Source: Candidatus Latescibacterota bacterium
GTDB taxonomy: Bacteria; Latescibacterota; UBA2968
DNA: 64,000 nucleotides
Direction of reading: 5' to 3'
NCBI GenBank assembly: GCA_965198115.1
Contig: OZ240241.1
Span: 3,936,001 to 4,000,000, forward strand
Shown: positions 1-64,000 of the stretch, one piece after another
Layout: the number at the start of each line of letters is the position of its first letter
Numbering within the stretch: position 1 is the first letter of the stretch
Program-made: the position numbers and the translations under genes
Notes under the pieces: generated by a model
Databases searched by the model: none
The model's input: only the letters and a program-made list of their open reading frames with translations
What the model was told of the DNA's origin: nothing

Positions 1-292
1 CCGTTCCTTTCACTTTTATCAATCTGTCTCCATCGCCAGGATTTAACTCTAAGACTTTTGCCCCACGATGCGAAACCGCTTCAGCCTGTTTAGCACTTGC
101 AGCGACTGTGCTTCAGCACCCACACTAACCCATTGCCACAAGGTCGCTTACGCGCAGCCCGAGCCAGCCTTTCCTGAACACCGAACACTGAACACCGGTT
201 GCGACCCCCCGCCCTCCACGCCATACTATGATGTACGCGACAGTTCGATCCGACCCGCAAGGTCGTCGTAAGCAGAACTGAGAAATGAACGC

Positions 293-1666
293 GAGCTATA
301 ATCAAAAGGTGTGGAAAAAGAGAAAGGGCGACCCTACCCTTCCCGTGAGATAGTTGATTCACACAAAACCGGGTGAGAGGCCCGGTTGGGAAGGAGGATC
401 GCCGTGAAGGAACATACGCATAGAGCCCCATTGAAGTCCATGCCGACGTGGGAGACGGTTGACGATTGGATCCGTGAAGAGATCCAGGGCCGGTTCCAGT
501 CCATTCTGGAGGAGGAGGCGACCGCGTTCTTGGGCCGGTCGTGGTATGAGCGCCGAGCCGAGGTCGATAGCTCCAGGGGCTACAGGAACGGCTACGGCAA
601 GCCCCGGCGTCTCTCGACGAGCTGCGGAACGATCAAGGTCCGGCGTCCCCGGGTTCGTGGTCTGGAAGAGCGGTTTGAAAGCCGCATCCTCCCCCTGTTC
701 GCCCGGAGAACCAGGGCCATTGGAGATCTGCTTCCCGACCTTTATCTCCACGGTCTCTCCCAGGGCGACTTCGAGTTGTCTTTGCGTGCGCTGCTCGGTG
801 ATGGCGCGCCGCTTTCGCCGACCTCGATCGCTCGTCTTCGAGGGAAGTGGGAGGTCGACTTCCAGGACTGGAAAGAAAGGCGTCTGGATAATCGCGAACT
901 GGTCTACGCCTGGGCTGATGGCATCTACGTCAAAGCCGGGCTCGAGCGCGAGAAGGCGTGTCTGCTGGTCGTGATCGGCGCGATGAGCGACGGCAGCAAG
1001 GAGATCCTGGCGATAGAACCCGGTTATCGAGAGTCTACAGAATCCTGGCTCACGGTGCTCCGGGATCTCCGGGATCGCGGGCTCGAACATCCTGTCCTGA
1101 TCGCCGCGGACGGGAATATGGGCATCTGGGCGGCCGTTGATCAGGTCTGGCCAGAGAGCCGGCAACAACGGTGCTGGAACCACAAGATCCTCAACGTGCT
1201 CGACAAGGTCGCCAAGCGTGCACAGGCTGAAGCCCGCGCACTGCTCGTCCAGATCCCCTATGCCGGCACGAAAAAGGAGGCCGAGAAGCTCCGGAAACGC
1301 TTTGCCGCACGGTATCGCTCACAGTTCCCTGCCGCCGTGGAGACGCTCGAAAGAGACTGGGATCGGATGGTCACGTTCTACGACTTCCCGAAGGAACACT
1401 GGAAACACCTGAGAACCACGAACGTCGTCGAGAGCCCCTTTGCTTCCGTTCGGCTTCGCACAAACGCCGCCAGGCGATTCAAGAAAGTCAGGAACGCCAC
1501 GACTCTCATCTGGCGTACGCTCAAGGTCGCAGAGAGCCGATTCAGGAAACTCACCGCGCCACACTTGCTACAACAAGTCTACGATCAGAAACACTCAACC
1601 GGACCGCAGGTCGAAGCCGGGAAGATGGCCGCCTGATTTCTTTTACACACCTATTGACCTGAACTC
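293..1666 (+). mobile_element. IS256-family element A, copy 1 (1374 bp)
   Basis: Imperfect terminal IRs GAGCTATAATCAAAAGGTGTGGAAAA / TTTTACACACCTATTGACCTGAACTC, defined by comparing four copies. No target duplication at this copy. Confidence 0.95.
386..1636 (+). CDS. IS256 (Mutator) family DDE transposase; true start probably GTG 404 or ATG 440
   Basis: RNGYGKPRRL, WADGIYVK, IAADG, QRCWNHK and RTTNVVES motifs. Confidence 0.95.
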   Translation: MGRRIAVKEHTHRAPLKSMPTWETVDDWIREEIQGRFQSILEEEATAFLGRSWYERRAEVDSSRGYRNGYGKPRRLSTSCGTIKVRRPRVRGLEERFESRILPLFARRTRAIGDLLPDLYLHGLSQGDFELSLRALLGDGAPLSPTSIARLRGKWEVDFQDWKERRLDNRELVYAWADGIYVKAGLEREKACLLVVIGAMSDGSKEILAIEPGYRESTESWLTVLRDLRDRGLEHPVLIAADGNMGIWAAVDQVWPESRQQRCWNHKILNVLDKVAKRAQAEARALLVQIPYAGTKKEAEKLRKRFAARYRSQFPAAVETLERDWDRMVTFYDFPKEHWKHLRTTNVVESPFASVRLRTNAARRFKKVRNATTLIWRTLKVAESRFRKLTAPHLLQQVYDQKHSTGPQVEAGKMAA

Positions 1667-2195
1667 TAATTCAGGCTATTGTCATCAACTGATCGCGCTT
1701 CATTCAAGATTTCCAGCGCCCGGCTTGACAATGGCACCCGATGGGGACGCTTGGCCTTCATGCGCTGGCCGGGGATGATCCATTCGCCTGTCTTCAAGTC
1801 GATTTCATCCCAAGTGGCAAGGCGAACCTCGCCGGAACGGCACGCGGTCAGCACCAGGAACTCGAAGGCCAGCTTGGCGGTGAGGGTCGCCGCCGAAGTC
1901 CGCACAGCCTCTATCGTCCCCGCGACCTCGCCATGGGGTAGCGCCAAGTGGTGGCGCTTGACGCCGTTATGCCGAGGCAACGCAGCGCCGATGGCGTCGC
2001 CGGCGGAGTTGTCATGCCGAAAGCCTTGGGCCACGGCCCACTTCATCACCGTGCTGATGCGCTGGCGCACCCGTCGCGCGGTTTCGGGTTTTTCATGCCA
2101 GATCGGCTCCAGGACCGCCAGCACGTCTGCTGTCGTCACCTCCGACACCGGCATCGCGCCGAGACGCGGGAACGCGTAGGCGTTCAGACTGGAAG
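1667..2195 (-). pseudogene. P4/IntA-like tyrosine integrase, internal fragment truncated at IS256 copy 1
   Basis: EPIWHEKPETARRVRQRI, LTACRSGEVRLATWDEID and RMKAKRPHRVPLS are present. The N-terminal arm domain and the HxxR/Y catalytic end are missing. Confidence 0.85.
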
Positions 2196-2542
2196 GCCCG
2201 AGAAACAGGCCGCTCGATATGATCGGTTACACCAGCGTGACCTGGAGACACGGTCCAGGCTCGGAGGACCATCGGGTTTGGTGATTTTGTGATCTTTGCC
2301 AACGCCTTCGGCAAGGAAACTTCGTCAAACTGACGACCTGTGCGTTTTGACGTCTTTCAAGATACATTGGCCGTTTACGGGCGACCTGCCTGCAGTGGCG
2401 TGGTCCACTGCCTTAGAAGGGACAAGGGCATTGAGGATCTCAGGGAAGATGTTCAGGAGCTCCAACGAGAACGAGATGAGGTCGTAGAGGTTCTGGCTTC
2501 GAAGATTGCTGCCCGGCGTTCATTAGTTCCGTGCATAAATAA

Positions 2543-3962
2543 GGCTCTATCCGGGTTTCTCAACGGTGAAACTGTAGAATGACAAGGTCATAGATCGTTC
2601 CCTACGCTTGGTTGTGTGTGTAGGACAATCAAAGCGAAGGGGGTGCGACCTATGACCGGGAGCAGATTACTATCGAAACTGCTGAGATTCAAGGGGTTCC
2701 GTGTTGTCAGCTGGTGGTTTGAGGGGAGAAGCTGTTTCGTCATCGCCGTAAAGCCACATAAGAATGGTTGTTGTTGTCCGGAGTGCGGCCGTCGAGGTAA
2801 AATCGTCCGCACAATGCCCCATCCGCGTCGGTGGCGTGACATTCCGGTGTGCGGGTGGAGGGTCTGGCTTCTCTACCATCCTCGGGAGATTCGGTGTCCT
2901 ACCCACGGTCGTGTGGTCGAGGAGATTCCGTGGGCGGAGCGGTTCTCTCGGGTGACGTATCGCTTCGAGTATGCCATGCTGCGCTACTGCCAGACCATGA
3001 CGCAGAAGGCGGCGTCCGAGTTACTGCGCATCTCTGCCTCGACGCTGTCGGATCTCCGTCACCGATCCATCACGCGGCTTCGTGAAGGTCATCGTATCCG
3101 AGGGCTCAAAACCATCGGGATCGACGAGATCTCCTACGCCAAGCGTCACAGGTACGCCACGCTCGTTTACGATCTGGACCGCTCCTGCGTGGTGTGGGTT
3201 GGCCGCGGCAGGGCGCGTAAAACGATCGATCGGTTCTTCACAGAGGCTCTCAGTCCCTACCAGAGATCCAAGATCGAGTGGGCCTGCTGCGACATGAGCG
3301 AAGCTTACATCGGAGCCATCCAGGAACACTGTCCGAATGCCAAGCTGGTCCTCGATCGCTTTCACATCGTCAAGGCTCTCAATGCCGCCGTTGACGAGGT
3401 CCGTAAGGACCAGTGGCGTGAAGCTGCCCCGGATGAGCGCAAAGCCATGAAGGGCCTCCGATGGCTCCTCTACCGGCACTCAGCGACACGCTCCAGAGGG
3501 GATACTCGGACACTCAAAGCACTGGAGAAGGCGAACTACCGAATCTATAGAGCCTGGAGACTCAAGGACGAGTTCGAGCAGTTCTGGGAATACAAAGCGC
3601 CCTGGGCTGCCGAACGCTTCCTGAAATGCTGGACGACGTCCGCACTCAGAAGTCGACTTGAACCCCTGCGAAAGTTCGTCAGGACCCTGCGACAGCACTT
3701 CTTCGGCGTCCTCGCATTCGTGAACACGCGTCTTACCAACGCCATCGCCGAAGGCCTCAACCGAATCGTCCAAATCGTCAAGAACCGAGCCAGCGGATTC
3801 CGCACACTCGACGCATTCAACGATATGATCTTCCTTACCGTCGGAGACATAAACATCCCTGAGCAGATTCCGAAGAGGTTCCGCACACTCTAACCGCGCC
3901 CCCATGCCAGGAACCACGGCACCTTCACCCACTTCATCTCGTTGAGAGATCCGGATATAGCC
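2543..3962 (+). mobile_element. ISL3-family element (1420 bp)
   Basis: IR GGCTCTATCCGGGTTTCTCAACG / CGTTGAGAGATCCGGATATAGCC; 8-bp TSD ATAAATAA at 2535-2542 and 3963-3970. Confidence 0.95.
2652..3893 (+). CDS. ISL3 family transposase
   Basis: Zinc finger CPECG...CPTHG; IGIDE, CDMSEAY, DRFHIVK and TNAIAEGLN motifs. Confidence 0.95.
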   Translation: MTGSRLLSKLLRFKGFRVVSWWFEGRSCFVIAVKPHKNGCCCPECGRRGKIVRTMPHPRRWRDIPVCGWRVWLLYHPREIRCPTHGRVVEEIPWAERFSRVTYRFEYAMLRYCQTMTQKAASELLRISASTLSDLRHRSITRLREGHRIRGLKTIGIDEISYAKRHRYATLVYDLDRSCVVWVGRGRARKTIDRFFTEALSPYQRSKIEWACCDMSEAYIGAIQEHCPNAKLVLDRFHIVKALNAAVDEVRKDQWREAAPDERKAMKGLRWLLYRHSATRSRGDTRTLKALEKANYRIYRAWRLKDEFEQFWEYKAPWAAERFLKCWTTSALRSRLEPLRKFVRTLRQHFFGVLAFVNTRLTNAIAEGLNRIVQIVKNRASGFRTLDAFNDMIFLTVGDINIPEQIPKRFRTL

Positions 3963-4249
3963 ATAAATAAGCACACAAAAAATCACCCCCATTAGCCCTT
4001 CCGGGAGCCCCACCAGAGCCTGTCCGGGAGCCCTTCAGAAGTGGGACACCATAGGAGTGGTACACCTTGGGGCCGTCTTTTGGTTCATAACTACAGTATT
4101 CGATACGACTTAGATGTGGTACACTCCCGGAAGCGTACCACAAGCGTTTCGGGAGCTTTTATCGGCATGATCCGTTCATTAGTTCCGTGCATAATAAGCA
4201 CACAAAAAATCACGGCTCGATGATCCGATCCGATTCGAGGGAAGAAATT

Positions 4250-4774
4250 ATGACCACAAGACAGAAGACGGCTCAGATTGAGGAACGTCGCGACGAGGTG
4301 ATGAGGCTCATGCTGGGTGGTGCAAACCATCAGATAGTACGTCAGACGGGCATCTCGCACGGGACAGTACAACGGGACATCAATGCCCGCCTGGAGGGTG
4401 CAGCTGTTCAGTGTCCAGATACGACCCAATACCGCCAGCTGCAACGGGAGCGGCTCAACCAGATGCTCGTCAAGCTGTGGCCGCTGGCAATGGCGAAAGT
4501 ACCCGATCTGTCAGCCATCGCCATCATTCTCAAGCTCCTGGGGCGTGAGGCAAAGCTGCTCGGCCTGGATGCTGCGCCGGAGATGGTCGAACACACCGGT
4601 TCAGAGGGGAAGGACATAACCGTCACCTACGTCTTGCCCGACGGTAAGACGGTGGAGGATTATGACGATGAGGCCGTGGCAATGGAGCGTATATTGCCAA
4701 GGCGGGTTGAGCCTGTGGACCTACCCTTGATGCCGAGGCTTGGGCGATCCGAGGCTGTCGATCCAGGTGACTGA
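4250..4774 (+). CDS. HTH protein resembling a phage terminase small subunit
   Basis: N-terminal HTH (IVRQTGISHGTVQRDI) followed by RERLNQML..LWP.A, AI..ILKLLGREAKLLGLDA and VEHTGSEG, a pattern typical of TerS-like phage proteins. Confidence 0.6.
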   Translation: MTTRQKTAQIEERRDEVMRLMLGGANHQIVRQTGISHGTVQRDINARLEGAAVQCPDTTQYRQLQRERLNQMLVKLWPLAMAKVPDLSAIAIILKLLGREAKLLGLDAAPEMVEHTGSEGKDITVTYVLPDGKTVEDYDDEAVAMERILPRRVEPVDLPLMPRLGRSEAVDPGD

Positions 4775-4885
4775 CGGGTGGAGGTAGCTGGTTCGGCGCT
4801 ACAGGTGCACGCTCTGTCAGGTCGTCAAAGGCTCCCCTTGGGGGCCACCGAGCCGCAGGTCCTCGGGAAACGTAAGGAGGTCGTT

Positions 4886-6385
4886 ATGTCGAGAAGTTTT
4901 CGTCGTGTGATTGTGGTGGTGCTTGCCGGCGGGGTGTTATGGAGTTGTGGCAGCGAGCGTGTGACGGTGTCAGAGGGGGGTCAGGGGGCTGGCGAGCAGG
5001 TTAGGCGGTCCTTGAGCAAGGCGGCTGTCGACAGGGGCGTGACGCAGGCCGTGGTGGTGGTGACGGTGCGCGAAGATGGGATGCCTGTGCCCGGTGCGGC
5101 TGTGGAGTTCTCGCGATCTATCTCCGGGCGGTCGGCCCAGTATGCGTGGTCGGACACGACGGATGAGGCGGGCCGGGCGCGGGTGGCGCTTGGTGAAAAT
5201 GCGACCGGTTACTACCAGGCACGTGCGTGGCAGGACGGAAACCTGCTGGGGAGGTGGTCGAGCATCCCGATCAACGGCGGGTATGAGGTGCTGCTCGATC
5301 TGGCCGTTGGGGGGAAGGCGCGCGTGACGGGTTCATCGCTTCTGTCCTCAGCGCCCGAAGAGATCGCCGTGGGCGTCGTCGTGTCCCTGACCGGTCCCAA
5401 TGCGTTGTACGGCCTGTCGGTGAGGGACGGTTTTGAGCTTGCGCTCGAAGAGGTCAACGGATCAGGTCTCATCGCCCCCAAAATCCGGTTCATCGTCGAG
5501 GACTATCGAGGCACGGCTGCGGGTGCGGTGGAAACGTTCGGTAAGCTGATCCACCAAGACAGGGTGCCCGTGATCTTGGGTCCGGGCATCTCCACGGCGG
5601 CGGTGGAGGCATTTCCGATCGCGCAAGATAATCAGGTGGTGGCGTTCAGCTCGATCTCGTCGGCGGCGGGGTTGAGCGCGATCGGCGATTTCATCTTCCG
5701 TGCGAGTCTTACCGTCGATAGGATGGTGCCGGTCGGCGTGGCGACGACCCGGGAGAAGCTGGGGTATCAGAGGGTGGCCGTGCTGTACGATCGGATCGAT
5801 CTCTATTCCCAGAGCGGCTATGAGGCGTTGACGGAAGCGTTCGCGGACAACGGCGTCGAGGTTGTCGCGACCGAGACGTTCGAGACGGGCGACACCGATT
5901 TTTCGGCGCAACTGACGCGGATAGAGGCGCTCGACCCGGATGCCGTTTTCGTCTCGGCCTTGTCGCCGGAGATGACCTTGATCCTGATCCAAGGTCGTGA
6001 CCTGGGCACTTCCCTTATCATCCTCGAGATGACGATCGACGAGGTCAAAGCGGCCGGTGCGGCCGCCGAAGGCGCCATCACGTTTACTTCGTGGATTCAC
6101 ACGGCCTCGACACCCGGGAACCAGGCTTTTGTCCAAAAGTATGAGGAGACATACGGGCAAAACCCGAACCCTTGGGCGGCGCAGTCGTATGCCGCGGTGC
6201 ATGTTTTGGCAGAAGCGCTCGCGAAGGGAAAATCGACGGATGCGCGCGCGATCCGGGCGGCGATGGCCGACATCCGGGATTTCAACACGGTCCTAGGGTC
6301 ATTCTCTTTCGATGCCGACGGCGACGCGATCTACGACCCCATCATCCTGGTCGTCAGGGACGGCGGGCTTGAGGTCTTCGAATAA
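4886..6385 (+). CDS. Branched-chain amino acid ABC substrate-binding lipoprotein (LivK/PBP1) with an extra N-terminal Ig/carboxypeptidase-regulatory-like domain
   Basis: RBS AAGGAGG; lipobox LWSC; IAVGVVVSLTG, FIVEDYRG, TDFSAQLTRI, AAQSYAAV and GSFSFDADGD motifs. Confidence 0.85.
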   Translation: MSRSFRRVIVVVLAGGVLWSCGSERVTVSEGGQGAGEQVRRSLSKAAVDRGVTQAVVVVTVREDGMPVPGAAVEFSRSISGRSAQYAWSDTTDEAGRARVALGENATGYYQARAWQDGNLLGRWSSIPINGGYEVLLDLAVGGKARVTGSSLLSSAPEEIAVGVVVSLTGPNALYGLSVRDGFELALEEVNGSGLIAPKIRFIVEDYRGTAAGAVETFGKLIHQDRVPVILGPGISTAAVEAFPIAQDNQVVAFSSISSAAGLSAIGDFIFRASLTVDRMVPVGVATTREKLGYQRVAVLYDRIDLYSQSGYEALTEAFADNGVEVVATETFETGDTDFSAQLTRIEALDPDAVFVSALSPEMTLILIQGRDLGTSLIILEMTIDEVKAAGAAAEGAITFTSWIHTASTPGNQAFVQKYEETYGQNPNPWAAQSYAAVHVLAEALAKGKSTDARAIRAAMADIRDFNTVLGSFSFDADGDAIYDPIILVVRDGGLEVFE

Positions 6386-6443
6386 ACCGTGCCACACCAG
6401 TGGCATCGGGAGCGCAAGGCAAAAGCAAAATAGGGGGGAGCCC

Positions 6444-7796
6444 ATGGAACAGTCTGGCAAGCCGCCGGGAGCGGCCAGCGGAGAACCGACGCTTCGGCGC
6501 AGCATAGGGTTGTGGCAAATGACGCTCTACGGAGCGGGCAGCATGCTGGGCGCCGGCATCTACGGTTTGCTGGGGCAGGTTGCTGCCGAGATGGGTTCTG
6601 CGATCTGGTTGGCCTTCGCGCTATCCATGGTCGCGGCGGGGCTGACGGGGTTGTCCTATGCCTCGCTCGGCTCGCGCTACCCGCGCGCGGGCGGTGCGGC
6701 TTATATTACCCACCGCGCCTATCGCCGCACCCTGCTGACCCATGTCGTAGGCCTCAGCGTGGCGTGTTCCGGCTTCACTTCGATCGCCGCCGGCGCGCGC
6801 GTCGTGGGTGAGAACCTGCAGGCCTTACCCGCTCTCCAAGGTCTGCCGACCGGCATGCTGGCCTTCATCTATCTCATCTTCGTGGGTGCCCTCGTCTACC
6901 GCGGTATCCGGGAATCCATGTGGGCCAATGTCGTCTTCACATTGGTGGAAGCGGCGGGCCTGCTGTTCGTGATCGCAGTCTGCCTGCGTTTCTGGGGTTC
7001 GGCGAACCTGATGGAGTTTCCTTCCCTTCCGGAGACCGAGGCGGGCCTTCCCCTCGTGTTCCTGGTCCAGGGAGTCGTGCTCACCTTCTATTCCTTCCTC
7101 GGGTTCGAAGATGCGATCAACGTCGGCGAGGAATTAAAGAATCCGCGGCGTAACATGCCGCTCGGTCTCGTGTCGGCCCTGGTGCTGACCGTCCTCATCT
7201 ACATGGGCGTGTCGATCAGCGCGGTCTCGGTGGTGCCGTGGCAGGTATTGGCGGAGGCCAATGCGCCGCTGGTCGAAGTCGTGGCGCGCGCGGCGCCCTG
7301 GTTCCCGGCCTGGATGTTCATTGCGATTACCATCTTCGCGGTGGCGAATACCGGGCTGATCAACTATGTGACCGCCTCACGTCTCCTGTATGGCATGGCG
7401 CGCGACGGACAGCTGCCGCGAGTTCTCTGCAAGGTCCATCCGGCGCGCCGCACGCCCCATGTCGCTGTGGCGCTCATCTTTGCGGTGATCGTGCTCTTGA
7501 TCCTGTCGGGCGACATTTCGCAGCTGGCTTCGGCTACGGTGCTCCTCCTCCTTCTGGTGTTCTCGGTCGTAAACAGTGCGCTTGTCATCCTGAAGCTCAG
7601 ACCCGGTGAACCCGAGGGCGGCTTCGAGCTGCCGATCGCCGTGCCCGCACTCGGCGCGGTCGTCTGCTTCGCGATGTTCGCGGCCCGGGTCGGGGCTGGC
7701 GACTGGCGGGCGCCGGCGATCGCGGGCGTCCTGCTCGCGGGTGTCCTCGTGCTCCATCTCCTGCTCCGTCCACAGCTCTCCAAGAGTGGCGAATAG
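6444..7796 (+). CDS. APC family amino acid permease
   Basis: LRRSIGLW..YGAGSMLGAGIY, SYASLGSRYPRAGG, FLGFE and SRLLYGMARDG; many TM helices. Confidence 0.92.
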   Translation: MEQSGKPPGAASGEPTLRRSIGLWQMTLYGAGSMLGAGIYGLLGQVAAEMGSAIWLAFALSMVAAGLTGLSYASLGSRYPRAGGAAYITHRAYRRTLLTHVVGLSVACSGFTSIAAGARVVGENLQALPALQGLPTGMLAFIYLIFVGALVYRGIRESMWANVVFTLVEAAGLLFVIAVCLRFWGSANLMEFPSLPETEAGLPLVFLVQGVVLTFYSFLGFEDAINVGEELKNPRRNMPLGLVSALVLTVLIYMGVSISAVSVVPWQVLAEANAPLVEVVARAAPWFPAWMFIAITIFAVANTGLINYVTASRLLYGMARDGQLPRVLCKVHPARRTPHVAVALIFAVIVLLILSGDISQLASATVLLLLLVFSVVNSALVILKLRPGEPEGGFELPIAVPALGAVVCFAMFAARVGAGDWRAPAIAGVLLAGVLVLHLLLRPQLSKSGE

Positions 7797-7959
7797 CGTG
7801 CGTGGTGGTTGTGCGATGAGGTGTTCGGCGGCGGTCGGACTCGTCGGAGGGACATTCTAGGGGTAGGGGGCCTGCTCCGTCCCAGACCTCGATACCGCCG
7901 TATGCAAAGCGTGGCACGGGCGGCGCGGGCCGACACTGTTGAGCTCTCGCTGGCCCGCC

Positions 7960-8135
7960 TTACCCCGGGTCTTCTCGGAGATTCCCGCGGGAGGTCGCCG
8001 GGGATCAGGCCGACGGCCTGAAGTTCCTCGATGAAGCCGAACATCGCCCTCCTCGATCCGGTCGGGATAGAGGATCCCGTCGAGATGGTCGCACTCATGC
8101 TGGATGATGCGCGCGTGAAACTCCTCCGCCTTCCC
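7960..8135 (-). pseudogene. def: Peptide deformylase C-terminal fragment
   Basis: [18 protein letters not shown] (QHExDHLxG motif), then a frameshift into FGFIEEL; 5' part absent. Confidence 0.7.
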
Positions 8136-8170
8136 CAAACAGAAGGACCTATCACACCGAAGGGTAAGCG

Positions 8171-8437
8171 ATGAGCCTGATCGTTTCGGAAGTCTATGAT
8201 GCGCTGATCGAGGCCGGCGCGTCCGAGGAGAAGGCGAAGGCCGCGGCGGGGGCGATCCCTCTGGCCGAGCGGCTGGCCACGAAGGAGGACCTGGTCGAAC
8301 TGATAGCTGCTATCGACGGGCGGTTCGCCAAGGTCGACGAGCGGTTCGCCAAAGTCGAGCGCGACCTGGCGGTGCTCAAGTTCGGGTATGGTCCCGTGAT
8401 CGTGGGGTTGCTGATCAAGATCGCCTTTTTCTCGTAG
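8171..8437 (+). CDS. Small coiled-coil membrane-anchored protein (DUF1640/CCDC90-like)
   Basis: [25 protein letters not shown], tandem RFAKVD/E heptads (21-nt repeat) and a C-terminal TM segment. Confidence 0.65.
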
Positions 8438-9603
8438 ATGCCGCGCAGCCAGATCATCGCCAGAGAATCCCGGACGCGGACCTACCGGGGTCGGCCTGCC
8501 TCCCTCTACTACACGGTCGTGCCGGTTGACGGGACGCCGAAGTGGGAGACGGTGGAGCCGTCTGTCGCCGGCCGTCCCGCGACGCGCAAGGACGCGGAGA
8601 CGTCGCTGGCAAAACGCCTAAAAGATCTCCACGACGGGAAGCTCCGGGTTCGCGCGGACCTCACCTTCGCCGCTTTCTCACAGATCTGGCTCGAGGACTA
8701 CGCCCGGGCCGAAGTCGCCCCCCCGCACGCTCGACACCTACCGCTCCCACTTCAAGAAGAACATCTTTCCCGCGATTGGCTCCAAGCGGATCGACGCGCC
8801 CAGGTCGTCCAGCGCTTCAAGGCGAGCCTGTCCCACCTGTCTGCCGAGACGGTGCGCAAGCACCTGTCCCTCCTGCGTCAGATGTTCAACCACGCCATCG
8901 AGTGGGGCTACTGTGTACAAAATCCGGCGCGCAAGGTCCGGCTGCCCACGGTGCGCCGCCGCCGGGTGAAGCCCTGGAATCCTGCTGAGCTCAGGCAGTT
9001 TCTAAACGCCGTTCCCGAAGACTGGTATGCCTACTTCCTGTGCGTGGTGTCGGGGGGATTGAGGGTCGGCGAGTCGCTGGCGATGCGGTGGAGGAACCTC
9101 GACTGGGAGGGCGGGCGCTACCACGTGAAGGAGAGCGTCAGGCGGGACGGTGGGCCCTCCAAAAACCGCCACCTCGATCGCCTGGGTGGACCTGATGCCC
9201 GAGGCGATCAGGGCGCTAGAAGCCCACAGAGCCCGCCAGAGCGAACGGAAGATCGGGGCCGGGGGGACACCCAGGATCTCATCTTCTGCACCCGCTACGG
9301 CAAGCTCCTGCACGACCGCAACGTCGTCAACCGGATCTATCTTCCATCTATATCGAAAGGCCCAACGAGAGGGCCAGGCGGGAAGGCGGCCCCGAGCTCA
9401 GGCGGCTCCCGTTCCATTACCTCCGCCACGCCTGCGCCTCTTTGATGATCACGGCGAACGAGAACCCGAAAAAGATCCAGGAGCAGATGCGGCACGCCTC
9501 GATCACGATGACCTACGACATCTACGGCCACCTCCTCCTGGAGGCCGCCGGCCACGAAGCCGGGCCCGGGTCCAGGATCGGCAAGATGCTGTTCAAAACG
9601 TAG
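8438..9603 (+). pseudogene. Tyrosine recombinase/integrase, multiply frameshifted
   Basis: GLRVGESLAMRW in frame 1; RFHYLRHACAS...HASITMTYDIYGH in a shifted frame ending at TAG 9603. Confidence 0.85.
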
Positions 9604-9708
9604 AATCGGAGGAGATCGTTGCGGGTCATCCCCCGGGACTGTTCTGGAATTGGATTGAATCCGCTCACGAAACGCGCACTTGAGCCGCGCGAAGGCTGGG
9701 AAAATCCG

Positions 9709-10596
9709 ATGATCCGTTTCCACGCATCATGGCTTCGGACAGCGCTCGCTGCGGCGGTCGCGACGACGGCTTCGGGCATGGCATTCGCGCAGACGACGAG
9801 CACGTCCGCGCGGTCCTGCCCGTTCACCACGTCGCCTGTCGCCATCGGCGCGGCGGAGTCTGTATCCTCGGGGCCCACGTCCCGTGATGATTTCTACTTC
9901 CGGGCCGGGGTTGTTCTCGACGGGTCGCAAGAAACGCGGTTCAAGAATGTGGACTGTTCAAGCACCTCTCCGGCGGCCCTCTATGGCTTCGGGAACGGTA
10001 GCGACGACGCGCCCCTGAGTTCGCTCGGTGATTTCGGAACGATGGCCGGTTTCGAGTTCGGGCTCGGCTATAATGCCGCGACGCCCGCCCTACGGATCGA
10101 AGCAGTCATTCAGCACCGCCCGAACTTCTCCTTCGAGGGCCGCGCCAATTTTACTCAAACCACGGGGCGACAAGCCGTCTCGGCGGATCTGTCCTCCCTG
10201 ACCGGCATGCTTGCCGCTTACCTGGACCTCCCCGAACTCGGCCTGCCCCGGCTCGGTCCCTTCAGCCCGTTCATCGGCGCCGGCGGCGGCCTGTCCCGCA
10301 TCGATATCGATGAAACGCAGATGGAGTTCCCGAAGACGGCGACCCGCGTTCCAGGCGGACAACGGGTCAATCTCGCTTGGATGCTGGGGGCGGGATTTGC
10401 AGCATCTCCGGGGGAGAACGTGACGCTTGATCTCGCTTGGCGTTACACGGATTACGGCGCCGTCGAAACCGGCAGAGCCAGAGGCCGGATCGTCTGGCAC
10501 GACGGGAACCGCGACCCGCTGGAGATCAATTTCGCCGAAACGAGGGCTGATCTGCGAGGGCATGGACTTATGCTCTCCTTGCGCCACGTGTTCTGA
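9709..10596 (+). CDS. Outer-membrane beta-barrel protein (opacity/OmpW-like)
   Basis: Signal peptide (..GMAFA-Q), amphipathic strands, PFIGAGGG, LDLAWRYTDYG and C-terminal Phe. Confidence 0.8.
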   Translation: MIRFHASWLRTALAAAVATTASGMAFAQTTSTSARSCPFTTSPVAIGAAESVSSGPTSRDDFYFRAGVVLDGSQETRFKNVDCSSTSPAALYGFGNGSDDAPLSSLGDFGTMAGFEFGLGYNAATPALRIEAVIQHRPNFSFEGRANFTQTTGRQAVSADLSSLTGMLAAYLDLPELGLPRLGPFSPFIGAGGGLSRIDIDETQMEFPKTATRVPGGQRVNLAWMLGAGFAASPGENVTLDLAWRYTDYGAVETGRARGRIVWHDGNRDPLEINFAETRADLRGHGLMLSLRHVF

Positions 10597-11012
10597 GCCG
10601 GCAGTTCGGCCGGCCCGATATCCGTTCCCTGCCGCAACCGGTGATGCCCTTGTCGATGTTATTCCTTGCCAGTCTTTTCCAGCCCTCCAAGCCGCAGCTC
10701 CCCATTCCATGATGCCGATCCCGGAGCTTGGCGACATCCGTTCCCCCGGAAGCGCTTGGAAGTTCCGACCCTTCGGGTCGCCGCGGAGGGGGCGGCTGAT
10801 GAAGGCCATGAGACCGTCTTCAGGCTTCATGCCGGACGAGGGTGTGCGGCGTGGGTCGGCGTTCGGGTGATGGGGCTGGCCGGCACTCCGACCGTCCATA
10901 TGCGGTCAGTTGAGGCGAGACCACCGGTTGCTCTGGTGCGAGCCTCAGGCTATTGTTCGGGTGTCTACCCGCACGCTTATTACCACATCAGGGTCCTTTA
11001 AACTTCTAACTA

Positions 11013-12179
11013 GTGTCACGTCCCGCGTATAAGCTTCAAAAGTTTATGGACTTTCTCGAGGATTGAATCTGCCGTGGCGGTCCAGACGAAGGGTGTAGAA
11101 TTCTCGTTGTAGTGATCAGTGAATTTCTTGATGCAGGCGATCAGGTCCTTGACGCTTCTGAAGGTGCCTCGTCGAATGGCTCTTTGGGTGATGATACCGA
11201 ACCAGATCTCTACCTGGTTCAGCCAGGAGGCATATGTTGGTGTGTAGTGCACGTGATATCGTTTCCGTGAGGCGAGCCAACGCTTGACGTTCGGGTGCTT
11301 GTGCGTGCCGTAATTATCGACGACCAGATGGATGTCGAGATCCTTTGGGACGTTCTTGTCGATGTGCTTGAGGAACTGAAGGAACTCTTTGTTGCGGTGT
11401 CTGGGCTTGCACTGAGTCAGAACTTTGCCGGATGCGATGTTGAGCGCTGCAAAGAGGGTGGTCGTGCCGTTCCGGATATAGCTGTGAGTGACGCCCTCGA
11501 CGTATCCGAGACCCAAAGGAAGAATCGGTTGTGTCCGTTCGAGTGCTTGAATCTGGCTCTTCTCGTCTACACAGAGCACCATCGCGTTGTCCGGTGGGTT
11601 CAGGTATAGACCGACGATATCCCTGACTTTCTCGACGAAGAAGGGATCGTTCGACAGTTTGAAGTGCTTCTGTCGATGCGGTTGCAGTCCAAAAGCTTTC
11701 CATACACGTTGAACCGAGGACTTGGAGAGCCCCGTCTCGTCGGCCATCGAACGACAGGTCCCAGTGGGTGGCACCCTTCGGTTGCTTCTTGAGCGTCTTG
11801 TAGATGAGGGAGGAGATCTCTTCGTCGCTGACCGACCGTGGCCCTCCAGGACGCAATTCGTCATACAGTCCCATCAAGCCTTGCTCGCAGAAGCGACGAC
11901 GCCACTTGCCGACAGACGCTCCGGACAACCCGACTCGTTCCGCGATCTCCTGATTGGTCAGACCGCAATCGCTCATCAAGACGATCTTCGCGCGACGCAC
12001 CAAAGCGTGAGACATGCTACGCGAACGAGACAATGACTCGAGTTGATCGTGGACCTCATCACTGATGTTCAGTGGCTGTAACGGACGACCTCTAGCCATC
12101 GGTTCCTCCCAAGAATGAGTGCTTGAGGAACCATACGACAGAATCGAATATTTTTCTAGTTATTCCTGGGACGTGACAC
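11013..12179 (-). mobile_element. IS630-family element
   Basis: IR GTGTCACGTCCC / GGGACGTGACAC with a TA duplication in a CTAG target. Confidence 0.92.
11016..12099 (-). pseudogene. IS630 transposase with a 1-nt frameshift near 11760
   Basis: HTH region in ORF 12099-; DDE region (CVDEKSQIQAL, VVDNYGTHK, WLNQVEIWF) in ORF 11864-; extra G at the ATHW/TCRS junction. Confidence 0.88.
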
Positions 12180-12203
12180 TAGCGTCTTTGTGTTCAGAAT
12201 CCG

Positions 12204-12590
12204 ATGAACGCGGTTAAAACCCTTGAAGCTTATTTCGACGCACTCGTTGCTGGTGACGCAGAACGGTTGATTGCTCTCATCTCAAGGGCCGATCACTTCG
12301 TCAAGATCGGCACGGACGATGGGGAATACATTCAAGGGGGATCGAAAGTCGCTGATTACTATCGTCATCACGTCGCCAGCACGCGGAACTTCTCGATCGA
12401 CGTCGACCATATGGACGTGCAGGAGCGAAACAGCACAGCCTGGTTCTACACTCGTCAGACGTGGCAATTGGAGTGGCAGGGGCACCAGGAAACCCTCGCA
12501 ATGCGCCTGACCGGCGTCCTGGAAAAGGAAAGCGATAACTGGAAATTCGTCCAGATCCACGCCTCCATCGGACACCCACCAATTTCATAA
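12204..12590 (+). CDS. SnoaL/NTF2-like protein
   Basis: YFDALVAGDAERL...RLTGVLEKESDNWKFVQIHAS. Confidence 0.85.
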   Translation: MNAVKTLEAYFDALVAGDAERLIALISRADHFVKIGTDDGEYIQGGSKVADYYRHHVASTRNFSIDVDHMDVQERNSTAWFYTRQTWQLEWQGHQETLAMRLTGVLEKESDNWKFVQIHASIGHPPIS

Positions 12591-12625
12591 TTCCCTAATG
12601 TCCTAACTTCATAATCGAGGTCACA

Positions 12626-13516
12626 GTGTCCCTCAGACTCACGCTTCTCGGCACCGGCACTCCCTCTCCGTTCATCCATCGCGCAGGCTCCAGCTACCTC
12701 GTCACGTTCGGTGACAACGTGTTCCTCTTCGACTGCGGCCCCGGCTCCGTTCGCCGACTGTTGAGGAAGGGTTTTACGCCCGATGCCGTCACGCACCTCT
12801 TCCTGACCCATCTTCACTACGATCACTGCGTCGACTACGGGTATCTCGTCCTCTGCCGCTGGGACCAGGGAGCAGGCAAGATTCCCGAGCTCGAAGTCTA
12901 CGGCCCACCGCCCGTCGCACGTATGACCGAACGCCTCTTCGCGGAAGACGGCGCTTTCGGGCCCGATCTCGCGGCACGGACGCGTCACGAAGGAAGCGAT
13001 TTCGTTTACGAAATGCGAGGCGGCGTTTTGCCTCGTCAGAGACCATCACCCCACGTGACCGAGGTATCGGATGGCGACACCATCGACGGCAGCGGGTGGA
13101 GCGTGTCTGTCGCCGAAGTCATCCACGTCCAGCCTTACCTCAGGTGCCTCGCCTACAGGTTCGAAACGGCCGACAAGACCATCGTCTTCGGCGGCGACAC
13201 CGCTCCCATCGACAGCCTGACGAACCTGGCGCGCGAAGCCGACGTTCTCATTCACATGTGCCACCTGATGAACGGCGTCGTCACCGACCCCAGAATCACC
13301 GGATGCTGCTCTGGCCATCTCGACGCCGCCCGTACGGCTCGTGATGCGGGCGTGAAGACGCTGGTGCTCGTCCACATCACGAATCAGATGGAAGGACCAG
13401 GGGTGCGCGAACGGGTCCTGCGCGAAGCGGGAGAGATCTACGACGGGGACATCATCTTCGGTGAGGACTTGTTGGAGGTACCGCTGGGAGGGATCGAGAC
13501 CGAAAAGATTCAGTAG
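12626..13516 (+). CDS. MBL-fold hydrolase (RNase Z/ElaC/arylsulfatase-like)
   Basis: LLGTGTP, FDCGPG, THLHYDH, GGDT and LVLVH motifs. Confidence 0.9.
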   Translation: MSLRLTLLGTGTPSPFIHRAGSSYLVTFGDNVFLFDCGPGSVRRLLRKGFTPDAVTHLFLTHLHYDHCVDYGYLVLCRWDQGAGKIPELEVYGPPPVARMTERLFAEDGAFGPDLAARTRHEGSDFVYEMRGGVLPRQRPSPHVTEVSDGDTIDGSGWSVSVAEVIHVQPYLRCLAYRFETADKTIVFGGDTAPIDSLTNLAREADVLIHMCHLMNGVVTDPRITGCCSGHLDAARTARDAGVKTLVLVHITNQMEGPGVRERVLREAGEIYDGDIIFGEDLLEVPLGGIETEKIQ

Positions 13517-13524
13517 CGGGAGAA

Positions 13525-13616
13525 AGAATCGATATCTGATATCCGACGCAAGAAATCAGATGTATGAGATTTCCTCTCTCGGATATATGATCTCACTTCT
13601 CGGATGTCGGATATCG
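13525..13616. repeat. Degenerate heptamer-period intergenic repeat with dyad symmetry (GATATCCGAC...GTCGGATATC)
   Basis: Visible 7-nt periodicity between convergent genes; could act as a bidirectional terminator. Confidence 0.6.
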
Positions 13617-13634
13617 TTTTGCTCGTGGGCGCTT

Positions 13635-16307
13635 CTATAGTTTCCAGAAGTACGAAACTTTCATCTGCACCGAGCGGTTCAGCTGAGCGAAGTCACTCTC
13701 CGTGTCCCAGGCGTGGTTGTAAACGAGGAAGATGTCGCTGCCGGGTGCAAAGCGATAATTGAGGAGGAAGTTGCTGCCGACAACCTCACGCCGGCTGTTC
13801 CACTGGACAAGACCGCGAATGAAGAAATCCGGCGAGAAGGTGTAGAGGAACCGGTTCGTCAGCTGATTGGTCTGGAAGTCGCCGCCTGGCAACGCCACGC
13901 GGTTGTTTGAATAGGTCGTCTCGATCGTAAACTGGCTCGACAGCTTGATGTCGCCTCCGAGCGAGATACGCTTTCGCGTACCATCGAAGAATTCTCCCCA
14001 CTGATAGGACGCGCGCCCCCCGATCGCCCGGGCGCCGTTCGAGAACAGATTCGCGCTATACGACGTGAACGCATAGTCGCCGATCGGAATCTCGACGTCG
14101 TCCGACACGTCGAAAACATCGTCCAACCGTTCGAACCGCCGCTCGACGCGCATGCCAATCCAGTCGTCCGATTTCAGGTTCGTGAAGAACGAGGACCGAA
14201 GCCTACTCGACTGAAGCAGGTTGTTCTGATCCGTGAGGTAGGTGTACTCCGGGCCGAACGAGAACTGGCGGATGGCCGGCAGGTTTCTGAACCGCGGCCG
14301 CCATCGCGTTTCGACATTGTACCGCCGGATGTCGTCCCGTGGTACGAACCCGACCTCGGGGTTGAAGTTCTCCTGCACATCTAGATACTTCGCCTCCAGC
14401 TGGAGGTTGTATTTCCGGAACTCCACTTCTGCGTTGTGAGCCAGGTCCTTTTCGAGCTTCCCTGGTGTCCAACTCTTTGCGAACCATCCCTTCAGCTTGA
14501 GCGCCGAGCCGAAGAAGGAAAAATTGAGATCGCCCCCGATCACCCGGTTGTAGTCATCATCCTCGCCCGGCGACCGGTTCGTTCCGATGAACCCGATGTT
14601 CGATCGGCCGAAGATGTCCCGCCGAACACGAAGGACAGACAGGTTGGTCCGCTCCACGCTCAGTGTGTCGGGTATGTCCACATCGATCGTATCGGTGAAC
14701 GATCCACCGAACAGCTCGGCTTCGTCTTTATCGAGTGAGTCGCCGAAAGCGGTAATGAATCGGTCTTCCGTATCCTCACCAACAAACGTTCCTGCCTTTG
14801 TCATCACGTTGAGCGCGCCGATCTCGTAGGCGCCCGCTCGCCCCGTTACCTTGCTGCCGAAGATAACCGGGATATTGTGTCCGTCCTGGATACCGATCTT
14901 TCGACTGTAGAAGACCAGCGTGGGCGGACGGCTGTTACTGCCGCCACGGAACTCGATCGTCTCGCCGAAATCGAAGATACCGGCCCCTTCGAGGAAGAAG
15001 TCTCGCAGTTCGGGGAAGAAGAGGCTGAATCGCGTCAGGTTCACCCGCTCCTGATCCGCCTCGACCTGGGCAAAGTCCGTCTTGTAGGAAAGGTCCAGCG
15101 TCAGACTCGGGGTCAAACCGTACTTGAGATCGACCCCTGCATCGAGCGTAGGCTGCTCGGTCGGGTCGAGGCCGTCGAACTGCCGGTTGGTACCACCCAA
15201 TGAGTAGGGCGTGATCTGAAGACGCGGCTTCGTTCTCAGCGCGCCGATGCCGCCGAGCGTCCCCAACATCGATGTTCGATACTGGCCGCGGAATCCATAG
15301 TCCAAAGGGGGTGGCATCAAGAAGATTTCCTCGTTCTTGCGCTTGATGGTGCGCCCCAGATTCAGCCCCCAGATCGCATCCCCGCTCTCTGCGTAGCGTA
15401 ACTGATCCAGATCGATCGCCATCTCGGCGCTCCATCCTTCTGCATCCCGAGACGACCTGGTTTGCCAGATACAGTCCCACGCCTCATTGCGAGTGCGGCC
15501 TTCGTCGCTCAGAAGCATGTCATACTGAGCACCGAGCGGATTCGTTCTGAAGTAGAAGCCACCCCGCCGGTCGTTGTATGTGTCGAAGATCACGGATACG
15601 TTGTCGTCGTCGTTCAGCTCCGAATCACGCTGCATGCGGGACGCCACGATTCGGTTCGGTTCGGAGTCATAACAGCGGAAGCCGAGGTAGATACGGTCGT
15701 CATCCACGAGGATGCGAACTTCGGTCTTCTCCGTTGCGGGATCCCCCTCGAAGGGCTCTCGCTGCAAGAAATCGTCGATCGACATGGCCGACTGCCAGAC
15801 CGCATCGTCGAGGCGGCCGTCGATCTTGGGTGGTTCAGCAGTCCGATAAGCCTGGACCTGAGGCGCGGAAAGCCCACGGGAGAACAACGGAACCGAAACC
15901 GAGGGCATCCCACGTTGTGGAATCAGCGGGTTCGCAGGCGGCGTCATCGGCTTGGGGGGGAAGCTGAATAACCGTAGGCTTCCACCGGCAACCTTCAACA
16001 AGGAGGCCTGCGTGATGCCCGGTTCGAGGTCGACGAGTTCCGCGCGGGCAAACCGTCGCGATCCCTCCACGATCTGCGCGATTCCGATCAGGCTGGACCT
16101 GTCCGGAGCCGCAGAGGACCCATTGGTCATGGCCCCGTTAAAGACCTGGAATCGATCGCCCGGGCGCACAGGTGTGCCGTCTCTCAAGGAAACGAACAGC
16201 ATCCTGTCGGACATCCGCACGACGTGCCCCCGCAGTTCCTGACCGGAGACGGGGCCGGTGAAGCAGATCAGTAGACAGAAGAAAGCTGACAGATGGGCTC
16301 GCATCAT
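13635..16307 (-). CDS. CBM9 + DUF5916 outer-membrane protein
   Basis: PKIDGRLDDAVW, DTYNDRRGGFYFRTNPLG, DFAQVEAD, RFSLFFPELRDFFLEG, C-terminal beta-barrel and signal peptide. Confidence 0.88.
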   Translation of the reverse strand: MMRAHLSAFFCLLICFTGPVSGQELRGHVVRMSDRMLFVSLRDGTPVRPGDRFQVFNGAMTNGSSAAPDRSSLIGIAQIVEGSRRFARAELVDLEPGITQASLLKVAGGSLRLFSFPPKPMTPPANPLIPQRGMPSVSVPLFSRGLSAPQVQAYRTAEPPKIDGRLDDAVWQSAMSIDDFLQREPFEGDPATEKTEVRILVDDDRIYLGFRCYDSEPNRIVASRMQRDSELNDDDNVSVIFDTYNDRRGGFYFRTNPLGAQYDMLLSDEGRTRNEAWDCIWQTRSSRDAEGWSAEMAIDLDQLRYAESGDAIWGLNLGRTIKRKNEEIFLMPPPLDYGFRGQYRTSMLGTLGGIGALRTKPRLQITPYSLGGTNRQFDGLDPTEQPTLDAGVDLKYGLTPSLTLDLSYKTDFAQVEADQERVNLTRFSLFFPELRDFFLEGAGIFDFGETIEFRGGSNSRPPTLVFYSRKIGIQDGHNIPVIFGSKVTGRAGAYEIGALNVMTKAGTFVGEDTEDRFITAFGDSLDKDEAELFGGSFTDTIDVDIPDTLSVERTNLSVLRVRRDIFGRSNIGFIGTNRSPGEDDDYNRVIGGDLNFSFFGSALKLKGWFAKSWTPGKLEKDLAHNAEVEFRKYNLQLEAKYLDVQENFNPEVGFVPRDDIRRYNVETRWRPRFRNLPAIRQFSFGPEYTYLTDQNNLLQSSRLRSSFFTNLKSDDWIGMRVERRFERLDDVFDVSDDVEIPIGDYAFTSYSANLFSNGARAIGGRASYQWGEFFDGTRKRISLGGDIKLSSQFTIETTYSNNRVALPGGDFQTNQLTNRFLYTFSPDFFIRGLVQWNSRREVVGSNFLLNYRFAPGSDIFLVYNHAWDTESDFAQLNRSVQMKVSYFWKL

Positions 16308-16587
16308 CGATTCCATACACTGTTTAGACAAAGAAGGGGGCCCGCAGTCCAAAGGACCGTGGGCCTTTATACTATCGTCCTGTTAAGTAATTGTATTTAC
16401 AGTCATGACCTCCGGCAAAGCCGGAGGCTTGAAAACTTGTGAACCGCTCAAAGCGGTTGGAAACCAAGCGCCACCTAAAGGTGGCGATTACCTGAAAATG
16501 TTGAGCTGGTCGGTCCTCCCGCTCCTGGTTCTGGATATACTCCCGAACCGTCTGTTCATCCTTGCCAAGGTGAGGTCCCTATCCTAG

Positions 16588-18142
16588 GAGCCTGTCGGAG
16601 TACCCAGCCGGAGGAAGATTTCGTATTGTAGAAGTGCGATCAAGGTTCCGACTCTGAATTGGAGGTTTCCGTTGAGCACTTCTACTCGGTTTCGTGTCTA
16701 CAATCCGGCTCAGTTGATGTTGCTGCCTCCGGATCTCCGGAGTTGGCTTCCCAAGGGTCATCCGACCTACTTCATTCTGGATATCGTCGGACAACTTGAT
16801 TTGTCCGCGATCTACGAGACCTACGATGGGTCTCAAGGTGGCCAGCCACCGTATGATCCCCGGATGATGGTGAGCCTACTGCTGTATGGTTACTGTGAAG
16901 GCATCAGGAGTTCCCGCAAGATCGAGCGTGCGACCTATGACTCGGTTGCTTTCCGTGTGCTCAGCCTGGATCAGCATCCTGATCACGACACGATATCGAC
17001 CTTTCGTCAACGGCATCTGGATGCCCTCTCAGGTCTGTTCAGGCAAGTGCTGTGTCTCTGCGTGAAGGCAGGTCTGGTGAAGCTGGGACACGTGGCGTTG
17101 GATGGCACGAAAGTCAAAGCAAATGCCTCAAAACACAAAGCGATGAGCTACGGCCGGATGAAGAAGAAAGAAGCCGAGATCGAGGCCGAAGTGCGCAGAC
17201 TCTTGACCGAGGCCGAAGCCACTGACGCGGCCGAAGACGAACTCTACGGAAAGGACAACCGCGGCGACGAGTTGCCCGAGGAGTTGCAGCACCGGGAGAC
17301 TCGACTCAAAGTAATCCGCGACGCAATAGCCGAGATCGAAGCCGAAGCGGAGGCTGAGTTTCCTGAGAAGCAGGCAGCGTATGAAGAGAAGGTAAAGGCC
17401 CGGGAGCGCCGCGGCGGTCGTGGACGTAAGCCCAAGCCTCCATCGAAAGAGCCCGACTGAAAGGAACAACTGAACTTCACCGATCCCGACTCACGGATCA
17501 TGGTCTCAGGGGGCCAATTCCTTCAAGCCTACAACTGCCAAGCTGCTGTGGATGACAAGGCCCAGATTGTCGTTGCTGCCGACGTCACCCAAGAAGCTGA
17601 TGACAAGAACCAGATGACACCTATGGTCAACCAGATCAGAGCGAATATGGGCGGCACGACACCCAAGCACCTCACTGCCGACACCGGATACTTCAACCAA
17701 AGTCAGGTCGATCAGGTTCAATCAGATGGCGTCGACCTCTATGTGGCGACGACAAAACAGAAACATGGAACGCCCATCGCGACCTGCCCCAGGGGACGGA
17801 TCCCCAAGGGGCGCAACGACGAAAGACAAAATGGCGAGAAAGCTTCTCACACAGAAAGGTCGCTGCACCTACTGGAAAAGAAAACAGATCATCGAACCCG
17901 TGTTTGGACAGATCAAATCCGTTCGGAACTTCACCCGATTCTCATTCCGCCGAATCCACAAAGTCATCAGAGAATGGAACCTGATCTGTCTCACACACAA
18001 CCTTCTGAAACTCTATCGACTCTCATTGGCTACCTGATCCCGAAGAGGAACTCGGCTCAAGGAAAAAACGAAGGTAACCGGTCGCTGACAGACTCAGCTG
18101 GACTTAATCTCAACGAGCTTCCGGGTGTAACCTGACAGGCTC
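16588..18142 (+). mobile_element. IS1182-family element
   Basis: IR GAGCCTGTC / GACAGGCTC; 4-bp TSD CTAG at 16584-16587 and 18143-18146. Confidence 0.92.
16672..18037 (+). pseudogene. IS1182 transposase with in-frame TGA at 17458 and a frameshift near 17810
   Basis: PPYDPRMM, SSRKIE, PDHDTISTFR, DGTKVKANAS, NFTDPDSRIM, YNCQAAVD and RKQIIEPVFGQIK motifs. Confidence 0.9.
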
Positions 18143-18222
18143 CTAGTTGAAACTTAAAGGGCTCCAAACTTACGTTGTGGGTAGACGTGTGAGAGCGTGT
18201 ACCCGTAAGAAAGGAGCCCACG

Positions 18223-19470
18223 ATGGAGAAGCTATTTGCAGGGGATGGCGAAGTCAAGGTTGGGTCAGACGTTATGGATTTGGAGACGCGTTTATCGGTG
18301 ATCCGGGCGCTGATTCCGCTGGGTCTGGAGGCCGTTGCCGACGTGCTCCAGCAGGAGGTGGAGCAGCTCGCAGGCGTTCGGTATGCGCGTAAGGGTTCAG
18401 AGCAGTCGCATCGTCGATGGGGAAGCCAGAAAGGGTCCGTGTATCTGATGGACCAGAAGCTGCCGGTGGCCGTTCCCCGTGTGCGCGACGTCGAGTCCGA
18501 TACGGAGGTTTCTCTGGCCGCATACCGGGGGATGCAGAGGCCCAGAGCGATGGATGAGAAGCTGCTGCTTCGTGTGCTCAAGGGAATCTCCTGTCGCAAC
18601 TACAGAGCCTGTGCAGAGTCGGTACCCGAAGCGTTCGGAATTTCGGCATCCTCCGTCTCGCGACGGTTCATCAAAGCCACCGCAAAGAAGCTGAAGCAGT
18701 TCCAGGAACGACCGCTCGACGACTACGACTTGGTCGCCCTGTTCATCGACGGAAAGAGCTTTGCCGACGAAGAGATCGTGATCGCTCCGGGCGTCACGAC
18801 GGACGGCCAGAAGATCCCCCTGGGCTTCGTCGAATCGGCGACGGAGAACGAACGGATCTGCCGTCAGCTGATCCAGGATCTCATCCGGAGAGGCCTGTGC
18901 TACGACCAGGGCCTTCTCGTTGTGCTGGACGGCTCAAAGGGACTCCGCAGTGCCGTCACCAAAGCCCTCAAAGGGGATGTGTGCGTGCATCGCTGTCAGT
19001 GGCACAAGCGCGAGAACGTCGTCAGCTACCTCCCGGAGGCAGAACGTCCAAGAGTTCGACGGAAACTTCAGAAAGCCTATGACTGCGACACCTACGAGGA
19101 GGCAAAGGCCGCACTCGAATCACTCAAACCCGAACTCAAGCTGATGAATCAGTCTGCCGTGGCAAGCCTCGAGGAAGGACTGGAGGAAACCCTGACCCTC
19201 CACCGGCTGGGGATGCTCCCGTTCTTGAAGCGAAGCTTCCGAACCACCAATTGCATCGAGGCGCTCAACAGCATGACCGGCAACCTGATACGGAAGGTCA
19301 ACCGCTGGAACAACTCTCCTCAGCGACACAGATGGGTCGCGGCCGCACTCCTCGACATCGAACCACGCCTGCGACGCGTGAGCGGATACAAACACCTCCC
19401 GCTGCTCAGGCAAGCACTGAAAAACAACCTGAATCTCGGCGACAATCAAGATGCTCGGCAGAGAGCATGA
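18223..19470 (+). CDS. IS256 family transposase (type B)
   Basis: LFIDGK, VLDGSKGL, HRCQWHKREN and RTTNCIEALN motifs. Confidence 0.92.
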   Translation: MEKLFAGDGEVKVGSDVMDLETRLSVIRALIPLGLEAVADVLQQEVEQLAGVRYARKGSEQSHRRWGSQKGSVYLMDQKLPVAVPRVRDVESDTEVSLAAYRGMQRPRAMDEKLLLRVLKGISCRNYRACAESVPEAFGISASSVSRRFIKATAKKLKQFQERPLDDYDLVALFIDGKSFADEEIVIAPGVTTDGQKIPLGFVESATENERICRQLIQDLIRRGLCYDQGLLVVLDGSKGLRSAVTKALKGDVCVHRCQWHKRENVVSYLPEAERPRVRRKLQKAYDCDTYEEAKAALESLKPELKLMNQSAVASLEEGLEETLTLHRLGMLPFLKRSFRTTNCIEALNSMTGNLIRKVNRWNNSPQRHRWVAAALLDIEPRLRRVSGYKHLPLLRQALKNNLNLGDNQDARQRA

Positions 19471-19914
19471 ATACCACGGAGCCCGATGAGTTTCAACTGA
19501 CTATGGGACTTGACCCTTGCCAACGGTGGAGACCCAGTAGCCTCTTGCCCAGAAATGCTGCCCGGTGAAGTTCGACCTGCGTCCCAGATAGTTCCGAGCA
19601 ATGTGAATCGCACTCTTTCCTTTGATGAACCCTACCGTCTGAGCTACTGAGTGCTTCGGCGGGATCGAAATCAACGTGTGCACATGGTCGGATCGCAGGT
19701 GACCCTCTTCCACACGGCATTCCTTCTGTGCGGCCAGATCCCGAATCACCTCGCCCAGATAGCGACGAATTTCACCATACAACACTTTTCTACGATACTT
19801 CCGAACCCAAACAACGTCATACTTGCACTCCCATACCGTGTGACGTAGACTCCTTACGTTGTTCATTAGAGAGCCTTCCTTCCGTGTGCTTTGAGCGGTC
19901 CACGGCAAGGGAGG

Positions 19915-21288
19915 GAGCTATAATCAAAAGGTGTGGAAAAAGAGAAAGGGCGACCCTACCCTTCCCGTGAGATAGTTGATTCACACAAAACCGGGTGAGA
20001 GGCCCGGTTGGGAAGGAGGATCGCCGTGAAGGAACATACGCATAGAGCCCCATTGAAGTCCATGCCGACGTGGGAGACGGTTGACGATTGGATCCGTGAA
20101 GAGATCCAGGGCCGGTTCCAGTCCATTCTGGAGGAGGAGGCGACCGCGTTCTTGGGCCGGTCGTGGTATGAGCGCCGAGCCGAGGTCGATAGCTCCACGG
20201 GCTACAGGAACGGCTACGGCAAGCCCCGGCGTCTCTCGACGAGCTGCGGAACGATCAAGGTCCGGCGTCCCCGGGTTCGTGGTCTGGAAGAGCGGTTTGA
20301 AAGCCGCATCCTCCCCCTGTTCGCCCGGAGAACCAGGGCCATTGGAGATCTGCTTCCCGACCTTTATCTCCACGGTCTCTCCCAGGGCGACTTCGAGTTG
20401 TCTTTGCGTGCGCTGCTCGGTGATGGCGCGCCGCTTTCGCCGACCTCGATCGCTCGTCTTCGAGGGAAGTGGGAGGTCGACTTCCAGGACTGGAAAGAAA
20501 GGCGTCTGGATAATCGCGAACTGGTCTACGCCTGGGCTGATGGCATCTACGTCAAAGCCGGGCTCGAGCGCGAGAAGGCGTGTCTGCTGGTCGTGATCGG
20601 CGCGATGAGCGACGGCAGCAAGGAGATCCTGGCGATAGAACCCGGTTATCGAGAGTCTACAGAATCCTGGCTCACGGTGCTCCGGGATCTCCGGGATCGC
20701 GGGCTCGAACATCCTGTCCTGATCGCCGCGGACGGGAATATGGGCATCTGGGCGGCCGTTGATCAGGTCTGGCCAGAGAGCCGGCAACAACGGTGCTGGA
20801 ACCACAAGATCCTCAACGTGCTCGACAAGGTCGCCAAGCGTGCACAGGCTGAAGCCCGCGCACTGCTCGTCCAGATCCCCTATGCCGGCACGAAAAAGGA
20901 GGCCGAGAAGCTCCGGAAACGCTTTGCCGCACGGTATCGCTCACAGTTCCCTGCCGCCGTGGAGACGCTCGAAAGAGACTGGGATCGGATGGTCACGTTC
21001 TACGACTTCCCGAAGGAACACTGGAAACACCTGAGAACCACGAACGTCGTCGAGAGCCCCTTTGCTTCCGTTCGGCTTCGCACAAACGCCGCCAGGCGAT
21101 TCAAGAAAGTCAGGAACGCCACGGCTCTCATCTGGCGTACGCTCAAGGTCGCAGAGAGCCGATTCAGGAAACTCACCGCGCCACACTTGCTACAACAAGT
21201 CTACGATCAGAAACACTCAACCGAACCGCAGGTCGAAGCCGGGAAGATGGCCGCCTGATTTCTTTTACACACCTATTGACCTGAGCTC
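19915..21288 (+). mobile_element. IS256-A copy 2 (transposase 20008-21258)
   Basis: Near-identical to copy 1; 8-bp TSD AAGGGAGG; inserted upstream of tnpA inside the IS200. Confidence 0.95.
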
Positions 21289-21517
21289 AAGGGAGGCTCT
21301 TACATATTTCTGGAACTGTCAAACTCTGGGAGTCTCCCCGGCAGAGCCGGGGGCTTACCAAGGTTTAGTTATTTGCGTATGGAGGGTGGGCATTCTACAA
21401 GTTAGGTCTAAGGCAACACTGAGCTGAACAGTAATGACTCACTACGACTTTATAAGGATAAGCAGCAACCGGCTTTCGGGCTATCGCTATATTGGGCCCG
21501 TATTGTAAGCAAGGCGG

Positions 21518-21935
21518 GAGCCTGGCAACTATGGTAGGATCCTCAAGAGAACCCTTGTCACACCGGTACGCTTCCTGGCCGGGCCCCACTTTTCGGTCAC
21601 GCTGGTTCTACGAGAGAGACCGACCCAAGATGGATCTCCCCGGCCAGAGACGACCGGTGGAGGCTTTCGACACACAACCGGGATGACATTCGTCTTAGCG
21701 GAGGGTAACGGATGTCCCCGTGCGGAAGCACGGGGACGAGCGCGGGTCGATGTCAACGGAAGAAGCCAGGCCGAGCCTGGCAACTATCGTTTCCGTGTCT
21801 TCCGTGTATGGGCTTATCCGAAGCCGTGCCCTCACTGTACCAAGAGGTGGTCCCCATTTCAGGTCTCCCTTTCGTGTATCGTGGTTTTCGTGGTTCTGTG
21901 GTTTTGCCTTTCCTTCCGTGTGTTCCGTGGTCCCC
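21518..21935. repeat. Mosaic of REP-like palindromes and nonamer repeats
   Basis: GAGCCTGGCAACTAT twice (21518, 21773); TGTCACACCGG...GGGCCCCA / TGGAT...CGGGATGACA inverted pair; GTCCCCGTGC-GGAA-GCACGGGGAC; TTCCGTGT/TTCGTGG nonamers. Confidence 0.7.
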
Positions 21936-21966
21936 AGGTTTTGTTCGCGTCTTTTAGGAGCGCCAA

Positions 21967-23268
21967 ATGGCCCCCTGGAAAATCGACGTTACCCTCCTCA
22001 ACCTGACCGGCTACTCCAGCAACGGCGCCGAGGTCTGGCTCCTCGACGATGATCGGCTCGTCGTTCGCGTCAACTCCGAATCCGAATCCGGCCTCTGTGA
22101 CGACTTCTTCGTCGAAGACCATCGCACGACGCTCCTCACATCCGTCGACGGCGGCATCACCTGGGAGAACAACGATGGCCCCCTGCCCATACGCGGAGCC
22201 GACGCGCCCGACGGCTCACGCGTCTACATCGGCAACGAGGGGCTGTCCAGCGACGAATTGCGCGATCACCTGGAGCGTGAAGGACTCGGCCATCTCTACA
22301 AACCAGAAGGCCGTATGGCCTATCGCCTCTACAAAGCAGAGAAACGCGCCGACCTCGAAGCGCAGGGTCACATGGTCAGTGACGCGTTCGAAGGCATCGT
22401 CGCCGTCTATCCCCCACTGGCCACGTGTCGATCCACCGACGGTGGCGAGACGTGGACGCGCGAACCGATCCCAAACGCCCCGCGTGGCGACGCCCCCTTG
22501 GGGGCGCACATGGTCGGCTTCTTCGGCCGCACCCTTCGCCTCGACGACGGAACGATCATGGGCTCCCTTTACGGTCGCCTGAACCGCACCGACACCACAA
22601 CACGCGTGTGGGTCGCTCGCACCACCGACGGCGGTCACAACTGGACCTTCACGCCCGTATTTTTCGACCCCGAAGACAAGATCGGCTACAACGAAACCCA
22701 CCTCCTGCGTCTCCGGTCGGGTCGCATCCTCGCCCTCGCGCGCCCGTTGTTCCCCGCCGATCAGAACATGTGGCAGAGCGTCTCCGACGACGACGGCCTC
22801 ACCTGGAGCGAGCCAGCGCAGGTCCCGTTCTGGGGTTTCCCCGGCTATCCCATCCAGCTCACGAATGGCGACATCCTCGTCACCTACGCCCATCGCCGTC
22901 ACCCGGTCGGCGTGCGCGCCTGCCTCAGCCACGACGACGGTGACACCTGGGATGTCAAAAACGAGAAAATCATCCGCGACGACTCGCTACCCAAAGGCGT
23001 CGGCTATCCCCAATCCGTCCAGCTTGCCGACGGGAGCATCCTCAGCGTCTACGCCATGAGCAAGATCGACGCTCTCAAACCGGAAGACGAAATCGGCTAC
23101 GCCAAGAAACTCGTCCTCCACCCCTGGTTTCACACCGTCGCTTGCGCCAGCAAATACAGTCCCGACTATGTCAGAACTCGAGGCCAGGCAGCGACCCCAC
23201 CCGAGGGCGTTCACCCGAGACGCACGGGCCACGGGACGGACCGGATCACCGACAGTCCCCAACGGTAA
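21967..23268 (+). CDS. BNR/Asp-box repeat sialidase-like protein
   Basis: Five Asp-boxes: SVDGGITW, STDGGETW, TTDGGHNW, SDDDGLTW, SHDDGDTW. Confidence 0.85.
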   Translation: MAPWKIDVTLLNLTGYSSNGAEVWLLDDDRLVVRVNSESESGLCDDFFVEDHRTTLLTSVDGGITWENNDGPLPIRGADAPDGSRVYIGNEGLSSDELRDHLEREGLGHLYKPEGRMAYRLYKAEKRADLEAQGHMVSDAFEGIVAVYPPLATCRSTDGGETWTREPIPNAPRGDAPLGAHMVGFFGRTLRLDDGTIMGSLYGRLNRTDTTTRVWVARTTDGGHNWTFTPVFFDPEDKIGYNETHLLRLRSGRILALARPLFPADQNMWQSVSDDDGLTWSEPAQVPFWGFPGYPIQLTNGDILVTYAHRRHPVGVRACLSHDDGDTWDVKNEKIIRDDSLPKGVGYPQSVQLADGSILSVYAMSKIDALKPEDEIGYAKKLVLHPWFHTVACASKYSPDYVRTRGQAATPPEGVHPRRTGHGTDRITDSPQR

Positions 23269-23389
23269 CGTTACCCCGGGGATCACTGGCCAGCGCAGGA
23301 TCCATCGATTGACTCCGCTCTGTTGGCCGGACTACCTTACGTGCCGATCATACAAACCTCACCCCTGTAATCCAGAACTGGAGGATCTG

Positions 23390-24025
23390 ATGGCCGATAC
23401 GTGGATGTTGCGCGGCGTTGAATACGCAAACTGCAATTGCGCGTACGGTTGCCCCTGTCAATTCACCTCACCCACCACGAACGGATCCTGTGAAGCCGTC
23501 GTGTCCGGGTTAATCGAGGAAGGTCATTTCAACGACACCTCATTAGATGGGCTGAAGTGGGCGATGCTCGTCAAATGGCCCGGCGAAATCGCCGACGGCA
23601 ACGGAACACAGATGGCCATCATCGATGAGTCCGCCGAAGAAGATCAGCGCGCGGCGCTCGGGACGATCCTCTACGGTGGGTCTACGGCCCCTGGAGCGAC
23701 ACATTTCTTCGTCTACAACAGCACGATGAGTGAAACACGCGATCCCGTCTATGCGCCCATCGAGCTGGACATCGACGTGGATGAACGGCAAGCCACCCTT
23801 CGCATCTCCGGTATCGTGGAGTCCGTCGGCACCCCCATCATCAGCCCCTTCACGGGTGAACCGGCGCAAGCCCGCATCAACCTGACCAACGGGTTCGAGT
23901 ATACCTTCGCCGAGATGGGTTCGGGCAAAACGACGTGCGAGGTGCCCGGCCTCGAATTGGAGTTCGACGGGACCTATGGTCAGTTCAACATCCTGCACAT
24001 GAACCAGGACGGCGTCATCCGCTGA
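23390..24025 (+). CDS. DUF1326 family protein
   Basis: NCNCAYGCPC and PTTNGSC motifs; RBS GGAGG; lies directly upstream of DUF2182. Confidence 0.88.
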   Translation: MADTWMLRGVEYANCNCAYGCPCQFTSPTTNGSCEAVVSGLIEEGHFNDTSLDGLKWAMLVKWPGEIADGNGTQMAIIDESAEEDQRAALGTILYGGSTAPGATHFFVYNSTMSETRDPVYAPIELDIDVDERQATLRISGIVESVGTPIISPFTGEPAQARINLTNGFEYTFAEMGSGKTTCEVPGLELEFDGTYGQFNILHMNQDGVIR

Positions 24026-24036
24026 GCGGCCGGCCG

Positions 24037-24653
24037 ATGGCTCAGCCCGAACCGGCGGTCTCCGCTCGCTCCCTTTGCGGGACCGCGTGACCATCCTGTC
24101 CATCCTGGGGACCCTCACGCTCTTATCGTGGGTCTACCTAGTCGATATGGCTTTTAGGATGGACGAAATGATGATGATGCAGATGCCGGTGTGGACGACA
24201 TCCTACTTCGTCGCCATGCTGCTGATGTGGATCATCATGATGATCGGGATGATGGTCCCCTCGGCCATCCCCATGGTCCTGATCTTTGCGGCCGTCGCGC
24301 GAAAAGCCGCCGATCAGGGCACCCACGTCTCGACATATTCATTCGTCGTCGGCTACATCGTCATCTGGAGTCTCTTCAGCGTCGTCGCAACACTCGCTCA
24401 GTGGCGTCTGGATGAAGCCGCTCTCCTCTCCCCGATGATGGTCGCGAACAGCCCTGTATTCGGCGCCGGACTCCTGACCGCCGCCGGGCTCTACCAGCTC
24501 ACCCCCATGAAAGACGCCTGCCTGAAGCACTGTCGTTCCCCAGCCCACTTCATCTCCAACAGCTGGAAGCCCGGCACCTTCGGCGCCTTTCGGATGGGAC
24601 TCCACCACGGCGCCTTCTGCCTCGGGTGCTGCTGGGGCCAGAGATTCCCGTGA
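24037..24653 (+). pseudogene. DUF2182 metal-binding membrane protein, 5' frameshift and 3' truncation
   Basis: MWIIMMIGMMVPS, YQLTPMKDACLKHCRSP and GAFCLGCCW, then an abrupt end. Confidence 0.8.
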
Positions 24654-25540
24654 CGATCGTGCACGAGCGCCAGAGGTGTTACGGCTTACGATAGATTCCC
24701 TCCCAAGTTACGCTATTCGCGTTCTCACGCACCAAGAACTGACGACCGGAGATAAGGGGGATGAACTCTCTGGGCGTTCCGATGTAGACCGCGCCCGCCC
24801 TTTTCATTTTCCCACACGCGCGAGAAATAGGCTCTCGAACCGCGAAAATAGCGCGTTTCGACCGATTAGGCTCAAGACGTGGCCAGGCCAGGTCCCAGCG
24901 GGCATAGGGGGGTGGAAAACCTGTGGCCGTCCGACCGGAGACCGGTTGAGACCCGTTTCTTTTGCTAATCCGTCCTAATTTCAGTCCCGGACTGGCGCAT
25001 CGCGGCCGTTGTCGACGAAAGGGGGTTTTTCAGGTGTCGTAAACACTTAAACCAGTGCAAAAACAAGAGCTTGCGTCTGTCGACAAGGCGGCTTTGAAGG
25101 TGCTTCCCGAAAATGGCGAAGCGGGGTAGAAAATCGGCCGTTTCCCTGGCGGTGTTGCCGATGGCGGACCCGTCGGAGGTCGAGAGCGTTTCGCGTCCCG
25201 ATCCCCCGGAATGTGCCAAACGCGTTCGCGTAAAGAAAGGGACATCAGGCGTAGGTCCGACAACCGCTTTTGGCCGTTGCGCCTTGTAAGTACTCCTATG
25301 GCACTATGTCGTATGGCCGCCAGATCTTAGGTGACCCTCAACTCATTAGGGAACGGTCTCCACTGTTAACCGTATTGAAACGATTCTGCCTATTCTGCGA
25401 ATAGCTTAAGCCGGGCGGAGAATTATCGCAAGGCGTCACACCAGAGGGACCTGTCCAGATGGAATCGGTCGTGGTGCCTGGAGGAAAGCGCGAAGCAATC
25501 GCGTCCATCGATCAGGCGCAGACATCGCAGTGAACTAATA

Positions 25541-25570
25541 AGCCCCCGCAAGTAGTGTCTCGCGGGGGCT
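25541..25570. terminator. Intrinsic terminator-like hairpin
   Basis: AGCCCCCGC...GCGGGGGCT flanked by AATA/ATT, downstream of the PhyH gene. Confidence 0.65.
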
Positions 25571-25618
25571 ATTGATTGTTCCGGTCAACAGCAAACGGAT
25601 CACGGTCAACGATGTCCT

Positions 25619-26641
25619 CTACGCAAGCGCCTCTCTGGCGCGCGTCGCCTCCGGTGTATCTGGAATCCTCTTGATCATTCGTCTCAGATGATGCTGTGCC
25701 CCAGGATCGCCGCCGCGCGCGAGTTCGAGCGCCTCCTCGAAACCCTGCAACCCCCATCGATCGATCCGCTCCATCACCTCGAGGTCGTATTTCTTCCAGT
25801 AGTACTTGAGATCGTCCGTTTCCCAGTTCGCATAAACCTGATCCCAGTCGAACGACGATAGATTACTCATGTGAGGGACCAGGTTCTTCTCGGAGATGGG
25901 GATGTCCATCGCCTGATACCGATTATCGAGCGAGATGCGCATACGATCCTCGGTCACATTGGGCAGTGCTTGATGCACTATCAGGCTGTGGAAAATCAGC
26001 GAGTCGCCGATTTCGAAGTCGGATGAATGCCACTGCCCGTCCAACTCGTCCTCGATGATGGCCAGTGCGCCTGCACCTAGCGAAAAGTGATGGTCGTGCA
26101 CGGCATTAACGTGATGCGAACCGGGAATCACGGCGAGCGGTCCCAACTCGATCGGACAGTCCCCGATCGGTGCCCAGCACGTGTAGGTGTTGTAGCTGCC
26201 CTGGAAATGAACGTAATCCTGATGGATCGGCGTCGTGTGATCGGTGTACTGAGGATACCAGAGCCGCAGGATTTTCTGCGGATGCGGCAGGACTTCCTCG
26301 CCGATCACCTTCTCCATCATCTCCATCACTTCCGGCCAGTGTCCAGACCGATGGAATGATTCCAGACTGTAGACGAGGTGATGGACGTCTGTGTATTCGA
26401 TGTCCCCTTCGGTACACCGCGTCGAGATGTCGGCGATCCCGTCCATGACATCCGTCCCCTGGACGAGCCATCCACCATCCATCATCACGCTCAACACGTC
26501 GCGCCGCAGCGACAGAAGCTTGTCCTTGTCCTGCAGTCCACGGATGAAGAGGTAGCCTTCATCTGTGATGCGCCGGCGAATCTCTTCCGGATCGTCCAGC
26601 GCGTCGTTCGATTCTCTGAAAGGCCGGATGTCGTCTGCCAT
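25619..26641 (-). CDS. Phytanoyl-CoA dioxygenase (PhyH) family protein
   Basis: DEGYLFIRG, TPIHQD, GPLAVIPGSH and HSLIVHQALPN..RISLDNRY motifs. Confidence 0.9.
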   Translation of the reverse strand: MADDIRPFRESNDALDDPEEIRRRITDEGYLFIRGLQDKDKLLSLRRDVLSVMMDGGWLVQGTDVMDGIADISTRCTEGDIEYTDVHHLVYSLESFHRSGHWPEVMEMMEKVIGEEVLPHPQKILRLWYPQYTDHTTPIHQDYVHFQGSYNTYTCWAPIGDCPIELGPLAVIPGSHHVNAVHDHHFSLGAGALAIIEDELDGQWHSSDFEIGDSLIFHSLIVHQALPNVTEDRMRISLDNRYQAMDIPISEKNLVPHMSNLSSFDWDQVYANWETDDLKYYWKKYDLEVMERIDRWGLQGFEEALELARGGDPGAQHHLRRMIKRIPDTPEATRAREALA

Positions 26642-26780
26642 AATCTCGCCCATTTGGTAAACAAACACGAAGTCGCGAAGCCTGCCCATCGAAGCCTTGG
26701 CGCAGGTGGGACACGAAGGGGCTGGATGAAAGATAGCCGTTCAAGCGATAGCGGCAAGCTGCGACCCGGGGGCAACGTAC

Positions 26781-26871
26781 TGTCATCCCGGCAGGCTTCA
26801 GGCCGGGATCCACTTTCACCGTCCGGGAAAGTTCAGAATGGACCCCGGCCAAGAACCGTACCGGGGTGACA
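26781..26871. repeat. REPIN-like inverted doublet (TGTCATCCCGG...GGATCCA / TGGACCCCGG...GGGTGACA)
   Basis: Two related palindromes in inverted orientation; relatives at 21556, 29031 and 54775. Confidence 0.75.
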
Positions 26872-26983
26872 TCGTCTCCGTGCGCTGAGTTATGTGTTCT
26901 CTTCTGACCCAGCGTTCTATGAAGCAGAGCTCACGGACGGTGCCCTTTCAGGGCACTATGACACGATTTGTGTGTATTCGTGT

Positions 26984-29011
26984 TCATTTGTGGCTGCTTT
27001 GGTTTTGCGATTCCAGCACGATCTCCGCGACGTCCTTCACCTTCATGACATCCCCGGCCCTGGCATTGGCATCGCCCAGCATCCTCGCACAGAAGGGACA
27101 ACCTACCGCGAGGGTTTCGGCGCCGGTTTCGTTGGCCTCTGCGTAGCGCACGTCGCTGACCACTTTAGAACCCTGTTCCTCTTCCTTCCACATCTGAGCG
27201 CCACCACCACCACAGCAGAATGAATTCCGTCTGTTTTGTGGCATTTCACGGACTCGCGTTCCCGACTTTTCGAGCGATAGTCGGGGAGCGTCATACGTCC
27301 CGCTGTGCCGACCGAGGTAGCAGGGGTCGTGGAAGGTAACATTCTCACCGGCACCCGCGTTCGTTTCGAGCAGCCCGCCATCGATCGACTCCTGGATCAG
27401 CTGGGTGTGGTGGATGACCTCGTACTCTCCCCCCAGGTCCGGATACTCGCTGCCCAGTGTGTGTGCACAATGCGGGCAGCCCGTGACGATCCGCTTTTTG
27501 TCGACGTCAGCCGTGTTCAGGGTCTTGATGTTCTGCTTCGCCATCTCGTAAAAGAGATGTTCGTTCCCCGAGCGGCGTGCCACGTCACCCGTGCACGACT
27601 CCTCGTTGCCCAAAACAGCGAAACTGATTCCGGCCCGATGCATCAGCGTCGCGATGGCTCGAGCAACGCGCTGCGCAGTCGGGTCGAATGCCCCCGCGCA
27701 ACCGACCCAATAGAGCAAATCGTAGTCAGGGTTCTGCTCAACCGTGGGCACGTCGAAATCCAGCGGTTTCGTCCACGCCAGACGGTCTTCCGTCATCTGC
27801 CATGGATTCCCATTCCGTTCCATCCCGGTGTAGGCGCCTCTGAGCTCATCGGGAAACTTCCCGTTCATCAGAACCTGATCGCGTCGAACATCCAGAATGT
27901 CGAACATCGGTTCGTTCCCGACTGGACACGCTTCTGCGCACGCTCCGCAACTCAAACACGCCCACGTCGCGGACTCGCTAATTGCGTAGTCCATCAGCGT
28001 TCCGCCGTCCTCATCGCCTGAAGCGAGTCCCTTCAGATTCTGCTTCAGGTACGCGCGTTTGTTGACCTCCAGCGCCGAGGGCGACAGTTCTTTCCTCGTC
28101 ACATAAGCGGGACAGACATCCTGGCATCGGTTGCACGCGATGCACGCGAACCCGTCCAAGATCTGCGTGCGCGATAGATCCGTCAGACGAGCGACGCCGA
28201 ACTGCTCGAGCGTTTCATCCTCGAAATCGACGGCCTCGAGGGCGCCGGAGGATCTGCGATCGGGACGCGTCATCCAGTTGAGCGGCCCCATGAACAGATG
28301 GGCGTGCTTCGAATACGGAAAGTAGGGAAGGAAGGCGAGGATCAGGCCCAACGCGAGCCACCAGCACACGTGCCGTGCGACATCGAGTTGAGACGCGTGC
28401 AGACCGGCCCACAGATGAGCCACGGCGCCCGCGACCGGCTGCCAGGGATCCGCCCCCTCCTGTGCGATGGCGACGGTGGCACCGAGGAATCGGAATCCGA
28501 CGTGGCCCAGAATGAACAGACCGACGATCAATGAATCCCGCGAGATTCCCGTCAGTGCGTCAGGGTAAAGCTTGATGTTATCGTGGTAGTCGAGGGAATC
28601 AGACCGTGCAACGAATCGTCTGGCCAGGAGGAAGGTCACGCCAACCAGCGCCGCCACCGTCAGAACGTCGCTCAACAGCCGGAACAGATCCCATCCCAGG
28701 GATGGGGCGCGCTCGTGAGAAACGACGAAGAAGCCTTCGGCGAGATCCACCAGGTTCACGAGCAGGTAGAACAGGAATCCCCACGCAACGAAGGCGTGGA
28801 GAATCGACACAAGGGGACGGCGACGGACCATCCAACCCTGAGTGACAAGTGCGCCGAGACCCTCGATCATGCGCCGTGGCAACGCAGCCCAATGCAGTAT
28901 GCCCTGTCCACGATTGATCACGCGGATCATTCGTCTGAACGTGATGAATGTCCACGACAGGGAGATGAGTGTTGCTACGACGAAGAGGGTTTTTTCAATG
29001 GGTGTCAGCAT
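26984..29011 (-). CDS. fadF: Membrane Fe-S oxidoreductase (FadF/HdrD-like, CCG domains)
   Basis: N-terminal TMs; CIACNRCQDVCP and CLSCGACAEACP; CTGD, GCPHC, HDPCYLGR and CCGGGG. Confidence 0.88.
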   Translation of the reverse strand: MLTPIEKTLFVVATLISLSWTFITFRRMIRVINRGQGILHWAALPRRMIEGLGALVTQGWMVRRRPLVSILHAFVAWGFLFYLLVNLVDLAEGFFVVSHERAPSLGWDLFRLLSDVLTVAALVGVTFLLARRFVARSDSLDYHDNIKLYPDALTGISRDSLIVGLFILGHVGFRFLGATVAIAQEGADPWQPVAGAVAHLWAGLHASQLDVARHVCWWLALGLILAFLPYFPYSKHAHLFMGPLNWMTRPDRRSSGALEAVDFEDETLEQFGVARLTDLSRTQILDGFACIACNRCQDVCPAYVTRKELSPSALEVNKRAYLKQNLKGLASGDEDGGTLMDYAISESATWACLSCGACAEACPVGNEPMFDILDVRRDQVLMNGKFPDELRGAYTGMERNGNPWQMTEDRLAWTKPLDFDVPTVEQNPDYDLLYWVGCAGAFDPTAQRVARAIATLMHRAGISFAVLGNEESCTGDVARRSGNEHLFYEMAKQNIKTLNTADVDKKRIVTGCPHCAHTLGSEYPDLGGEYEVIHHTQLIQESIDGGLLETNAGAGENVTFHDPCYLGRHSGTYDAPRLSLEKSGTRVREMPQNRRNSFCCGGGGAQMWKEEEQGSKVVSDVRYAEANETGAETLAVGCPFCARMLGDANARAGDVMKVKDVAEIVLESQNQSSHK

Positions 29012-29224
29012 TTGAAATGAATCTTAGGCAAATGGACCCCCTTCGACAGGCTCAGGACAGGCGGCCAAAAAGCATACCGGGGTGACAGTGTGTTTCGTGG
29101 ATGCAACAGGCTCAGTTCGCAGCCTCCCTCGACGTAGCTCGGGACAGGGTCCGGCTGCTCCCACCGAAGACGTGATACACCAAGGAAATGCCACGCCCGC
29201 TCACCCGCTCGCCATGTCTCACGT

Positions 29225-30220
29225 TCATCTGTCTAGCGTACCCAAGCGCTTCTTGAACTCCTCGGTCAGCGCCGGCACGTATTTGAACAGATCCCCCACG
29301 ATGCCGTAGTGTGCGTGGTTGAAGATCGGGGCTTCCGGGTCCTGGTTGATCGCGACGATCACCTTCGACGTCTTCATGCCCGCCAGATGCTGAATCGCCC
29401 CCGAGATACCGCAGGCGATGTAGAGATCGGGCTGCACGGTTTTCCCCGTCTGTCCCACCTGATGGGCATAGGGAATCCATCCCGCATCCACCGCCGCTCG
29501 ACTCGCGCCCATCGCTCCGTGGACGGCATCGGCCAGCGCCTGGATCGGTCCGAAGCCATCGGGCCCGCCAACGCCCCGCCCTCCGGAAACGACGATCTTC
29601 GTGTCCGTCAAACTGACTTTACCGGATGCGAACTCATAGGAATCGATCACCGAGGGGATGTCGTCTTCAGACAACACGGAATCAACCTTCTCGATGACCC
29701 CGCTCCTCCCTGTATCCCGTTCTCCGACTGGGAAGACACGTCTGCGCACGGTGATCACGTTCGGTCGCTTCTCAGCAAACCGGACGGTCGCCAGGAGATT
29801 CCCGATCAGGGCGGGACGTGTAGCCACGAGCACGCCATCCTCGACCGCGAGCGCGATACAGTCTGACGCCAATCCCGAACCCAGCTTCGCAGCCACGAAG
29901 GCAGCCAGCTCCTGTCCCGCCTGGCTGGCGCCCATCACGATCGCATCGGGCGTCTCGGCCTCTGCCACGCTCGTCACCACAGCCGCGTAAGGCTCGACCC
30001 TGAAGCCCGAAAGCGTCGGGTCATCGACCACAATCGCCCGATCGGCCCCGTGTTGGATGGCCTCGTTCGCCAGGTCGTCGACCCCATCACCAAGCACGAG
30101 TGCGACGACCTCGCCTCCGGTTTCTCTAACCACGGATCGGGCAGCGCTCAGCGCCTCCCACGCGATGGGATCAGTCGTTTCGTTGTTTTGATCGATCCAG
30201 ACGAGAATGGAATTCGGCAT
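29225..30220 (-). CDS. etfA: Electron transfer flavoprotein alpha subunit
   Basis: VVSGGRG, GASRAAVDAGW, QVGQTGKTV and GISGAIQHLAGM motifs. Confidence 0.95.
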   Translation of the reverse strand: MPNSILVWIDQNNETTDPIAWEALSAARSVVRETGGEVVALVLGDGVDDLANEAIQHGADRAIVVDDPTLSGFRVEPYAAVVTSVAEAETPDAIVMGASQAGQELAAFVAAKLGSGLASDCIALAVEDGVLVATRPALIGNLLATVRFAEKRPNVITVRRRVFPVGERDTGRSGVIEKVDSVLSEDDIPSVIDSYEFASGKVSLTDTKIVVSGGRGVGGPDGFGPIQALADAVHGAMGASRAAVDAGWIPYAHQVGQTGKTVQPDLYIACGISGAIQHLAGMKTSKVIVAINQDPEAPIFNHAHYGIVGDLFKYVPALTEEFKKRLGTLDR

Positions 30221-30423
30221 GGGTATTATGTATATCGGCCGTGGCCGCCGAGGGTATCGCGGACCGATGGCCCGCTTGACGGTGACCTGCCCGTTGCACC
30301 CAGCCCGTTGGGCTGGGCTAGGATATCACGGGCCGTTGGCCCGTGGACCATCCAACGCCTTTGAGGGACTTTCTTTCGGAACTCGGATATCGCTACTCGG
30401 CACTCGGATATCGGTTTACTGCC

Positions 30424-31215
30424 CTAAATCACCTGATCGGCAATTAACCGGTCCGCCAGGGTCTTCGCGGCGTCGGCCGGGTCGCCGTCGATCAACTCGA
30501 GGCTCGCATCGCGTACGGGGGGAAGTGAGAGGTCCGAACGGATGAGCTGGGATCCGGCTTCTCCGACACGATCGGCTTCCAACCCGAGATCGCCGATCGT
30601 CCAGACGGGGATATCCGCGTTAGCCGCCTTCCGAATCCCGATGAACGTCGGGTAGCGTGGCTCGTTGATCTCCTTCACGACCGTCACCACGGCGGGCAGC
30701 GTCGACGATATCGTCTCGCGCCCATTCTCGAGCAACCTGACCGCATTGAGACTACCCTCCGACGGATCGACCGACAACTCGGCGACATACGAAATCGGCG
30801 GAACACCGAGTAACGCCGCAACCTGAACGGCCGTCGCCGCGTGGTTGTCGTCGATCGATGCACGTCCCCCGACGATGAGGTCGAAATCTCCCACCTTATG
30901 AATGGCCGCCACCAGCACACGTGCGGTCGCGAGGCTGTCGCTGCCCTCCAGCGCCTCATCGGAGATCAGGATGGCTTCGTCTGCCCCCATCGCGAGCCCT
31001 GTCTTCAGCGCCTCGGCCGCCTCCGGCTCGCCCACGGACAGCACCGTCACCTTTCCGCCGTGCGCTTCCTTCAGCTGAATCGCGGTCTCCAGCGTATACT
31101 CGTCCCAAGGATTGACGATGCGCGGCTGGCCCTCCTGCATCAGCTGAAGGCCATCGACCGTCCCCGAAAGCTGGGCAGTGTCGGGCACCTGTTTGACGAG
31201 AGCGATGATGTTCAT
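30424..31215 (-). CDS. etfB: Electron transfer flavoprotein beta subunit
   Basis: VKQVPDT, NPWDEY.LE.A, LAMGAD and INEPRYP motifs. Confidence 0.95.
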   Translation of the reverse strand: MNIIALVKQVPDTAQLSGTVDGLQLMQEGQPRIVNPWDEYTLETAIQLKEAHGGKVTVLSVGEPEAAEALKTGLAMGADEAILISDEALEGSDSLATARVLVAAIHKVGDFDLIVGGRASIDDNHAATAVQVAALLGVPPISYVAELSVDPSEGSLNAVRLLENGRETISSTLPAVVTVVKEINEPRYPTFIGIRKAANADIPVWTIGDLGLEADRVGEAGSQLIRSDLSLPPVRDASLELIDGDPADAAKTLADRLIADQVI

Positions 31216-31240
31216 TTTAGATTTTGACTTAACGTCAGCC

Positions 31241-31398
31241 ATGCGTCCCTAGTGCACAATGCGTCCCTGTGCACAGCCCTTCGACTACGCTCAGGACAGG
31301 CGCCGGGACGAGCACGGACGCATCCTTTTTTTAAACGAAAACGCGCCACGCTCGCCCTCGTCCCTTCGACTCCGCTCAGGACTGCACGAGGGCGCTAT
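31241..31398. repeat. Composite palindromic repeat; 52 bp (31347-31398) identical to 34877-34928
   Basis: CACGCTCGCCCTCGTCCCTTCGACTCCGCTCAGGACTGCACGAGGGCGCTAT at both loci, plus a shared ATGCGTCCCTGTGC...GGGACGAGCAC unit. Confidence 0.85.
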
Positions 31399-31417
31399 AC
31401 CAGGGCGGGCAACCGCT

Positions 31418-32626
31418 TCACTCTTCCGCCTGCCACACCTCAGCATCATACGGTGGCAACTCACACCTCAACGGCCGGTCCACACGATCTCCCAGCAGGT
31501 AACTCGCCTGCACCAGCTGATGGATCTGTGAAGTTCCCTCATAGATCTGTGCGCCCTTGCTGTTGCGCAGGTGTCGCTCGACGTTATACTCGTCCGAGAA
31601 TCCGTAGGCCCCGTGAATCTGGACGGCATCGTTGGCCGTCGTGTTCGCTGCATCCGTACAGAACCACTTCGCCATGCTCGTCTCGCGCGTGTTACGAATC
31701 CCCTCGTTTTTCATCCATCCGACCTTCCGCACGAGCAATTCACCGATGTCGATACGCTGCTGCATCAGCGCCAGCATCTGCTGAACGAGCTGATGCTCTG
31801 CGATCGGCTTTCCGAACGTCTTGCGCTCCCGGGCGTACTTCACGGACTCCTCGAGGCACGCCTTCATCGTGCCCACGCCGCCTGCCGCGACCGTGAACCT
31901 GCCGTTGTCGAGCGCGCTCATCGCAACCTTGAAACCCTCGCCCTCCTCACCGATTCGGTGAGATACGGGCACAGCCACGTTCTCCATATTGACCCATCCG
32001 GTATTGCTCGCGCGTGCGCCAAGCTTGCCTTCGATCGTACCGGTCGTCAGGCCCGGCCATCCACGCTCCAGGATGAACGCCGTCATACCCCGTACGCCGG
32101 CCTCTGGATCGGTCTTGACCACCACCAGAAACCGGTCCGCGATATCCGCCAGCGTAATCCACATCTTTTCGCCGTTCAGCAGGTATTCATCACCCTCCCG
32201 TACGGCGCGGCTCGTCATCGCACCCACGTCTGAACCTGCGCCAGGCTCAGTCAGCCCGAAGCACGCGATCTTTTCACCCGTCGCCACCGGCGGGATGAAC
32301 CGCTCCTTCTGCGCGTCCGTGCCCCACTGGAAGACCGGCATCGCGTGTAAGGCCAGCGTGACCGCCAGCGTTTCCCGCACAGATGTGTCGGCCCACTCGA
32401 GTGCCTCAGACACGATCCCCAGGGACGTGTAGTCCATACCCGCCCCGCCGAATCGCGCGGGCAGGCACACACCCAGAAAGCCCTGACCGGCCAGTTTGGG
32501 CAGCAACTCATCAGGAAAGGTGTGGTTTCGATCGTGGTCTCGGATGATCGGCATGATCTCCTTACGAGCGAAGTCGTAGACCATGTCTTGAATCATCTTG
32601 TGTTCTTCGGTCAGTTCGAAGTCCAT
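31418..32626 (-). CDS. Acyl-CoA dehydrogenase
   Basis: [35 protein letters not shown] and IYEGTSQI motifs. Confidence 0.95.
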
Positions 32627-32926
32627 CCTTGTTCTCCCCTACCGCTCCGAGAAAAGCCGTCTTTCCCTTTTACCTTTTTGCTTTCCACTTCTTACTTCCG
32701 GCCGCTAGGCCGAATGATCGTGCTTGCCAGAATGCCGATCCGTACGCTTTCTGCAGGCAGAAGGGCGGCCAAAAGGATAACACGAAAGAATGCCACGCAC
32801 CTTTGCTTTTTCCAATCCGTGCAGGGAGCTTGCGCATCCCGCGAGTAGACAGCCAGAAAGCAACGCCGGCGGACCCCCTCAGCAGGCAGCTGTGTCTGCG
32901 TTCTCATTAACAATGGGAGTTAACCG

Positions 32927-33463
32927 ATGAGAAATCGATTGCTCAATCTGACGCTGGTCCTCTGCCTGGGTCCTCTGGCAATCGGATGCGGCGGATACAA
33001 CCTGGTTATCGATGAGGCCAAGGTACTTGAACTGGACGCCAATCGTATCGCGTATACCATCACTGTGAAGAACGAAGAACACAGTGGGGCCTACTGCGGA
33101 AACGAGCGGTTTTACGGATCAGCAGCGGTGAGCGTCCTCTTGGCCAACGAACCTACCCGTGACGCGTCCGTAGTCAAGGCGGCGGGTGGTGCGGGAACCT
33201 TCGGAACCGCGCTGCCAGGCGATCCCAATGCCGCATACGGTTTCCGAGTTCTCGAAGTGGGCGAGGCGAGCAGCATCTACTTTAGCAATGTGAACCCCGA
33301 GGGTGGTATCGACTTGAATTTGACTCCTTACCTGGTGATCACACTCAGATCGAGCACTGAACCCTCCTATTTTGCCACGCACAACACAGGTACATCGAAC
33401 TTCGGCTGCATCCGCTATGGAGAGATCCAGATCATCGATCTGCGTACTCTTTCCTTACCCTAA
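32927..33463 (+). CDS. Hypothetical lipoprotein
   Basis: RBS GGGAG, signal peptide with lipobox LAIGC, beta-rich body. Confidence 0.65.
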   Translation: MRNRLLNLTLVLCLGPLAIGCGGYNLVIDEAKVLELDANRIAYTITVKNEEHSGAYCGNERFYGSAAVSVLLANEPTRDASVVKAAGGAGTFGTALPGDPNAAYGFRVLEVGEASSIYFSNVNPEGGIDLNLTPYLVITLRSSTEPSYFATHNTGTSNFGCIRYGEIQIIDLRTLSLP

Positions 33464-33612
33464 CGCCGAAGCTCGCGTGGGCCACCACCTAAACCGAAAT
33501 GGGCAAAGCCGGAATCTCCATCAGTCATCCGCGACTTCCGTTCAGTCCGAATCCTCCAGACTCACGCGGGAAGACACAAGCATGCAGGTGAACACACCAG
33601 AGGAGTTGTCTG

Positions 33613-34803
33613 ATGTCGGGGGCCCTTGAAGGTATCCGGGTTCTCGATATGTCCAGGCAGCTTGCCGGGCCCGGGTGTGCGATGATGTTGGGCGATCTGG
33701 GGGCAGACGTCATCAAGGTCGAACGTCCCGGTGTCGGAGACGAAACGCGATCTTGGGGTCCCCCCTTCGTCGAAGGCGAATCGGCCTACTACCTGTGCAC
33801 GAATCGAAACAAGCGCAGCCTCACGCTGAACCTGAAGGACGAACGAGGCGTGGCCATCGCGCGGCGTTTGGTGAAAGAGAGCGACGTGCTGATCGAGAAC
33901 TTTCGGATCGGCCGCCTGGGCGAGATGGGGCTGGGATACGAAGATCTGAAGGCAGGGAGCCCGCGACTGATCTACTGTTCCATCAGCGGCTTTGGCCACA
34001 CCGGTCCCGACCGGGATCTCCCCGGCTACGACTTTATGATCCAAGCCCGCGGTGGGTTTATGTCCATCACCGGCGAAGAAGACGGCCAACCCACAAAGGT
34101 GGGTGTGGCCATCGCCGACATTGCCGCCGGACTCTTTGCCAACTCCGCTGTCCTCGCCGCCCTCTACGCCCGGGAAAAGACGGGCAGAGGACAGCATCTC
34201 GACATGGCGCTGATGGACGCGCAGGTCGCCTTGCTGGCGAACGTCGGTAGCGGCGCGCTCTGCACGGGTGAACTGCCCAAGCGCTACGGGAACGCCCATC
34301 CCATGGTTGTTCCTTACCAGACGTTCGAGGCCTCGGACGGCCATCTCGCTCTGGCCATCGGCAACGACCGACAGTTCGCCAGCTTCTGCAAGGCCGCAGG
34401 CAGCCCGGACTGGCCCAGCGACGAACGTTTCGCCACAAACCCGAAACGGGTCGCGAATCGTGACGCGCTGATCGCTGAGATGTCCAGTCTGTTCATGGAA
34501 AGGACCGTCGCCGAATGGTTGTCTCTATGCGCCGAAAATGACGTACCGGCTGGACCCGTCAACACCGTCGACAAAGTGTTCGAAGATCCACAGGTCCAGG
34601 CTCGTGGAATGCTCGTCGAGGTGCCCCACCCGACCGTCGGAACGGCGCGACTCGCCGGATCGCCGATGAACCTTTCAGATACGCCGGTCGAGATACGACG
34701 GCCGCCGCCCCTGCTGGGTGAACATACGGACGAGATTTTGGTGGAGGAGCTGGGGTACTCTGATGGAGAAGTGGACGCACTTAGACGGGATGGAGTTGTG
34801 TAG
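33613..34803 (+). CDS. CaiB/BaiF class III CoA transferase
   Basis: LEGIRVLD, DLGADVIKVERP, NRNKRS and PPLLGEHT motifs. Confidence 0.95.
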   Translation: MSGALEGIRVLDMSRQLAGPGCAMMLGDLGADVIKVERPGVGDETRSWGPPFVEGESAYYLCTNRNKRSLTLNLKDERGVAIARRLVKESDVLIENFRIGRLGEMGLGYEDLKAGSPRLIYCSISGFGHTGPDRDLPGYDFMIQARGGFMSITGEEDGQPTKVGVAIADIAAGLFANSAVLAALYAREKTGRGQHLDMALMDAQVALLANVGSGALCTGELPKRYGNAHPMVVPYQTFEASDGHLALAIGNDRQFASFCKAAGSPDWPSDERFATNPKRVANRDALIAEMSSLFMERTVAEWLSLCAENDVPAGPVNTVDKVFEDPQVQARGMLVEVPHPTVGTARLAGSPMNLSDTPVEIRRPPPLLGEHTDEILVEELGYSDGEVDALRRDGVV

Positions 34804-34811
34804 GTGACGAT

Positions 34812-34928
34812 CAATGCGTCCCTGTGCTGTGCACAGGGACGAGCACAACGCGTTGTTTTTTAATTCATATAAGCGTCACGCTCGCCCTCGTCCCTTCGAC
34901 TCCGCTCAGGACTGCACGAGGGCGCTAT
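34812..34928. repeat. Second copy of the composite palindromic repeat
   Basis: See 31241-31398. Confidence 0.85.
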
Positions 34929-34957
34929 GACAGTCGCATACGGAAAGTGAACACCAG

Positions 34958-37297
34958 ATGAAACACACGATCAACCGGGTAACCATCATCGGTGCTGGGA
35001 CGATGGGGTCCCAGATCGCTGCACACTTTGCGAACGTCGGCATCGACTGTGACCTCCTGGACGTCGTGCCAGACAACGCCCAGGGAGATTCACGCAATGC
35101 CATTGCCCAAGGCGCCGTCGACCGGATGTGCGGGATGAGGGCGCGATCTCCGTTCTACGTGGCGGAGTCGGCCGACCGGATCCGTGTCGGGAATCTCGAG
35201 GATCACGCGGATCGGCTGGACGAGGCGGATTGGGTGATCGAGGCCATCACCGAAAAGCTGGACGCCAAACAGGCGCTCCATCTCCTGGTTGACGAGCATC
35301 GCAAGCCGGGTTCGATCGTCAGCACAAACACGTCCGGGATTCCCATCCACGCGATCGCTGATGGGCGATCCGACGAATTCAGAGCCTGCTTCCTCGGTAC
35401 GCACTTTTTCAACCCGCCTCGCTTCATGCATCTTCTCGAAGTCATTCCGACGTCCGATACCGACCCGGATACGCTGACATCCGTGAGCGAATTCTGCGAG
35501 CGCGTGCTCGGCAAGGGCGTTGTTCGATGCAAGGACACCGCCAACTTCATCGGAAACCGCATCGGCATCTTCGTCATCGCCGACGCCATCCGCGAAATGG
35601 TCGAAATGGGACTGACCATCGACGACGTCGACGCCATCACCGGACCCTCCCTCGGCCGGCCCAGGAGTGGAACCTTCCGGCTGGCCGACCTCGTCGGCAT
35701 CGACATTCTCGTCGATGTGGCGAACAACCTCCCGTCACAAGACGGTGCCCTGCCCGCATTCGTGTCCGAGTTGCTCGATCGAGGCCAGATGGGTGACAAG
35801 ACCGGGAGTGGTTTCTACGAAAAACGTAGAGGCGAAAACGGAAGCGAGATTTGGACGCTCGACTGGCACTCACTCGACTACGTTGCACGGACAAACGTCG
35901 AATTCGAATCGCTTGCGTCGGTCCGTCGAACGCGCGATGTCGCCGAACGCGTTCGAACCCTCGTGAATCACTCGGACGAAGGCGGCGTGTTCGCGTGGCG
36001 TCATCTCAGAAACGTGTTGTGCTACGCCGCATCCTGCATCCCCGAGATCTCCGACGATCTGCAAAGCGTCGACCGCGCGATGAAATGGGGCTTCAACTGG
36101 GAACTTGGGCCGTTCGAGCTGTGGGACGCCGTCGGCGTGCGTGACGCTGCTGAGAGAATGGAGTCGGATGGGTGTAAACCGCCCCCGCTCGTATCGGACC
36201 TCCTTGCATCGGGATCTGATTCGTTCTACTCCAGGGACGGGCACCGGGTCACGATCTTCGACCCATCATCCAAGCAGCCGACGGAGGATGTCCCCCCGTC
36301 CGATCGTGTGAACCTGAATCAACTGCGCGACGGTAGCACGATTCTGTCGAACGAAGGCGCCAGCCTGATCGACCTTGGCGACGGCGTGGCCTGCCTCGAA
36401 TTCCAAACGAAAATGAACATCATCGACGAAGCCGTCGAATCACTGCTCGCAGAATCGATCGACGAAGTCGAACGAAACTTCACCGGCCTCGTCATCGGCA
36501 ATCACGCGGAACACTTTTCCCTCGGCGCCAACCTCGTCTGGATGCTCGAAACGGCACAAGCCAAAGACTGGAAGACACTCGATGCCTTCCTGATCGACCT
36601 TCAGGACCCGTGTATGCGGGCACGCACCATCGCCAAGCCCGTGGTCGCCGCCCCGACAGGCATGGCCCTCGGCGGGGGTGCCGAAATCGTCCTCGGCGCG
36701 GGGGCGGCCTGCGCTGGTGCCGAGACCTACATCGGCCTGGTGGAAGTCAACGTCGGACTGATCCCGGCGGGTGGGGGAAGCAGAGAAATGGCATATCGCT
36801 GTCAGGAAGGGTCGGCGGGGAATCCTGACGCAGTGCTCGCCCGTCTCGAGCAATCATTCCGGGCCATCGTGACGTCTCGGGTATCCGACAATGCCCGCCA
36901 CGCGCAGGCGTTGGGCTATCTGCTCCCGACCGATCGCATCGCCGCCAATCCGAATCGCCATCTCCACGAAGCCAAGCAGATGGTCATCGACCTATCCGAT
37001 GGGTATCGAGCACCGGAACCTCGAGAAGTCTTCGTCCTCGGATCATCCGGTATCGACCGACTGAAGGAAGTGGCGAGAGAAATGCGTGAGGATGAGACGT
37101 TGACAGACTACGATGTCTTCATCGCGGACGAACTCGCCAACGTGGTCTGCGGGGGACGCCTATCCGGACCGGACACGGTCGATGAAGAGCACCTGCTCTC
37201 ACTGGAACGCGAATCCTTCCTGAAACTCTTCGCGAAAGAGAAAACGCACGAACGGATTTCCCACACACTGAAGACGGGCAAGCCGCTGAAGAACTGA
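34958..37297 (+). CDS. fadN: 3-hydroxyacyl-CoA dehydrogenase / enoyl-CoA hydratase fusion (FadN-like)
   Basis: GAGTMG, STNTSGIP, HFFNPPR, FIGNRIG, ALGGGAE, GLVEVNVGLIP and TGKPLKN motifs. Confidence 0.92.
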   Translation: MKHTINRVTIIGAGTMGSQIAAHFANVGIDCDLLDVVPDNAQGDSRNAIAQGAVDRMCGMRARSPFYVAESADRIRVGNLEDHADRLDEADWVIEAITEKLDAKQALHLLVDEHRKPGSIVSTNTSGIPIHAIADGRSDEFRACFLGTHFFNPPRFMHLLEVIPTSDTDPDTLTSVSEFCERVLGKGVVRCKDTANFIGNRIGIFVIADAIREMVEMGLTIDDVDAITGPSLGRPRSGTFRLADLVGIDILVDVANNLPSQDGALPAFVSELLDRGQMGDKTGSGFYEKRRGENGSEIWTLDWHSLDYVARTNVEFESLASVRRTRDVAERVRTLVNHSDEGGVFAWRHLRNVLCYAASCIPEISDDLQSVDRAMKWGFNWELGPFELWDAVGVRDAAERMESDGCKPPPLVSDLLASGSDSFYSRDGHRVTIFDPSSKQPTEDVPPSDRVNLNQLRDGSTILSNEGASLIDLGDGVACLEFQTKMNIIDEAVESLLAESIDEVERNFTGLVIGNHAEHFSLGANLVWMLETAQAKDWKTLDAFLIDLQDPCMRARTIAKPVVAAPTGMALGGGAEIVLGAGAACAGAETYIGLVEVNVGLIPAGGGSREMAYRCQEGSAGNPDAVLARLEQSFRAIVTSRVSDNARHAQALGYLLPTDRIAANPNRHLHEAKQMVIDLSDGYRAPEPREVFVLGSSGIDRLKEVAREMREDETLTDYDVFIADELANVVCGGRLSGPDTVDEEHLLSLERESFLKLFAKEKTHERISHTLKTGKPLKN

Positions 37298-37326
37298 GGA
37301 TCGAAGAGAGATCAGGAATTCGGAGG

Positions 37327-37390
37327 TTGTCTCTCTTGGAGATGTCATCTATACTCTATATGTTCTCAAAATAAGAGCAACTGTTCTCAA
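37327..37390 (+). promoter_or_regulatory. Sigma70-like promoter plus putative autoregulatory operator of the MNT-HEPN operon
   Basis: TTGTCT-N17-TATACT; downstream imperfect dyad TGTTCTCAAAATAAGAGCA and direct repeat TGTTCTCAA (37361, 37382). Confidence 0.6.
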
Positions 37391-37989
37391 TGATAGATCA
37401 AATGGACATCCTCACGGTCCTCACATCGTCGAAATCGAGGTCCACGATCCTCGGCCTCTTCTTTGATTCTCTGCCGGTCACCCTACACCTGCGAGAGGTG
37501 GAACGCCGCACGGGGATCTCCACTGGGACCCTGCACCGCGAATTGGACCGGCTTGTTTCACACGGGCTCTTGAAATCCGAACGGGACGGCAATCGCGTTC
37601 AGTACACTGCGAACAGGGATCACCCCCTCTTCGACACACTTCGCGAACTCGTTCTGAAGACCGTGGGGCTACCCGCCCATATCGCCCAAGCACTGGCTGG
37701 CCTCCCAATCGATGCTGCATTCATCTTCGGTTCTCTACCACGAAACGAAATGAGAGAGGACAGTGACATCGACCTCTTGGTGATCGGTGATACATCGCTG
37801 AAGGACATTGTCTCGCGCCTCCCTCCCGTCGTGAGCAGATCTGGGCGGGAAGTGAACCCCTATGTCCAGAATGAAGAAGAGTTCAAGCGGCGGGTCAGTG
37901 CGGGTGAACACTTCGTCCGATCTGTCCTGGAGAACGAAAAGCTGTTCGTGATTGGGGATGAACGTGTCCTTGAACGACTGGGTGCGTGA
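37390..37989 (+). CDS. wHTH + minimal nucleotidyltransferase (MNT antitoxin)
   Basis: HLREVERRTG..GTLHRELDRL HTH; IFGS...SDIDLLVIG NTase motif. Confidence 0.88.
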   Translation: MIDQMDILTVLTSSKSRSTILGLFFDSLPVTLHLREVERRTGISTGTLHRELDRLVSHGLLKSERDGNRVQYTANRDHPLFDTLRELVLKTVGLPAHIAQALAGLPIDAAFIFGSLPRNEMREDSDIDLLVIGDTSLKDIVSRLPPVVSRSGREVNPYVQNEEEFKRRVSAGEHFVRSVLENEKLFVIGDERVLERLGA

Positions 37990-39783
37990 AGGCTACCTAA
38001 AGCCACACCGAACAAGTCCTCAGGAAGTCAGCAATCTCCTGGCGATCGTTGAACGGGACTTGCAGGATGCGACAGCTACAATCTCCACAGACTGGCAGTT
38101 TGGAATTGCTTACAACGCCGCACTCACGCTCAGCTCGATCGTGCTTCACGCTTCGGGTTACAGAGCTGTCGGACGAGGTCATCACTTCCGAACCATCCAG
38201 TCGCTCTCCCTCATATTGGGTACCGAGACCCGTGACCTTGTCACGAGTTCAGGTCAATAGGTGTGTAAAAGAAATCAGGCGGCCATCTTCCCGGCTTCGA
38301 CCTGCGGTCCGGTTGAGTGTTTCTGATCGTAGACTTGTTGTAGCAAGTGTGGCGCGGTGAGTTTCCTGAATCGGCTCTCTGCGACCTTGAGCGTACGCCA
38401 GATGAGAGTCGTGGCGTTCCTGACTTTCTTGAATCGCCTGGCGGCGTTTGTGCGAAGCCGAACGGAAGCAAAGGGGCTCTCGACGACGTTCGTGGTTCTC
38501 AGGTGTTTCCAGTGTTCCTTCGGGAAGTCGTAGAACGTGACCATCCGATCCCAGTCTCTTTCGAGCGTCTCCACGGCGGCAGGGAACTGTGAGCGATACC
38601 GTGCGGCAAAGCGTTTCCGGAGCTTCTCGGCCTCCTTTTTCGTGCCGGCATAGGGGATCTGGACGAGCAGTGCGCGGGCTTCAGCCTGTGCACGCTTGGC
38701 GACCTTGTCGAGCACGTTGAGGATCTTGTGGTTCCAGCACCGTTGTTGCCGGCTCTCTGGCCAGACCTGATCAACGGCCGCCCAGATGCCCATATTCCCG
38801 TCCGCGGCGATCAGGACAGGATGTTCGAGCCCGCGATCCCGGAGATCCCGGAGCACCGTGAGCCAGGATTCTGTAGACTCTCGATAACCGGGTTCTATCG
38901 CCAGGATCTCCTTGCTGCCGTCGCTCATCGCGCCGATCACGACCAGCAGACACGCCTTCTCGCGCTCGAGCCCGGCTTTGACGTAGATGCCATCAGCCCA
39001 GGCGTAGACCAGTTCGCGATTATCCAGACGCCTTTCTTTCCAGTCCTGGAAGTCGACCTCCCACTTCCCTCGAAGACGAGCGATCGAGGTCGGCGAAAGC
39101 GGCGCGCCATCACCGAGCAGCGCACGCAAAGACAACTCGAAGTCGCCCTGGGAGAGACCGTGGAGATAAAGGTCGGGAAGCAGATCTCCAATGGCCCTGG
39201 TTCTCCGGGCGAACAGGGGGAGGATGCGGCTTTCAAACCGCTCTTCCAGACCACGAACCCGGGGACGCCGGACCTTGATCGTTCCGCAGCTCGTCGAGAG
39301 ACGCCGGGGCTTGCCGTAGCCGTTCCTGTAGCCCGTGGAGCTATCGACCTCGGCTCGGCGCTCATACCACGACCGGCCCAAGAACGCGGTCGCCTCCTCC
39401 TCCAGATGGACTGGAACCGGCTCTGGATCTCTTCACGGATCCAATCGTCAACCGTCTCCCACGTCGGCATGGACTTCAATGGGGTTCTATGCGTATGTTC
39501 CTTCACGGCGATCCTCCTTCCCAACCGGGCCTCTCACCCGGTTTTGTGTGAATCAACTATCTCACGGGAAGGGTAGGGTCGCCCTTTCTCTTTTTCCACA
39601 CCTTTTGATTATAGCTCCCTTGTCACCTACCTGGACACTTGCCGTCGAAAGCGGAACACGGTGGAGTACGACACCATCGGTTCAACGACCGAGCAGGATG
39701 CTGTAGAGTTGAGAGAGACGGTCAATCAACTCTCGGAAACCGTCGTGGCCTGGTTGAGAAACCACCACCCGGAGCTATTGTAG
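37958..39783 (+). pseudogene. HEPN-domain toxin interrupted by IS256-A copy 3
   Basis: Overlaps the MNT stop. N-part AYNAAL..GYR..GHH; after the IS the frame resumes as YLDTCRRKRNTVEYD...HHPELL*. Confidence 0.85.
38245..39617 (-). mobile_element. IS256-A copy 3; transposase has a 1-nt deletion near 39406
   Basis: Reverse-complement copy; TSD CCTTGTCAC (38236-38244, 39618-39626). Confidence 0.95.
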
Positions 39784-39966
39784 CTGATTTCCACCTATTC
39801 GCCCATTCAACTTTCAGATCACGCCGCGTTTGCTATTTCCTGCTTTCAATTTCACCTTTCTGCCAGATGCCACCGACGGAAGAGTCTGCACTCTCATGTA
39901 TTTTGTGTGAGCCTGCCTCGAACGAACGTGAGAGGCGGTTCGTTTTTGCGTTATGAGGATTGAAAA

Positions 39967-40962
39967 ATGGCAAAAATCAAATGGGCACAGGTCGGCACCA
40001 AACACGGTCACGCGGGTGGCAAGATCACGGCCCTCGAGGGCAACCCCAACGTCGAAGTCGCGGGTGTGTTCGAACCAGATTCAGCCCAACGCCACGCCGT
40101 ATCGGGGGGGGATGGTGCATTCTCCAGCGCGAACTGGTTCGACAGTCTGGACGACATCCTGAACGACGATTCGATCGTCGCCGTCGCATCCGAGGGCGAC
40201 AACACGGAGAGTCTCGACCAGACTGAGGCCCTCGTCGACGCCGGGAAACACGTGTGGTACGACAAACCGGCCGGCAACGATTGGGAGCAGTGGCAGCGCG
40301 TCATCGCCGAAGCGGAGAAGAAACAGCTCCTAGTCCAGATGGGCTACATGCTCAGGTATCACGCAGGCTTCAGACAGATCGACGACTGGATCAGGTCCGG
40401 ATTCATGGGCGACGTCACATCCATCCGCGGCCACATGTCAACGAGCGTCGACCGCGAGCGGCGGGAAGAACAGGGCCAAAACTTCAAAGCCGGCATCTTT
40501 TACGATCTCGGCCCGCACATGATCGATCAGGTCGTCTGGATGATCGGACGTCCCGACAAGATCACCTCTTTCCTCCGGAACGACAGCGACGCAAAAAACG
40601 TCGTCGACAACACGCTTACCGTCTACGAAACGGACAGCGCGATCGCTTTCCTCGACATCTCCTCGTTCGAGGCCCGTCCCGCGGCACGGCGGTTCGAGGT
40701 CTATGGGACGAAAGCGAGCGCCATCATCCTCGAACCCTTCGAGCCCGGACCCAAGATCCGTCTGTGCATCGACGAGGCACGCGATGGTTACGTCGCCGGT
40801 GACCAGATCGTCGAAGTCGAAGGCCGATCCCGCCAGGCCCTCTACGAAATCGCGCTACAGGCCTTCCTCGCCACGATCTCCGGCGCACAGAAGCGCGATC
40901 GTCCACACACCCACGAACTACTCGTGCAGGAAACGCTGCTTCGCGCCACAGAGAACATCTAA
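39967..40962 (+). CDS. Gfo/Idh/MocA oxidoreductase
   Basis: AGKHVWYDKP, GYMLRYH and DLGPHMID motifs. Confidence 0.9.
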   Translation: MAKIKWAQVGTKHGHAGGKITALEGNPNVEVAGVFEPDSAQRHAVSGGDGAFSSANWFDSLDDILNDDSIVAVASEGDNTESLDQTEALVDAGKHVWYDKPAGNDWEQWQRVIAEAEKKQLLVQMGYMLRYHAGFRQIDDWIRSGFMGDVTSIRGHMSTSVDRERREEQGQNFKAGIFYDLGPHMIDQVVWMIGRPDKITSFLRNDSDAKNVVDNTLTVYETDSAIAFLDISSFEARPAARRFEVYGTKASAIILEPFEPGPKIRLCIDEARDGYVAGDQIVEVEGRSRQALYEIALQAFLATISGAQKRDRPHTHELLVQETLLRATENI

Positions 40963-41228
40963 ACCACGAAGACACGGAGACACCAAGAAGGACGGGGAAC
41001 ACGAAGGCGCAAAGTTTGAGCGGGAGACGGGGAGGCTGTGGAGCAGGCGTGGCGTCTGCTTTCTCAGTGTCTTTTCCTCGAGTGATTTCTCAGAGATCTC
41101 AGTGGCGCGTCCCGACGTTTTTCGTGTGTTTCGTGTATGGAGCCTGCCTCGAGCGGAGGCGAGAGGTGGTTCGTTTTGGTTTCCTTCCGTTTGGTCCGTG
41201 GTCCCCGTCTTGAAATTAAGGACATCAC

Positions 41229-42526
41229 ATGCTCAAACTCGCCATCATTGGTGCGGGGTCGAAGTTCAGTTTCGGAATCGCCGCTGACCTCACTCGCGAA
41301 CCGACGTTTTGCGGACAGTACGCTCGCGCTGGTCGATCCCGACGACAGGGCGCTCGACACTTCCACGCGTATCGTCAAGCGCATGATCGAGGCCTCCGGC
41401 GCCTCACTCACCGTCGAATCGTCATCCAACCGGCGCGACATGCTCGCCGATTGCGACTACGTCCTCAACTCCATCGCCGTGGGCGAACCCTTCGCCAGGG
41501 AGCGCGACGTCGAGATCGGCGAGCGCTATGGCATCTTCCAGCCCACATCCCAAACCGTCGGACCCGCAGGCTACTGCCGTGGGCTTCGCGTTCTGCCCCA
41601 CGCCGTCGACATCGCTCGCGGCACGGCCGAACTCGCACCCAACGCCACCATCATCGACCTCGCAAATCCACTGGCCGCCGTCTGTCGCGGGATGATTCGC
41701 GAAAGCGGTCTTCCCGTCGTCGGCCTCTGCGAACAATGGGCGTTCACCAAGCGATTCTTCTCTCGCGTCCTCGACACCGATCCCGATACCCTCGACATGT
41801 TCTCGGTCGGCACGAATCATCTCACATGGGCCCTCGGTCTCGAGCACGAGGGGCGCGATGTCTTGCCGGAATTGATCGATGCTTTGTATCAGCCCCGGAA
41901 CAAAGCGATCCTCGATGAGGTCCCCGTTTCCGACAGGGTCTATCGCGCCTTCGGCGTCTGGCCGACTGGCACGGAAGATCACATCGCCGAATTCTTCAAC
42001 GACTTCCTCACGCCTGAGACCAACGGCGGCGCCGACTTCGGAATGAAGATTCGACACACCTCCGAAGCGCAATGGGAGGACCGTTGGAAAGAACGCGAAG
42101 CCCTCGCGTCGGGCGAATCACCGATCGAGGAATTGCTCGGCCCGTCGGGTGAGAACGCCGTCGACATCATCGCCATGCTCGAAGGCTGTCATCCCCCCGG
42201 GTTCGAGATGGTCAACATCCCGAACAACGGCCTCATCGACAACCTGCCCGACCACGCCATCGTCGAGCTCCCCGCGCATCGGCCCACTCGGCGTCCGCGG
42301 CCTGAAAGTCGGCCCATTGCCCGACGCCGTTCGCGAGATTCTCTCGACTCGCATTACCCAACAGGAACTCCACATCGACGCCGCGATCTCCGGTCATCGA
42401 GACATCGCCGTCCGTGGGCTCTATTTCGACGCCCAGATTCCCACCGTCGAGATCGGCGCAAAGATCCTGGATGAGTCCCTCGCCGCCAACCCTGAGTTCT
42501 ACCCGAAATTCACCGAGAAATCTTGA
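41229..42526 (+). pseudogene. Family 4 glycoside hydrolase (alpha-galactosidase-like), two frameshifts (about 41310 and 42270)
   Basis: KLAIIGAGS, TVGPAG..RGLR, ANP, GLCE, GTNH and NNGLIDNLP; pieces lie in three frames. Confidence 0.85.
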
Positions 42527-42678
42527 TGGGGCCGCGCCCTCATTGCAGTTCCGTAACGCACACAAACAACCCCGACCGTGGCGTCCGGTTCCCGGCCTCG
42601 GACTACGGCCAACGATCCTCCAATCTTATTGACCAGCTCCGAGCTGCTGACCCACACCCATCGCCATAGAGACCTACC

Positions 42679-43975
42679 ATGTCTAGGCCAAACATCATCT
42701 TCATCCTTTGCGACGACCTCGGATACACCGACCTCGGCTGCTATGGCGGCACGGTCATTCCAACACCCAACCTCGATCGTCTCGCCCAGCAAGGCGTGCG
42801 ATTCACGCAATGCTACACCGCTTCCTCGATCTGCGCCCCGTCTCGGTGCGTCCTCAACACCGGTCTGCACAGCGGTCACTGTCGTGTGCGCGACAACTTC
42901 GGCATCGTCGGTGGCGTCGGGGATCAGAAGCGAGTCCCGCTCGAGCCCGAAGATTTCACCGTCGCGGAGCTCCTTAAAGGGGCCGGATACACCACCGGCA
43001 TGACGGGCAAATGGGGTCTCGGTGAACCCGACACGACCGGTGTTCCAAATCGCAAGGGCTTCGACGAGTGGTTCGGGTATCTCAACCAACGTCGCGCGCA
43101 CACCTATTACCCGGACTACCTGTGGCGAAACGAGGAACGCGTCGACTATCCCGAGAACGAAGCCGAGAACCAGGTCACGTATGTCCACGACCTCATCTTC
43201 GAATTCGCGATGGATTTCATCCGCGAACACCGAGACGGACCCTTTTACCTTCACGTTCCGTGGACGTTACCCCACGGTGCATTCGAGATTCCTTCCGTCG
43301 GCGTCTTCGAAAGCGAGAACTGGTCGGACGGCGAAAAGGTCCACGCCGCCATGGTCACGAAGATCGACAACGCAAGTCGGCCAGATCGTAGACCTTATCA
43401 AAGAGCTGGGAATCGACGACAACACGCTCATCTTCTTCGGATCGGACCACGGGTCGGGCCACTCCTGGCAGGACACATTCAACAGCTGCGGTCCTCTCAG
43501 AGGCAAGAAAGGCGATATGTACGAAGGGGGCCTCCGCACGCCTTTGATCGTCAGCTGGCCGGGCAAGCTACCCCTGGGCAAGACCAACGATACAACGGTC
43601 TGGTACTATGCCGACTTCATGTCCACCGTCGCCGACATCATCGAAGCGAAAGCACCCGAGACCGACGGCGTCAGCATTCTTCCCACTCTCCTCGGTGAGG
43701 ATCAGGATCTGTCCTATCGCTTCCTCTACTGGGAGCGCCACGGTGGCGGGTTCAAGCAGGCGGTAAGGTGGCAGAACTGGAAGGCCGTCCGACCCCCGAC
43801 AGACCGCCTCCTCAACGAACCCCTCGAACTCTACAACCTCGACACCGACCTCGGCGAAACCAGGGATGTCGCCGGCCAACAACCCGAGGTCATCCGTCGC
43901 ATCAGCGACTACCTCGCCGACGCGAGGACCGCGTCGAAGAACTGGCCCATCGGCGTGAAGGGGTCACACGCTTGA
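42679..43975 (+). pseudogene. Arylsulfatase, frameshift near 43372
   Basis: PNIIFILCDDLG, CAPSR and GKWGLG; second frame SDHG..RGKKGDMYEGGLRTP..ELYNLDTD. Confidence 0.88.
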
Positions 43976-44075
43976 TTGCGGCCTGCGGCCTCGATCGAGT
44001 GTTCGGTGTTCGGGGATCAAGAAACTACCCACGCGCAGGTTTCAATGGACCTCCGAATCCACTCCCGACTAGGGA

Positions 44076-44220
44076 CTCGAATCCTTTCAAACGACCCTCA
44101 GCGTTCTCAGCCTGCCCTGAGCTTTGTCCTGAGTAAGCGACCGAAGGTCGCTATACCAAAGGGTAGTCTGCAAACAGGAGCGTATCGAAGGGTTTCCTCA
44201 GTGGCTGCTCTTTCTACGGA
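44076..44220. repeat. Intergenic repeat shared with 47968-48069, with two nested hairpin cassettes
   Basis: Shared flanks CTCGAATCC..CGACCCTC.GCGTTCTCAG and T.TCCTCAGTG.CTGCTCTTTCTA.GGA. Confidence 0.85.
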
Positions 44221-44246
44221 GTGTCATCAGCTATCCTCCCGCCCCC

Positions 44247-46118
44247 TCATCCATCTGCCGCTGATGTTCGCCGCGCCACCCCACCGGTGCCCCAATCGAG
44301 TTCAGGCCGCATATCCACAACCGCCTCGGCCAACTGCCCTCGGTGAACGCCGTCGAGGGTTGCATCCAGGGCAATTGGCTGGCGCCTGTAAGCGGTAGCC
44401 TGATCTGGCGGCACTCTCAATAGAAAATCGACAATCTCTTTTTTCCCGGGATCTGCCGTCACCGTTCCGCAACTCGGTCGCGCTTCCCAGCCGTCTGGCA
44501 GGACCAATTCGTACTCCAGTGTAGAGGGCACCGACTTGATATTTTCGAACCACACCTGCATGCGCACCTCCTCTCCGGGTGCTGCTGGCGGTTGATACGG
44601 ATACAGAAAAACGTGGTCCGGGTAGAGGGCTTCCTCCAGATTTTCGGGTGCAGCAAGTGCGCGCCAGTGGATCTGCTCTGTGATGCACCAATCGTGATAG
44701 ACCTTCCACTCTTCCGGGCCAATCTCCCACGGCCCGCCGTGCCCGGGACACGTCAACTCCGGCTGATGCTCCAGGTAGAGCTTACCCGTAATCTGGTGGG
44801 AATTGGCGTGCACGTGATTGCGCCAGATGTTGTTCGACTGGTATCCCTTCCCCTCCCGCACACCCACCTCGTCTCCGGAAAACACGACCCGCTTGCCGTC
44901 GATCTCACCGAACATTGCCATGTGATAGTCGGCGTGACCCGGCGTGTGGAAGACCTGAAACTCGAACTCCTCCCACTGGAAGGTTTCCCCCTGCCCGAGC
45001 GCCCGCTCCACCTTCAACGGAGTGGGGAAAGTACACCCCAGCTTGTAGCCGTGCGGGTGCTGCAGAATGTCGACCATATTCTCGAAGCACCAGATTTTCG
45101 TACCGTGATGCTGCTGCAGATAGGGCAGCCCGTTGACGTGATCGTCGTGATAGTGGCTCGGCATGGCCAGATCGATCTGCTTCATGCCAAAACTATCCCG
45201 CAGGATATCCAGATTGTGCTCGAGTGGACGCAGGCGATTGCCGGCTTCAAAAAAGACTTCGAACGAATACATGAACGTCCGGCTCGGGGAGCCGTAATCA
45301 ACGAAAAGGGCTTTGCCGCTGTCGCTGATAACAATCCACGTGTTCGAACAGCCGGGGATCTGCACCAGATGAGGAAGCACCGAGCGGGGAGCCACATCCA
45401 GGGAAGGCGTTTCGATGCTGTACCGGTGTTCGAGATAGGCACGGAACTTTGTCTCGAGACTCTGAAGCGCGCTGGCTGTGTCGCCAAAGGGACGGCCGTG
45501 GGAAGGACAGAGCATGTCGGTATTGTGGTTCCGCATCTTGCAGAGCGAGTAAACCATGTAGTCGCAGCCATCGCCCTGGGCATAGGCGTACTGGAGATCG
45601 TAGAGAGCCTGAACCTTACCCGGCGCAGCAATCAAATCTCCGCTGAATCCCACCTTCTGCCCGTCGATCTCTGCAATCAACGCGATGTGACCGAGCGAGT
45701 GACCGGGCGTCGGCTGAACGAAGAATCGATATCTCCCCCACTCGAACGTCTCGTAATCCTCGAGCACGCGTGACGTACGCACGCTCTGGGCCAGCGTGAA
45801 AAAGGTCTGCCGCACATCATAAATGTCATAGATTTGCCGCGACCCCCAGAACACCTCCACCTCATCGAAATAGGGGCGCTCCTGGGCAGGCACCGCAATC
45901 GGGATATTGCGCTGATTGGCTATCGCGTCCCCCTGGCACTGGTCGCGATGGTGGTGGGTGTGCAGGATCCAATCGACCTGGGTGATGCCCAGATCACCTA
46001 GACCGTCGAGTACCTTGCCGCTGCCGAAGTCAATCAGCACAACCCTTGTGCCTTCCTTGACCACATACACATTGCAGGTGTCTTCGAACAGGTACAGATT
46101 CTCGGATATCTTTTCCAA
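44247..46118 (-). CDS. Tandem two-domain MBL-fold hydrolase with C-terminal Ig-like domain
   Basis: THHHRDQ/TPGHS and SHYHDDH/TPGHA motifs. Confidence 0.85.
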   Translation of the reverse strand: MEKISENLYLFEDTCNVYVVKEGTRVVLIDFGSGKVLDGLGDLGITQVDWILHTHHHRDQCQGDAIANQRNIPIAVPAQERPYFDEVEVFWGSRQIYDIYDVRQTFFTLAQSVRTSRVLEDYETFEWGRYRFFVQPTPGHSLGHIALIAEIDGQKVGFSGDLIAAPGKVQALYDLQYAYAQGDGCDYMVYSLCKMRNHNTDMLCPSHGRPFGDTASALQSLETKFRAYLEHRYSIETPSLDVAPRSVLPHLVQIPGCSNTWIVISDSGKALFVDYGSPSRTFMYSFEVFFEAGNRLRPLEHNLDILRDSFGMKQIDLAMPSHYHDDHVNGLPYLQQHHGTKIWCFENMVDILQHPHGYKLGCTFPTPLKVERALGQGETFQWEEFEFQVFHTPGHADYHMAMFGEIDGKRVVFSGDEVGVREGKGYQSNNIWRNHVHANSHQITGKLYLEHQPELTCPGHGGPWEIGPEEWKVYHDWCITEQIHWRALAAPENLEEALYPDHVFLYPYQPPAAPGEEVRMQVWFENIKSVPSTLEYELVLPDGWEARPSCGTVTADPGKKEIVDFLLRVPPDQATAYRRQPIALDATLDGVHRGQLAEAVVDMRPELDWGTGGVARRTSAADG

Positions 46119-46130
46119 GTTCCCTCCTGA

Positions 46131-47900
46131 CTACACGACAAACTGAAAAGAACACAGCTTAACGGCGTGTCCGATAAAAACGCAGCCGAAGAGCTATAAT
46201 CAAAAGGTGTGGAAAAAGAGAAAGGGCGACCCTACCCTTCCCGTGAGATAGTTGATTCACACAAAACCGGGTGAGAGGCCCGGTTGGGAAGGAGGATCGC
46301 CGTGAAGGAACATACGCATAGAGCCCCATTGAAGTCCATGCCGACGTGGGAGACGGTTGACGATTGGATCCGTGAAGAGATCCAGGGCCGGTTCCAGTCC
46401 ATTCTGGAGGAGGAGGCGACCGCGTTCTTGGGCCGGTCGTGGTATGAGCGCCGAGCCGAGGTCGATAGCTCCAGGGGCTACAGGAACGGCTACGGCAAGC
46501 CCCGGCGTCTCTCGACGAGCTGCGGAACGATCAAGGTCCGGCGTCCCCGGGTTCGTGGTCTGGAAGAGCGGTTTGAAAGCCGCATCCTCCCCCTGTTCGC
46601 CCGGAGAACCAGGGCCATTGGAGATCTGCTTCCCGACCTTTATCTCCACGGTCTCTCCCAGGGCGACTTCGAGTTGTCTTTGCGTGCGCTGCTCGGTGAT
46701 GGCGCGCCGCTTTCGCCGACCTCGATCGCTCGTCTTCGAGGGAAGTGGGAGGTCGACTTCCAGGACTGGAAAGAAAGGCGTCTGGATAATCGCGAACTGG
46801 TCTACGCCTGGGCTGATGGCATCTACGTCAAAGCCGGGCTCGAGCGCGAGAAGGCGTGTCTGCTGGTCGTGATCGGCGCGATGAGCGACGGCAGCAAGGA
46901 GATCCTGGCGATAGAACCCGGTTATCGAGAGTCTACAGAATCCTGGCTCACGGTGCTCCGGGATCTCCGGGATCGCGGGCTCGAACATCCTGTCCTGATC
47001 GCCGCGGACGGGAATATGGGCATCTGGGCGGCCGTTGATCAGGTCTGGCCAGAGAGCCGGCAACAACGGTGCTGGAACCACAAGATCCTCAACGTGCTCG
47101 ACAAGGTCGCCAAGCGTGCACAGGCTGAAGCCCGCGCACTGCTCGTCCAGATCCCCTATGCCGGCACGAAAAAGGAGGCCGAGAAGCTCCGGAAACGCTT
47201 TGCCGCACGGTATCGCTCACAGTTCCCTGCCGCCGTGGAGACGCTCGAAAGAGACTGGGATCGGATGGTCACGTTCTACGACTTCCCGAAGGAACACTGG
47301 AAACACCTGAGAACCACGAACGTCGTCGAGAGCCCCTTTGCTTCCGTTCGGCTTCGCACAAACGCCGCCAGGCGATTCAAGAAAGTCAGGAACGCCACGA
47401 CTCTCATCTGGCGTACGCTCAAGGTCGCAGAGAGCCGATTCAGGAAACTCACCGCGCCACACTTGCTACAACAAGTCTACGATCAGAAACACTCAACCGG
47501 ACCGCAGGTCGAAGCCGGGAAGATGGCCGCCTGATTTCTTTTACACACCTATTGACCTGAACTCCAGCCGAACGGGACGTCCCCGAAGCGATGAAAGATC
47601 GGGACGGCCTTTCCACGTCACAGTCTGTTCAGATCGTTGAACACCAGCCAGTCGGCCTCCGCCCTGGCGGGCCCAATAACCGTGGCCCGTCTCGTCGAGG
47701 ATTTCCACTCTGAGCCAGCCCCGTGAACTGGCATCAATATTCACCTGGAGACGGTTGCCGTCGAGGGTAAAAGGAACCATCGTCAGCCGACCCTCGTCCG
47801 TACCCACGTCCTGAGACACAAAGCCGTCGCGCCTCAAACGCAAACGGCCGATGACCGCACTGTTCATCCTGAAAATAGCGAAACCGGGCCCCCCGCAGTT
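46131..47900 (-). pseudogene. C-terminal remnant of a beta-propeller glycoside-hydrolase-like gene, split by IS256-A copy 4
   Basis: LRRDGFVS, LQVNIDA..GWLRVEILD and DLSSLRGRPVRL on one side; RF...KLCSFQF beyond the IS. Confidence 0.6.
46191..47564 (+). mobile_element. IS256-A copy 4 (transposase 46284-47534)
   Basis: Same protein as copy 1; 8-bp TSD CAGCCGAA. Confidence 0.95.
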
Positions 47901-47967
47901 CACGCTGGTCACCAAAATCGATACTCAGGTAGGCCAGATCGTCGACCTCCTGGATGAGCTGGGGCCC

Positions 47968-48069
47968 CTCGAATCCCTTCATACGACCCTCCGCGTTCTC
48001 AGCCTGCCCTGAGTAGCCTGCGAAGCAGGCGTATCGAAGGGTGTCCTCAGTGACTGCTCTTTCTATGGA
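47968..48069. repeat. Second copy of the 44076 repeat, with a single cassette
   Basis: Alignment to 44076-44220. Confidence 0.85.
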
Positions 48070-48940
48070 AATAACCCTCGCTACGCCCGATGATTTCGAT
48101 GCGATCGCTCGTCTCATCCAAGCGACGTCTCGCTCGCCGGCGACGCACTGCCTCCACGCGGAAACGGCCGAGTCCGTCGACGATATGGTCGCCGAGATAC
48201 GACAGCTGACGAATAGCGGTGAGCTTATCGTTGCCATCGCACGGGACCACCATCTCAGGGCAATGATTGGATGCGAATATGCAAGGGAGCTCAAGCGAGG
48301 TTGGCTCAGAGGGCCGGTTCAACAGGATGGCGTGACCGAAGCACAGGCCCTCTACGAGGCACTCGTGTCGTCTCTGCCGGAGGAGATTACTCGACTGGAC
48401 ACGTTTCTCAACGCAGAAAACGCTGACGGGGACGCGTTCTATCGATCGAAAGGCTACCGGCCAGAGGGCCTCACGCACGTCTACGAAACGAGTCGCGAGA
48501 CCGCCATCTTCTCAGACTCCATGTGCCGGGTCCTGGAAGAACACCAGTTCGAAGAGTTCAAACGGGTTCACAACCACGTGTTCCCGTCGACGTATGCGGA
48601 TGGTCGTGAGATCATCGAGCAACTCGACCCGCACAAGCAGGTCCTCGTCTACGTCAATCACGGCGAAGTGCTCGGCTATGTTCGTGCGCTCGTCGAGTCC
48701 GAAAAAGAGGGCTACATCGAATATCTCGGTGTTCGATCGGACGCCCGACGTCAAGGCATTGGGCGAAAGCTCCTTCACGCTGCCCTGGGATACCTTATCG
48801 CAGAACGTGGCAACGACATCGTGTCACTCTGCGTCAGCGACGGCAACACGAATGCCCGCCAGCTTTACGAAAACGTCGGGTTCGCGTTGAAACACACGGG
48901 CGTGAATCTTCGCCTGATTCGAACCGCAGAACCCACGTGA
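48065..48940 (+). CDS. Tandem GNAT acetyltransferase
   Basis: YLGVRSDARRQGIGRKLL and NTNARQLYENVGF; first domain AFYRSKGY. Confidence 0.88.
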   Translation: MEITLATPDDFDAIARLIQATSRSPATHCLHAETAESVDDMVAEIRQLTNSGELIVAIARDHHLRAMIGCEYARELKRGWLRGPVQQDGVTEAQALYEALVSSLPEEITRLDTFLNAENADGDAFYRSKGYRPEGLTHVYETSRETAIFSDSMCRVLEEHQFEEFKRVHNHVFPSTYADGREIIEQLDPHKQVLVYVNHGEVLGYVRALVESEKEGYIEYLGVRSDARRQGIGRKLLHAALGYLIAERGNDIVSLCVSDGNTNARQLYENVGFALKHTGVNLRLIRTAEPT

Positions 48941-48959
48941 CGCAACGGCCCGACCGCCG

Positions 48960-50227
48960 ATGACCGCGAACCCCACCCCATCCTCCCAATCCCTCTTCCA
49001 AATTTACCGTCAACTCAATCGCGACGTCCGTCTATACCTCCTGGCCTCGGCCATCGTCGGCTTCACGATCTTCGGCGGCGTCGAAACCGTCATTCTGAAC
49101 CTGTACCTGCTGAGACTCGGCTACGGGTCGAAGTTCATCGGGTGGGTCAACGCGACCGGCGCCCTGACTAACACCCTCGTCGCCATGCCCGCTGGTGTCC
49201 TCGGACTGCGCATCAGCAGACGCCACATGATGATGGCCGGTATGCTTCTGATGGCGACAGGACTCGGCGCATTACCTTTCGCCGAATATCTCCCCGAGCA
49301 TATGATGCGCTCGTGGCTGCTCGCGACTCGAGGTGTGAGCTATCTCGGGATGGGGATCTTCCAAATCGGTGGGACGCCCTTCCTGATCGGGGCTACACGT
49401 CCAGAAGAGCGCAATCACGCCTACGCGTTTCACACGGCAATCGGTCCCCTCGCAGGTCTGGCCGGGGGTCTCATCGGCGGTCTTCTCCCTTCGATCTTCG
49501 CGGGGCTTTCGGGGGTTGCTCTCACGGACACGAGCCCGTATCGACAGACACTATGGGTGGCTGCACTCGTGATCATCCCGGGCTTCTTTCTCGTCCGAGC
49601 CACGACCGCGACGTATTCCGGCGACCTCCGGAGAGCCGACCGTGGAAAGAGCTCGGCCCCGACCCTCCTGTTTGTCCTGCTGTTTCTGTCGGGTTTTCTC
49701 CAACTGGCGGGCGAACGTGTCGCAAGAACGTACTTCAACGTGTATATGGACGTCGATTTCGCCGGTTCACCCTCTTTCATAGGCGCGTGCTGGTCCGCAG
49801 GTCACTGTCTCTCCGTGGTCACCGCTCTACTCACACCGTTTCTCTGCAAACAGTGGGCATCATCAACGTCTCCACCGTCGGTGCGTTCGGTATGGTCATC
49901 AGCCTCCTGGTCATGACCTACGTCCCGAGTTCCCACATCGTAGGTCTCGCCTTCATCAGCCTCATCATGTTCGCCGCCGTCCGGAGACCCGCCTACACAG
50001 TCCATCATCAGGAACTCGTCACCCCAGCCTGGCGCCCCACGATGGCCGGATGCACCTCTTTCGGGTCGGGCGCCAGCGAATTCACGATGGCTCTCCTCGG
50101 AGGCTACACCATCGCCACGGCCGGCTTTGTTCCCGTGTTTGAAACAGGCGCCCTGATGACAACCGTCGGGGCGGGTCTCTTCTGGCTTTACTTCCGTCAT
50201 CCTCGTGGCGAACGTGGGAAGGCTTGA
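48960..50227 (+). pseudogene. MFS transporter, frameshift near 49855
   Basis: NLYLLRLGY, ERNHAYA and many TM helices; the C-terminal TMs continue in ORF 49313-50227. Confidence 0.8.
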
Positions 50228-50359
50228 ACCACCAAGCATGTCCTGAGCGGAGTCGAAGGGACTCCAAGACACCAAGAACCTTGAACAGGAAGACGCGAAG
50301 TCGCGAAGAAAGACCGGGGTCGGCGGAAACTTCAGTCATTGCTCTGTGACTCCTGCCCT

Positions 50360-50425
50360 TTTCGTGTATTTCGTGGTTTTCGTGGTTCGGTTTTTGGTTT
50401 TCCTTCCGTGTATTCCGTGGTCTCG
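50360..50425. repeat. Nonamer repeats TTTCGTG(T/A/G)
   Basis: TTTCGTGTA TTTCGTGGT TTTCGTGGT ... TTCCGTGTA TTCCGTGGT; relatives at 21790-21935, 26965-26995, 40962-41010 and 41120-41205. Confidence 0.7.
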
Positions 50426-50452
50426 ATGTCTTTCGTAGTCGCGTGAGGAAGT

Positions 50453-51403
50453 ATGCAGACGCGCAAGCTCGGCAGAACGGGAATAGACGTCCCCATCATC
50501 GGACTCGGGGCGATGTTCATCGGGGGACCGGAGGCGGATGCTCCAAGTGAGCTCGACGAGGACCTCGCAGCCGAAACCGTCGTCGCCGCCATCGAATCCG
50601 GGTCCACCTTCATCGACACGGCCCCCGGCTACGGCAGCTGTGGCAGCGAGCGCGTGATCGGCCGCGCGATGAGGGAACGCCCCGATCTCGCGGAAATCGC
50701 CACGGTCGTCACCAAAACCGGCGCCCCCCCGGGCGGTAAGGACTACAGCTACGACGGCGTTCTACGTCAGATCGAGGACAGTCTCGGCCGCCTCGGGCTC
50801 GAAAGCATCGACCTCGTTTCGATCCACGACGCGATGGGTCAGCCGATGGAAGATGTCCTCGGCGGCGCGCTTCGAGCTTTGCGCAGCCTCCAGGATCAAG
50901 GCGTCGTGGGCAACGTCGGCACGGCCATGAACGACCCCTCGACGAACGAGCCCTACATCGAAACCGGCGAATTCGACGTCGCCGTCGTACCCAATGCCTG
51001 GACCCTCATCAACCGGATCGCCGGAAACCGAATCTTCCCCGCCGCGAAGAAACACAACACCGGTGTCCTTCTCGCGACGCCATTCGAGCGCGGTCTCCTT
51101 GCCAAAGGATCCAAATCGGACGCCTACTTTCACCGCCGCAACTTCAGCGAGGAATGTCTCGCGCACGTCGCCGAAATCGAAGCACTCTGCGAACGCTACG
51201 ACGTATCGCTTCCAACCGTCGCCCTCCACTACGTCCTTCGCCACCCGCAAGTATCCACCGTGATCCCCGGCGCCCGAACGCCTGACGAGGCAAGCACAAA
51301 CGCAAAGGCCTCGGAAATTGACATTCCCGAGGCCTTCTGGAACGAGTTGGAACCGACGCTCCGTGACTGGAGCGCGGCCGAACATCGTCAGGTCAAGATT
51401 TAG
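50453..51403 (+). CDS. Aldo/keto reductase
   Basis: RKLGRTG, FIDTAPGYG, SLGRLGLESIDL and VIPGART motifs. Confidence 0.92.
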   Translation: MQTRKLGRTGIDVPIIGLGAMFIGGPEADAPSELDEDLAAETVVAAIESGSTFIDTAPGYGSCGSERVIGRAMRERPDLAEIATVVTKTGAPPGGKDYSYDGVLRQIEDSLGRLGLESIDLVSIHDAMGQPMEDVLGGALRALRSLQDQGVVGNVGTAMNDPSTNEPYIETGEFDVAVVPNAWTLINRIAGNRIFPAAKKHNTGVLLATPFERGLLAKGSKSDAYFHRRNFSEECLAHVAEIEALCERYDVSLPTVALHYVLRHPQVSTVIPGARTPDEASTNAKASEIDIPEAFWNELEPTLRDWSAAEHRQVKI

Positions 51404-51420
51404 GTGCTGTTCGCCGCCGT

Positions 51421-52446
51421 TCAGGCTGCAGACACGGATCGATCCTCCGAAGCCACGTAGGACATCACCTTCTCGACTTCCCCGCGACTGCCGATCACCA
51501 GCGGCGTACGCTCGTGGAGGTCCGTAGGCACCCTTTCCATCACCCTGTCCCGTCCGTCCGTCGCGAGACCTCCTGCCTGTTCGGCCAAGAAGGCCATCGG
51601 ATTGACCTCATACAGGAGACGCAGCTTGCCTTTCGGGTCTTTTGCAGTCTCCGGATACAGGAATACGCCGCCTCGAAGCAGGGTCCGATGGAAATCCGCG
51701 ACAAGGGATCCGATGTAGCGAAGCGAATAGCCTTCGTCCTTCACCGCGTTCAGGTAGCGCTGATATCCGATCGGAAAACTGGCGGCGTAGGCTTCGTTCA
51801 CACTGTACGTCTTTCCGACCTCGGGCATATGCACGCGTTCACTACTCCGCACATAGGCTCCGATTTCGGGCACGAGCGTGAACATGTGCAGCCCGTCTCC
51901 CGCAGTGTAAGCCATGACCGTGCTGCTCCCATAGACGACGTAGCCGGCAGCGACTTGCCGAACACCCGGCTGCAGAATGTGACCCGTCGGTCCATTTTCG
52001 CAGTTCTCGTCCTTCAACAGGATCGAGAAAATCGTACCGACCGACACGTTGACGTCGATGTTGCTCGACCCATCGAGCGGATCGAACAGCACTACGTATT
52101 TGCCGGTACCGTCATCATCCGCTTTCAGAACACGCGGACCTTCCTCCTCCTCGGACACCAGAATACCCACTTCCTCCCGATAGCCGAGGCATCGCGTCAG
52201 CGTCTCGTGCGCGATCACGTCCAGCTTTTCGACACGTTCCCCCTGGACGTTCTCCTCACCCGTTTCCCCGAGTACGTCCAGCACACCTGCCCGTCGCACC
52301 TGCGATTCGATGATCTTCGTCGCCAACGTGATACCACTCATGAGCCAGCTGAACTCTCCGGTTGCCCTCGGATGATGGGCCCGCTGCTGGTCCAGAATGT
52401 GTTGTTGGATCGTGACGAGAGATTGCGACAGCCCGACTGAATTCAT
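51421..52446 (-). CDS. fbp: Class 1 fructose-1,6-bisphosphatase
   Basis: NVQGE..KLD, FDPLDGSSNIDVNVSVGTIFSI, RYIGSLVADFHR and GKLRLLYE motifs. Confidence 0.96.
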   Translation of the reverse strand: MNSVGLSQSLVTIQQHILDQQRAHHPRATGEFSWLMSGITLATKIIESQVRRAGVLDVLGETGEENVQGERVEKLDVIAHETLTRCLGYREEVGILVSEEEEGPRVLKADDDGTGKYVVLFDPLDGSSNIDVNVSVGTIFSILLKDENCENGPTGHILQPGVRQVAAGYVVYGSSTVMAYTAGDGLHMFTLVPEIGAYVRSSERVHMPEVGKTYSVNEAYAASFPIGYQRYLNAVKDEGYSLRYIGSLVADFHRTLLRGGVFLYPETAKDPKGKLRLLYEVNPMAFLAEQAGGLATDGRDRVMERVPTDLHERTPLVIGSRGEVEKVMSYVASEDRSVSAA

Positions 52447-52634
52447 GATCTCCTCCCTGCGTGCCAGTGATGACTCTTTGTTTCATCGATGGGGATTTCG
52501 GCCGGGGACCGTCGATTCGTCCTAGGTGTAAGTACACTTTCCTTCAAGATCAAGCTCTGATTGGGTTTCCGACGGTTTTCATTTCGGGGAATCCGGTCTA
52601 TCTTGTTCCCCCAGACTCGAACACGGGCATTCGA

Positions 52635-53703
52635 ATGAAAATCCAAAAACTCCAGTCCGGTTTCTACCGCATCCCGCTCCCTGTCGTCCTCTCCGACTCG
52701 ACGCACGGGGGATATCACCCATTTCGATTTCATCACCGCGCGAATTGTCACCAACGATGGTCTCGAGGGCGTAGGTTACACCTTCACGCCAGGAACAGGT
52801 GGGGCAGCCATCGCGGCGCTGCTCGAACACGATCTGGCGTTCTGTGTGGTCGGCGAGGACCCCCGCCGCATCGAACACCTGTGGAATCGGATGTGGTGGC
52901 ACGCCCACTTTGTCGGTCGGGGGGGCGCGGTCAACATCGCCCTGTGGGACCTCGTCGCCAAAGCGGCGAACGAGCCCTGGTGGCGCTACCTCGGCGGCAA
53001 CGACCATCGCGTCAGCGCCTATGCAGGTGGCGTCGATCTCTACTTCACCCTGGACGACCTCGTTAAACAGACCGAAGGCTTTCTCGACCAGGGATTCCGC
53101 GCCATAAAAATGAAGGTGGGGCGCCCACAGCTTTCCGAGGACGTCGAGCGTGTCGCACACATCCGGAATCTCCTGGGCCCCGACCTGCCGCTCCTCGTCG
53201 ACGCCAATATGGGCTGGCGCGTGGATGAAGCGATCCGCGGAGCCCGCGCCTTCTCCGAACACAACGTCTACTGGCTCGAAGAACCCACCATCCCCGACGA
53301 CTACGCCGGCCACGCCCGGATCGCGCGCGAGGGCGGCGTCCCCATCGCCACGGGTGAAAATCTTCGCACGCTCCACGAGTTCGAGCATATGATCCGCTAC
53401 GGCGAAATCGCCTTTCCCGAGCCCGACGTCGCCATCTGCGGCGGCGTCACCACCTGGCTCAAAGTCGCTCGGCTCGCCGAAGCGAACAATCTGCCCGTCA
53501 CGTCACACGGCGTCCACGACCTCCACGTCCACCTCCTCTCCGCCGTCCCCAATGCCTCCTTCCTCGAAGTACACGCATTCGACATCAGCCGCTTCATCGA
53601 ACATCCAATCGTCATCGAGGATGGCTACGCCGTCGCCCCGGATCGACCCGGCCACGGCGTCGTGCTGGATTGGGACGCGCTTGCCGCACACATAATCTCG
53701 TAG
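52635..53703 (+). pseudogene. Mandelate racemase / muconate lactonizing enzyme family, frameshift near 52710
   Basis: IALWD, KMKVG, DAN, WLEEP and ATGEN motifs; extra G in a G run; apparent short in-frame loss at GRGG|AVNIA. Confidence 0.85.
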
Positions 53704-53793
53704 ATCGATCTCACCCTTCTTTCTAAACTCGGTGATCATCACTCGGAACTCGTATATCGTTTCCTAATCACCCGTCAGTTCATAGGTCACAAG

Positions 53794-54648
53794 ATGCGCT
53801 TTCATATTCTAGGTTCCTCCGCCGGCAAAACCGTTCCACGTCCGTTCTGTCGTTGCCGCGTCTGCGAAACGGCCCGTCGTGACGGCGGGCGCGATGTCCG
53901 GACACGATGTGCCGTCCACCTCTATCTCGACGGTGATGATGTGGGCGAGCCGCGCTACGCCATCGACCTCTCGCCCGACGTCTCCTATCACTTCATCCGC
54001 GACAGCTTCGCCCTCGACAGGCTCGAGCACCTCATCTTCAGCCACGCAGACCCGGATCATATCGACACAGGGCTGCTCTCGATCCGTCCATCGATTCTCA
54101 GCGACCGAAGCGCGCTCCCTCATCTTCACACTTACGGCAGCGTGACAGTCGGTGAGAAAATGGAAAGACTCGACCTCGAAAAGCTGAACGTCTCATTTCA
54201 GCAGGTCGACCCATTTACACCATTCACGGCCGGAGACCTCAGCATCACCCCTCTCCTCGGAAATCACGGGCCAGGCGTTGTCCTCAACCACATCCTTCAG
54301 CACGGCGATACGACGGTACTCTGCGCGTGGGACACCGGCTACTGGACCGACGAGAGTTGGGAGCACGTCGAGGCCTTCTCCTTCGATGCGGTCATCTCGG
54401 AATGCACCATCTTCGGACCCGGTGAAGCCGACCTCGAAGCCCGGCACATGAACTTCGCCACACTCGTGGCCAAGAAAGAGCGACTGCTCGAAATGGAGTG
54501 CATCGCCGAGTCGACCCCCTGGGCGACGCTTCACATCGGCGACAACGGTGGCATCACCTACGACGAACAGGTTGCGCTCGGCGCGTCCCACGGCGTCACA
54601 CCCGGATATGACGGAATGTGGTTTTCGCCTTCGGGGATCGGAAAATAG
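53794..54648 (+). CDS. MBL-fold hydrolase (PhnP-like)
   Basis: LGSSAG..PRPFCRCRVC, SHADPDH and WDTG motifs. Confidence 0.85.
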   Translation: MRFHILGSSAGKTVPRPFCRCRVCETARRDGGRDVRTRCAVHLYLDGDDVGEPRYAIDLSPDVSYHFIRDSFALDRLEHLIFSHADPDHIDTGLLSIRPSILSDRSALPHLHTYGSVTVGEKMERLDLEKLNVSFQQVDPFTPFTAGDLSITPLLGNHGPGVVLNHILQHGDTTVLCAWDTGYWTDESWEHVEAFSFDAVISECTIFGPGEADLEARHMNFATLVAKKERLLEMECIAESTPWATLHIGDNGGITYDEQVALGASHGVTPGYDGMWFSPSGIGK

Positions 54649-54898
54649 AGATCGGAGATTCGGAAGCTGGAATCAGCGCCCTCTTTCGGATATTCACTAC
54701 TCGGCACTCGGATATCGCTATGTCAGTCTTCTGCCGCGGGACCGGCCACTAAGGAACTTCCAGAGAGGCCATAAAATGGGCCTTGGCCAAGAAGCGTACC
54801 GGGGTGACAGACGCTTAGCCATATGGCCACCTCAAATGGAGATTTCGGAGCTGCCCTCTCGGAACTCGGACATCGCTAATCGGCACTCGGATATCGCC
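54630..54898. repeat. Heptamer repeats (ACTCGGC/ACTCGGA/TATCGCT) plus one REP-like palindrome
   Basis: CTCGGCACTCGGATATCG also occurs at about 30397 and 55717; related runs at 174-196 and 53735-53760. Confidence 0.75.
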
Positions 54899-54901
54899 TG
54901 T

Positions 54902-55663
54902 ATGTTCACTAACATCTCCACGAGCATCGAACGTTTCGCAGCTCAGGGCTACCTCGTCATTCCCAACGCGCTGGATCAGGCCGAAGTCGAAGCCTTCAAC
55001 GAAGCCGTCGATCGGGACCGCGAGCACTTCCCGCGTCTCTGGCAGAACCGCGGCGGCGGTCGACATCAGGCCGTCAGCATTCTCCTCGACGAGCCGGTCT
55101 TTGATGCCTCCATCCTCCACCCTTCGACATTGCCGATCGCCCGCGAACTGATGGGCGAGGATCTTTGCTTCGAGGAGCATTCTGTGATGATTCGTGAACC
55201 GATCGAGGGCTCCCCACCCGATCCTCACTGGCATCGGGATATCCAACACGGCACCGATCCCCCGCTTTATCTGAGAAACCTATCGCTCGTCTACTACCTC
55301 ACCGACGTCGATGCGTCGACACACTGCTTCAGCATCGTTCCCGAATCCGTCGAAGCCAAGGCATCGGCGCCAGACCATCGTGACGGGAGCACGGCCGAGG
55401 ACCTTCACGGCCAGGCGGGCACCGCCATTCTCTTCAACGCCGCCAACATACACGACGCGCGCCAGCGCACGACCGATCGGGAGCGTCGCACCATACACAT
55501 CTACTACGGGCACCGGTCCTTGCCCCCGCTCAGCATCCACACGATTTTCCCCGATCGTCTGATCAACCATCCCGACCCAGACATCCGTGCCCTGTTCGAT
55601 CGCCCCAACGAGATCACCGAGCGGGTCCGCCGAGCGAGATCTCCCTCTGGGATCGGAGATTAG
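54902..55663 (+). CDS. PhyH family dioxygenase
   Basis: AQGYLVIPNAL, WHRD, YLTDV, VPES and AGTAILFNAANIH motifs. Confidence 0.88.
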   Translation: MFTNISTSIERFAAQGYLVIPNALDQAEVEAFNEAVDRDREHFPRLWQNRGGGRHQAVSILLDEPVFDASILHPSTLPIARELMGEDLCFEEHSVMIREPIEGSPPDPHWHRDIQHGTDPPLYLRNLSLVYYLTDVDASTHCFSIVPESVEAKASAPDHRDGSTAEDLHGQAGTAILFNAANIHDARQRTTDRERRTIHIYYGHRSLPPLSIHTIFPDRLINHPDPDIRALFDRPNEITERVRRARSPSGIGD

Positions 55664-55799
55664 AGAACGGTGATTGGGGAACTGAGGTTGTTCCTCTCGG
55701 AGATCGGATACCTGCACTCGGCACTCGGATATCGCTTTTTGGTCTCCGCTCCCTCCTCCCTATCTTGCACTGAATCCTCACTCTCTCTGGAGTCCGGCT

Positions 55800-56687
55800 A
55801 TGGAAACCCGCACACTCGGTAACACCGATCTCGAGGTCACCCGGCTCGCCTTCGGCGGCGCGCGCATCGGCTACGAAGACGTCACCGACGACCAGGTCGA
55901 CACCCTGTTGAACGGTCTGCTCGACAGCGGCATCAACTTCCTCGACACCGCCGCGTGCTATGACGACAGTGAAGAGCTCATCGGAAAGTATGTCAGCCAT
56001 CGACGCGATGAATATGTCCTCGCCTCGAAATGCGGCCACGTAGCCGGTGACGCCACGGGTGAGCCGTGGACGGCCGACACGATCCGTCACAGCATCGACC
56101 GATCGCTTCAGCGTCTCAAAACGGATCGCATCGACCTGATGCAGCTTCACAGCTGTTCCAAAGAGGTCCTGGAAACGGGAGAGGCCACCGAGGCTGTTCA
56201 GCGCGCTCAGGAAGCCGGCAAGGTGCGCTACACCTGCTTCAGCGGAGACGGTGAAAACGCTCTATACGCGATCGAATCGGGCGTCTTCGCTACATTGCAA
56301 ACCTCATTCAACGTCGTCGACCAGAAAGGGCGCGATTCCGTCCTCCCCGCGGCGGTCGAGGCCGGTATGGGCATCATCGCCAAACGACCGATCGCCAACG
56401 GCGCGTTCGGCTGGTCGGAGTCCCCCTACAACTACGCCGACGCCTATTGGGATCGCGCAAAGGCGATGACCGTTCCCGAGGGTGCGCCCGAGGATGGCAT
56501 CGAACTCGCGCTCCGCTTCACGCTCAGCCACGACGCCATTGACACGGCCATCGTCGGCACCACCAAACTGGCCAACGCGCAGGCCAACATCGCTTCCCTC
56601 GGCAACGGGCCGCTCGACGCAAACGTCATCACGTCGCTCCACAATCAGTTCGACAACCTGGGCGACGACTGGGACCAGCGAACTTAG
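55800..56687 (+). CDS. Aldo/keto reductase
   Basis: RTLGNTDLEV, NFLDTAACY and SLQRLKTDRIDL motifs. Confidence 0.92.
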   Translation: METRTLGNTDLEVTRLAFGGARIGYEDVTDDQVDTLLNGLLDSGINFLDTAACYDDSEELIGKYVSHRRDEYVLASKCGHVAGDATGEPWTADTIRHSIDRSLQRLKTDRIDLMQLHSCSKEVLETGEATEAVQRAQEAGKVRYTCFSGDGENALYAIESGVFATLQTSFNVVDQKGRDSVLPAAVEAGMGIIAKRPIANGAFGWSESPYNYADAYWDRAKAMTVPEGAPEDGIELALRFTLSHDAIDTAIVGTTKLANAQANIASLGNGPLDANVITSLHNQFDNLGDDWDQRT

Positions 56688-57383
56688 ATGCAGATCCTGC
56701 CCGACATCTATCTCCTCGACGGTTTTGCCTATGCTGCGCACGCCAATTTCTACCTCATCCACACCGATGCGGGCAACATCATCATCGACGCCGGGACACG
56801 CCCCGATGATCTGAGGGTCGCGGACGAACGCTCGGCGCTATGGGACATCTCGCTCCAGCACGTCGACTCCCTTCTCCTCACCCACAGTCACTACGATCAC
56901 ATCGGAAACGCGGCGGAAATCCGACAACGTGGCGCGACCGTCTACGCCGGGCCGAGCGACGCCGAAGGCATCGAACGCTCCGACAACCGGACCGTTCCCT
57001 ACGCCGCCGGCTTCAAACTTCCTCCTTGCAAAATCGACCACGTCGTCACCGACGGAGACGTCATCGAAACCTGCGGTCTCCGTATCGAAACCATCCACGC
57101 GCCCGGTCACACGGACGGTTGTGTCATTTACCAACTCAACCACGTCGGCAAAACCATCTGGTTCGCCGGTGACGTCCTGATGGCGAAAGGGACCGATTTC
57201 GTCCCCGAGCTCGGTTGGCAGGGTGGAGAGGACTTCGACAAACCGACGTATATCCAGACGCTCAGGCGGCTGTCGGATTTGCCCGTCGACTGCTTACTTG
57301 CCGGTCACTATCTTCCCTATCTGCGTGACGGCCACCACCTCGTCGGCCGGGCCTACGTCAAGGCGCTTTGCGATTGGCGTTGA
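56688..57383 (+). CDS. MBL-fold hydrolase
   Basis: THSHYDH, APGHTDG, AGD and LAGH motifs. Confidence 0.9.
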   Translation: MQILPDIYLLDGFAYAAHANFYLIHTDAGNIIIDAGTRPDDLRVADERSALWDISLQHVDSLLLTHSHYDHIGNAAEIRQRGATVYAGPSDAEGIERSDNRTVPYAAGFKLPPCKIDHVVTDGDVIETCGLRIETIHAPGHTDGCVIYQLNHVGKTIWFAGDVLMAKGTDFVPELGWQGGEDFDKPTYIQTLRRLSDLPVDCLLAGHYLPYLRDGHHLVGRAYVKALCDWR

Positions 57384-57471
57384 CGATTGGCCAGACGGCA
57401 ACCATAGACACCGTCCACCGTCTCCCGTCTACCTTTTGGCGAACAACCGATTTCCCTGCCGCTTAAGGAGA

Positions 57472-58976
57472 ATGATGTTCGGACTCCACATACTCGACCT
57501 GACTATGCTCCTTCTTTACCTCGTGGGCATTATGTTCGTTGGCCTATGGGCCGCTCGCAGAGTAAAGGGTGTCGGGGACTTCTTTATGGGCGGAAGGCAG
57601 TTCGGCAAAGCCTTCATGGTCATGCACTCCTTCGGAACCGGAACACACACGGATCAGGCAGTCTCCGTCGCGGGAGCTTCCTACAAGCTGGGCTTCGCGG
57701 GCATCTGGTATCAATACCTCAACCTCTTCCTCACACCGTTCTACTGGATTGTCGCGCCGCTTCTACGGAGAATGCGGTATCTCACAACCGCAGACTTCTT
57801 CGATCAGCGATATCACCAGTCCCTGGGCATCTTCTACGCGGTGTTCGGTGTCCTGAACTTTGCGTTCAGTGTCGGTCTGATGCTCCTGGGCACTGGAAAG
57901 ACGGCGAGTGCCATCACGGGGGGTGCCATCAGCGCCGAGCTTGCGGTCGGTGTGATGACGGTCCTCTTCCTCACCTACGGCTTGGCCGGCGGACTGCCCG
58001 CGGCCATTGTCACCGACTTCATCCAGGGTATTTTCATCATTGTCCTTTCCTTTCTCCTCGTACCCTTCGTACTCGCCGAGGTCGGTGGATTCGAAGGATT
58101 GCATCGACAGATTCCGGAGGAAATGTTTAGCCTCCTCGCACCCGGCGACCCTCCGCCGGGATACGATCGAATCACGATCTTCTACATCTTTATCATCGTC
58201 GTCAACGGACTGGTTGGCACAATCGCGGCTCCCCACCATATGGCCATCGGCGGTGCGGGAAAGACCGAATGGGAAGTGCGATTCGGATTCACCTACGGCA
58301 ATATGATCAAACGGTTCTGCACGGTAGCCTGGTCGCTCGTCGGCATCGCGTGTGTGGCCATCTATCCAGGCATCGACGATCCTGAGCACGCCTTCGGATT
58401 GGCCACTCGCGACCTGCTACCCATCGGCCTCGTCGGTGTGATGCTCGCCTCGATGATTGCCGATGTGATGTCCTCGTGCGATTCCTTTATGGTCGACGGC
58501 TCTGCCCTCATCATCGAAAACGTCTACAAGCCCTACATCCGGCCCGAAGCCACGGAGAGACACCTGCTTATGGTCGGCCGAGTCGTGGGCGTCTTCATCG
58601 TCGCGGCAGGCATCTTCGTCACGCAGCTATCTACCTCTGTCGTCGAACTCCTTGTCCTCGCGTGGTCGCTCTCGGCCTTTTTCGGCATCGCCGTTTGGGG
58701 GGAGTCATCTGGAGGCGCGCCAACACGTGGGGCGCCTGGGGAGGCATCACCGCATCGATCGCTCTATGGGCGGTTTCCCGATTCCTCTGGGAATGGGAAC
58801 TGCAATATCAGTTCTCACTCTATCTTTCGGGCGGCTTCCTGACCCTCATCATCGTCAGCCTCCTGACACCCAAACAGGATCAGGACCAGCTGGACCGCTT
58901 TTACACGACCCTCCACACGCCGGTGGGCGATGAGCACAAGCTCCGTGAAGCAGGAATCAAAGTCGTGCTCGAATGA
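57472..58976 (+). pseudogene. Sodium:solute symporter, frameshift near 58700
   Basis: DFFMGGR, YGLAGGLPAAIVTDFIQG and MSSCDS; continues WRRANTWGA..HTPVG in the next frame after a G run. Confidence 0.85.
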
Positions 58977-59428
58977 GAATCCTTCTCACCCTCTTCGTCC
59001 TGGCACTCACCGCACACGCACAACAGCGACTGCAACGGCTCGAAGCGCACACCCCTGCCACGGACACGAGCCGCGTGATCGTGTCACCCCGCATTTTCAC
59101 CGCCCCCGAGCTCGATAGCCTCATCAAAGCGGGAAACCACGTCGATTCACTCGTCGTCTACCCGGCACGAATCTACGTCACCGAGGGTGGGTCTTATAAG
59201 CTGAATCAACTTTTCGTCCTTGCGATCGACTCGGCGGGTCAACGTGTCTACCGTGCGCCCCTCGCGATCGAATTGGCTTCCTTCAACGCGTCCCTCGGCA
59301 CGGAGGGACTGTTCGGGTTTCGGGAAGGAACGGCCAACCTGAGGATTACCAGCCTCTTGCCTCGCAAGGGGGGCAAAACGAGTGTCGGCGTCGAACTCGA
59401 CGTCATCGTGACACCCTGGCCCAACTGA
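58973..59428 (+). CDS. Hypothetical secreted protein
   Basis: Signal peptide ..ALTAHA-Q; ATGA overlap with the upstream stop. Confidence 0.65.
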   Translation: MRILLTLFVLALTAHAQQRLQRLEAHTPATDTSRVIVSPRIFTAPELDSLIKAGNHVDSLVVYPARIYVTEGGSYKLNQLFVLAIDSAGQRVYRAPLAIELASFNASLGTEGLFGFREGTANLRITSLLPRKGGKTSVGVELDVIVTPWPN

Positions 59429-59523
59429 ATGCGCCCTCCGGTGGCGGACTCTCGTTTCCCCGGCAGGGGAGACGACCGCTGCAACAGATCTTCAATCGCG
59501 ACCCAAACCGGAAGTCTTCCCGG

Positions 59524-60993
59524 ATGAAACCGAACATCCTCTGGATCTGTACCGATCAGCAGCGTTTCGACACGATCGGGGCTCTCGGTAACGCAGTCAT
59601 AGAGACACCTCACCTCGACCGCCTCGCCGAATCCGGTGTCGCCTTCACACACGCCTACTGTCAGAACCCGATCTGCCAGCCCAGTCGCGCCAGTTTCATG
59701 ACCGGGCTGTATCCCAGCACCCTCCACGTCAACGGCAACGGCGTGGAAACTTTCCCCCAGAACGTGCCCGTCGTATCCAGGATGTTCGCCGATGCGGGTT
59801 ACACGTGCGGTTTGATCGGCAAACTGCACCTCAACGCCGCCTATCACGGCGTCGAAAAGCGCGTCGACGATGGCTACACTTACTGGCACTACAGTCACGG
59901 TCCCTACAGTCGTCTGTCACCTGACGCAAAAGGCAACGACTATGCGGACTGGATTCGGGCCCAGGGCGAGGATCCGGAGACCGTGCTTTTCGACCCGGGT
60001 GGCGTGCCCGATCGACTCCATCACACGACCTGGTGCGTGGAGAAAACCTCCGCCTTCATCCGAGAAAGCGTCGGTAGACCCTGGTTCGCCTCGGTCAACA
60101 TCTTCTTTCCGCACAAGCCGTTCAATCCGCCCAGAGAGTACTTGAATCGATACGATCCCGACGCGATGCCGCCCCCTCTCTACCGGGATTCCGACCAGGA
60201 GACACAGAGCCAGCTCGACCTGATTCCGACACAGGGCGGTCTCGGCACACCCGACAGGCTCGAACTGGGTCACACGAGCGGACAAACAGAAACCTTCCTG
60301 GGCGGTCGATCGGATGCGGGGGCAGCCAAGGCCCACTACTACGCCCTGATCACCCACATCGACGAACAAATCGGCCATCTCCTCGACCTCCTCGACGAGA
60401 TGGGCCAGCGAGATAACACACTCACCATCTTCACCTCCGACCACGGCGAACTGCTCGGCGACCACGGCCGAGTCTACAAGGGATGTCGATTCTACGAAGG
60501 GCTCGTCCGGGTTCCACTCATCTGGCACTGGCCGGGGCAGTTTGCCGAGGGCACGCGCGCATCCGGCCTCGTCGAGCTCATCGACATCGTCCCCACCCTC
60601 CTCGACCTGTGCGATCTGGACATCCCCGATCACATCCAGGGCCGGTCGCTCCGACCGATCCTCCAGGGATCTCAGTCACCCGAAATATTCAGAGACCACG
60701 TTCGCTGTGAGTTCTACGATGCCCAGCACACATTGAACAGCGAGGGCCGGACCGGTTACGGCACGATGTATCGCGACAGCCGCTATAAACTCGTCGTCTA
60801 CCACGAATATGATCTCGGGGAACTCTACGACCTGGAGGAAGACCCGGGCGAATTCGACAATCGGTGGAACGATCCGGACTACAGCCCCATCAAGATGGAC
60901 TTGATGAAGAAAAGCTTCGACGCATCAATGCTGATCACCGACTGGGGTGGTGTTCCCTGCGTTCGTCGGAGAAATTCCACACCGATCTACTGA
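59524..60993 (+). CDS. Sulfatase
   Basis: PNILWICTDQQR, CQPSRAS, GKLHL and TSDHGE motifs. Confidence 0.93.
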   Translation: MKPNILWICTDQQRFDTIGALGNAVIETPHLDRLAESGVAFTHAYCQNPICQPSRASFMTGLYPSTLHVNGNGVETFPQNVPVVSRMFADAGYTCGLIGKLHLNAAYHGVEKRVDDGYTYWHYSHGPYSRLSPDAKGNDYADWIRAQGEDPETVLFDPGGVPDRLHHTTWCVEKTSAFIRESVGRPWFASVNIFFPHKPFNPPREYLNRYDPDAMPPPLYRDSDQETQSQLDLIPTQGGLGTPDRLELGHTSGQTETFLGGRSDAGAAKAHYYALITHIDEQIGHLLDLLDEMGQRDNTLTIFTSDHGELLGDHGRVYKGCRFYEGLVRVPLIWHWPGQFAEGTRASGLVELIDIVPTLLDLCDLDIPDHIQGRSLRPILQGSQSPEIFRDHVRCEFYDAQHTLNSEGRTGYGTMYRDSRYKLVVYHEYDLGELYDLEEDPGEFDNRWNDPDYSPIKMDLMKKSFDASMLITDWGGVPCVRRRNSTPIY

Positions 60994-61005
60994 AGACGTT
61001 CGCTT

Positions 61006-61968
61006 ATGCTGCCCTCACGCGATGAAATCCAAGCCGCAGCAGAGATCGTTTACGCGGCAATGCCACCGACACCTCAGTATCGGTGGCCGATGCTGTGTGA
61101 GCGGCTCGGAACCGACGTCTGGGTCAAGCACGAGAATCACACGCCCGTCGGCGCATTCAAAGTGCGTGGAGGCCTGGTCTACTTCGCCGTACTCTCCGTA
61201 GATGCGCGAACGAAGGGCGTCATCTGCGCCACACGCGGAAACCACGGACAGTCCGTTGCGTGGGCGGCCAGACGCTACGACATTCCCGCAACGATCGTCG
61301 TGCCGCACGGCAACAGCCGCGAGAAGAACGCCGCCGTCCAGGCGTTGGGCGCCGTCCTCATCGAAAGTGGAGACGACTTCCAGTCGTCACTCGAACACGC
61401 GCAACGGCTTGCTGACGACGGCGGCCTGCATTTGGTCCCCTCCTTCGATACACCTCTCGTCGCCGGCGTCGCGACCTACGCCCTAGAACTCCTGTCCGAA
61501 ACCGACGACCTCGACGTCATCTATGTGCCCATCGGGCTCGGGTCGGGCATCTGTGGCGTGCTCGCCGCCAAACAGGCGTTGGGTCTGTCGATCGAGGTCG
61601 TGGGCGTCGTGTCGGCACACGCCCGGGCCTACGCCGAATCTTTCGCGAGCGGCCGACCCATCGATGCCCCGGTAACCACACGTCTGGCAGACGGGATGGC
61701 GTGTCGAACGCCTCATCCCGACGCCCTCGGCTTCATCCGGGAGGGTGTCGATCGCATCGTCGAGGTCACGGACGTAGAAATCGCCGAAGCGATGCGCGCG
61801 CTCTTCGAATGCACACACAACGTCGCTGAAGGCGCGGGCGCCGCTCCCGTAGCTGCCGCGATTCAGGAAAAGTCCAGAAACAGCGGAAGGAGAGTCGCCG
61901 TTGTCCTGTCGGGAGGCAACGTCGATCGCGACGTCTTCGCCAGCGTCCTCGATGGGTCCTTCACGTGA
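61006..61968 (+). CDS. PLP-dependent threonine dehydratase-like protein
   Basis: GAFKVRG, TRGNHG, PIGLGSG and SGGNVD motifs. Confidence 0.92.
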   Translation: MLPSRDEIQAAAEIVYAAMPPTPQYRWPMLCERLGTDVWVKHENHTPVGAFKVRGGLVYFAVLSVDARTKGVICATRGNHGQSVAWAARRYDIPATIVVPHGNSREKNAAVQALGAVLIESGDDFQSSLEHAQRLADDGGLHLVPSFDTPLVAGVATYALELLSETDDLDVIYVPIGLGSGICGVLAAKQALGLSIEVVGVVSAHARAYAESFASGRPIDAPVTTRLADGMACRTPHPDALGFIREGVDRIVEVTDVEIAEAMRALFECTHNVAEGAGAAPVAAAIQEKSRNSGRRVAVVLSGGNVDRDVFASVLDGSFT

Positions 61969-62059
61969 AACCGTCTGGTCTGCAAGGTCATCCCGGCCCC
62001 GATCTCGAACCGAGTTTTTTCATTCCTCCTACCTCGCCCACGCCATCGAGACCGATCCG

Positions 62060-62500
62060 ATGACAAACCAGGCCTTCTTCCTATCGAACCAGATCGCCCT
62101 GATCGGATGGATCCTGCTGATTCTCCGTCCGAGATGGCGACTCGCTACGCACCTCATCTGTCCCGTCCTGATCCCCGTCATCCTGGGACTGCTATACTTT
62201 GGCCTGGTCATCGGATATTTTCCTCAAAGCGACGGTGAATACGGCTCACTCGATGCCGTGGCACGACTGTTCGAAAGCCGGCAGCTGTTGCTCGCGGGAT
62301 GGGTTCACTACCTCGCTTTCGATCTCTTCATCGGAGCCTGGCAGGTTAGAGACGCGTAGCGACTCGGCCTTCGCCACCTGACGGTCGTACCCTGTCTCTT
62401 GCTGACGTTCCTTTTCGGCCCAGTGGGCTGGCTCGCATACTATGGACTCCGATCGGTCCACAAAAGGAGCATCACACTCGATGATGACCCTGATCCGTGA
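62060..62500 (+). pseudogene. ABA4-like/DUF4281 membrane protein with in-frame TAG at 62357
   Basis: GWVHYLAFDLFIG; after the TAG the frame continues RLGLRH..PCLLLTFLFGPVG. Confidence 0.85.
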
Positions 62501-63260
62501 AATCCACGACCGCAATCCGATCCTCTCCTGGACGGGTCGTTTTCACTTCGCGTTGATTGGCCTGTTCCTGATCGCCGATGACCGCACGATTCTGGGCATC
62601 GATCCCTGGATCAAACCGACCAAGTTCGCGATTTCCAACGGGATTTTCCTGTGGACGATGGCGTATCTCCTCGAGGACCTCAAAGCCGATACGCGATCCG
62701 TCTCCATCGTTTCCCGAGTCATTGCCGTTGCTATGCTCGCAGAGATTGTCTGCATAGGTGGACAATCTCTGCGTGGCGTTCCATCCCACTTCAACTTCAC
62801 CACAACATTGAACGCCCTCATTTTCTCGATAATGGGCATCATGATTCTTCTAAACACCGTAGCCGTCCTCTACGTCGGCGTCCTATTCTTCATCAGGCAC
62901 CTCGAATTATCCGAAACCTACCTCTGGGGTATCCGGTGGGGGATCGCCCTGTTTCTGATCGGCAGTGCGTGGGGGAATTCGATGGTCAACCTCAGCGCCC
63001 ATACCATCGGGGCACCCGATGGGGGACCCGGCCTCCCGATTCTCAACTGGAGTACCGTGGGGGGAGACTTGAGAATCGCTCACGCGATGGGACTCCACGC
63101 TCTGCAGTTCTGCCCGCTCATCGGGCACCTCGTTGGTCGCAGGATCGCATCCGGCGCCAGGTGGCCCATTCTCGCCCTTGCTATCGGTTTCTACGGGGCC
63201 GGTATGTTCTTCCTCTACCATCAGGCAGTGAGCGGCGAACCCCTGATTGGCAATCGATGA
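62481..63260 (+). CDS. Conserved membrane protein (DUF4281 partner)
   Basis: WIKPTKFAIS, RGVPSHFN, HTIGAPDGGPGLP and GDLRIAHAMGLHALQ motifs. Confidence 0.8.
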   Translation: MMTLIREIHDRNPILSWTGRFHFALIGLFLIADDRTILGIDPWIKPTKFAISNGIFLWTMAYLLEDLKADTRSVSIVSRVIAVAMLAEIVCIGGQSLRGVPSHFNFTTTLNALIFSIMGIMILLNTVAVLYVGVLFFIRHLELSETYLWGIRWGIALFLIGSAWGNSMVNLSAHTIGAPDGGPGLPILNWSTVGGDLRIAHAMGLHALQFCPLIGHLVGRRIASGARWPILALAIGFYGAGMFFLYHQAVSGEPLIGNR

Positions 63261-63989
63261 TCACGCACTACGCAAAACTGCAGCTACCCACGCTTTCTCC
63301 TCAAGGCGTCCGCCAGGTCTTTGCGAAGGTCTCGGGTTCGATGTCTTGACCGAGAACGAGGATTCGATCTCGCTCACGATTACCCCGTTCACGCAGTTTC
63401 ACTTTGCCCGTACAGAGTCGCCCCTGGCACCCGCACACCTCGCGTTCGAAGTTCGTCATTCGTCGTTTCAGGCATCGGCCCACCTGATCGCGTCGGCAGG
63501 CTGCTGTTGTGTGGCGACATCGACGGATCACACTCACAGACGCTACTTCAAGGACGGTGACGGCAATCTGCTCGAGATCTATTCCCACGACTACATCGAC
63601 GATTCGGCATTGCCCGCCGACAATCCGCTCGGCGTACTCTACCTGCGCGAAGTCGGGTTCGTCATCGACGCCTTCGATGCGTGCTGGGATGCTTGCTCGG
63701 TCCTGGGGATGATCAACACGAGAGGTGGGAGGACCGGCCGGTTCAGCATTCTGGCATCGGGAACGGGCACGTCGTGCTGAATCACCGTCGTCGTCGGTGG
63801 ATTCCGATCGCGATGACCGCGTGGAAACCCGACCTGCACGTCACCTTCGGCGCGACGGATGCCGTCGACGAACAGCTCTCGCTACCATCGATTGAAGAAG
63901 AAGGTTACGACGTTCTGATCAGACACACACCCGAGTTTGACCCCCAGCTACCCGAACGGTTAGGCGTTCCACACGTGGATGATGAATAG
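63257..63989 (+). pseudogene. VOC/glyoxalase family protein, two frameshifts
   Basis: GLGFDV, HLAFEV, YFKDGDGNLLEI and LREVGF; pieces lie in three frames. Confidence 0.7.
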
Positions 63990-64000
63990 TTGATTCGCCG

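Follow-up and report, generated by a model that had tools for sequence, protein, structure and literature searches.

What moves hairpin elements of a few tens of nucleotides that lie inside other repeats, and does such movement need a transposase? The 64,000-nucleotide stretch of a Candidatus Latescibacterota genome analyzed here (the window) raises this question. A preliminary description had reported 11 related cassettes in it and proposed a very small non-autonomous insertion system, driven in trans by an HUH/Y1-type enzyme or a GIY-YIG-linked mechanism. We find that the cassettes are a real, genome-wide set of precisely inserted elements, located in host repeats and in some genes. The genome search that had been suggested, run with strict patterns, returned 182 cassettes of 23 to 42 nt, compared with 0 and 0 in two triplet shuffles. 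They are non-autonomous insertion cassettes, best explained as minimal versions of the hairpin repeats found beside genes for small GIY-YIG nucleases.

A GCCTGY-type head is common to three hairpin bodies (A, B, and C); other heads are of the GTTYAT type (GTTTAT) and the GTACAT type. Family A occurs in 4-nt-loop, 5-nt-loop, and long-loop forms, with loops up to about 26 nt. The stem is 3 to 5 bp and bulged. Short A cassettes fold no more stably than their shuffles (z = +0.57 and +0.81; ViennaRNA, DNA mode), so the label 'hairpin' rests on this short stem plus non-canonical pairs. Free parent hairpins carry GTCAY or GTTCRY tags in place of the cassette head.

All 11 cassettes named in the preliminary description are present, and the shared head holds; they are not a single family, because the first belongs to C, two belong to B, and the rest to A. 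The family C cassette (26680-26709, + strand; 30 nt, GCCTGC head) and a family A cassette with a GCATGT head (50236-50259, +) had been described as interrupting runs of ACACGAAG and ACACCAAG units. This was borne out at no more than two mismatches, with register kept, by 20 and 7 empty copies. Both insertions are clean, with GAA kept upstream of the former and CAA found in five of the seven empty copies of the latter. An empty host repeat of the TGTCACCCCGG...GCCGGGGTCCAT type (26837-26872, −), a long-loop CGTC/SRM-like hairpin with 36 empty copies genome-wide, forms an exact pair, as had been claimed, with the filled copy at about 29031-29095, which contains a 4-nt-loop family A cassette (29040-29062, −). 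The filled copy has 22 extra bases; where this host is filled elsewhere, the gain from the same cassette is 23, which means that a G run in the copy at 29031 is shorter by one G. Another family A cassette (29126-29149, −) is an unexplained variant with a host C at the junction and GGA replacing TCC: the site reads CGGAC where 11 empty copies read CTCCC.

The 5-nt-loop family A cassette at 31278-31301 (−) is followed on the forward strand by GGC (31302-31304), a replaced triplet. Its host is a palindrome, CGTCCC...GGGACG, and six of the nine empty copies have TGT in place of the triplet. Headless family A bodies lie at 31362-31383 (−), in a CGCCCTCGTGC host, and at 34892-34913 (−), a second copy of the same rearranged composite. 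This composite occurs in about six copies and has a net gain of 17 bases relative to 23 empty hosts. A 24-nt family B cassette preceded by TGA is found at 39911-39934 (+). No empty copy of this site or of the one at 29040 was found in exact register at two or fewer mismatches. The other family B cassette (41142-41165, +) is preceded by a replaced GGA triplet, the whole feature spanning 41139-41165, in a TTCGTGTAT-TTC-GTGG repeat in which all nine empty copies have TTC. A clean 39-nt long-loop family A cassette (48002-48040, +) separates GTTCTCA from GTGTCCTCAGTG in a repeat with 15 empty copies in register. Read directly against this copy, the nested allele at 44110-44191 (+) proved genuine, with a 42-nt long-loop cassette (44121-44162) inserted between CCTGA and G of a long-loop outer one. 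Seven of the 11, those beginning at 26680, 29040, 31278, 39911, 41142, 48002, and 50236, match the strict patterns.

Insertion is precise genome-wide. Exact-register empty host copies exist for 101 of the 182 cassettes, compared with 3 to 25 at other spacings, and for 80 of 300 random non-coding G sites, so that cassette sites are enriched in repeats. The 101 cassettes represent 80 site clusters, 56 of them singletons. Cassettes of different types share single host positions, A-short, A-long, and C at one and A4, A5, and B at another, and 10 A4 copies occupy one host site. Of 94 sites, 92 have a host G at the junction. The proposed junction, a G followed by CCTG, therefore largely stands; exceptions within the window are the host C at 29126 and the two headless bodies, which have no GCCT.

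Sites fall into two junction classes, namely clean insertion and exact replacement of three upstream host bases. Among 61 sites with 5-nt-loop, GTTYAT, or B cassettes, the filled copy differs from all empty copies at positions −6, −5, and −4 in 5, 6, and 6 cases and at −3, −2, and −1 in 45, 38, and 52. For 30 sites with 4-nt-loop, long-loop, or GTACAT cassettes, the corresponding numbers are 2, 3, and 3, and 3, 2, and 1. The statement that cassettes cause no target duplication was correct beyond the junction G, but it missed this replacement, seen in the window at 31278 (TGT to GGC) and 41142 (TTC to GGA). The replacing triplet is mostly GGA, AGA, or GGC, and GGA occupies sites whose hosts most often carry any of 13 different triplets. 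Among the 94 empty sites there are 24 different upstream triplets, and the junction G alone is fixed. Since common triplets (GGA, GAA, GTA, TGA, and CGA) match bases that precede a G within the parent hairpin, at the place where clean self-nested copies occur, the simplest reading of the replaced triplet is that it is flank from the donor. Inversion of the triplet in place within the host failed as a general rule (of 96 sites, 29 kept the triplet, 16 were possible inversions, and 51 were neither); it may apply at four sites where GGA is followed by a non-G base. At some sites, two host bases are replaced by three.

Cassettes are also found in unique genes and in the 3' half of a tRNA-Val, the tRNA copy being split. 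In-frame 24-nt cassettes are exact 8-amino acid insertions; a paralog and orthologs within the genus (genome G001) lack them. In both comparisons, AGA stands before the head, in place of the ACT or ACC of the empty gene. Overall, cassettes add 8 to 16 residues to proteins. The orthologous intergenic spacers of G001 and G005 contain neither hosts nor cassettes and thus yield no junction. These in-frame copies, together with the three bodies, the 3-base replacement class, and the spread of host-plus-cassette composites, go beyond the preliminary description, whose interpretation is partly supported overall. Cassettes are widespread in metagenome and viral contigs.

No cognate enzyme gene is evident in the window, as had been noted (Pfam scan of 48 window open reading frames). 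The suggested GIY-YIG link is supported elsewhere in the genome, where both small UPF0213-like GIY-YIG genes have the parent hairpin of family A on both sides, an arrangement shared by 16 of 6151 called genes. Across homolog loci, a hairpin lies within 250 nt in 59 of 80, and on both sides in 36, compared with 5 of 142 distant windows. The usual flank is the parent hairpin; the GCCTGY form is rare next to the gene (1 of 80 homolog loci), and none was found in 120- to 400-nt flanks of metagenome and viral homolog loci. A homolog of the gene occurs in five of seven genomes with at least six cassettes, compared with 9 of 122 with none, although these counts cover related genomes and are hence non-independent. 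G055 and G056 each have 10 cassettes (all 10 in G055 are copies of one composite), and no homolog was found in either with the local UPF0213-like query. B-type and C-type parent hairpins adjoin other small GIY-YIG genes in these two genomes. We take L359, L360, and L363 to be Ssn-like and L362 to be SLX1-like, on the basis of motifs. GxxExxY genes, for which co-occurrence had also been suggested, are flanked by host repeats and not by cassettes.

Both local GIY-YIG genes look impaired. The first (214132-214464 of G000) has no ATG or GTG upstream of the first conserved tyrosine; an ATC there, before the motif DYYCY, comes after a run rich in purines. An IS interrupts the second. Homologs such as L101 and L102 are intact. 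The four PF01541 matches of the genome include no small Ssn-type or SLX1-type gene, though the genome has B and C cassettes. The closest solved structures to the local enzyme are UPF0213 proteins 1ywl and 1zg2. Its AlphaFold model (pLDDT 89), which is without the first strand, has 1zg2 as the best Foldseek match, at an E value of only 4.6 × 10−3; no NCBIfam family matched. It shares 29% identity with an Ssn-like protein of G055. In a tree of 27 rows that is poorly resolved and has at least one row (L081) apparently out of frame, the three Ssn-like proteins form their own clade, apart from L001.

We consider it an even proposition that the cassettes are spread by small single-strand GIY-YIG nucleases and not by a transposase. 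The nuclease would cut single-stranded DNA a few bases 5' of a hairpin, and host repair would join the released piece at a G elsewhere. If the cut fell 3 nt to the 5' side of the head, the cassette would be freed with its donor flank, and the 3-for-3 class could then be primary insertion or a cassette swap at an already filled site. Cutting and joining would probably take place on single-stranded DNA at the replication fork, and some filled sites would later multiply passively as host-plus-cassette composites. The GIY-YIG relative SsnA provides a model for the first step: it cuts single-stranded DNA 5' of its hairpin, and a product of 20 nt from NTS75 places cleavage 4 nt ahead of the CGTC tag (PMC11893778). 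Several observations count against this mechanism. The apparent offset here is 3 nt, whereas that of SsnA is 4; sites with GGA plus a non-G base and the replacements of two bases by three fit simple cut-and-join poorly; the local genes look impaired and short cassettes fold weakly; the gene is flanked mainly by parent hairpins, B and C cassettes occur here although no small Ssn-type or SLX1-type gene was found among the PF01541 matches, and G055 and G056 yielded no homolog; contigs of two runs showed no filled/empty polymorphism; and no joining chemistry is known for the nuclease, SsnA being a hydrolytic enzyme for which the accessible text of the report describes no strand joining (PMC11893778).

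Strand bias was rejected as evidence for the mechanism. Of 182 cassettes, 125 have the head on whichever strand is locally richer in C; by cluster the figure is 55 of 73, and among singletons it is 43 of 56. Empty hosts are biased in the same way on their own (58/63, 16/22, and 12/17) or in the opposite way (36/104 and 13/36), and filled copies mostly follow them. For six hosts, about 43 of 69 would be expected on the C-rich strand and 50 were seen, so that an apparent replication-strand preference largely mirrors that of the hosts.

A broader claim, that small GIY-YIG single-strand nucleases mobilize 24-nt elements across phyla by a −3 cut at a portable GCCTGY tag, with donor flank kept and joining at a G, is more tentative, and we would sooner expect it to fail than to hold. 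If true, each copy would record three bases of its previous home, and this would be transposition without transposase or recombinase, by what would be roughly the smallest mobile elements to have a named enzyme. A mobilizing enzyme has long been lacking for CGTC-type REPs and cyanobacterial SDRs, and Ssn nucleases as spreaders of repeats are a hypothesis only. The junction rule (G; clean or 3-for-3) predicts the cut position of a 96- to 110-amino acid nuclease, which makes a test feasible with a single protein and a small set of oligonucleotides. A new single-strand nuclease specificity would itself be a useful tool.

Of the rival explanations, template switching survives best, although we consider it unlikely. 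The polymerase would stall at host hairpins or at nicks from the nucleases that belong to the host repeats, copy a nearby cassette through one-base G microhomology, and then switch back, with host enzymes or without any enzyme; gene conversion would later swap bodies and triplets. The G alone is shared at junctions, sites are enriched in repeats, odd junctions are present, and the head GCCTGTC is identical to the loop of the 4-nt-loop parent, which is what slippage would produce. However, both ends are fixed over 80 site clusters and in unrelated metagenome contigs, the −3 boundary is sharp, and the nuclease tends to occur in cassette-rich genomes. Somewhat less probable is movement in trans by a Y1 enzyme (IS200-type TnpA or RAYT) through peel-and-paste. 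The absence of target duplication, single-strand hairpins, and lagging-strand coupling are hallmarks of Y1 enzymes, which can ligate (PMC6006769), and the genome has 78 PF01797 matches. Yet a stem-paired family A hairpin lies near only 1 of 54 Y1 loci tested, and on one side only. The IS200 ends examined are different hairpins, and no conserved 4- to 5-base target precedes the site. With a loose pattern, 30 to 46 matches appeared near the 54 loci; these were discarded as one coding sequence, the RLDQL end of the IS itself (45 matches).

We think it improbable that another, dedicated enzyme reads the shared GCCTGY head, with GIY-YIG genes accounting for the parent hairpins only. A single head is indeed carried by three bodies belonging to three different nuclease groups, and two of those nuclease genes were not found among the PF01541 matches of the genome; but no candidate gene lies between seven cassette pairs 150 to 1300 nt apart, nor among small genes with cores on both sides. 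Least plausible is the view that the cassettes are ancient, static components of larger composite repeats and no longer move alone. The single composite of G055, the 10 A4 copies in one host site, and the lack of an empty allele over 38 kb (19 kb of the window and 19.5 kb of L419) in contigs of two runs might suggest this. However, both runs come from a single sample, probably the source, and were kept as contigs, in which rare alleles could not appear. Against this view also stand the 56 singletons, the variety of cassette types at a single host position, and the copies in unique genes and in the tRNA-Val.

A literature search that included supplements found the cassette sequences undescribed, although published figures and the SDR sequences of Elhai et al. 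2008 may contain them. The comparisons that follow extend to the accessible portions of each report. MITEs have 15- to 30-bp terminal inverted repeats and target duplications; cassettes have neither, the whole unit being 23 to 42 nt with at most a one-base G ambiguity. REP/REPIN elements with RAYT and IS200/IS605 elements (PMC3116915, PMC6006769) are likewise non-autonomous hairpins with no target duplication and a probable single-stranded DNA intermediate, but cassettes show no Y1 gene association, are single units and not doublets, and lack a constant target word on the upstream side. CGTC-tagged REPs (Di Nocera et al. 2013, PMC3733652) are also 20- to 40-nt tagged palindromes with no dedicated transposase, some lying within other palindromes and some in frame in genes. 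They have a CGTC/TGTC/CCTC tag, an 8- to 9-bp stem, a 4- to 5-nt loop, and a CCA tail, whereas cassettes have a GCCT-type tag, a short bulged stem, and loops of up to about 26 nt, and each is inserted singly at a G; by its own account, that survey may have missed bulged repeats (PMC3733652). Cyanobacterial SDRs such as SDR5 (Elhai et al. 2008, via PMC4390886 and PMC13756078) are 21- to 27-nt units inserted precisely in repeats, as are the 23- to 24-nt A and B units. Compared with SDRs, which are known to us by description and not by sequence, cassettes occupy many unrelated hosts rather than HIP1, combine three bodies with one head, include a 3-base replacement class, have a candidate enzyme, and range more widely than cyanobacteria.

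The Ssn/SRM system (Chenal et al. 2025, PMC11893778) is alike in having a small single-domain GIY-YIG gene flanked by oriented, genome-scattered hairpins, an arrangement seen here for the parent hairpin of family A, and a short 5' tag, a few bases upstream of which lies a defined boundary. In the accessible part of that report, mobility is only hypothesized, and neither insertion alleles nor flank carry-over are described (PMC11893778). The degenerate SRM pattern matches 0 of 182 cassettes and lies near 1 of 61 homolog loci. One SRM match adjoins L363, and one host repeat here is itself of the SRM type, with 74 SRM matches in the genome.

Using strict patterns, we identified 182 cassettes in the closed Candidatus Latescibacterota genome (8.43 Mb; GC content, 59%), comprising 130 of family A, 40 of family B, and 12 of family C. 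The same patterns gave zero matches on two triplet shuffles. On the strand starting GCCTG, a cassette consists of a six-base head (GCCTGY, GCTTGY, GCATGY, GTTTAT, or GTACAT), a body, and a purine. Body A is CCYGAG-loop-TCGARGG, the loop being 4 nt, 5 nt (CGNAG), or long; body B is CYCGAAC/GAGCG...GAGRG; and body C is CCRYCGWAGC...GCGNAGGYGG. All 11 stretches named in the preliminary description match what it said of them. Seven belong to the strict set, and those at 29126, 31362, 34892, and (nested) 44110 are variants outside it. The named cassettes are all intergenic or at gene starts, within a window (G000:C1:3936001-4000000) of metabolic genes and several IS transposases. Judged by nearest-neighbor energy, the short A unit does not form a strong hairpin.

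To find empty alleles, we anchored on the 9 bases up to and including −4 and on the 9 that follow the cassette. For 101 of the 182 cassettes, there are empty copies in which exactly three bases separate the anchors; spacings of 0, 1, 2, 4, 5, 6, and 7 were found for 3, 5, 25, 22, 12, 16, and 10 cassettes, respectively. As a control, recurrence of any kind was seen at 80 of 300 random non-coding G sites. In an earlier set (n = 184), 93 cassettes had empty copies. Cassette flanks form 80 clusters, of which 56 have a single member. At one host position, 10 A cassettes with 4-nt loops, 2 with 5-nt loops, and 6 B cassettes occur alongside 36 empty copies; a second carries 8 A cassettes with 5-nt loops, 4 with long loops, and 1 C cassette alongside 22. 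Because mixed types and empty copies share single host positions, the cassettes are not constant components of a single repeat.

Genes are also targets. An exact insertion of 8 residues distinguishes a histidine kinase from its paralog, a heavy-metal P-type ATPase likewise has one that is absent from its same-genus ortholog in G001, and in a third gene two units make 16 extra residues. In two additional genes, a longer variable loop either came along with the cassette or received it. A C cassette splits the 3′ half of a tRNA-Val at 5890609, compared with an intact copy; ARAGORN calls no tRNA gene there. Paralogous histidine kinases (G000:C1:7633347-7634816 and 5280603-5283545) have other, unrelated repeat-like peptides in the HATPase loop that holds the cassette, and this loop is a tolerant hot spot for insertions.

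The best reading, as first proposed, places the insertion after a host G, because at several sites an A follows the body where hosts have G. Across the 182 cassettes, the body is followed by G 157 times, by A 24 times, and by C once. Of 94 insertion sites, 92 have G as the host base. At 30 testable sites of cassettes of the 4-nt-loop, long-loop, or GTACAT type, the sequence upstream is that of the host. At 61 sites of cassettes of the 5-nt-loop, GTTYAT, or B type, positions −6 to −4 match the host, and positions −3, −2, and −1 are unlike every empty copy in 45, 38, and 52 sites, respectively. The new triplet is most commonly GGA, followed by AGA, GAA, GGC, GTA, and TGA, regardless of host bases; in the kinase and ATPase, AGA stands before the head in place of the ACT or ACC of the empty gene. 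Among the metagenome matches listed, 56 of 128 distinct sites have GGA or AGA, and 92 have A at −1. Among the viral matches listed, enrichment at 5-nt-loop sites is weak (A at −1 in 24 of 71). Inversion of the host triplet does not explain the new one. The new triplets are largely those preceding a G within the parent hairpin (GNA loop, TGA|G), positions that also hold clean self-nested copies; the parent is the free hairpin repeat of which a cassette is a minimal version. We infer that the new triplet is carried donor flank. Simple carry-over does not account for four to five sites with GGA upstream and a non-G junction base (window 29126-29149; genome 2946110, 2817697, 5279812, and 1521750), whose hosts have TCC in the empty form. 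Further exceptions are sites where host AG became AGA.

There is about an even chance that the cassettes have spread through cutting by a small GIY-YIG nuclease and joining by the host. SsnA binds just one strand of its hairpin, as single-stranded DNA, and cleaves 4 nt ahead of its tag (PMC11893778). A sister enzyme might cut 3 nt before the cassette head, freeing a 5′-phosphate piece with three flank bases, which would fit the sharp −3 boundary; host ligase or repair synthesis would supply the joining. The three-for-three class could reflect either first-time insertion or the exchange of cassettes at an occupied site via the common head and tail.

The suggested GIY-YIG link gained support. 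Of four PF01541 matches in the genome, two are small genes, and both lie between stem-paired A cores, an arrangement seen for 16 of 6151 called genes. One (214132-214464) has three long-loop A hairpins around it; an IS interrupts the other, whose end adjoins a parent hairpin carrying a nested cassette. Among the best 80 of 493 homolog loci, from many phyla, a hairpin lies within 250 nt in 59 and on both sides in 36, versus 5 of 142 distant windows. The candidate is UPF0213-like, and the GIY-YIG Tyr, Arg, and Glu are conserved across 38 aligned relatives. Across 140 genomes of the phylum, which are kin rather than independent, homologs occur in 5 of the 7 that have at least six cassettes, in 2 of the 11 that have one or two, and in 9 of the 122 that lack them. 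Among 31 relatives, likewise kin, the figures at E 1e-8 were 5 of 6 versus 4 of 25, the latter falling to 1 of 25 at E 1e-17. B-like parents flank small GIY-YIG genes, which we take to be Ssn-like, in two other genomes (G055 and G056); in G055, a third small GIY-YIG type is flanked by C parents. Against the nuclease model, the gene at 214132-214464 has no conventional start upstream of its first tyrosine, the studied genome yielded neither an Ssn-like nor a third-type gene, and the GCCTGY form itself rarely adjoins the UPF0213-like gene. No cognate enzyme is evident in the window, as originally stated: 48 ORFs scanned included no small nuclease gene. In another genome, a UPF0213-like GIY-YIG gene (L358, G057:C184:1412-1678) has a C-terminal tail of translated A hairpins (LSEVEG-type peptides).

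Template switching is an unlikely, though the next best, source of the insertions. We do not count the cassettes' strand bias as evidence of mechanism, because hosts show it too. Somewhat less likely still is movement by a Y1 enzyme, the other option originally raised: a stem-paired core occurs at 1 of 54 Y1 loci, on one side only, and the cassettes fail Y1 tests. It is improbable that some as yet unknown enzyme reads the head. That the cassettes are inert composites is very improbable given their mixed types at single positions, but part of their spread is passive, as in G055, where all 10 copies are one host-plus-cassette composite.

The cassettes resemble SDR5, a 21-nt cyanobacterial unit, in precise insertion into another repeat, as described in PMC4390886 and PMC13756078. 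Parent hairpins and GIY-YIG genes behave like Ssn/SRM pairs, whereas the cassettes do not match the SRM pattern and depart from CGTC-REP anatomy. Cassette sequences were not found in the literature and supplements searched, a scope that excludes Elhai 2008 and consensus sequences given only in figures.

Other repeats share this genome. Two GxxExxY genes (G000:C1:6612334-6612708 and 3766580-3767098) have inverted arrays of short cassette-host repeats on both sides. Empty TTCGTGTAT-TTC-GTGG repeats, of the kind found beside GxxExxY genes (for example, window 41130-41175), are strongly oriented relative to replication, lying on the locally C-rich strand in 58 of 63 cases genome-wide; this hints that such hosts are mobile repeats in their own right, coupled to the fork. 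Y1 transposase matches number 78 (including loci L005-L009), many being identical IS200-type copies and several broken by other IS elements. A Mutator/IS256-family element, with ~245 to 250 near-identical genome copies, occupies window positions 386-1636, 20008-21258, 38275-39381, and 46284-47534. Cumulative GC skew shows apparently unequal replichores and several reversed segments, one overlapping part of the window, consistent with IS-driven inversions or misjoins.
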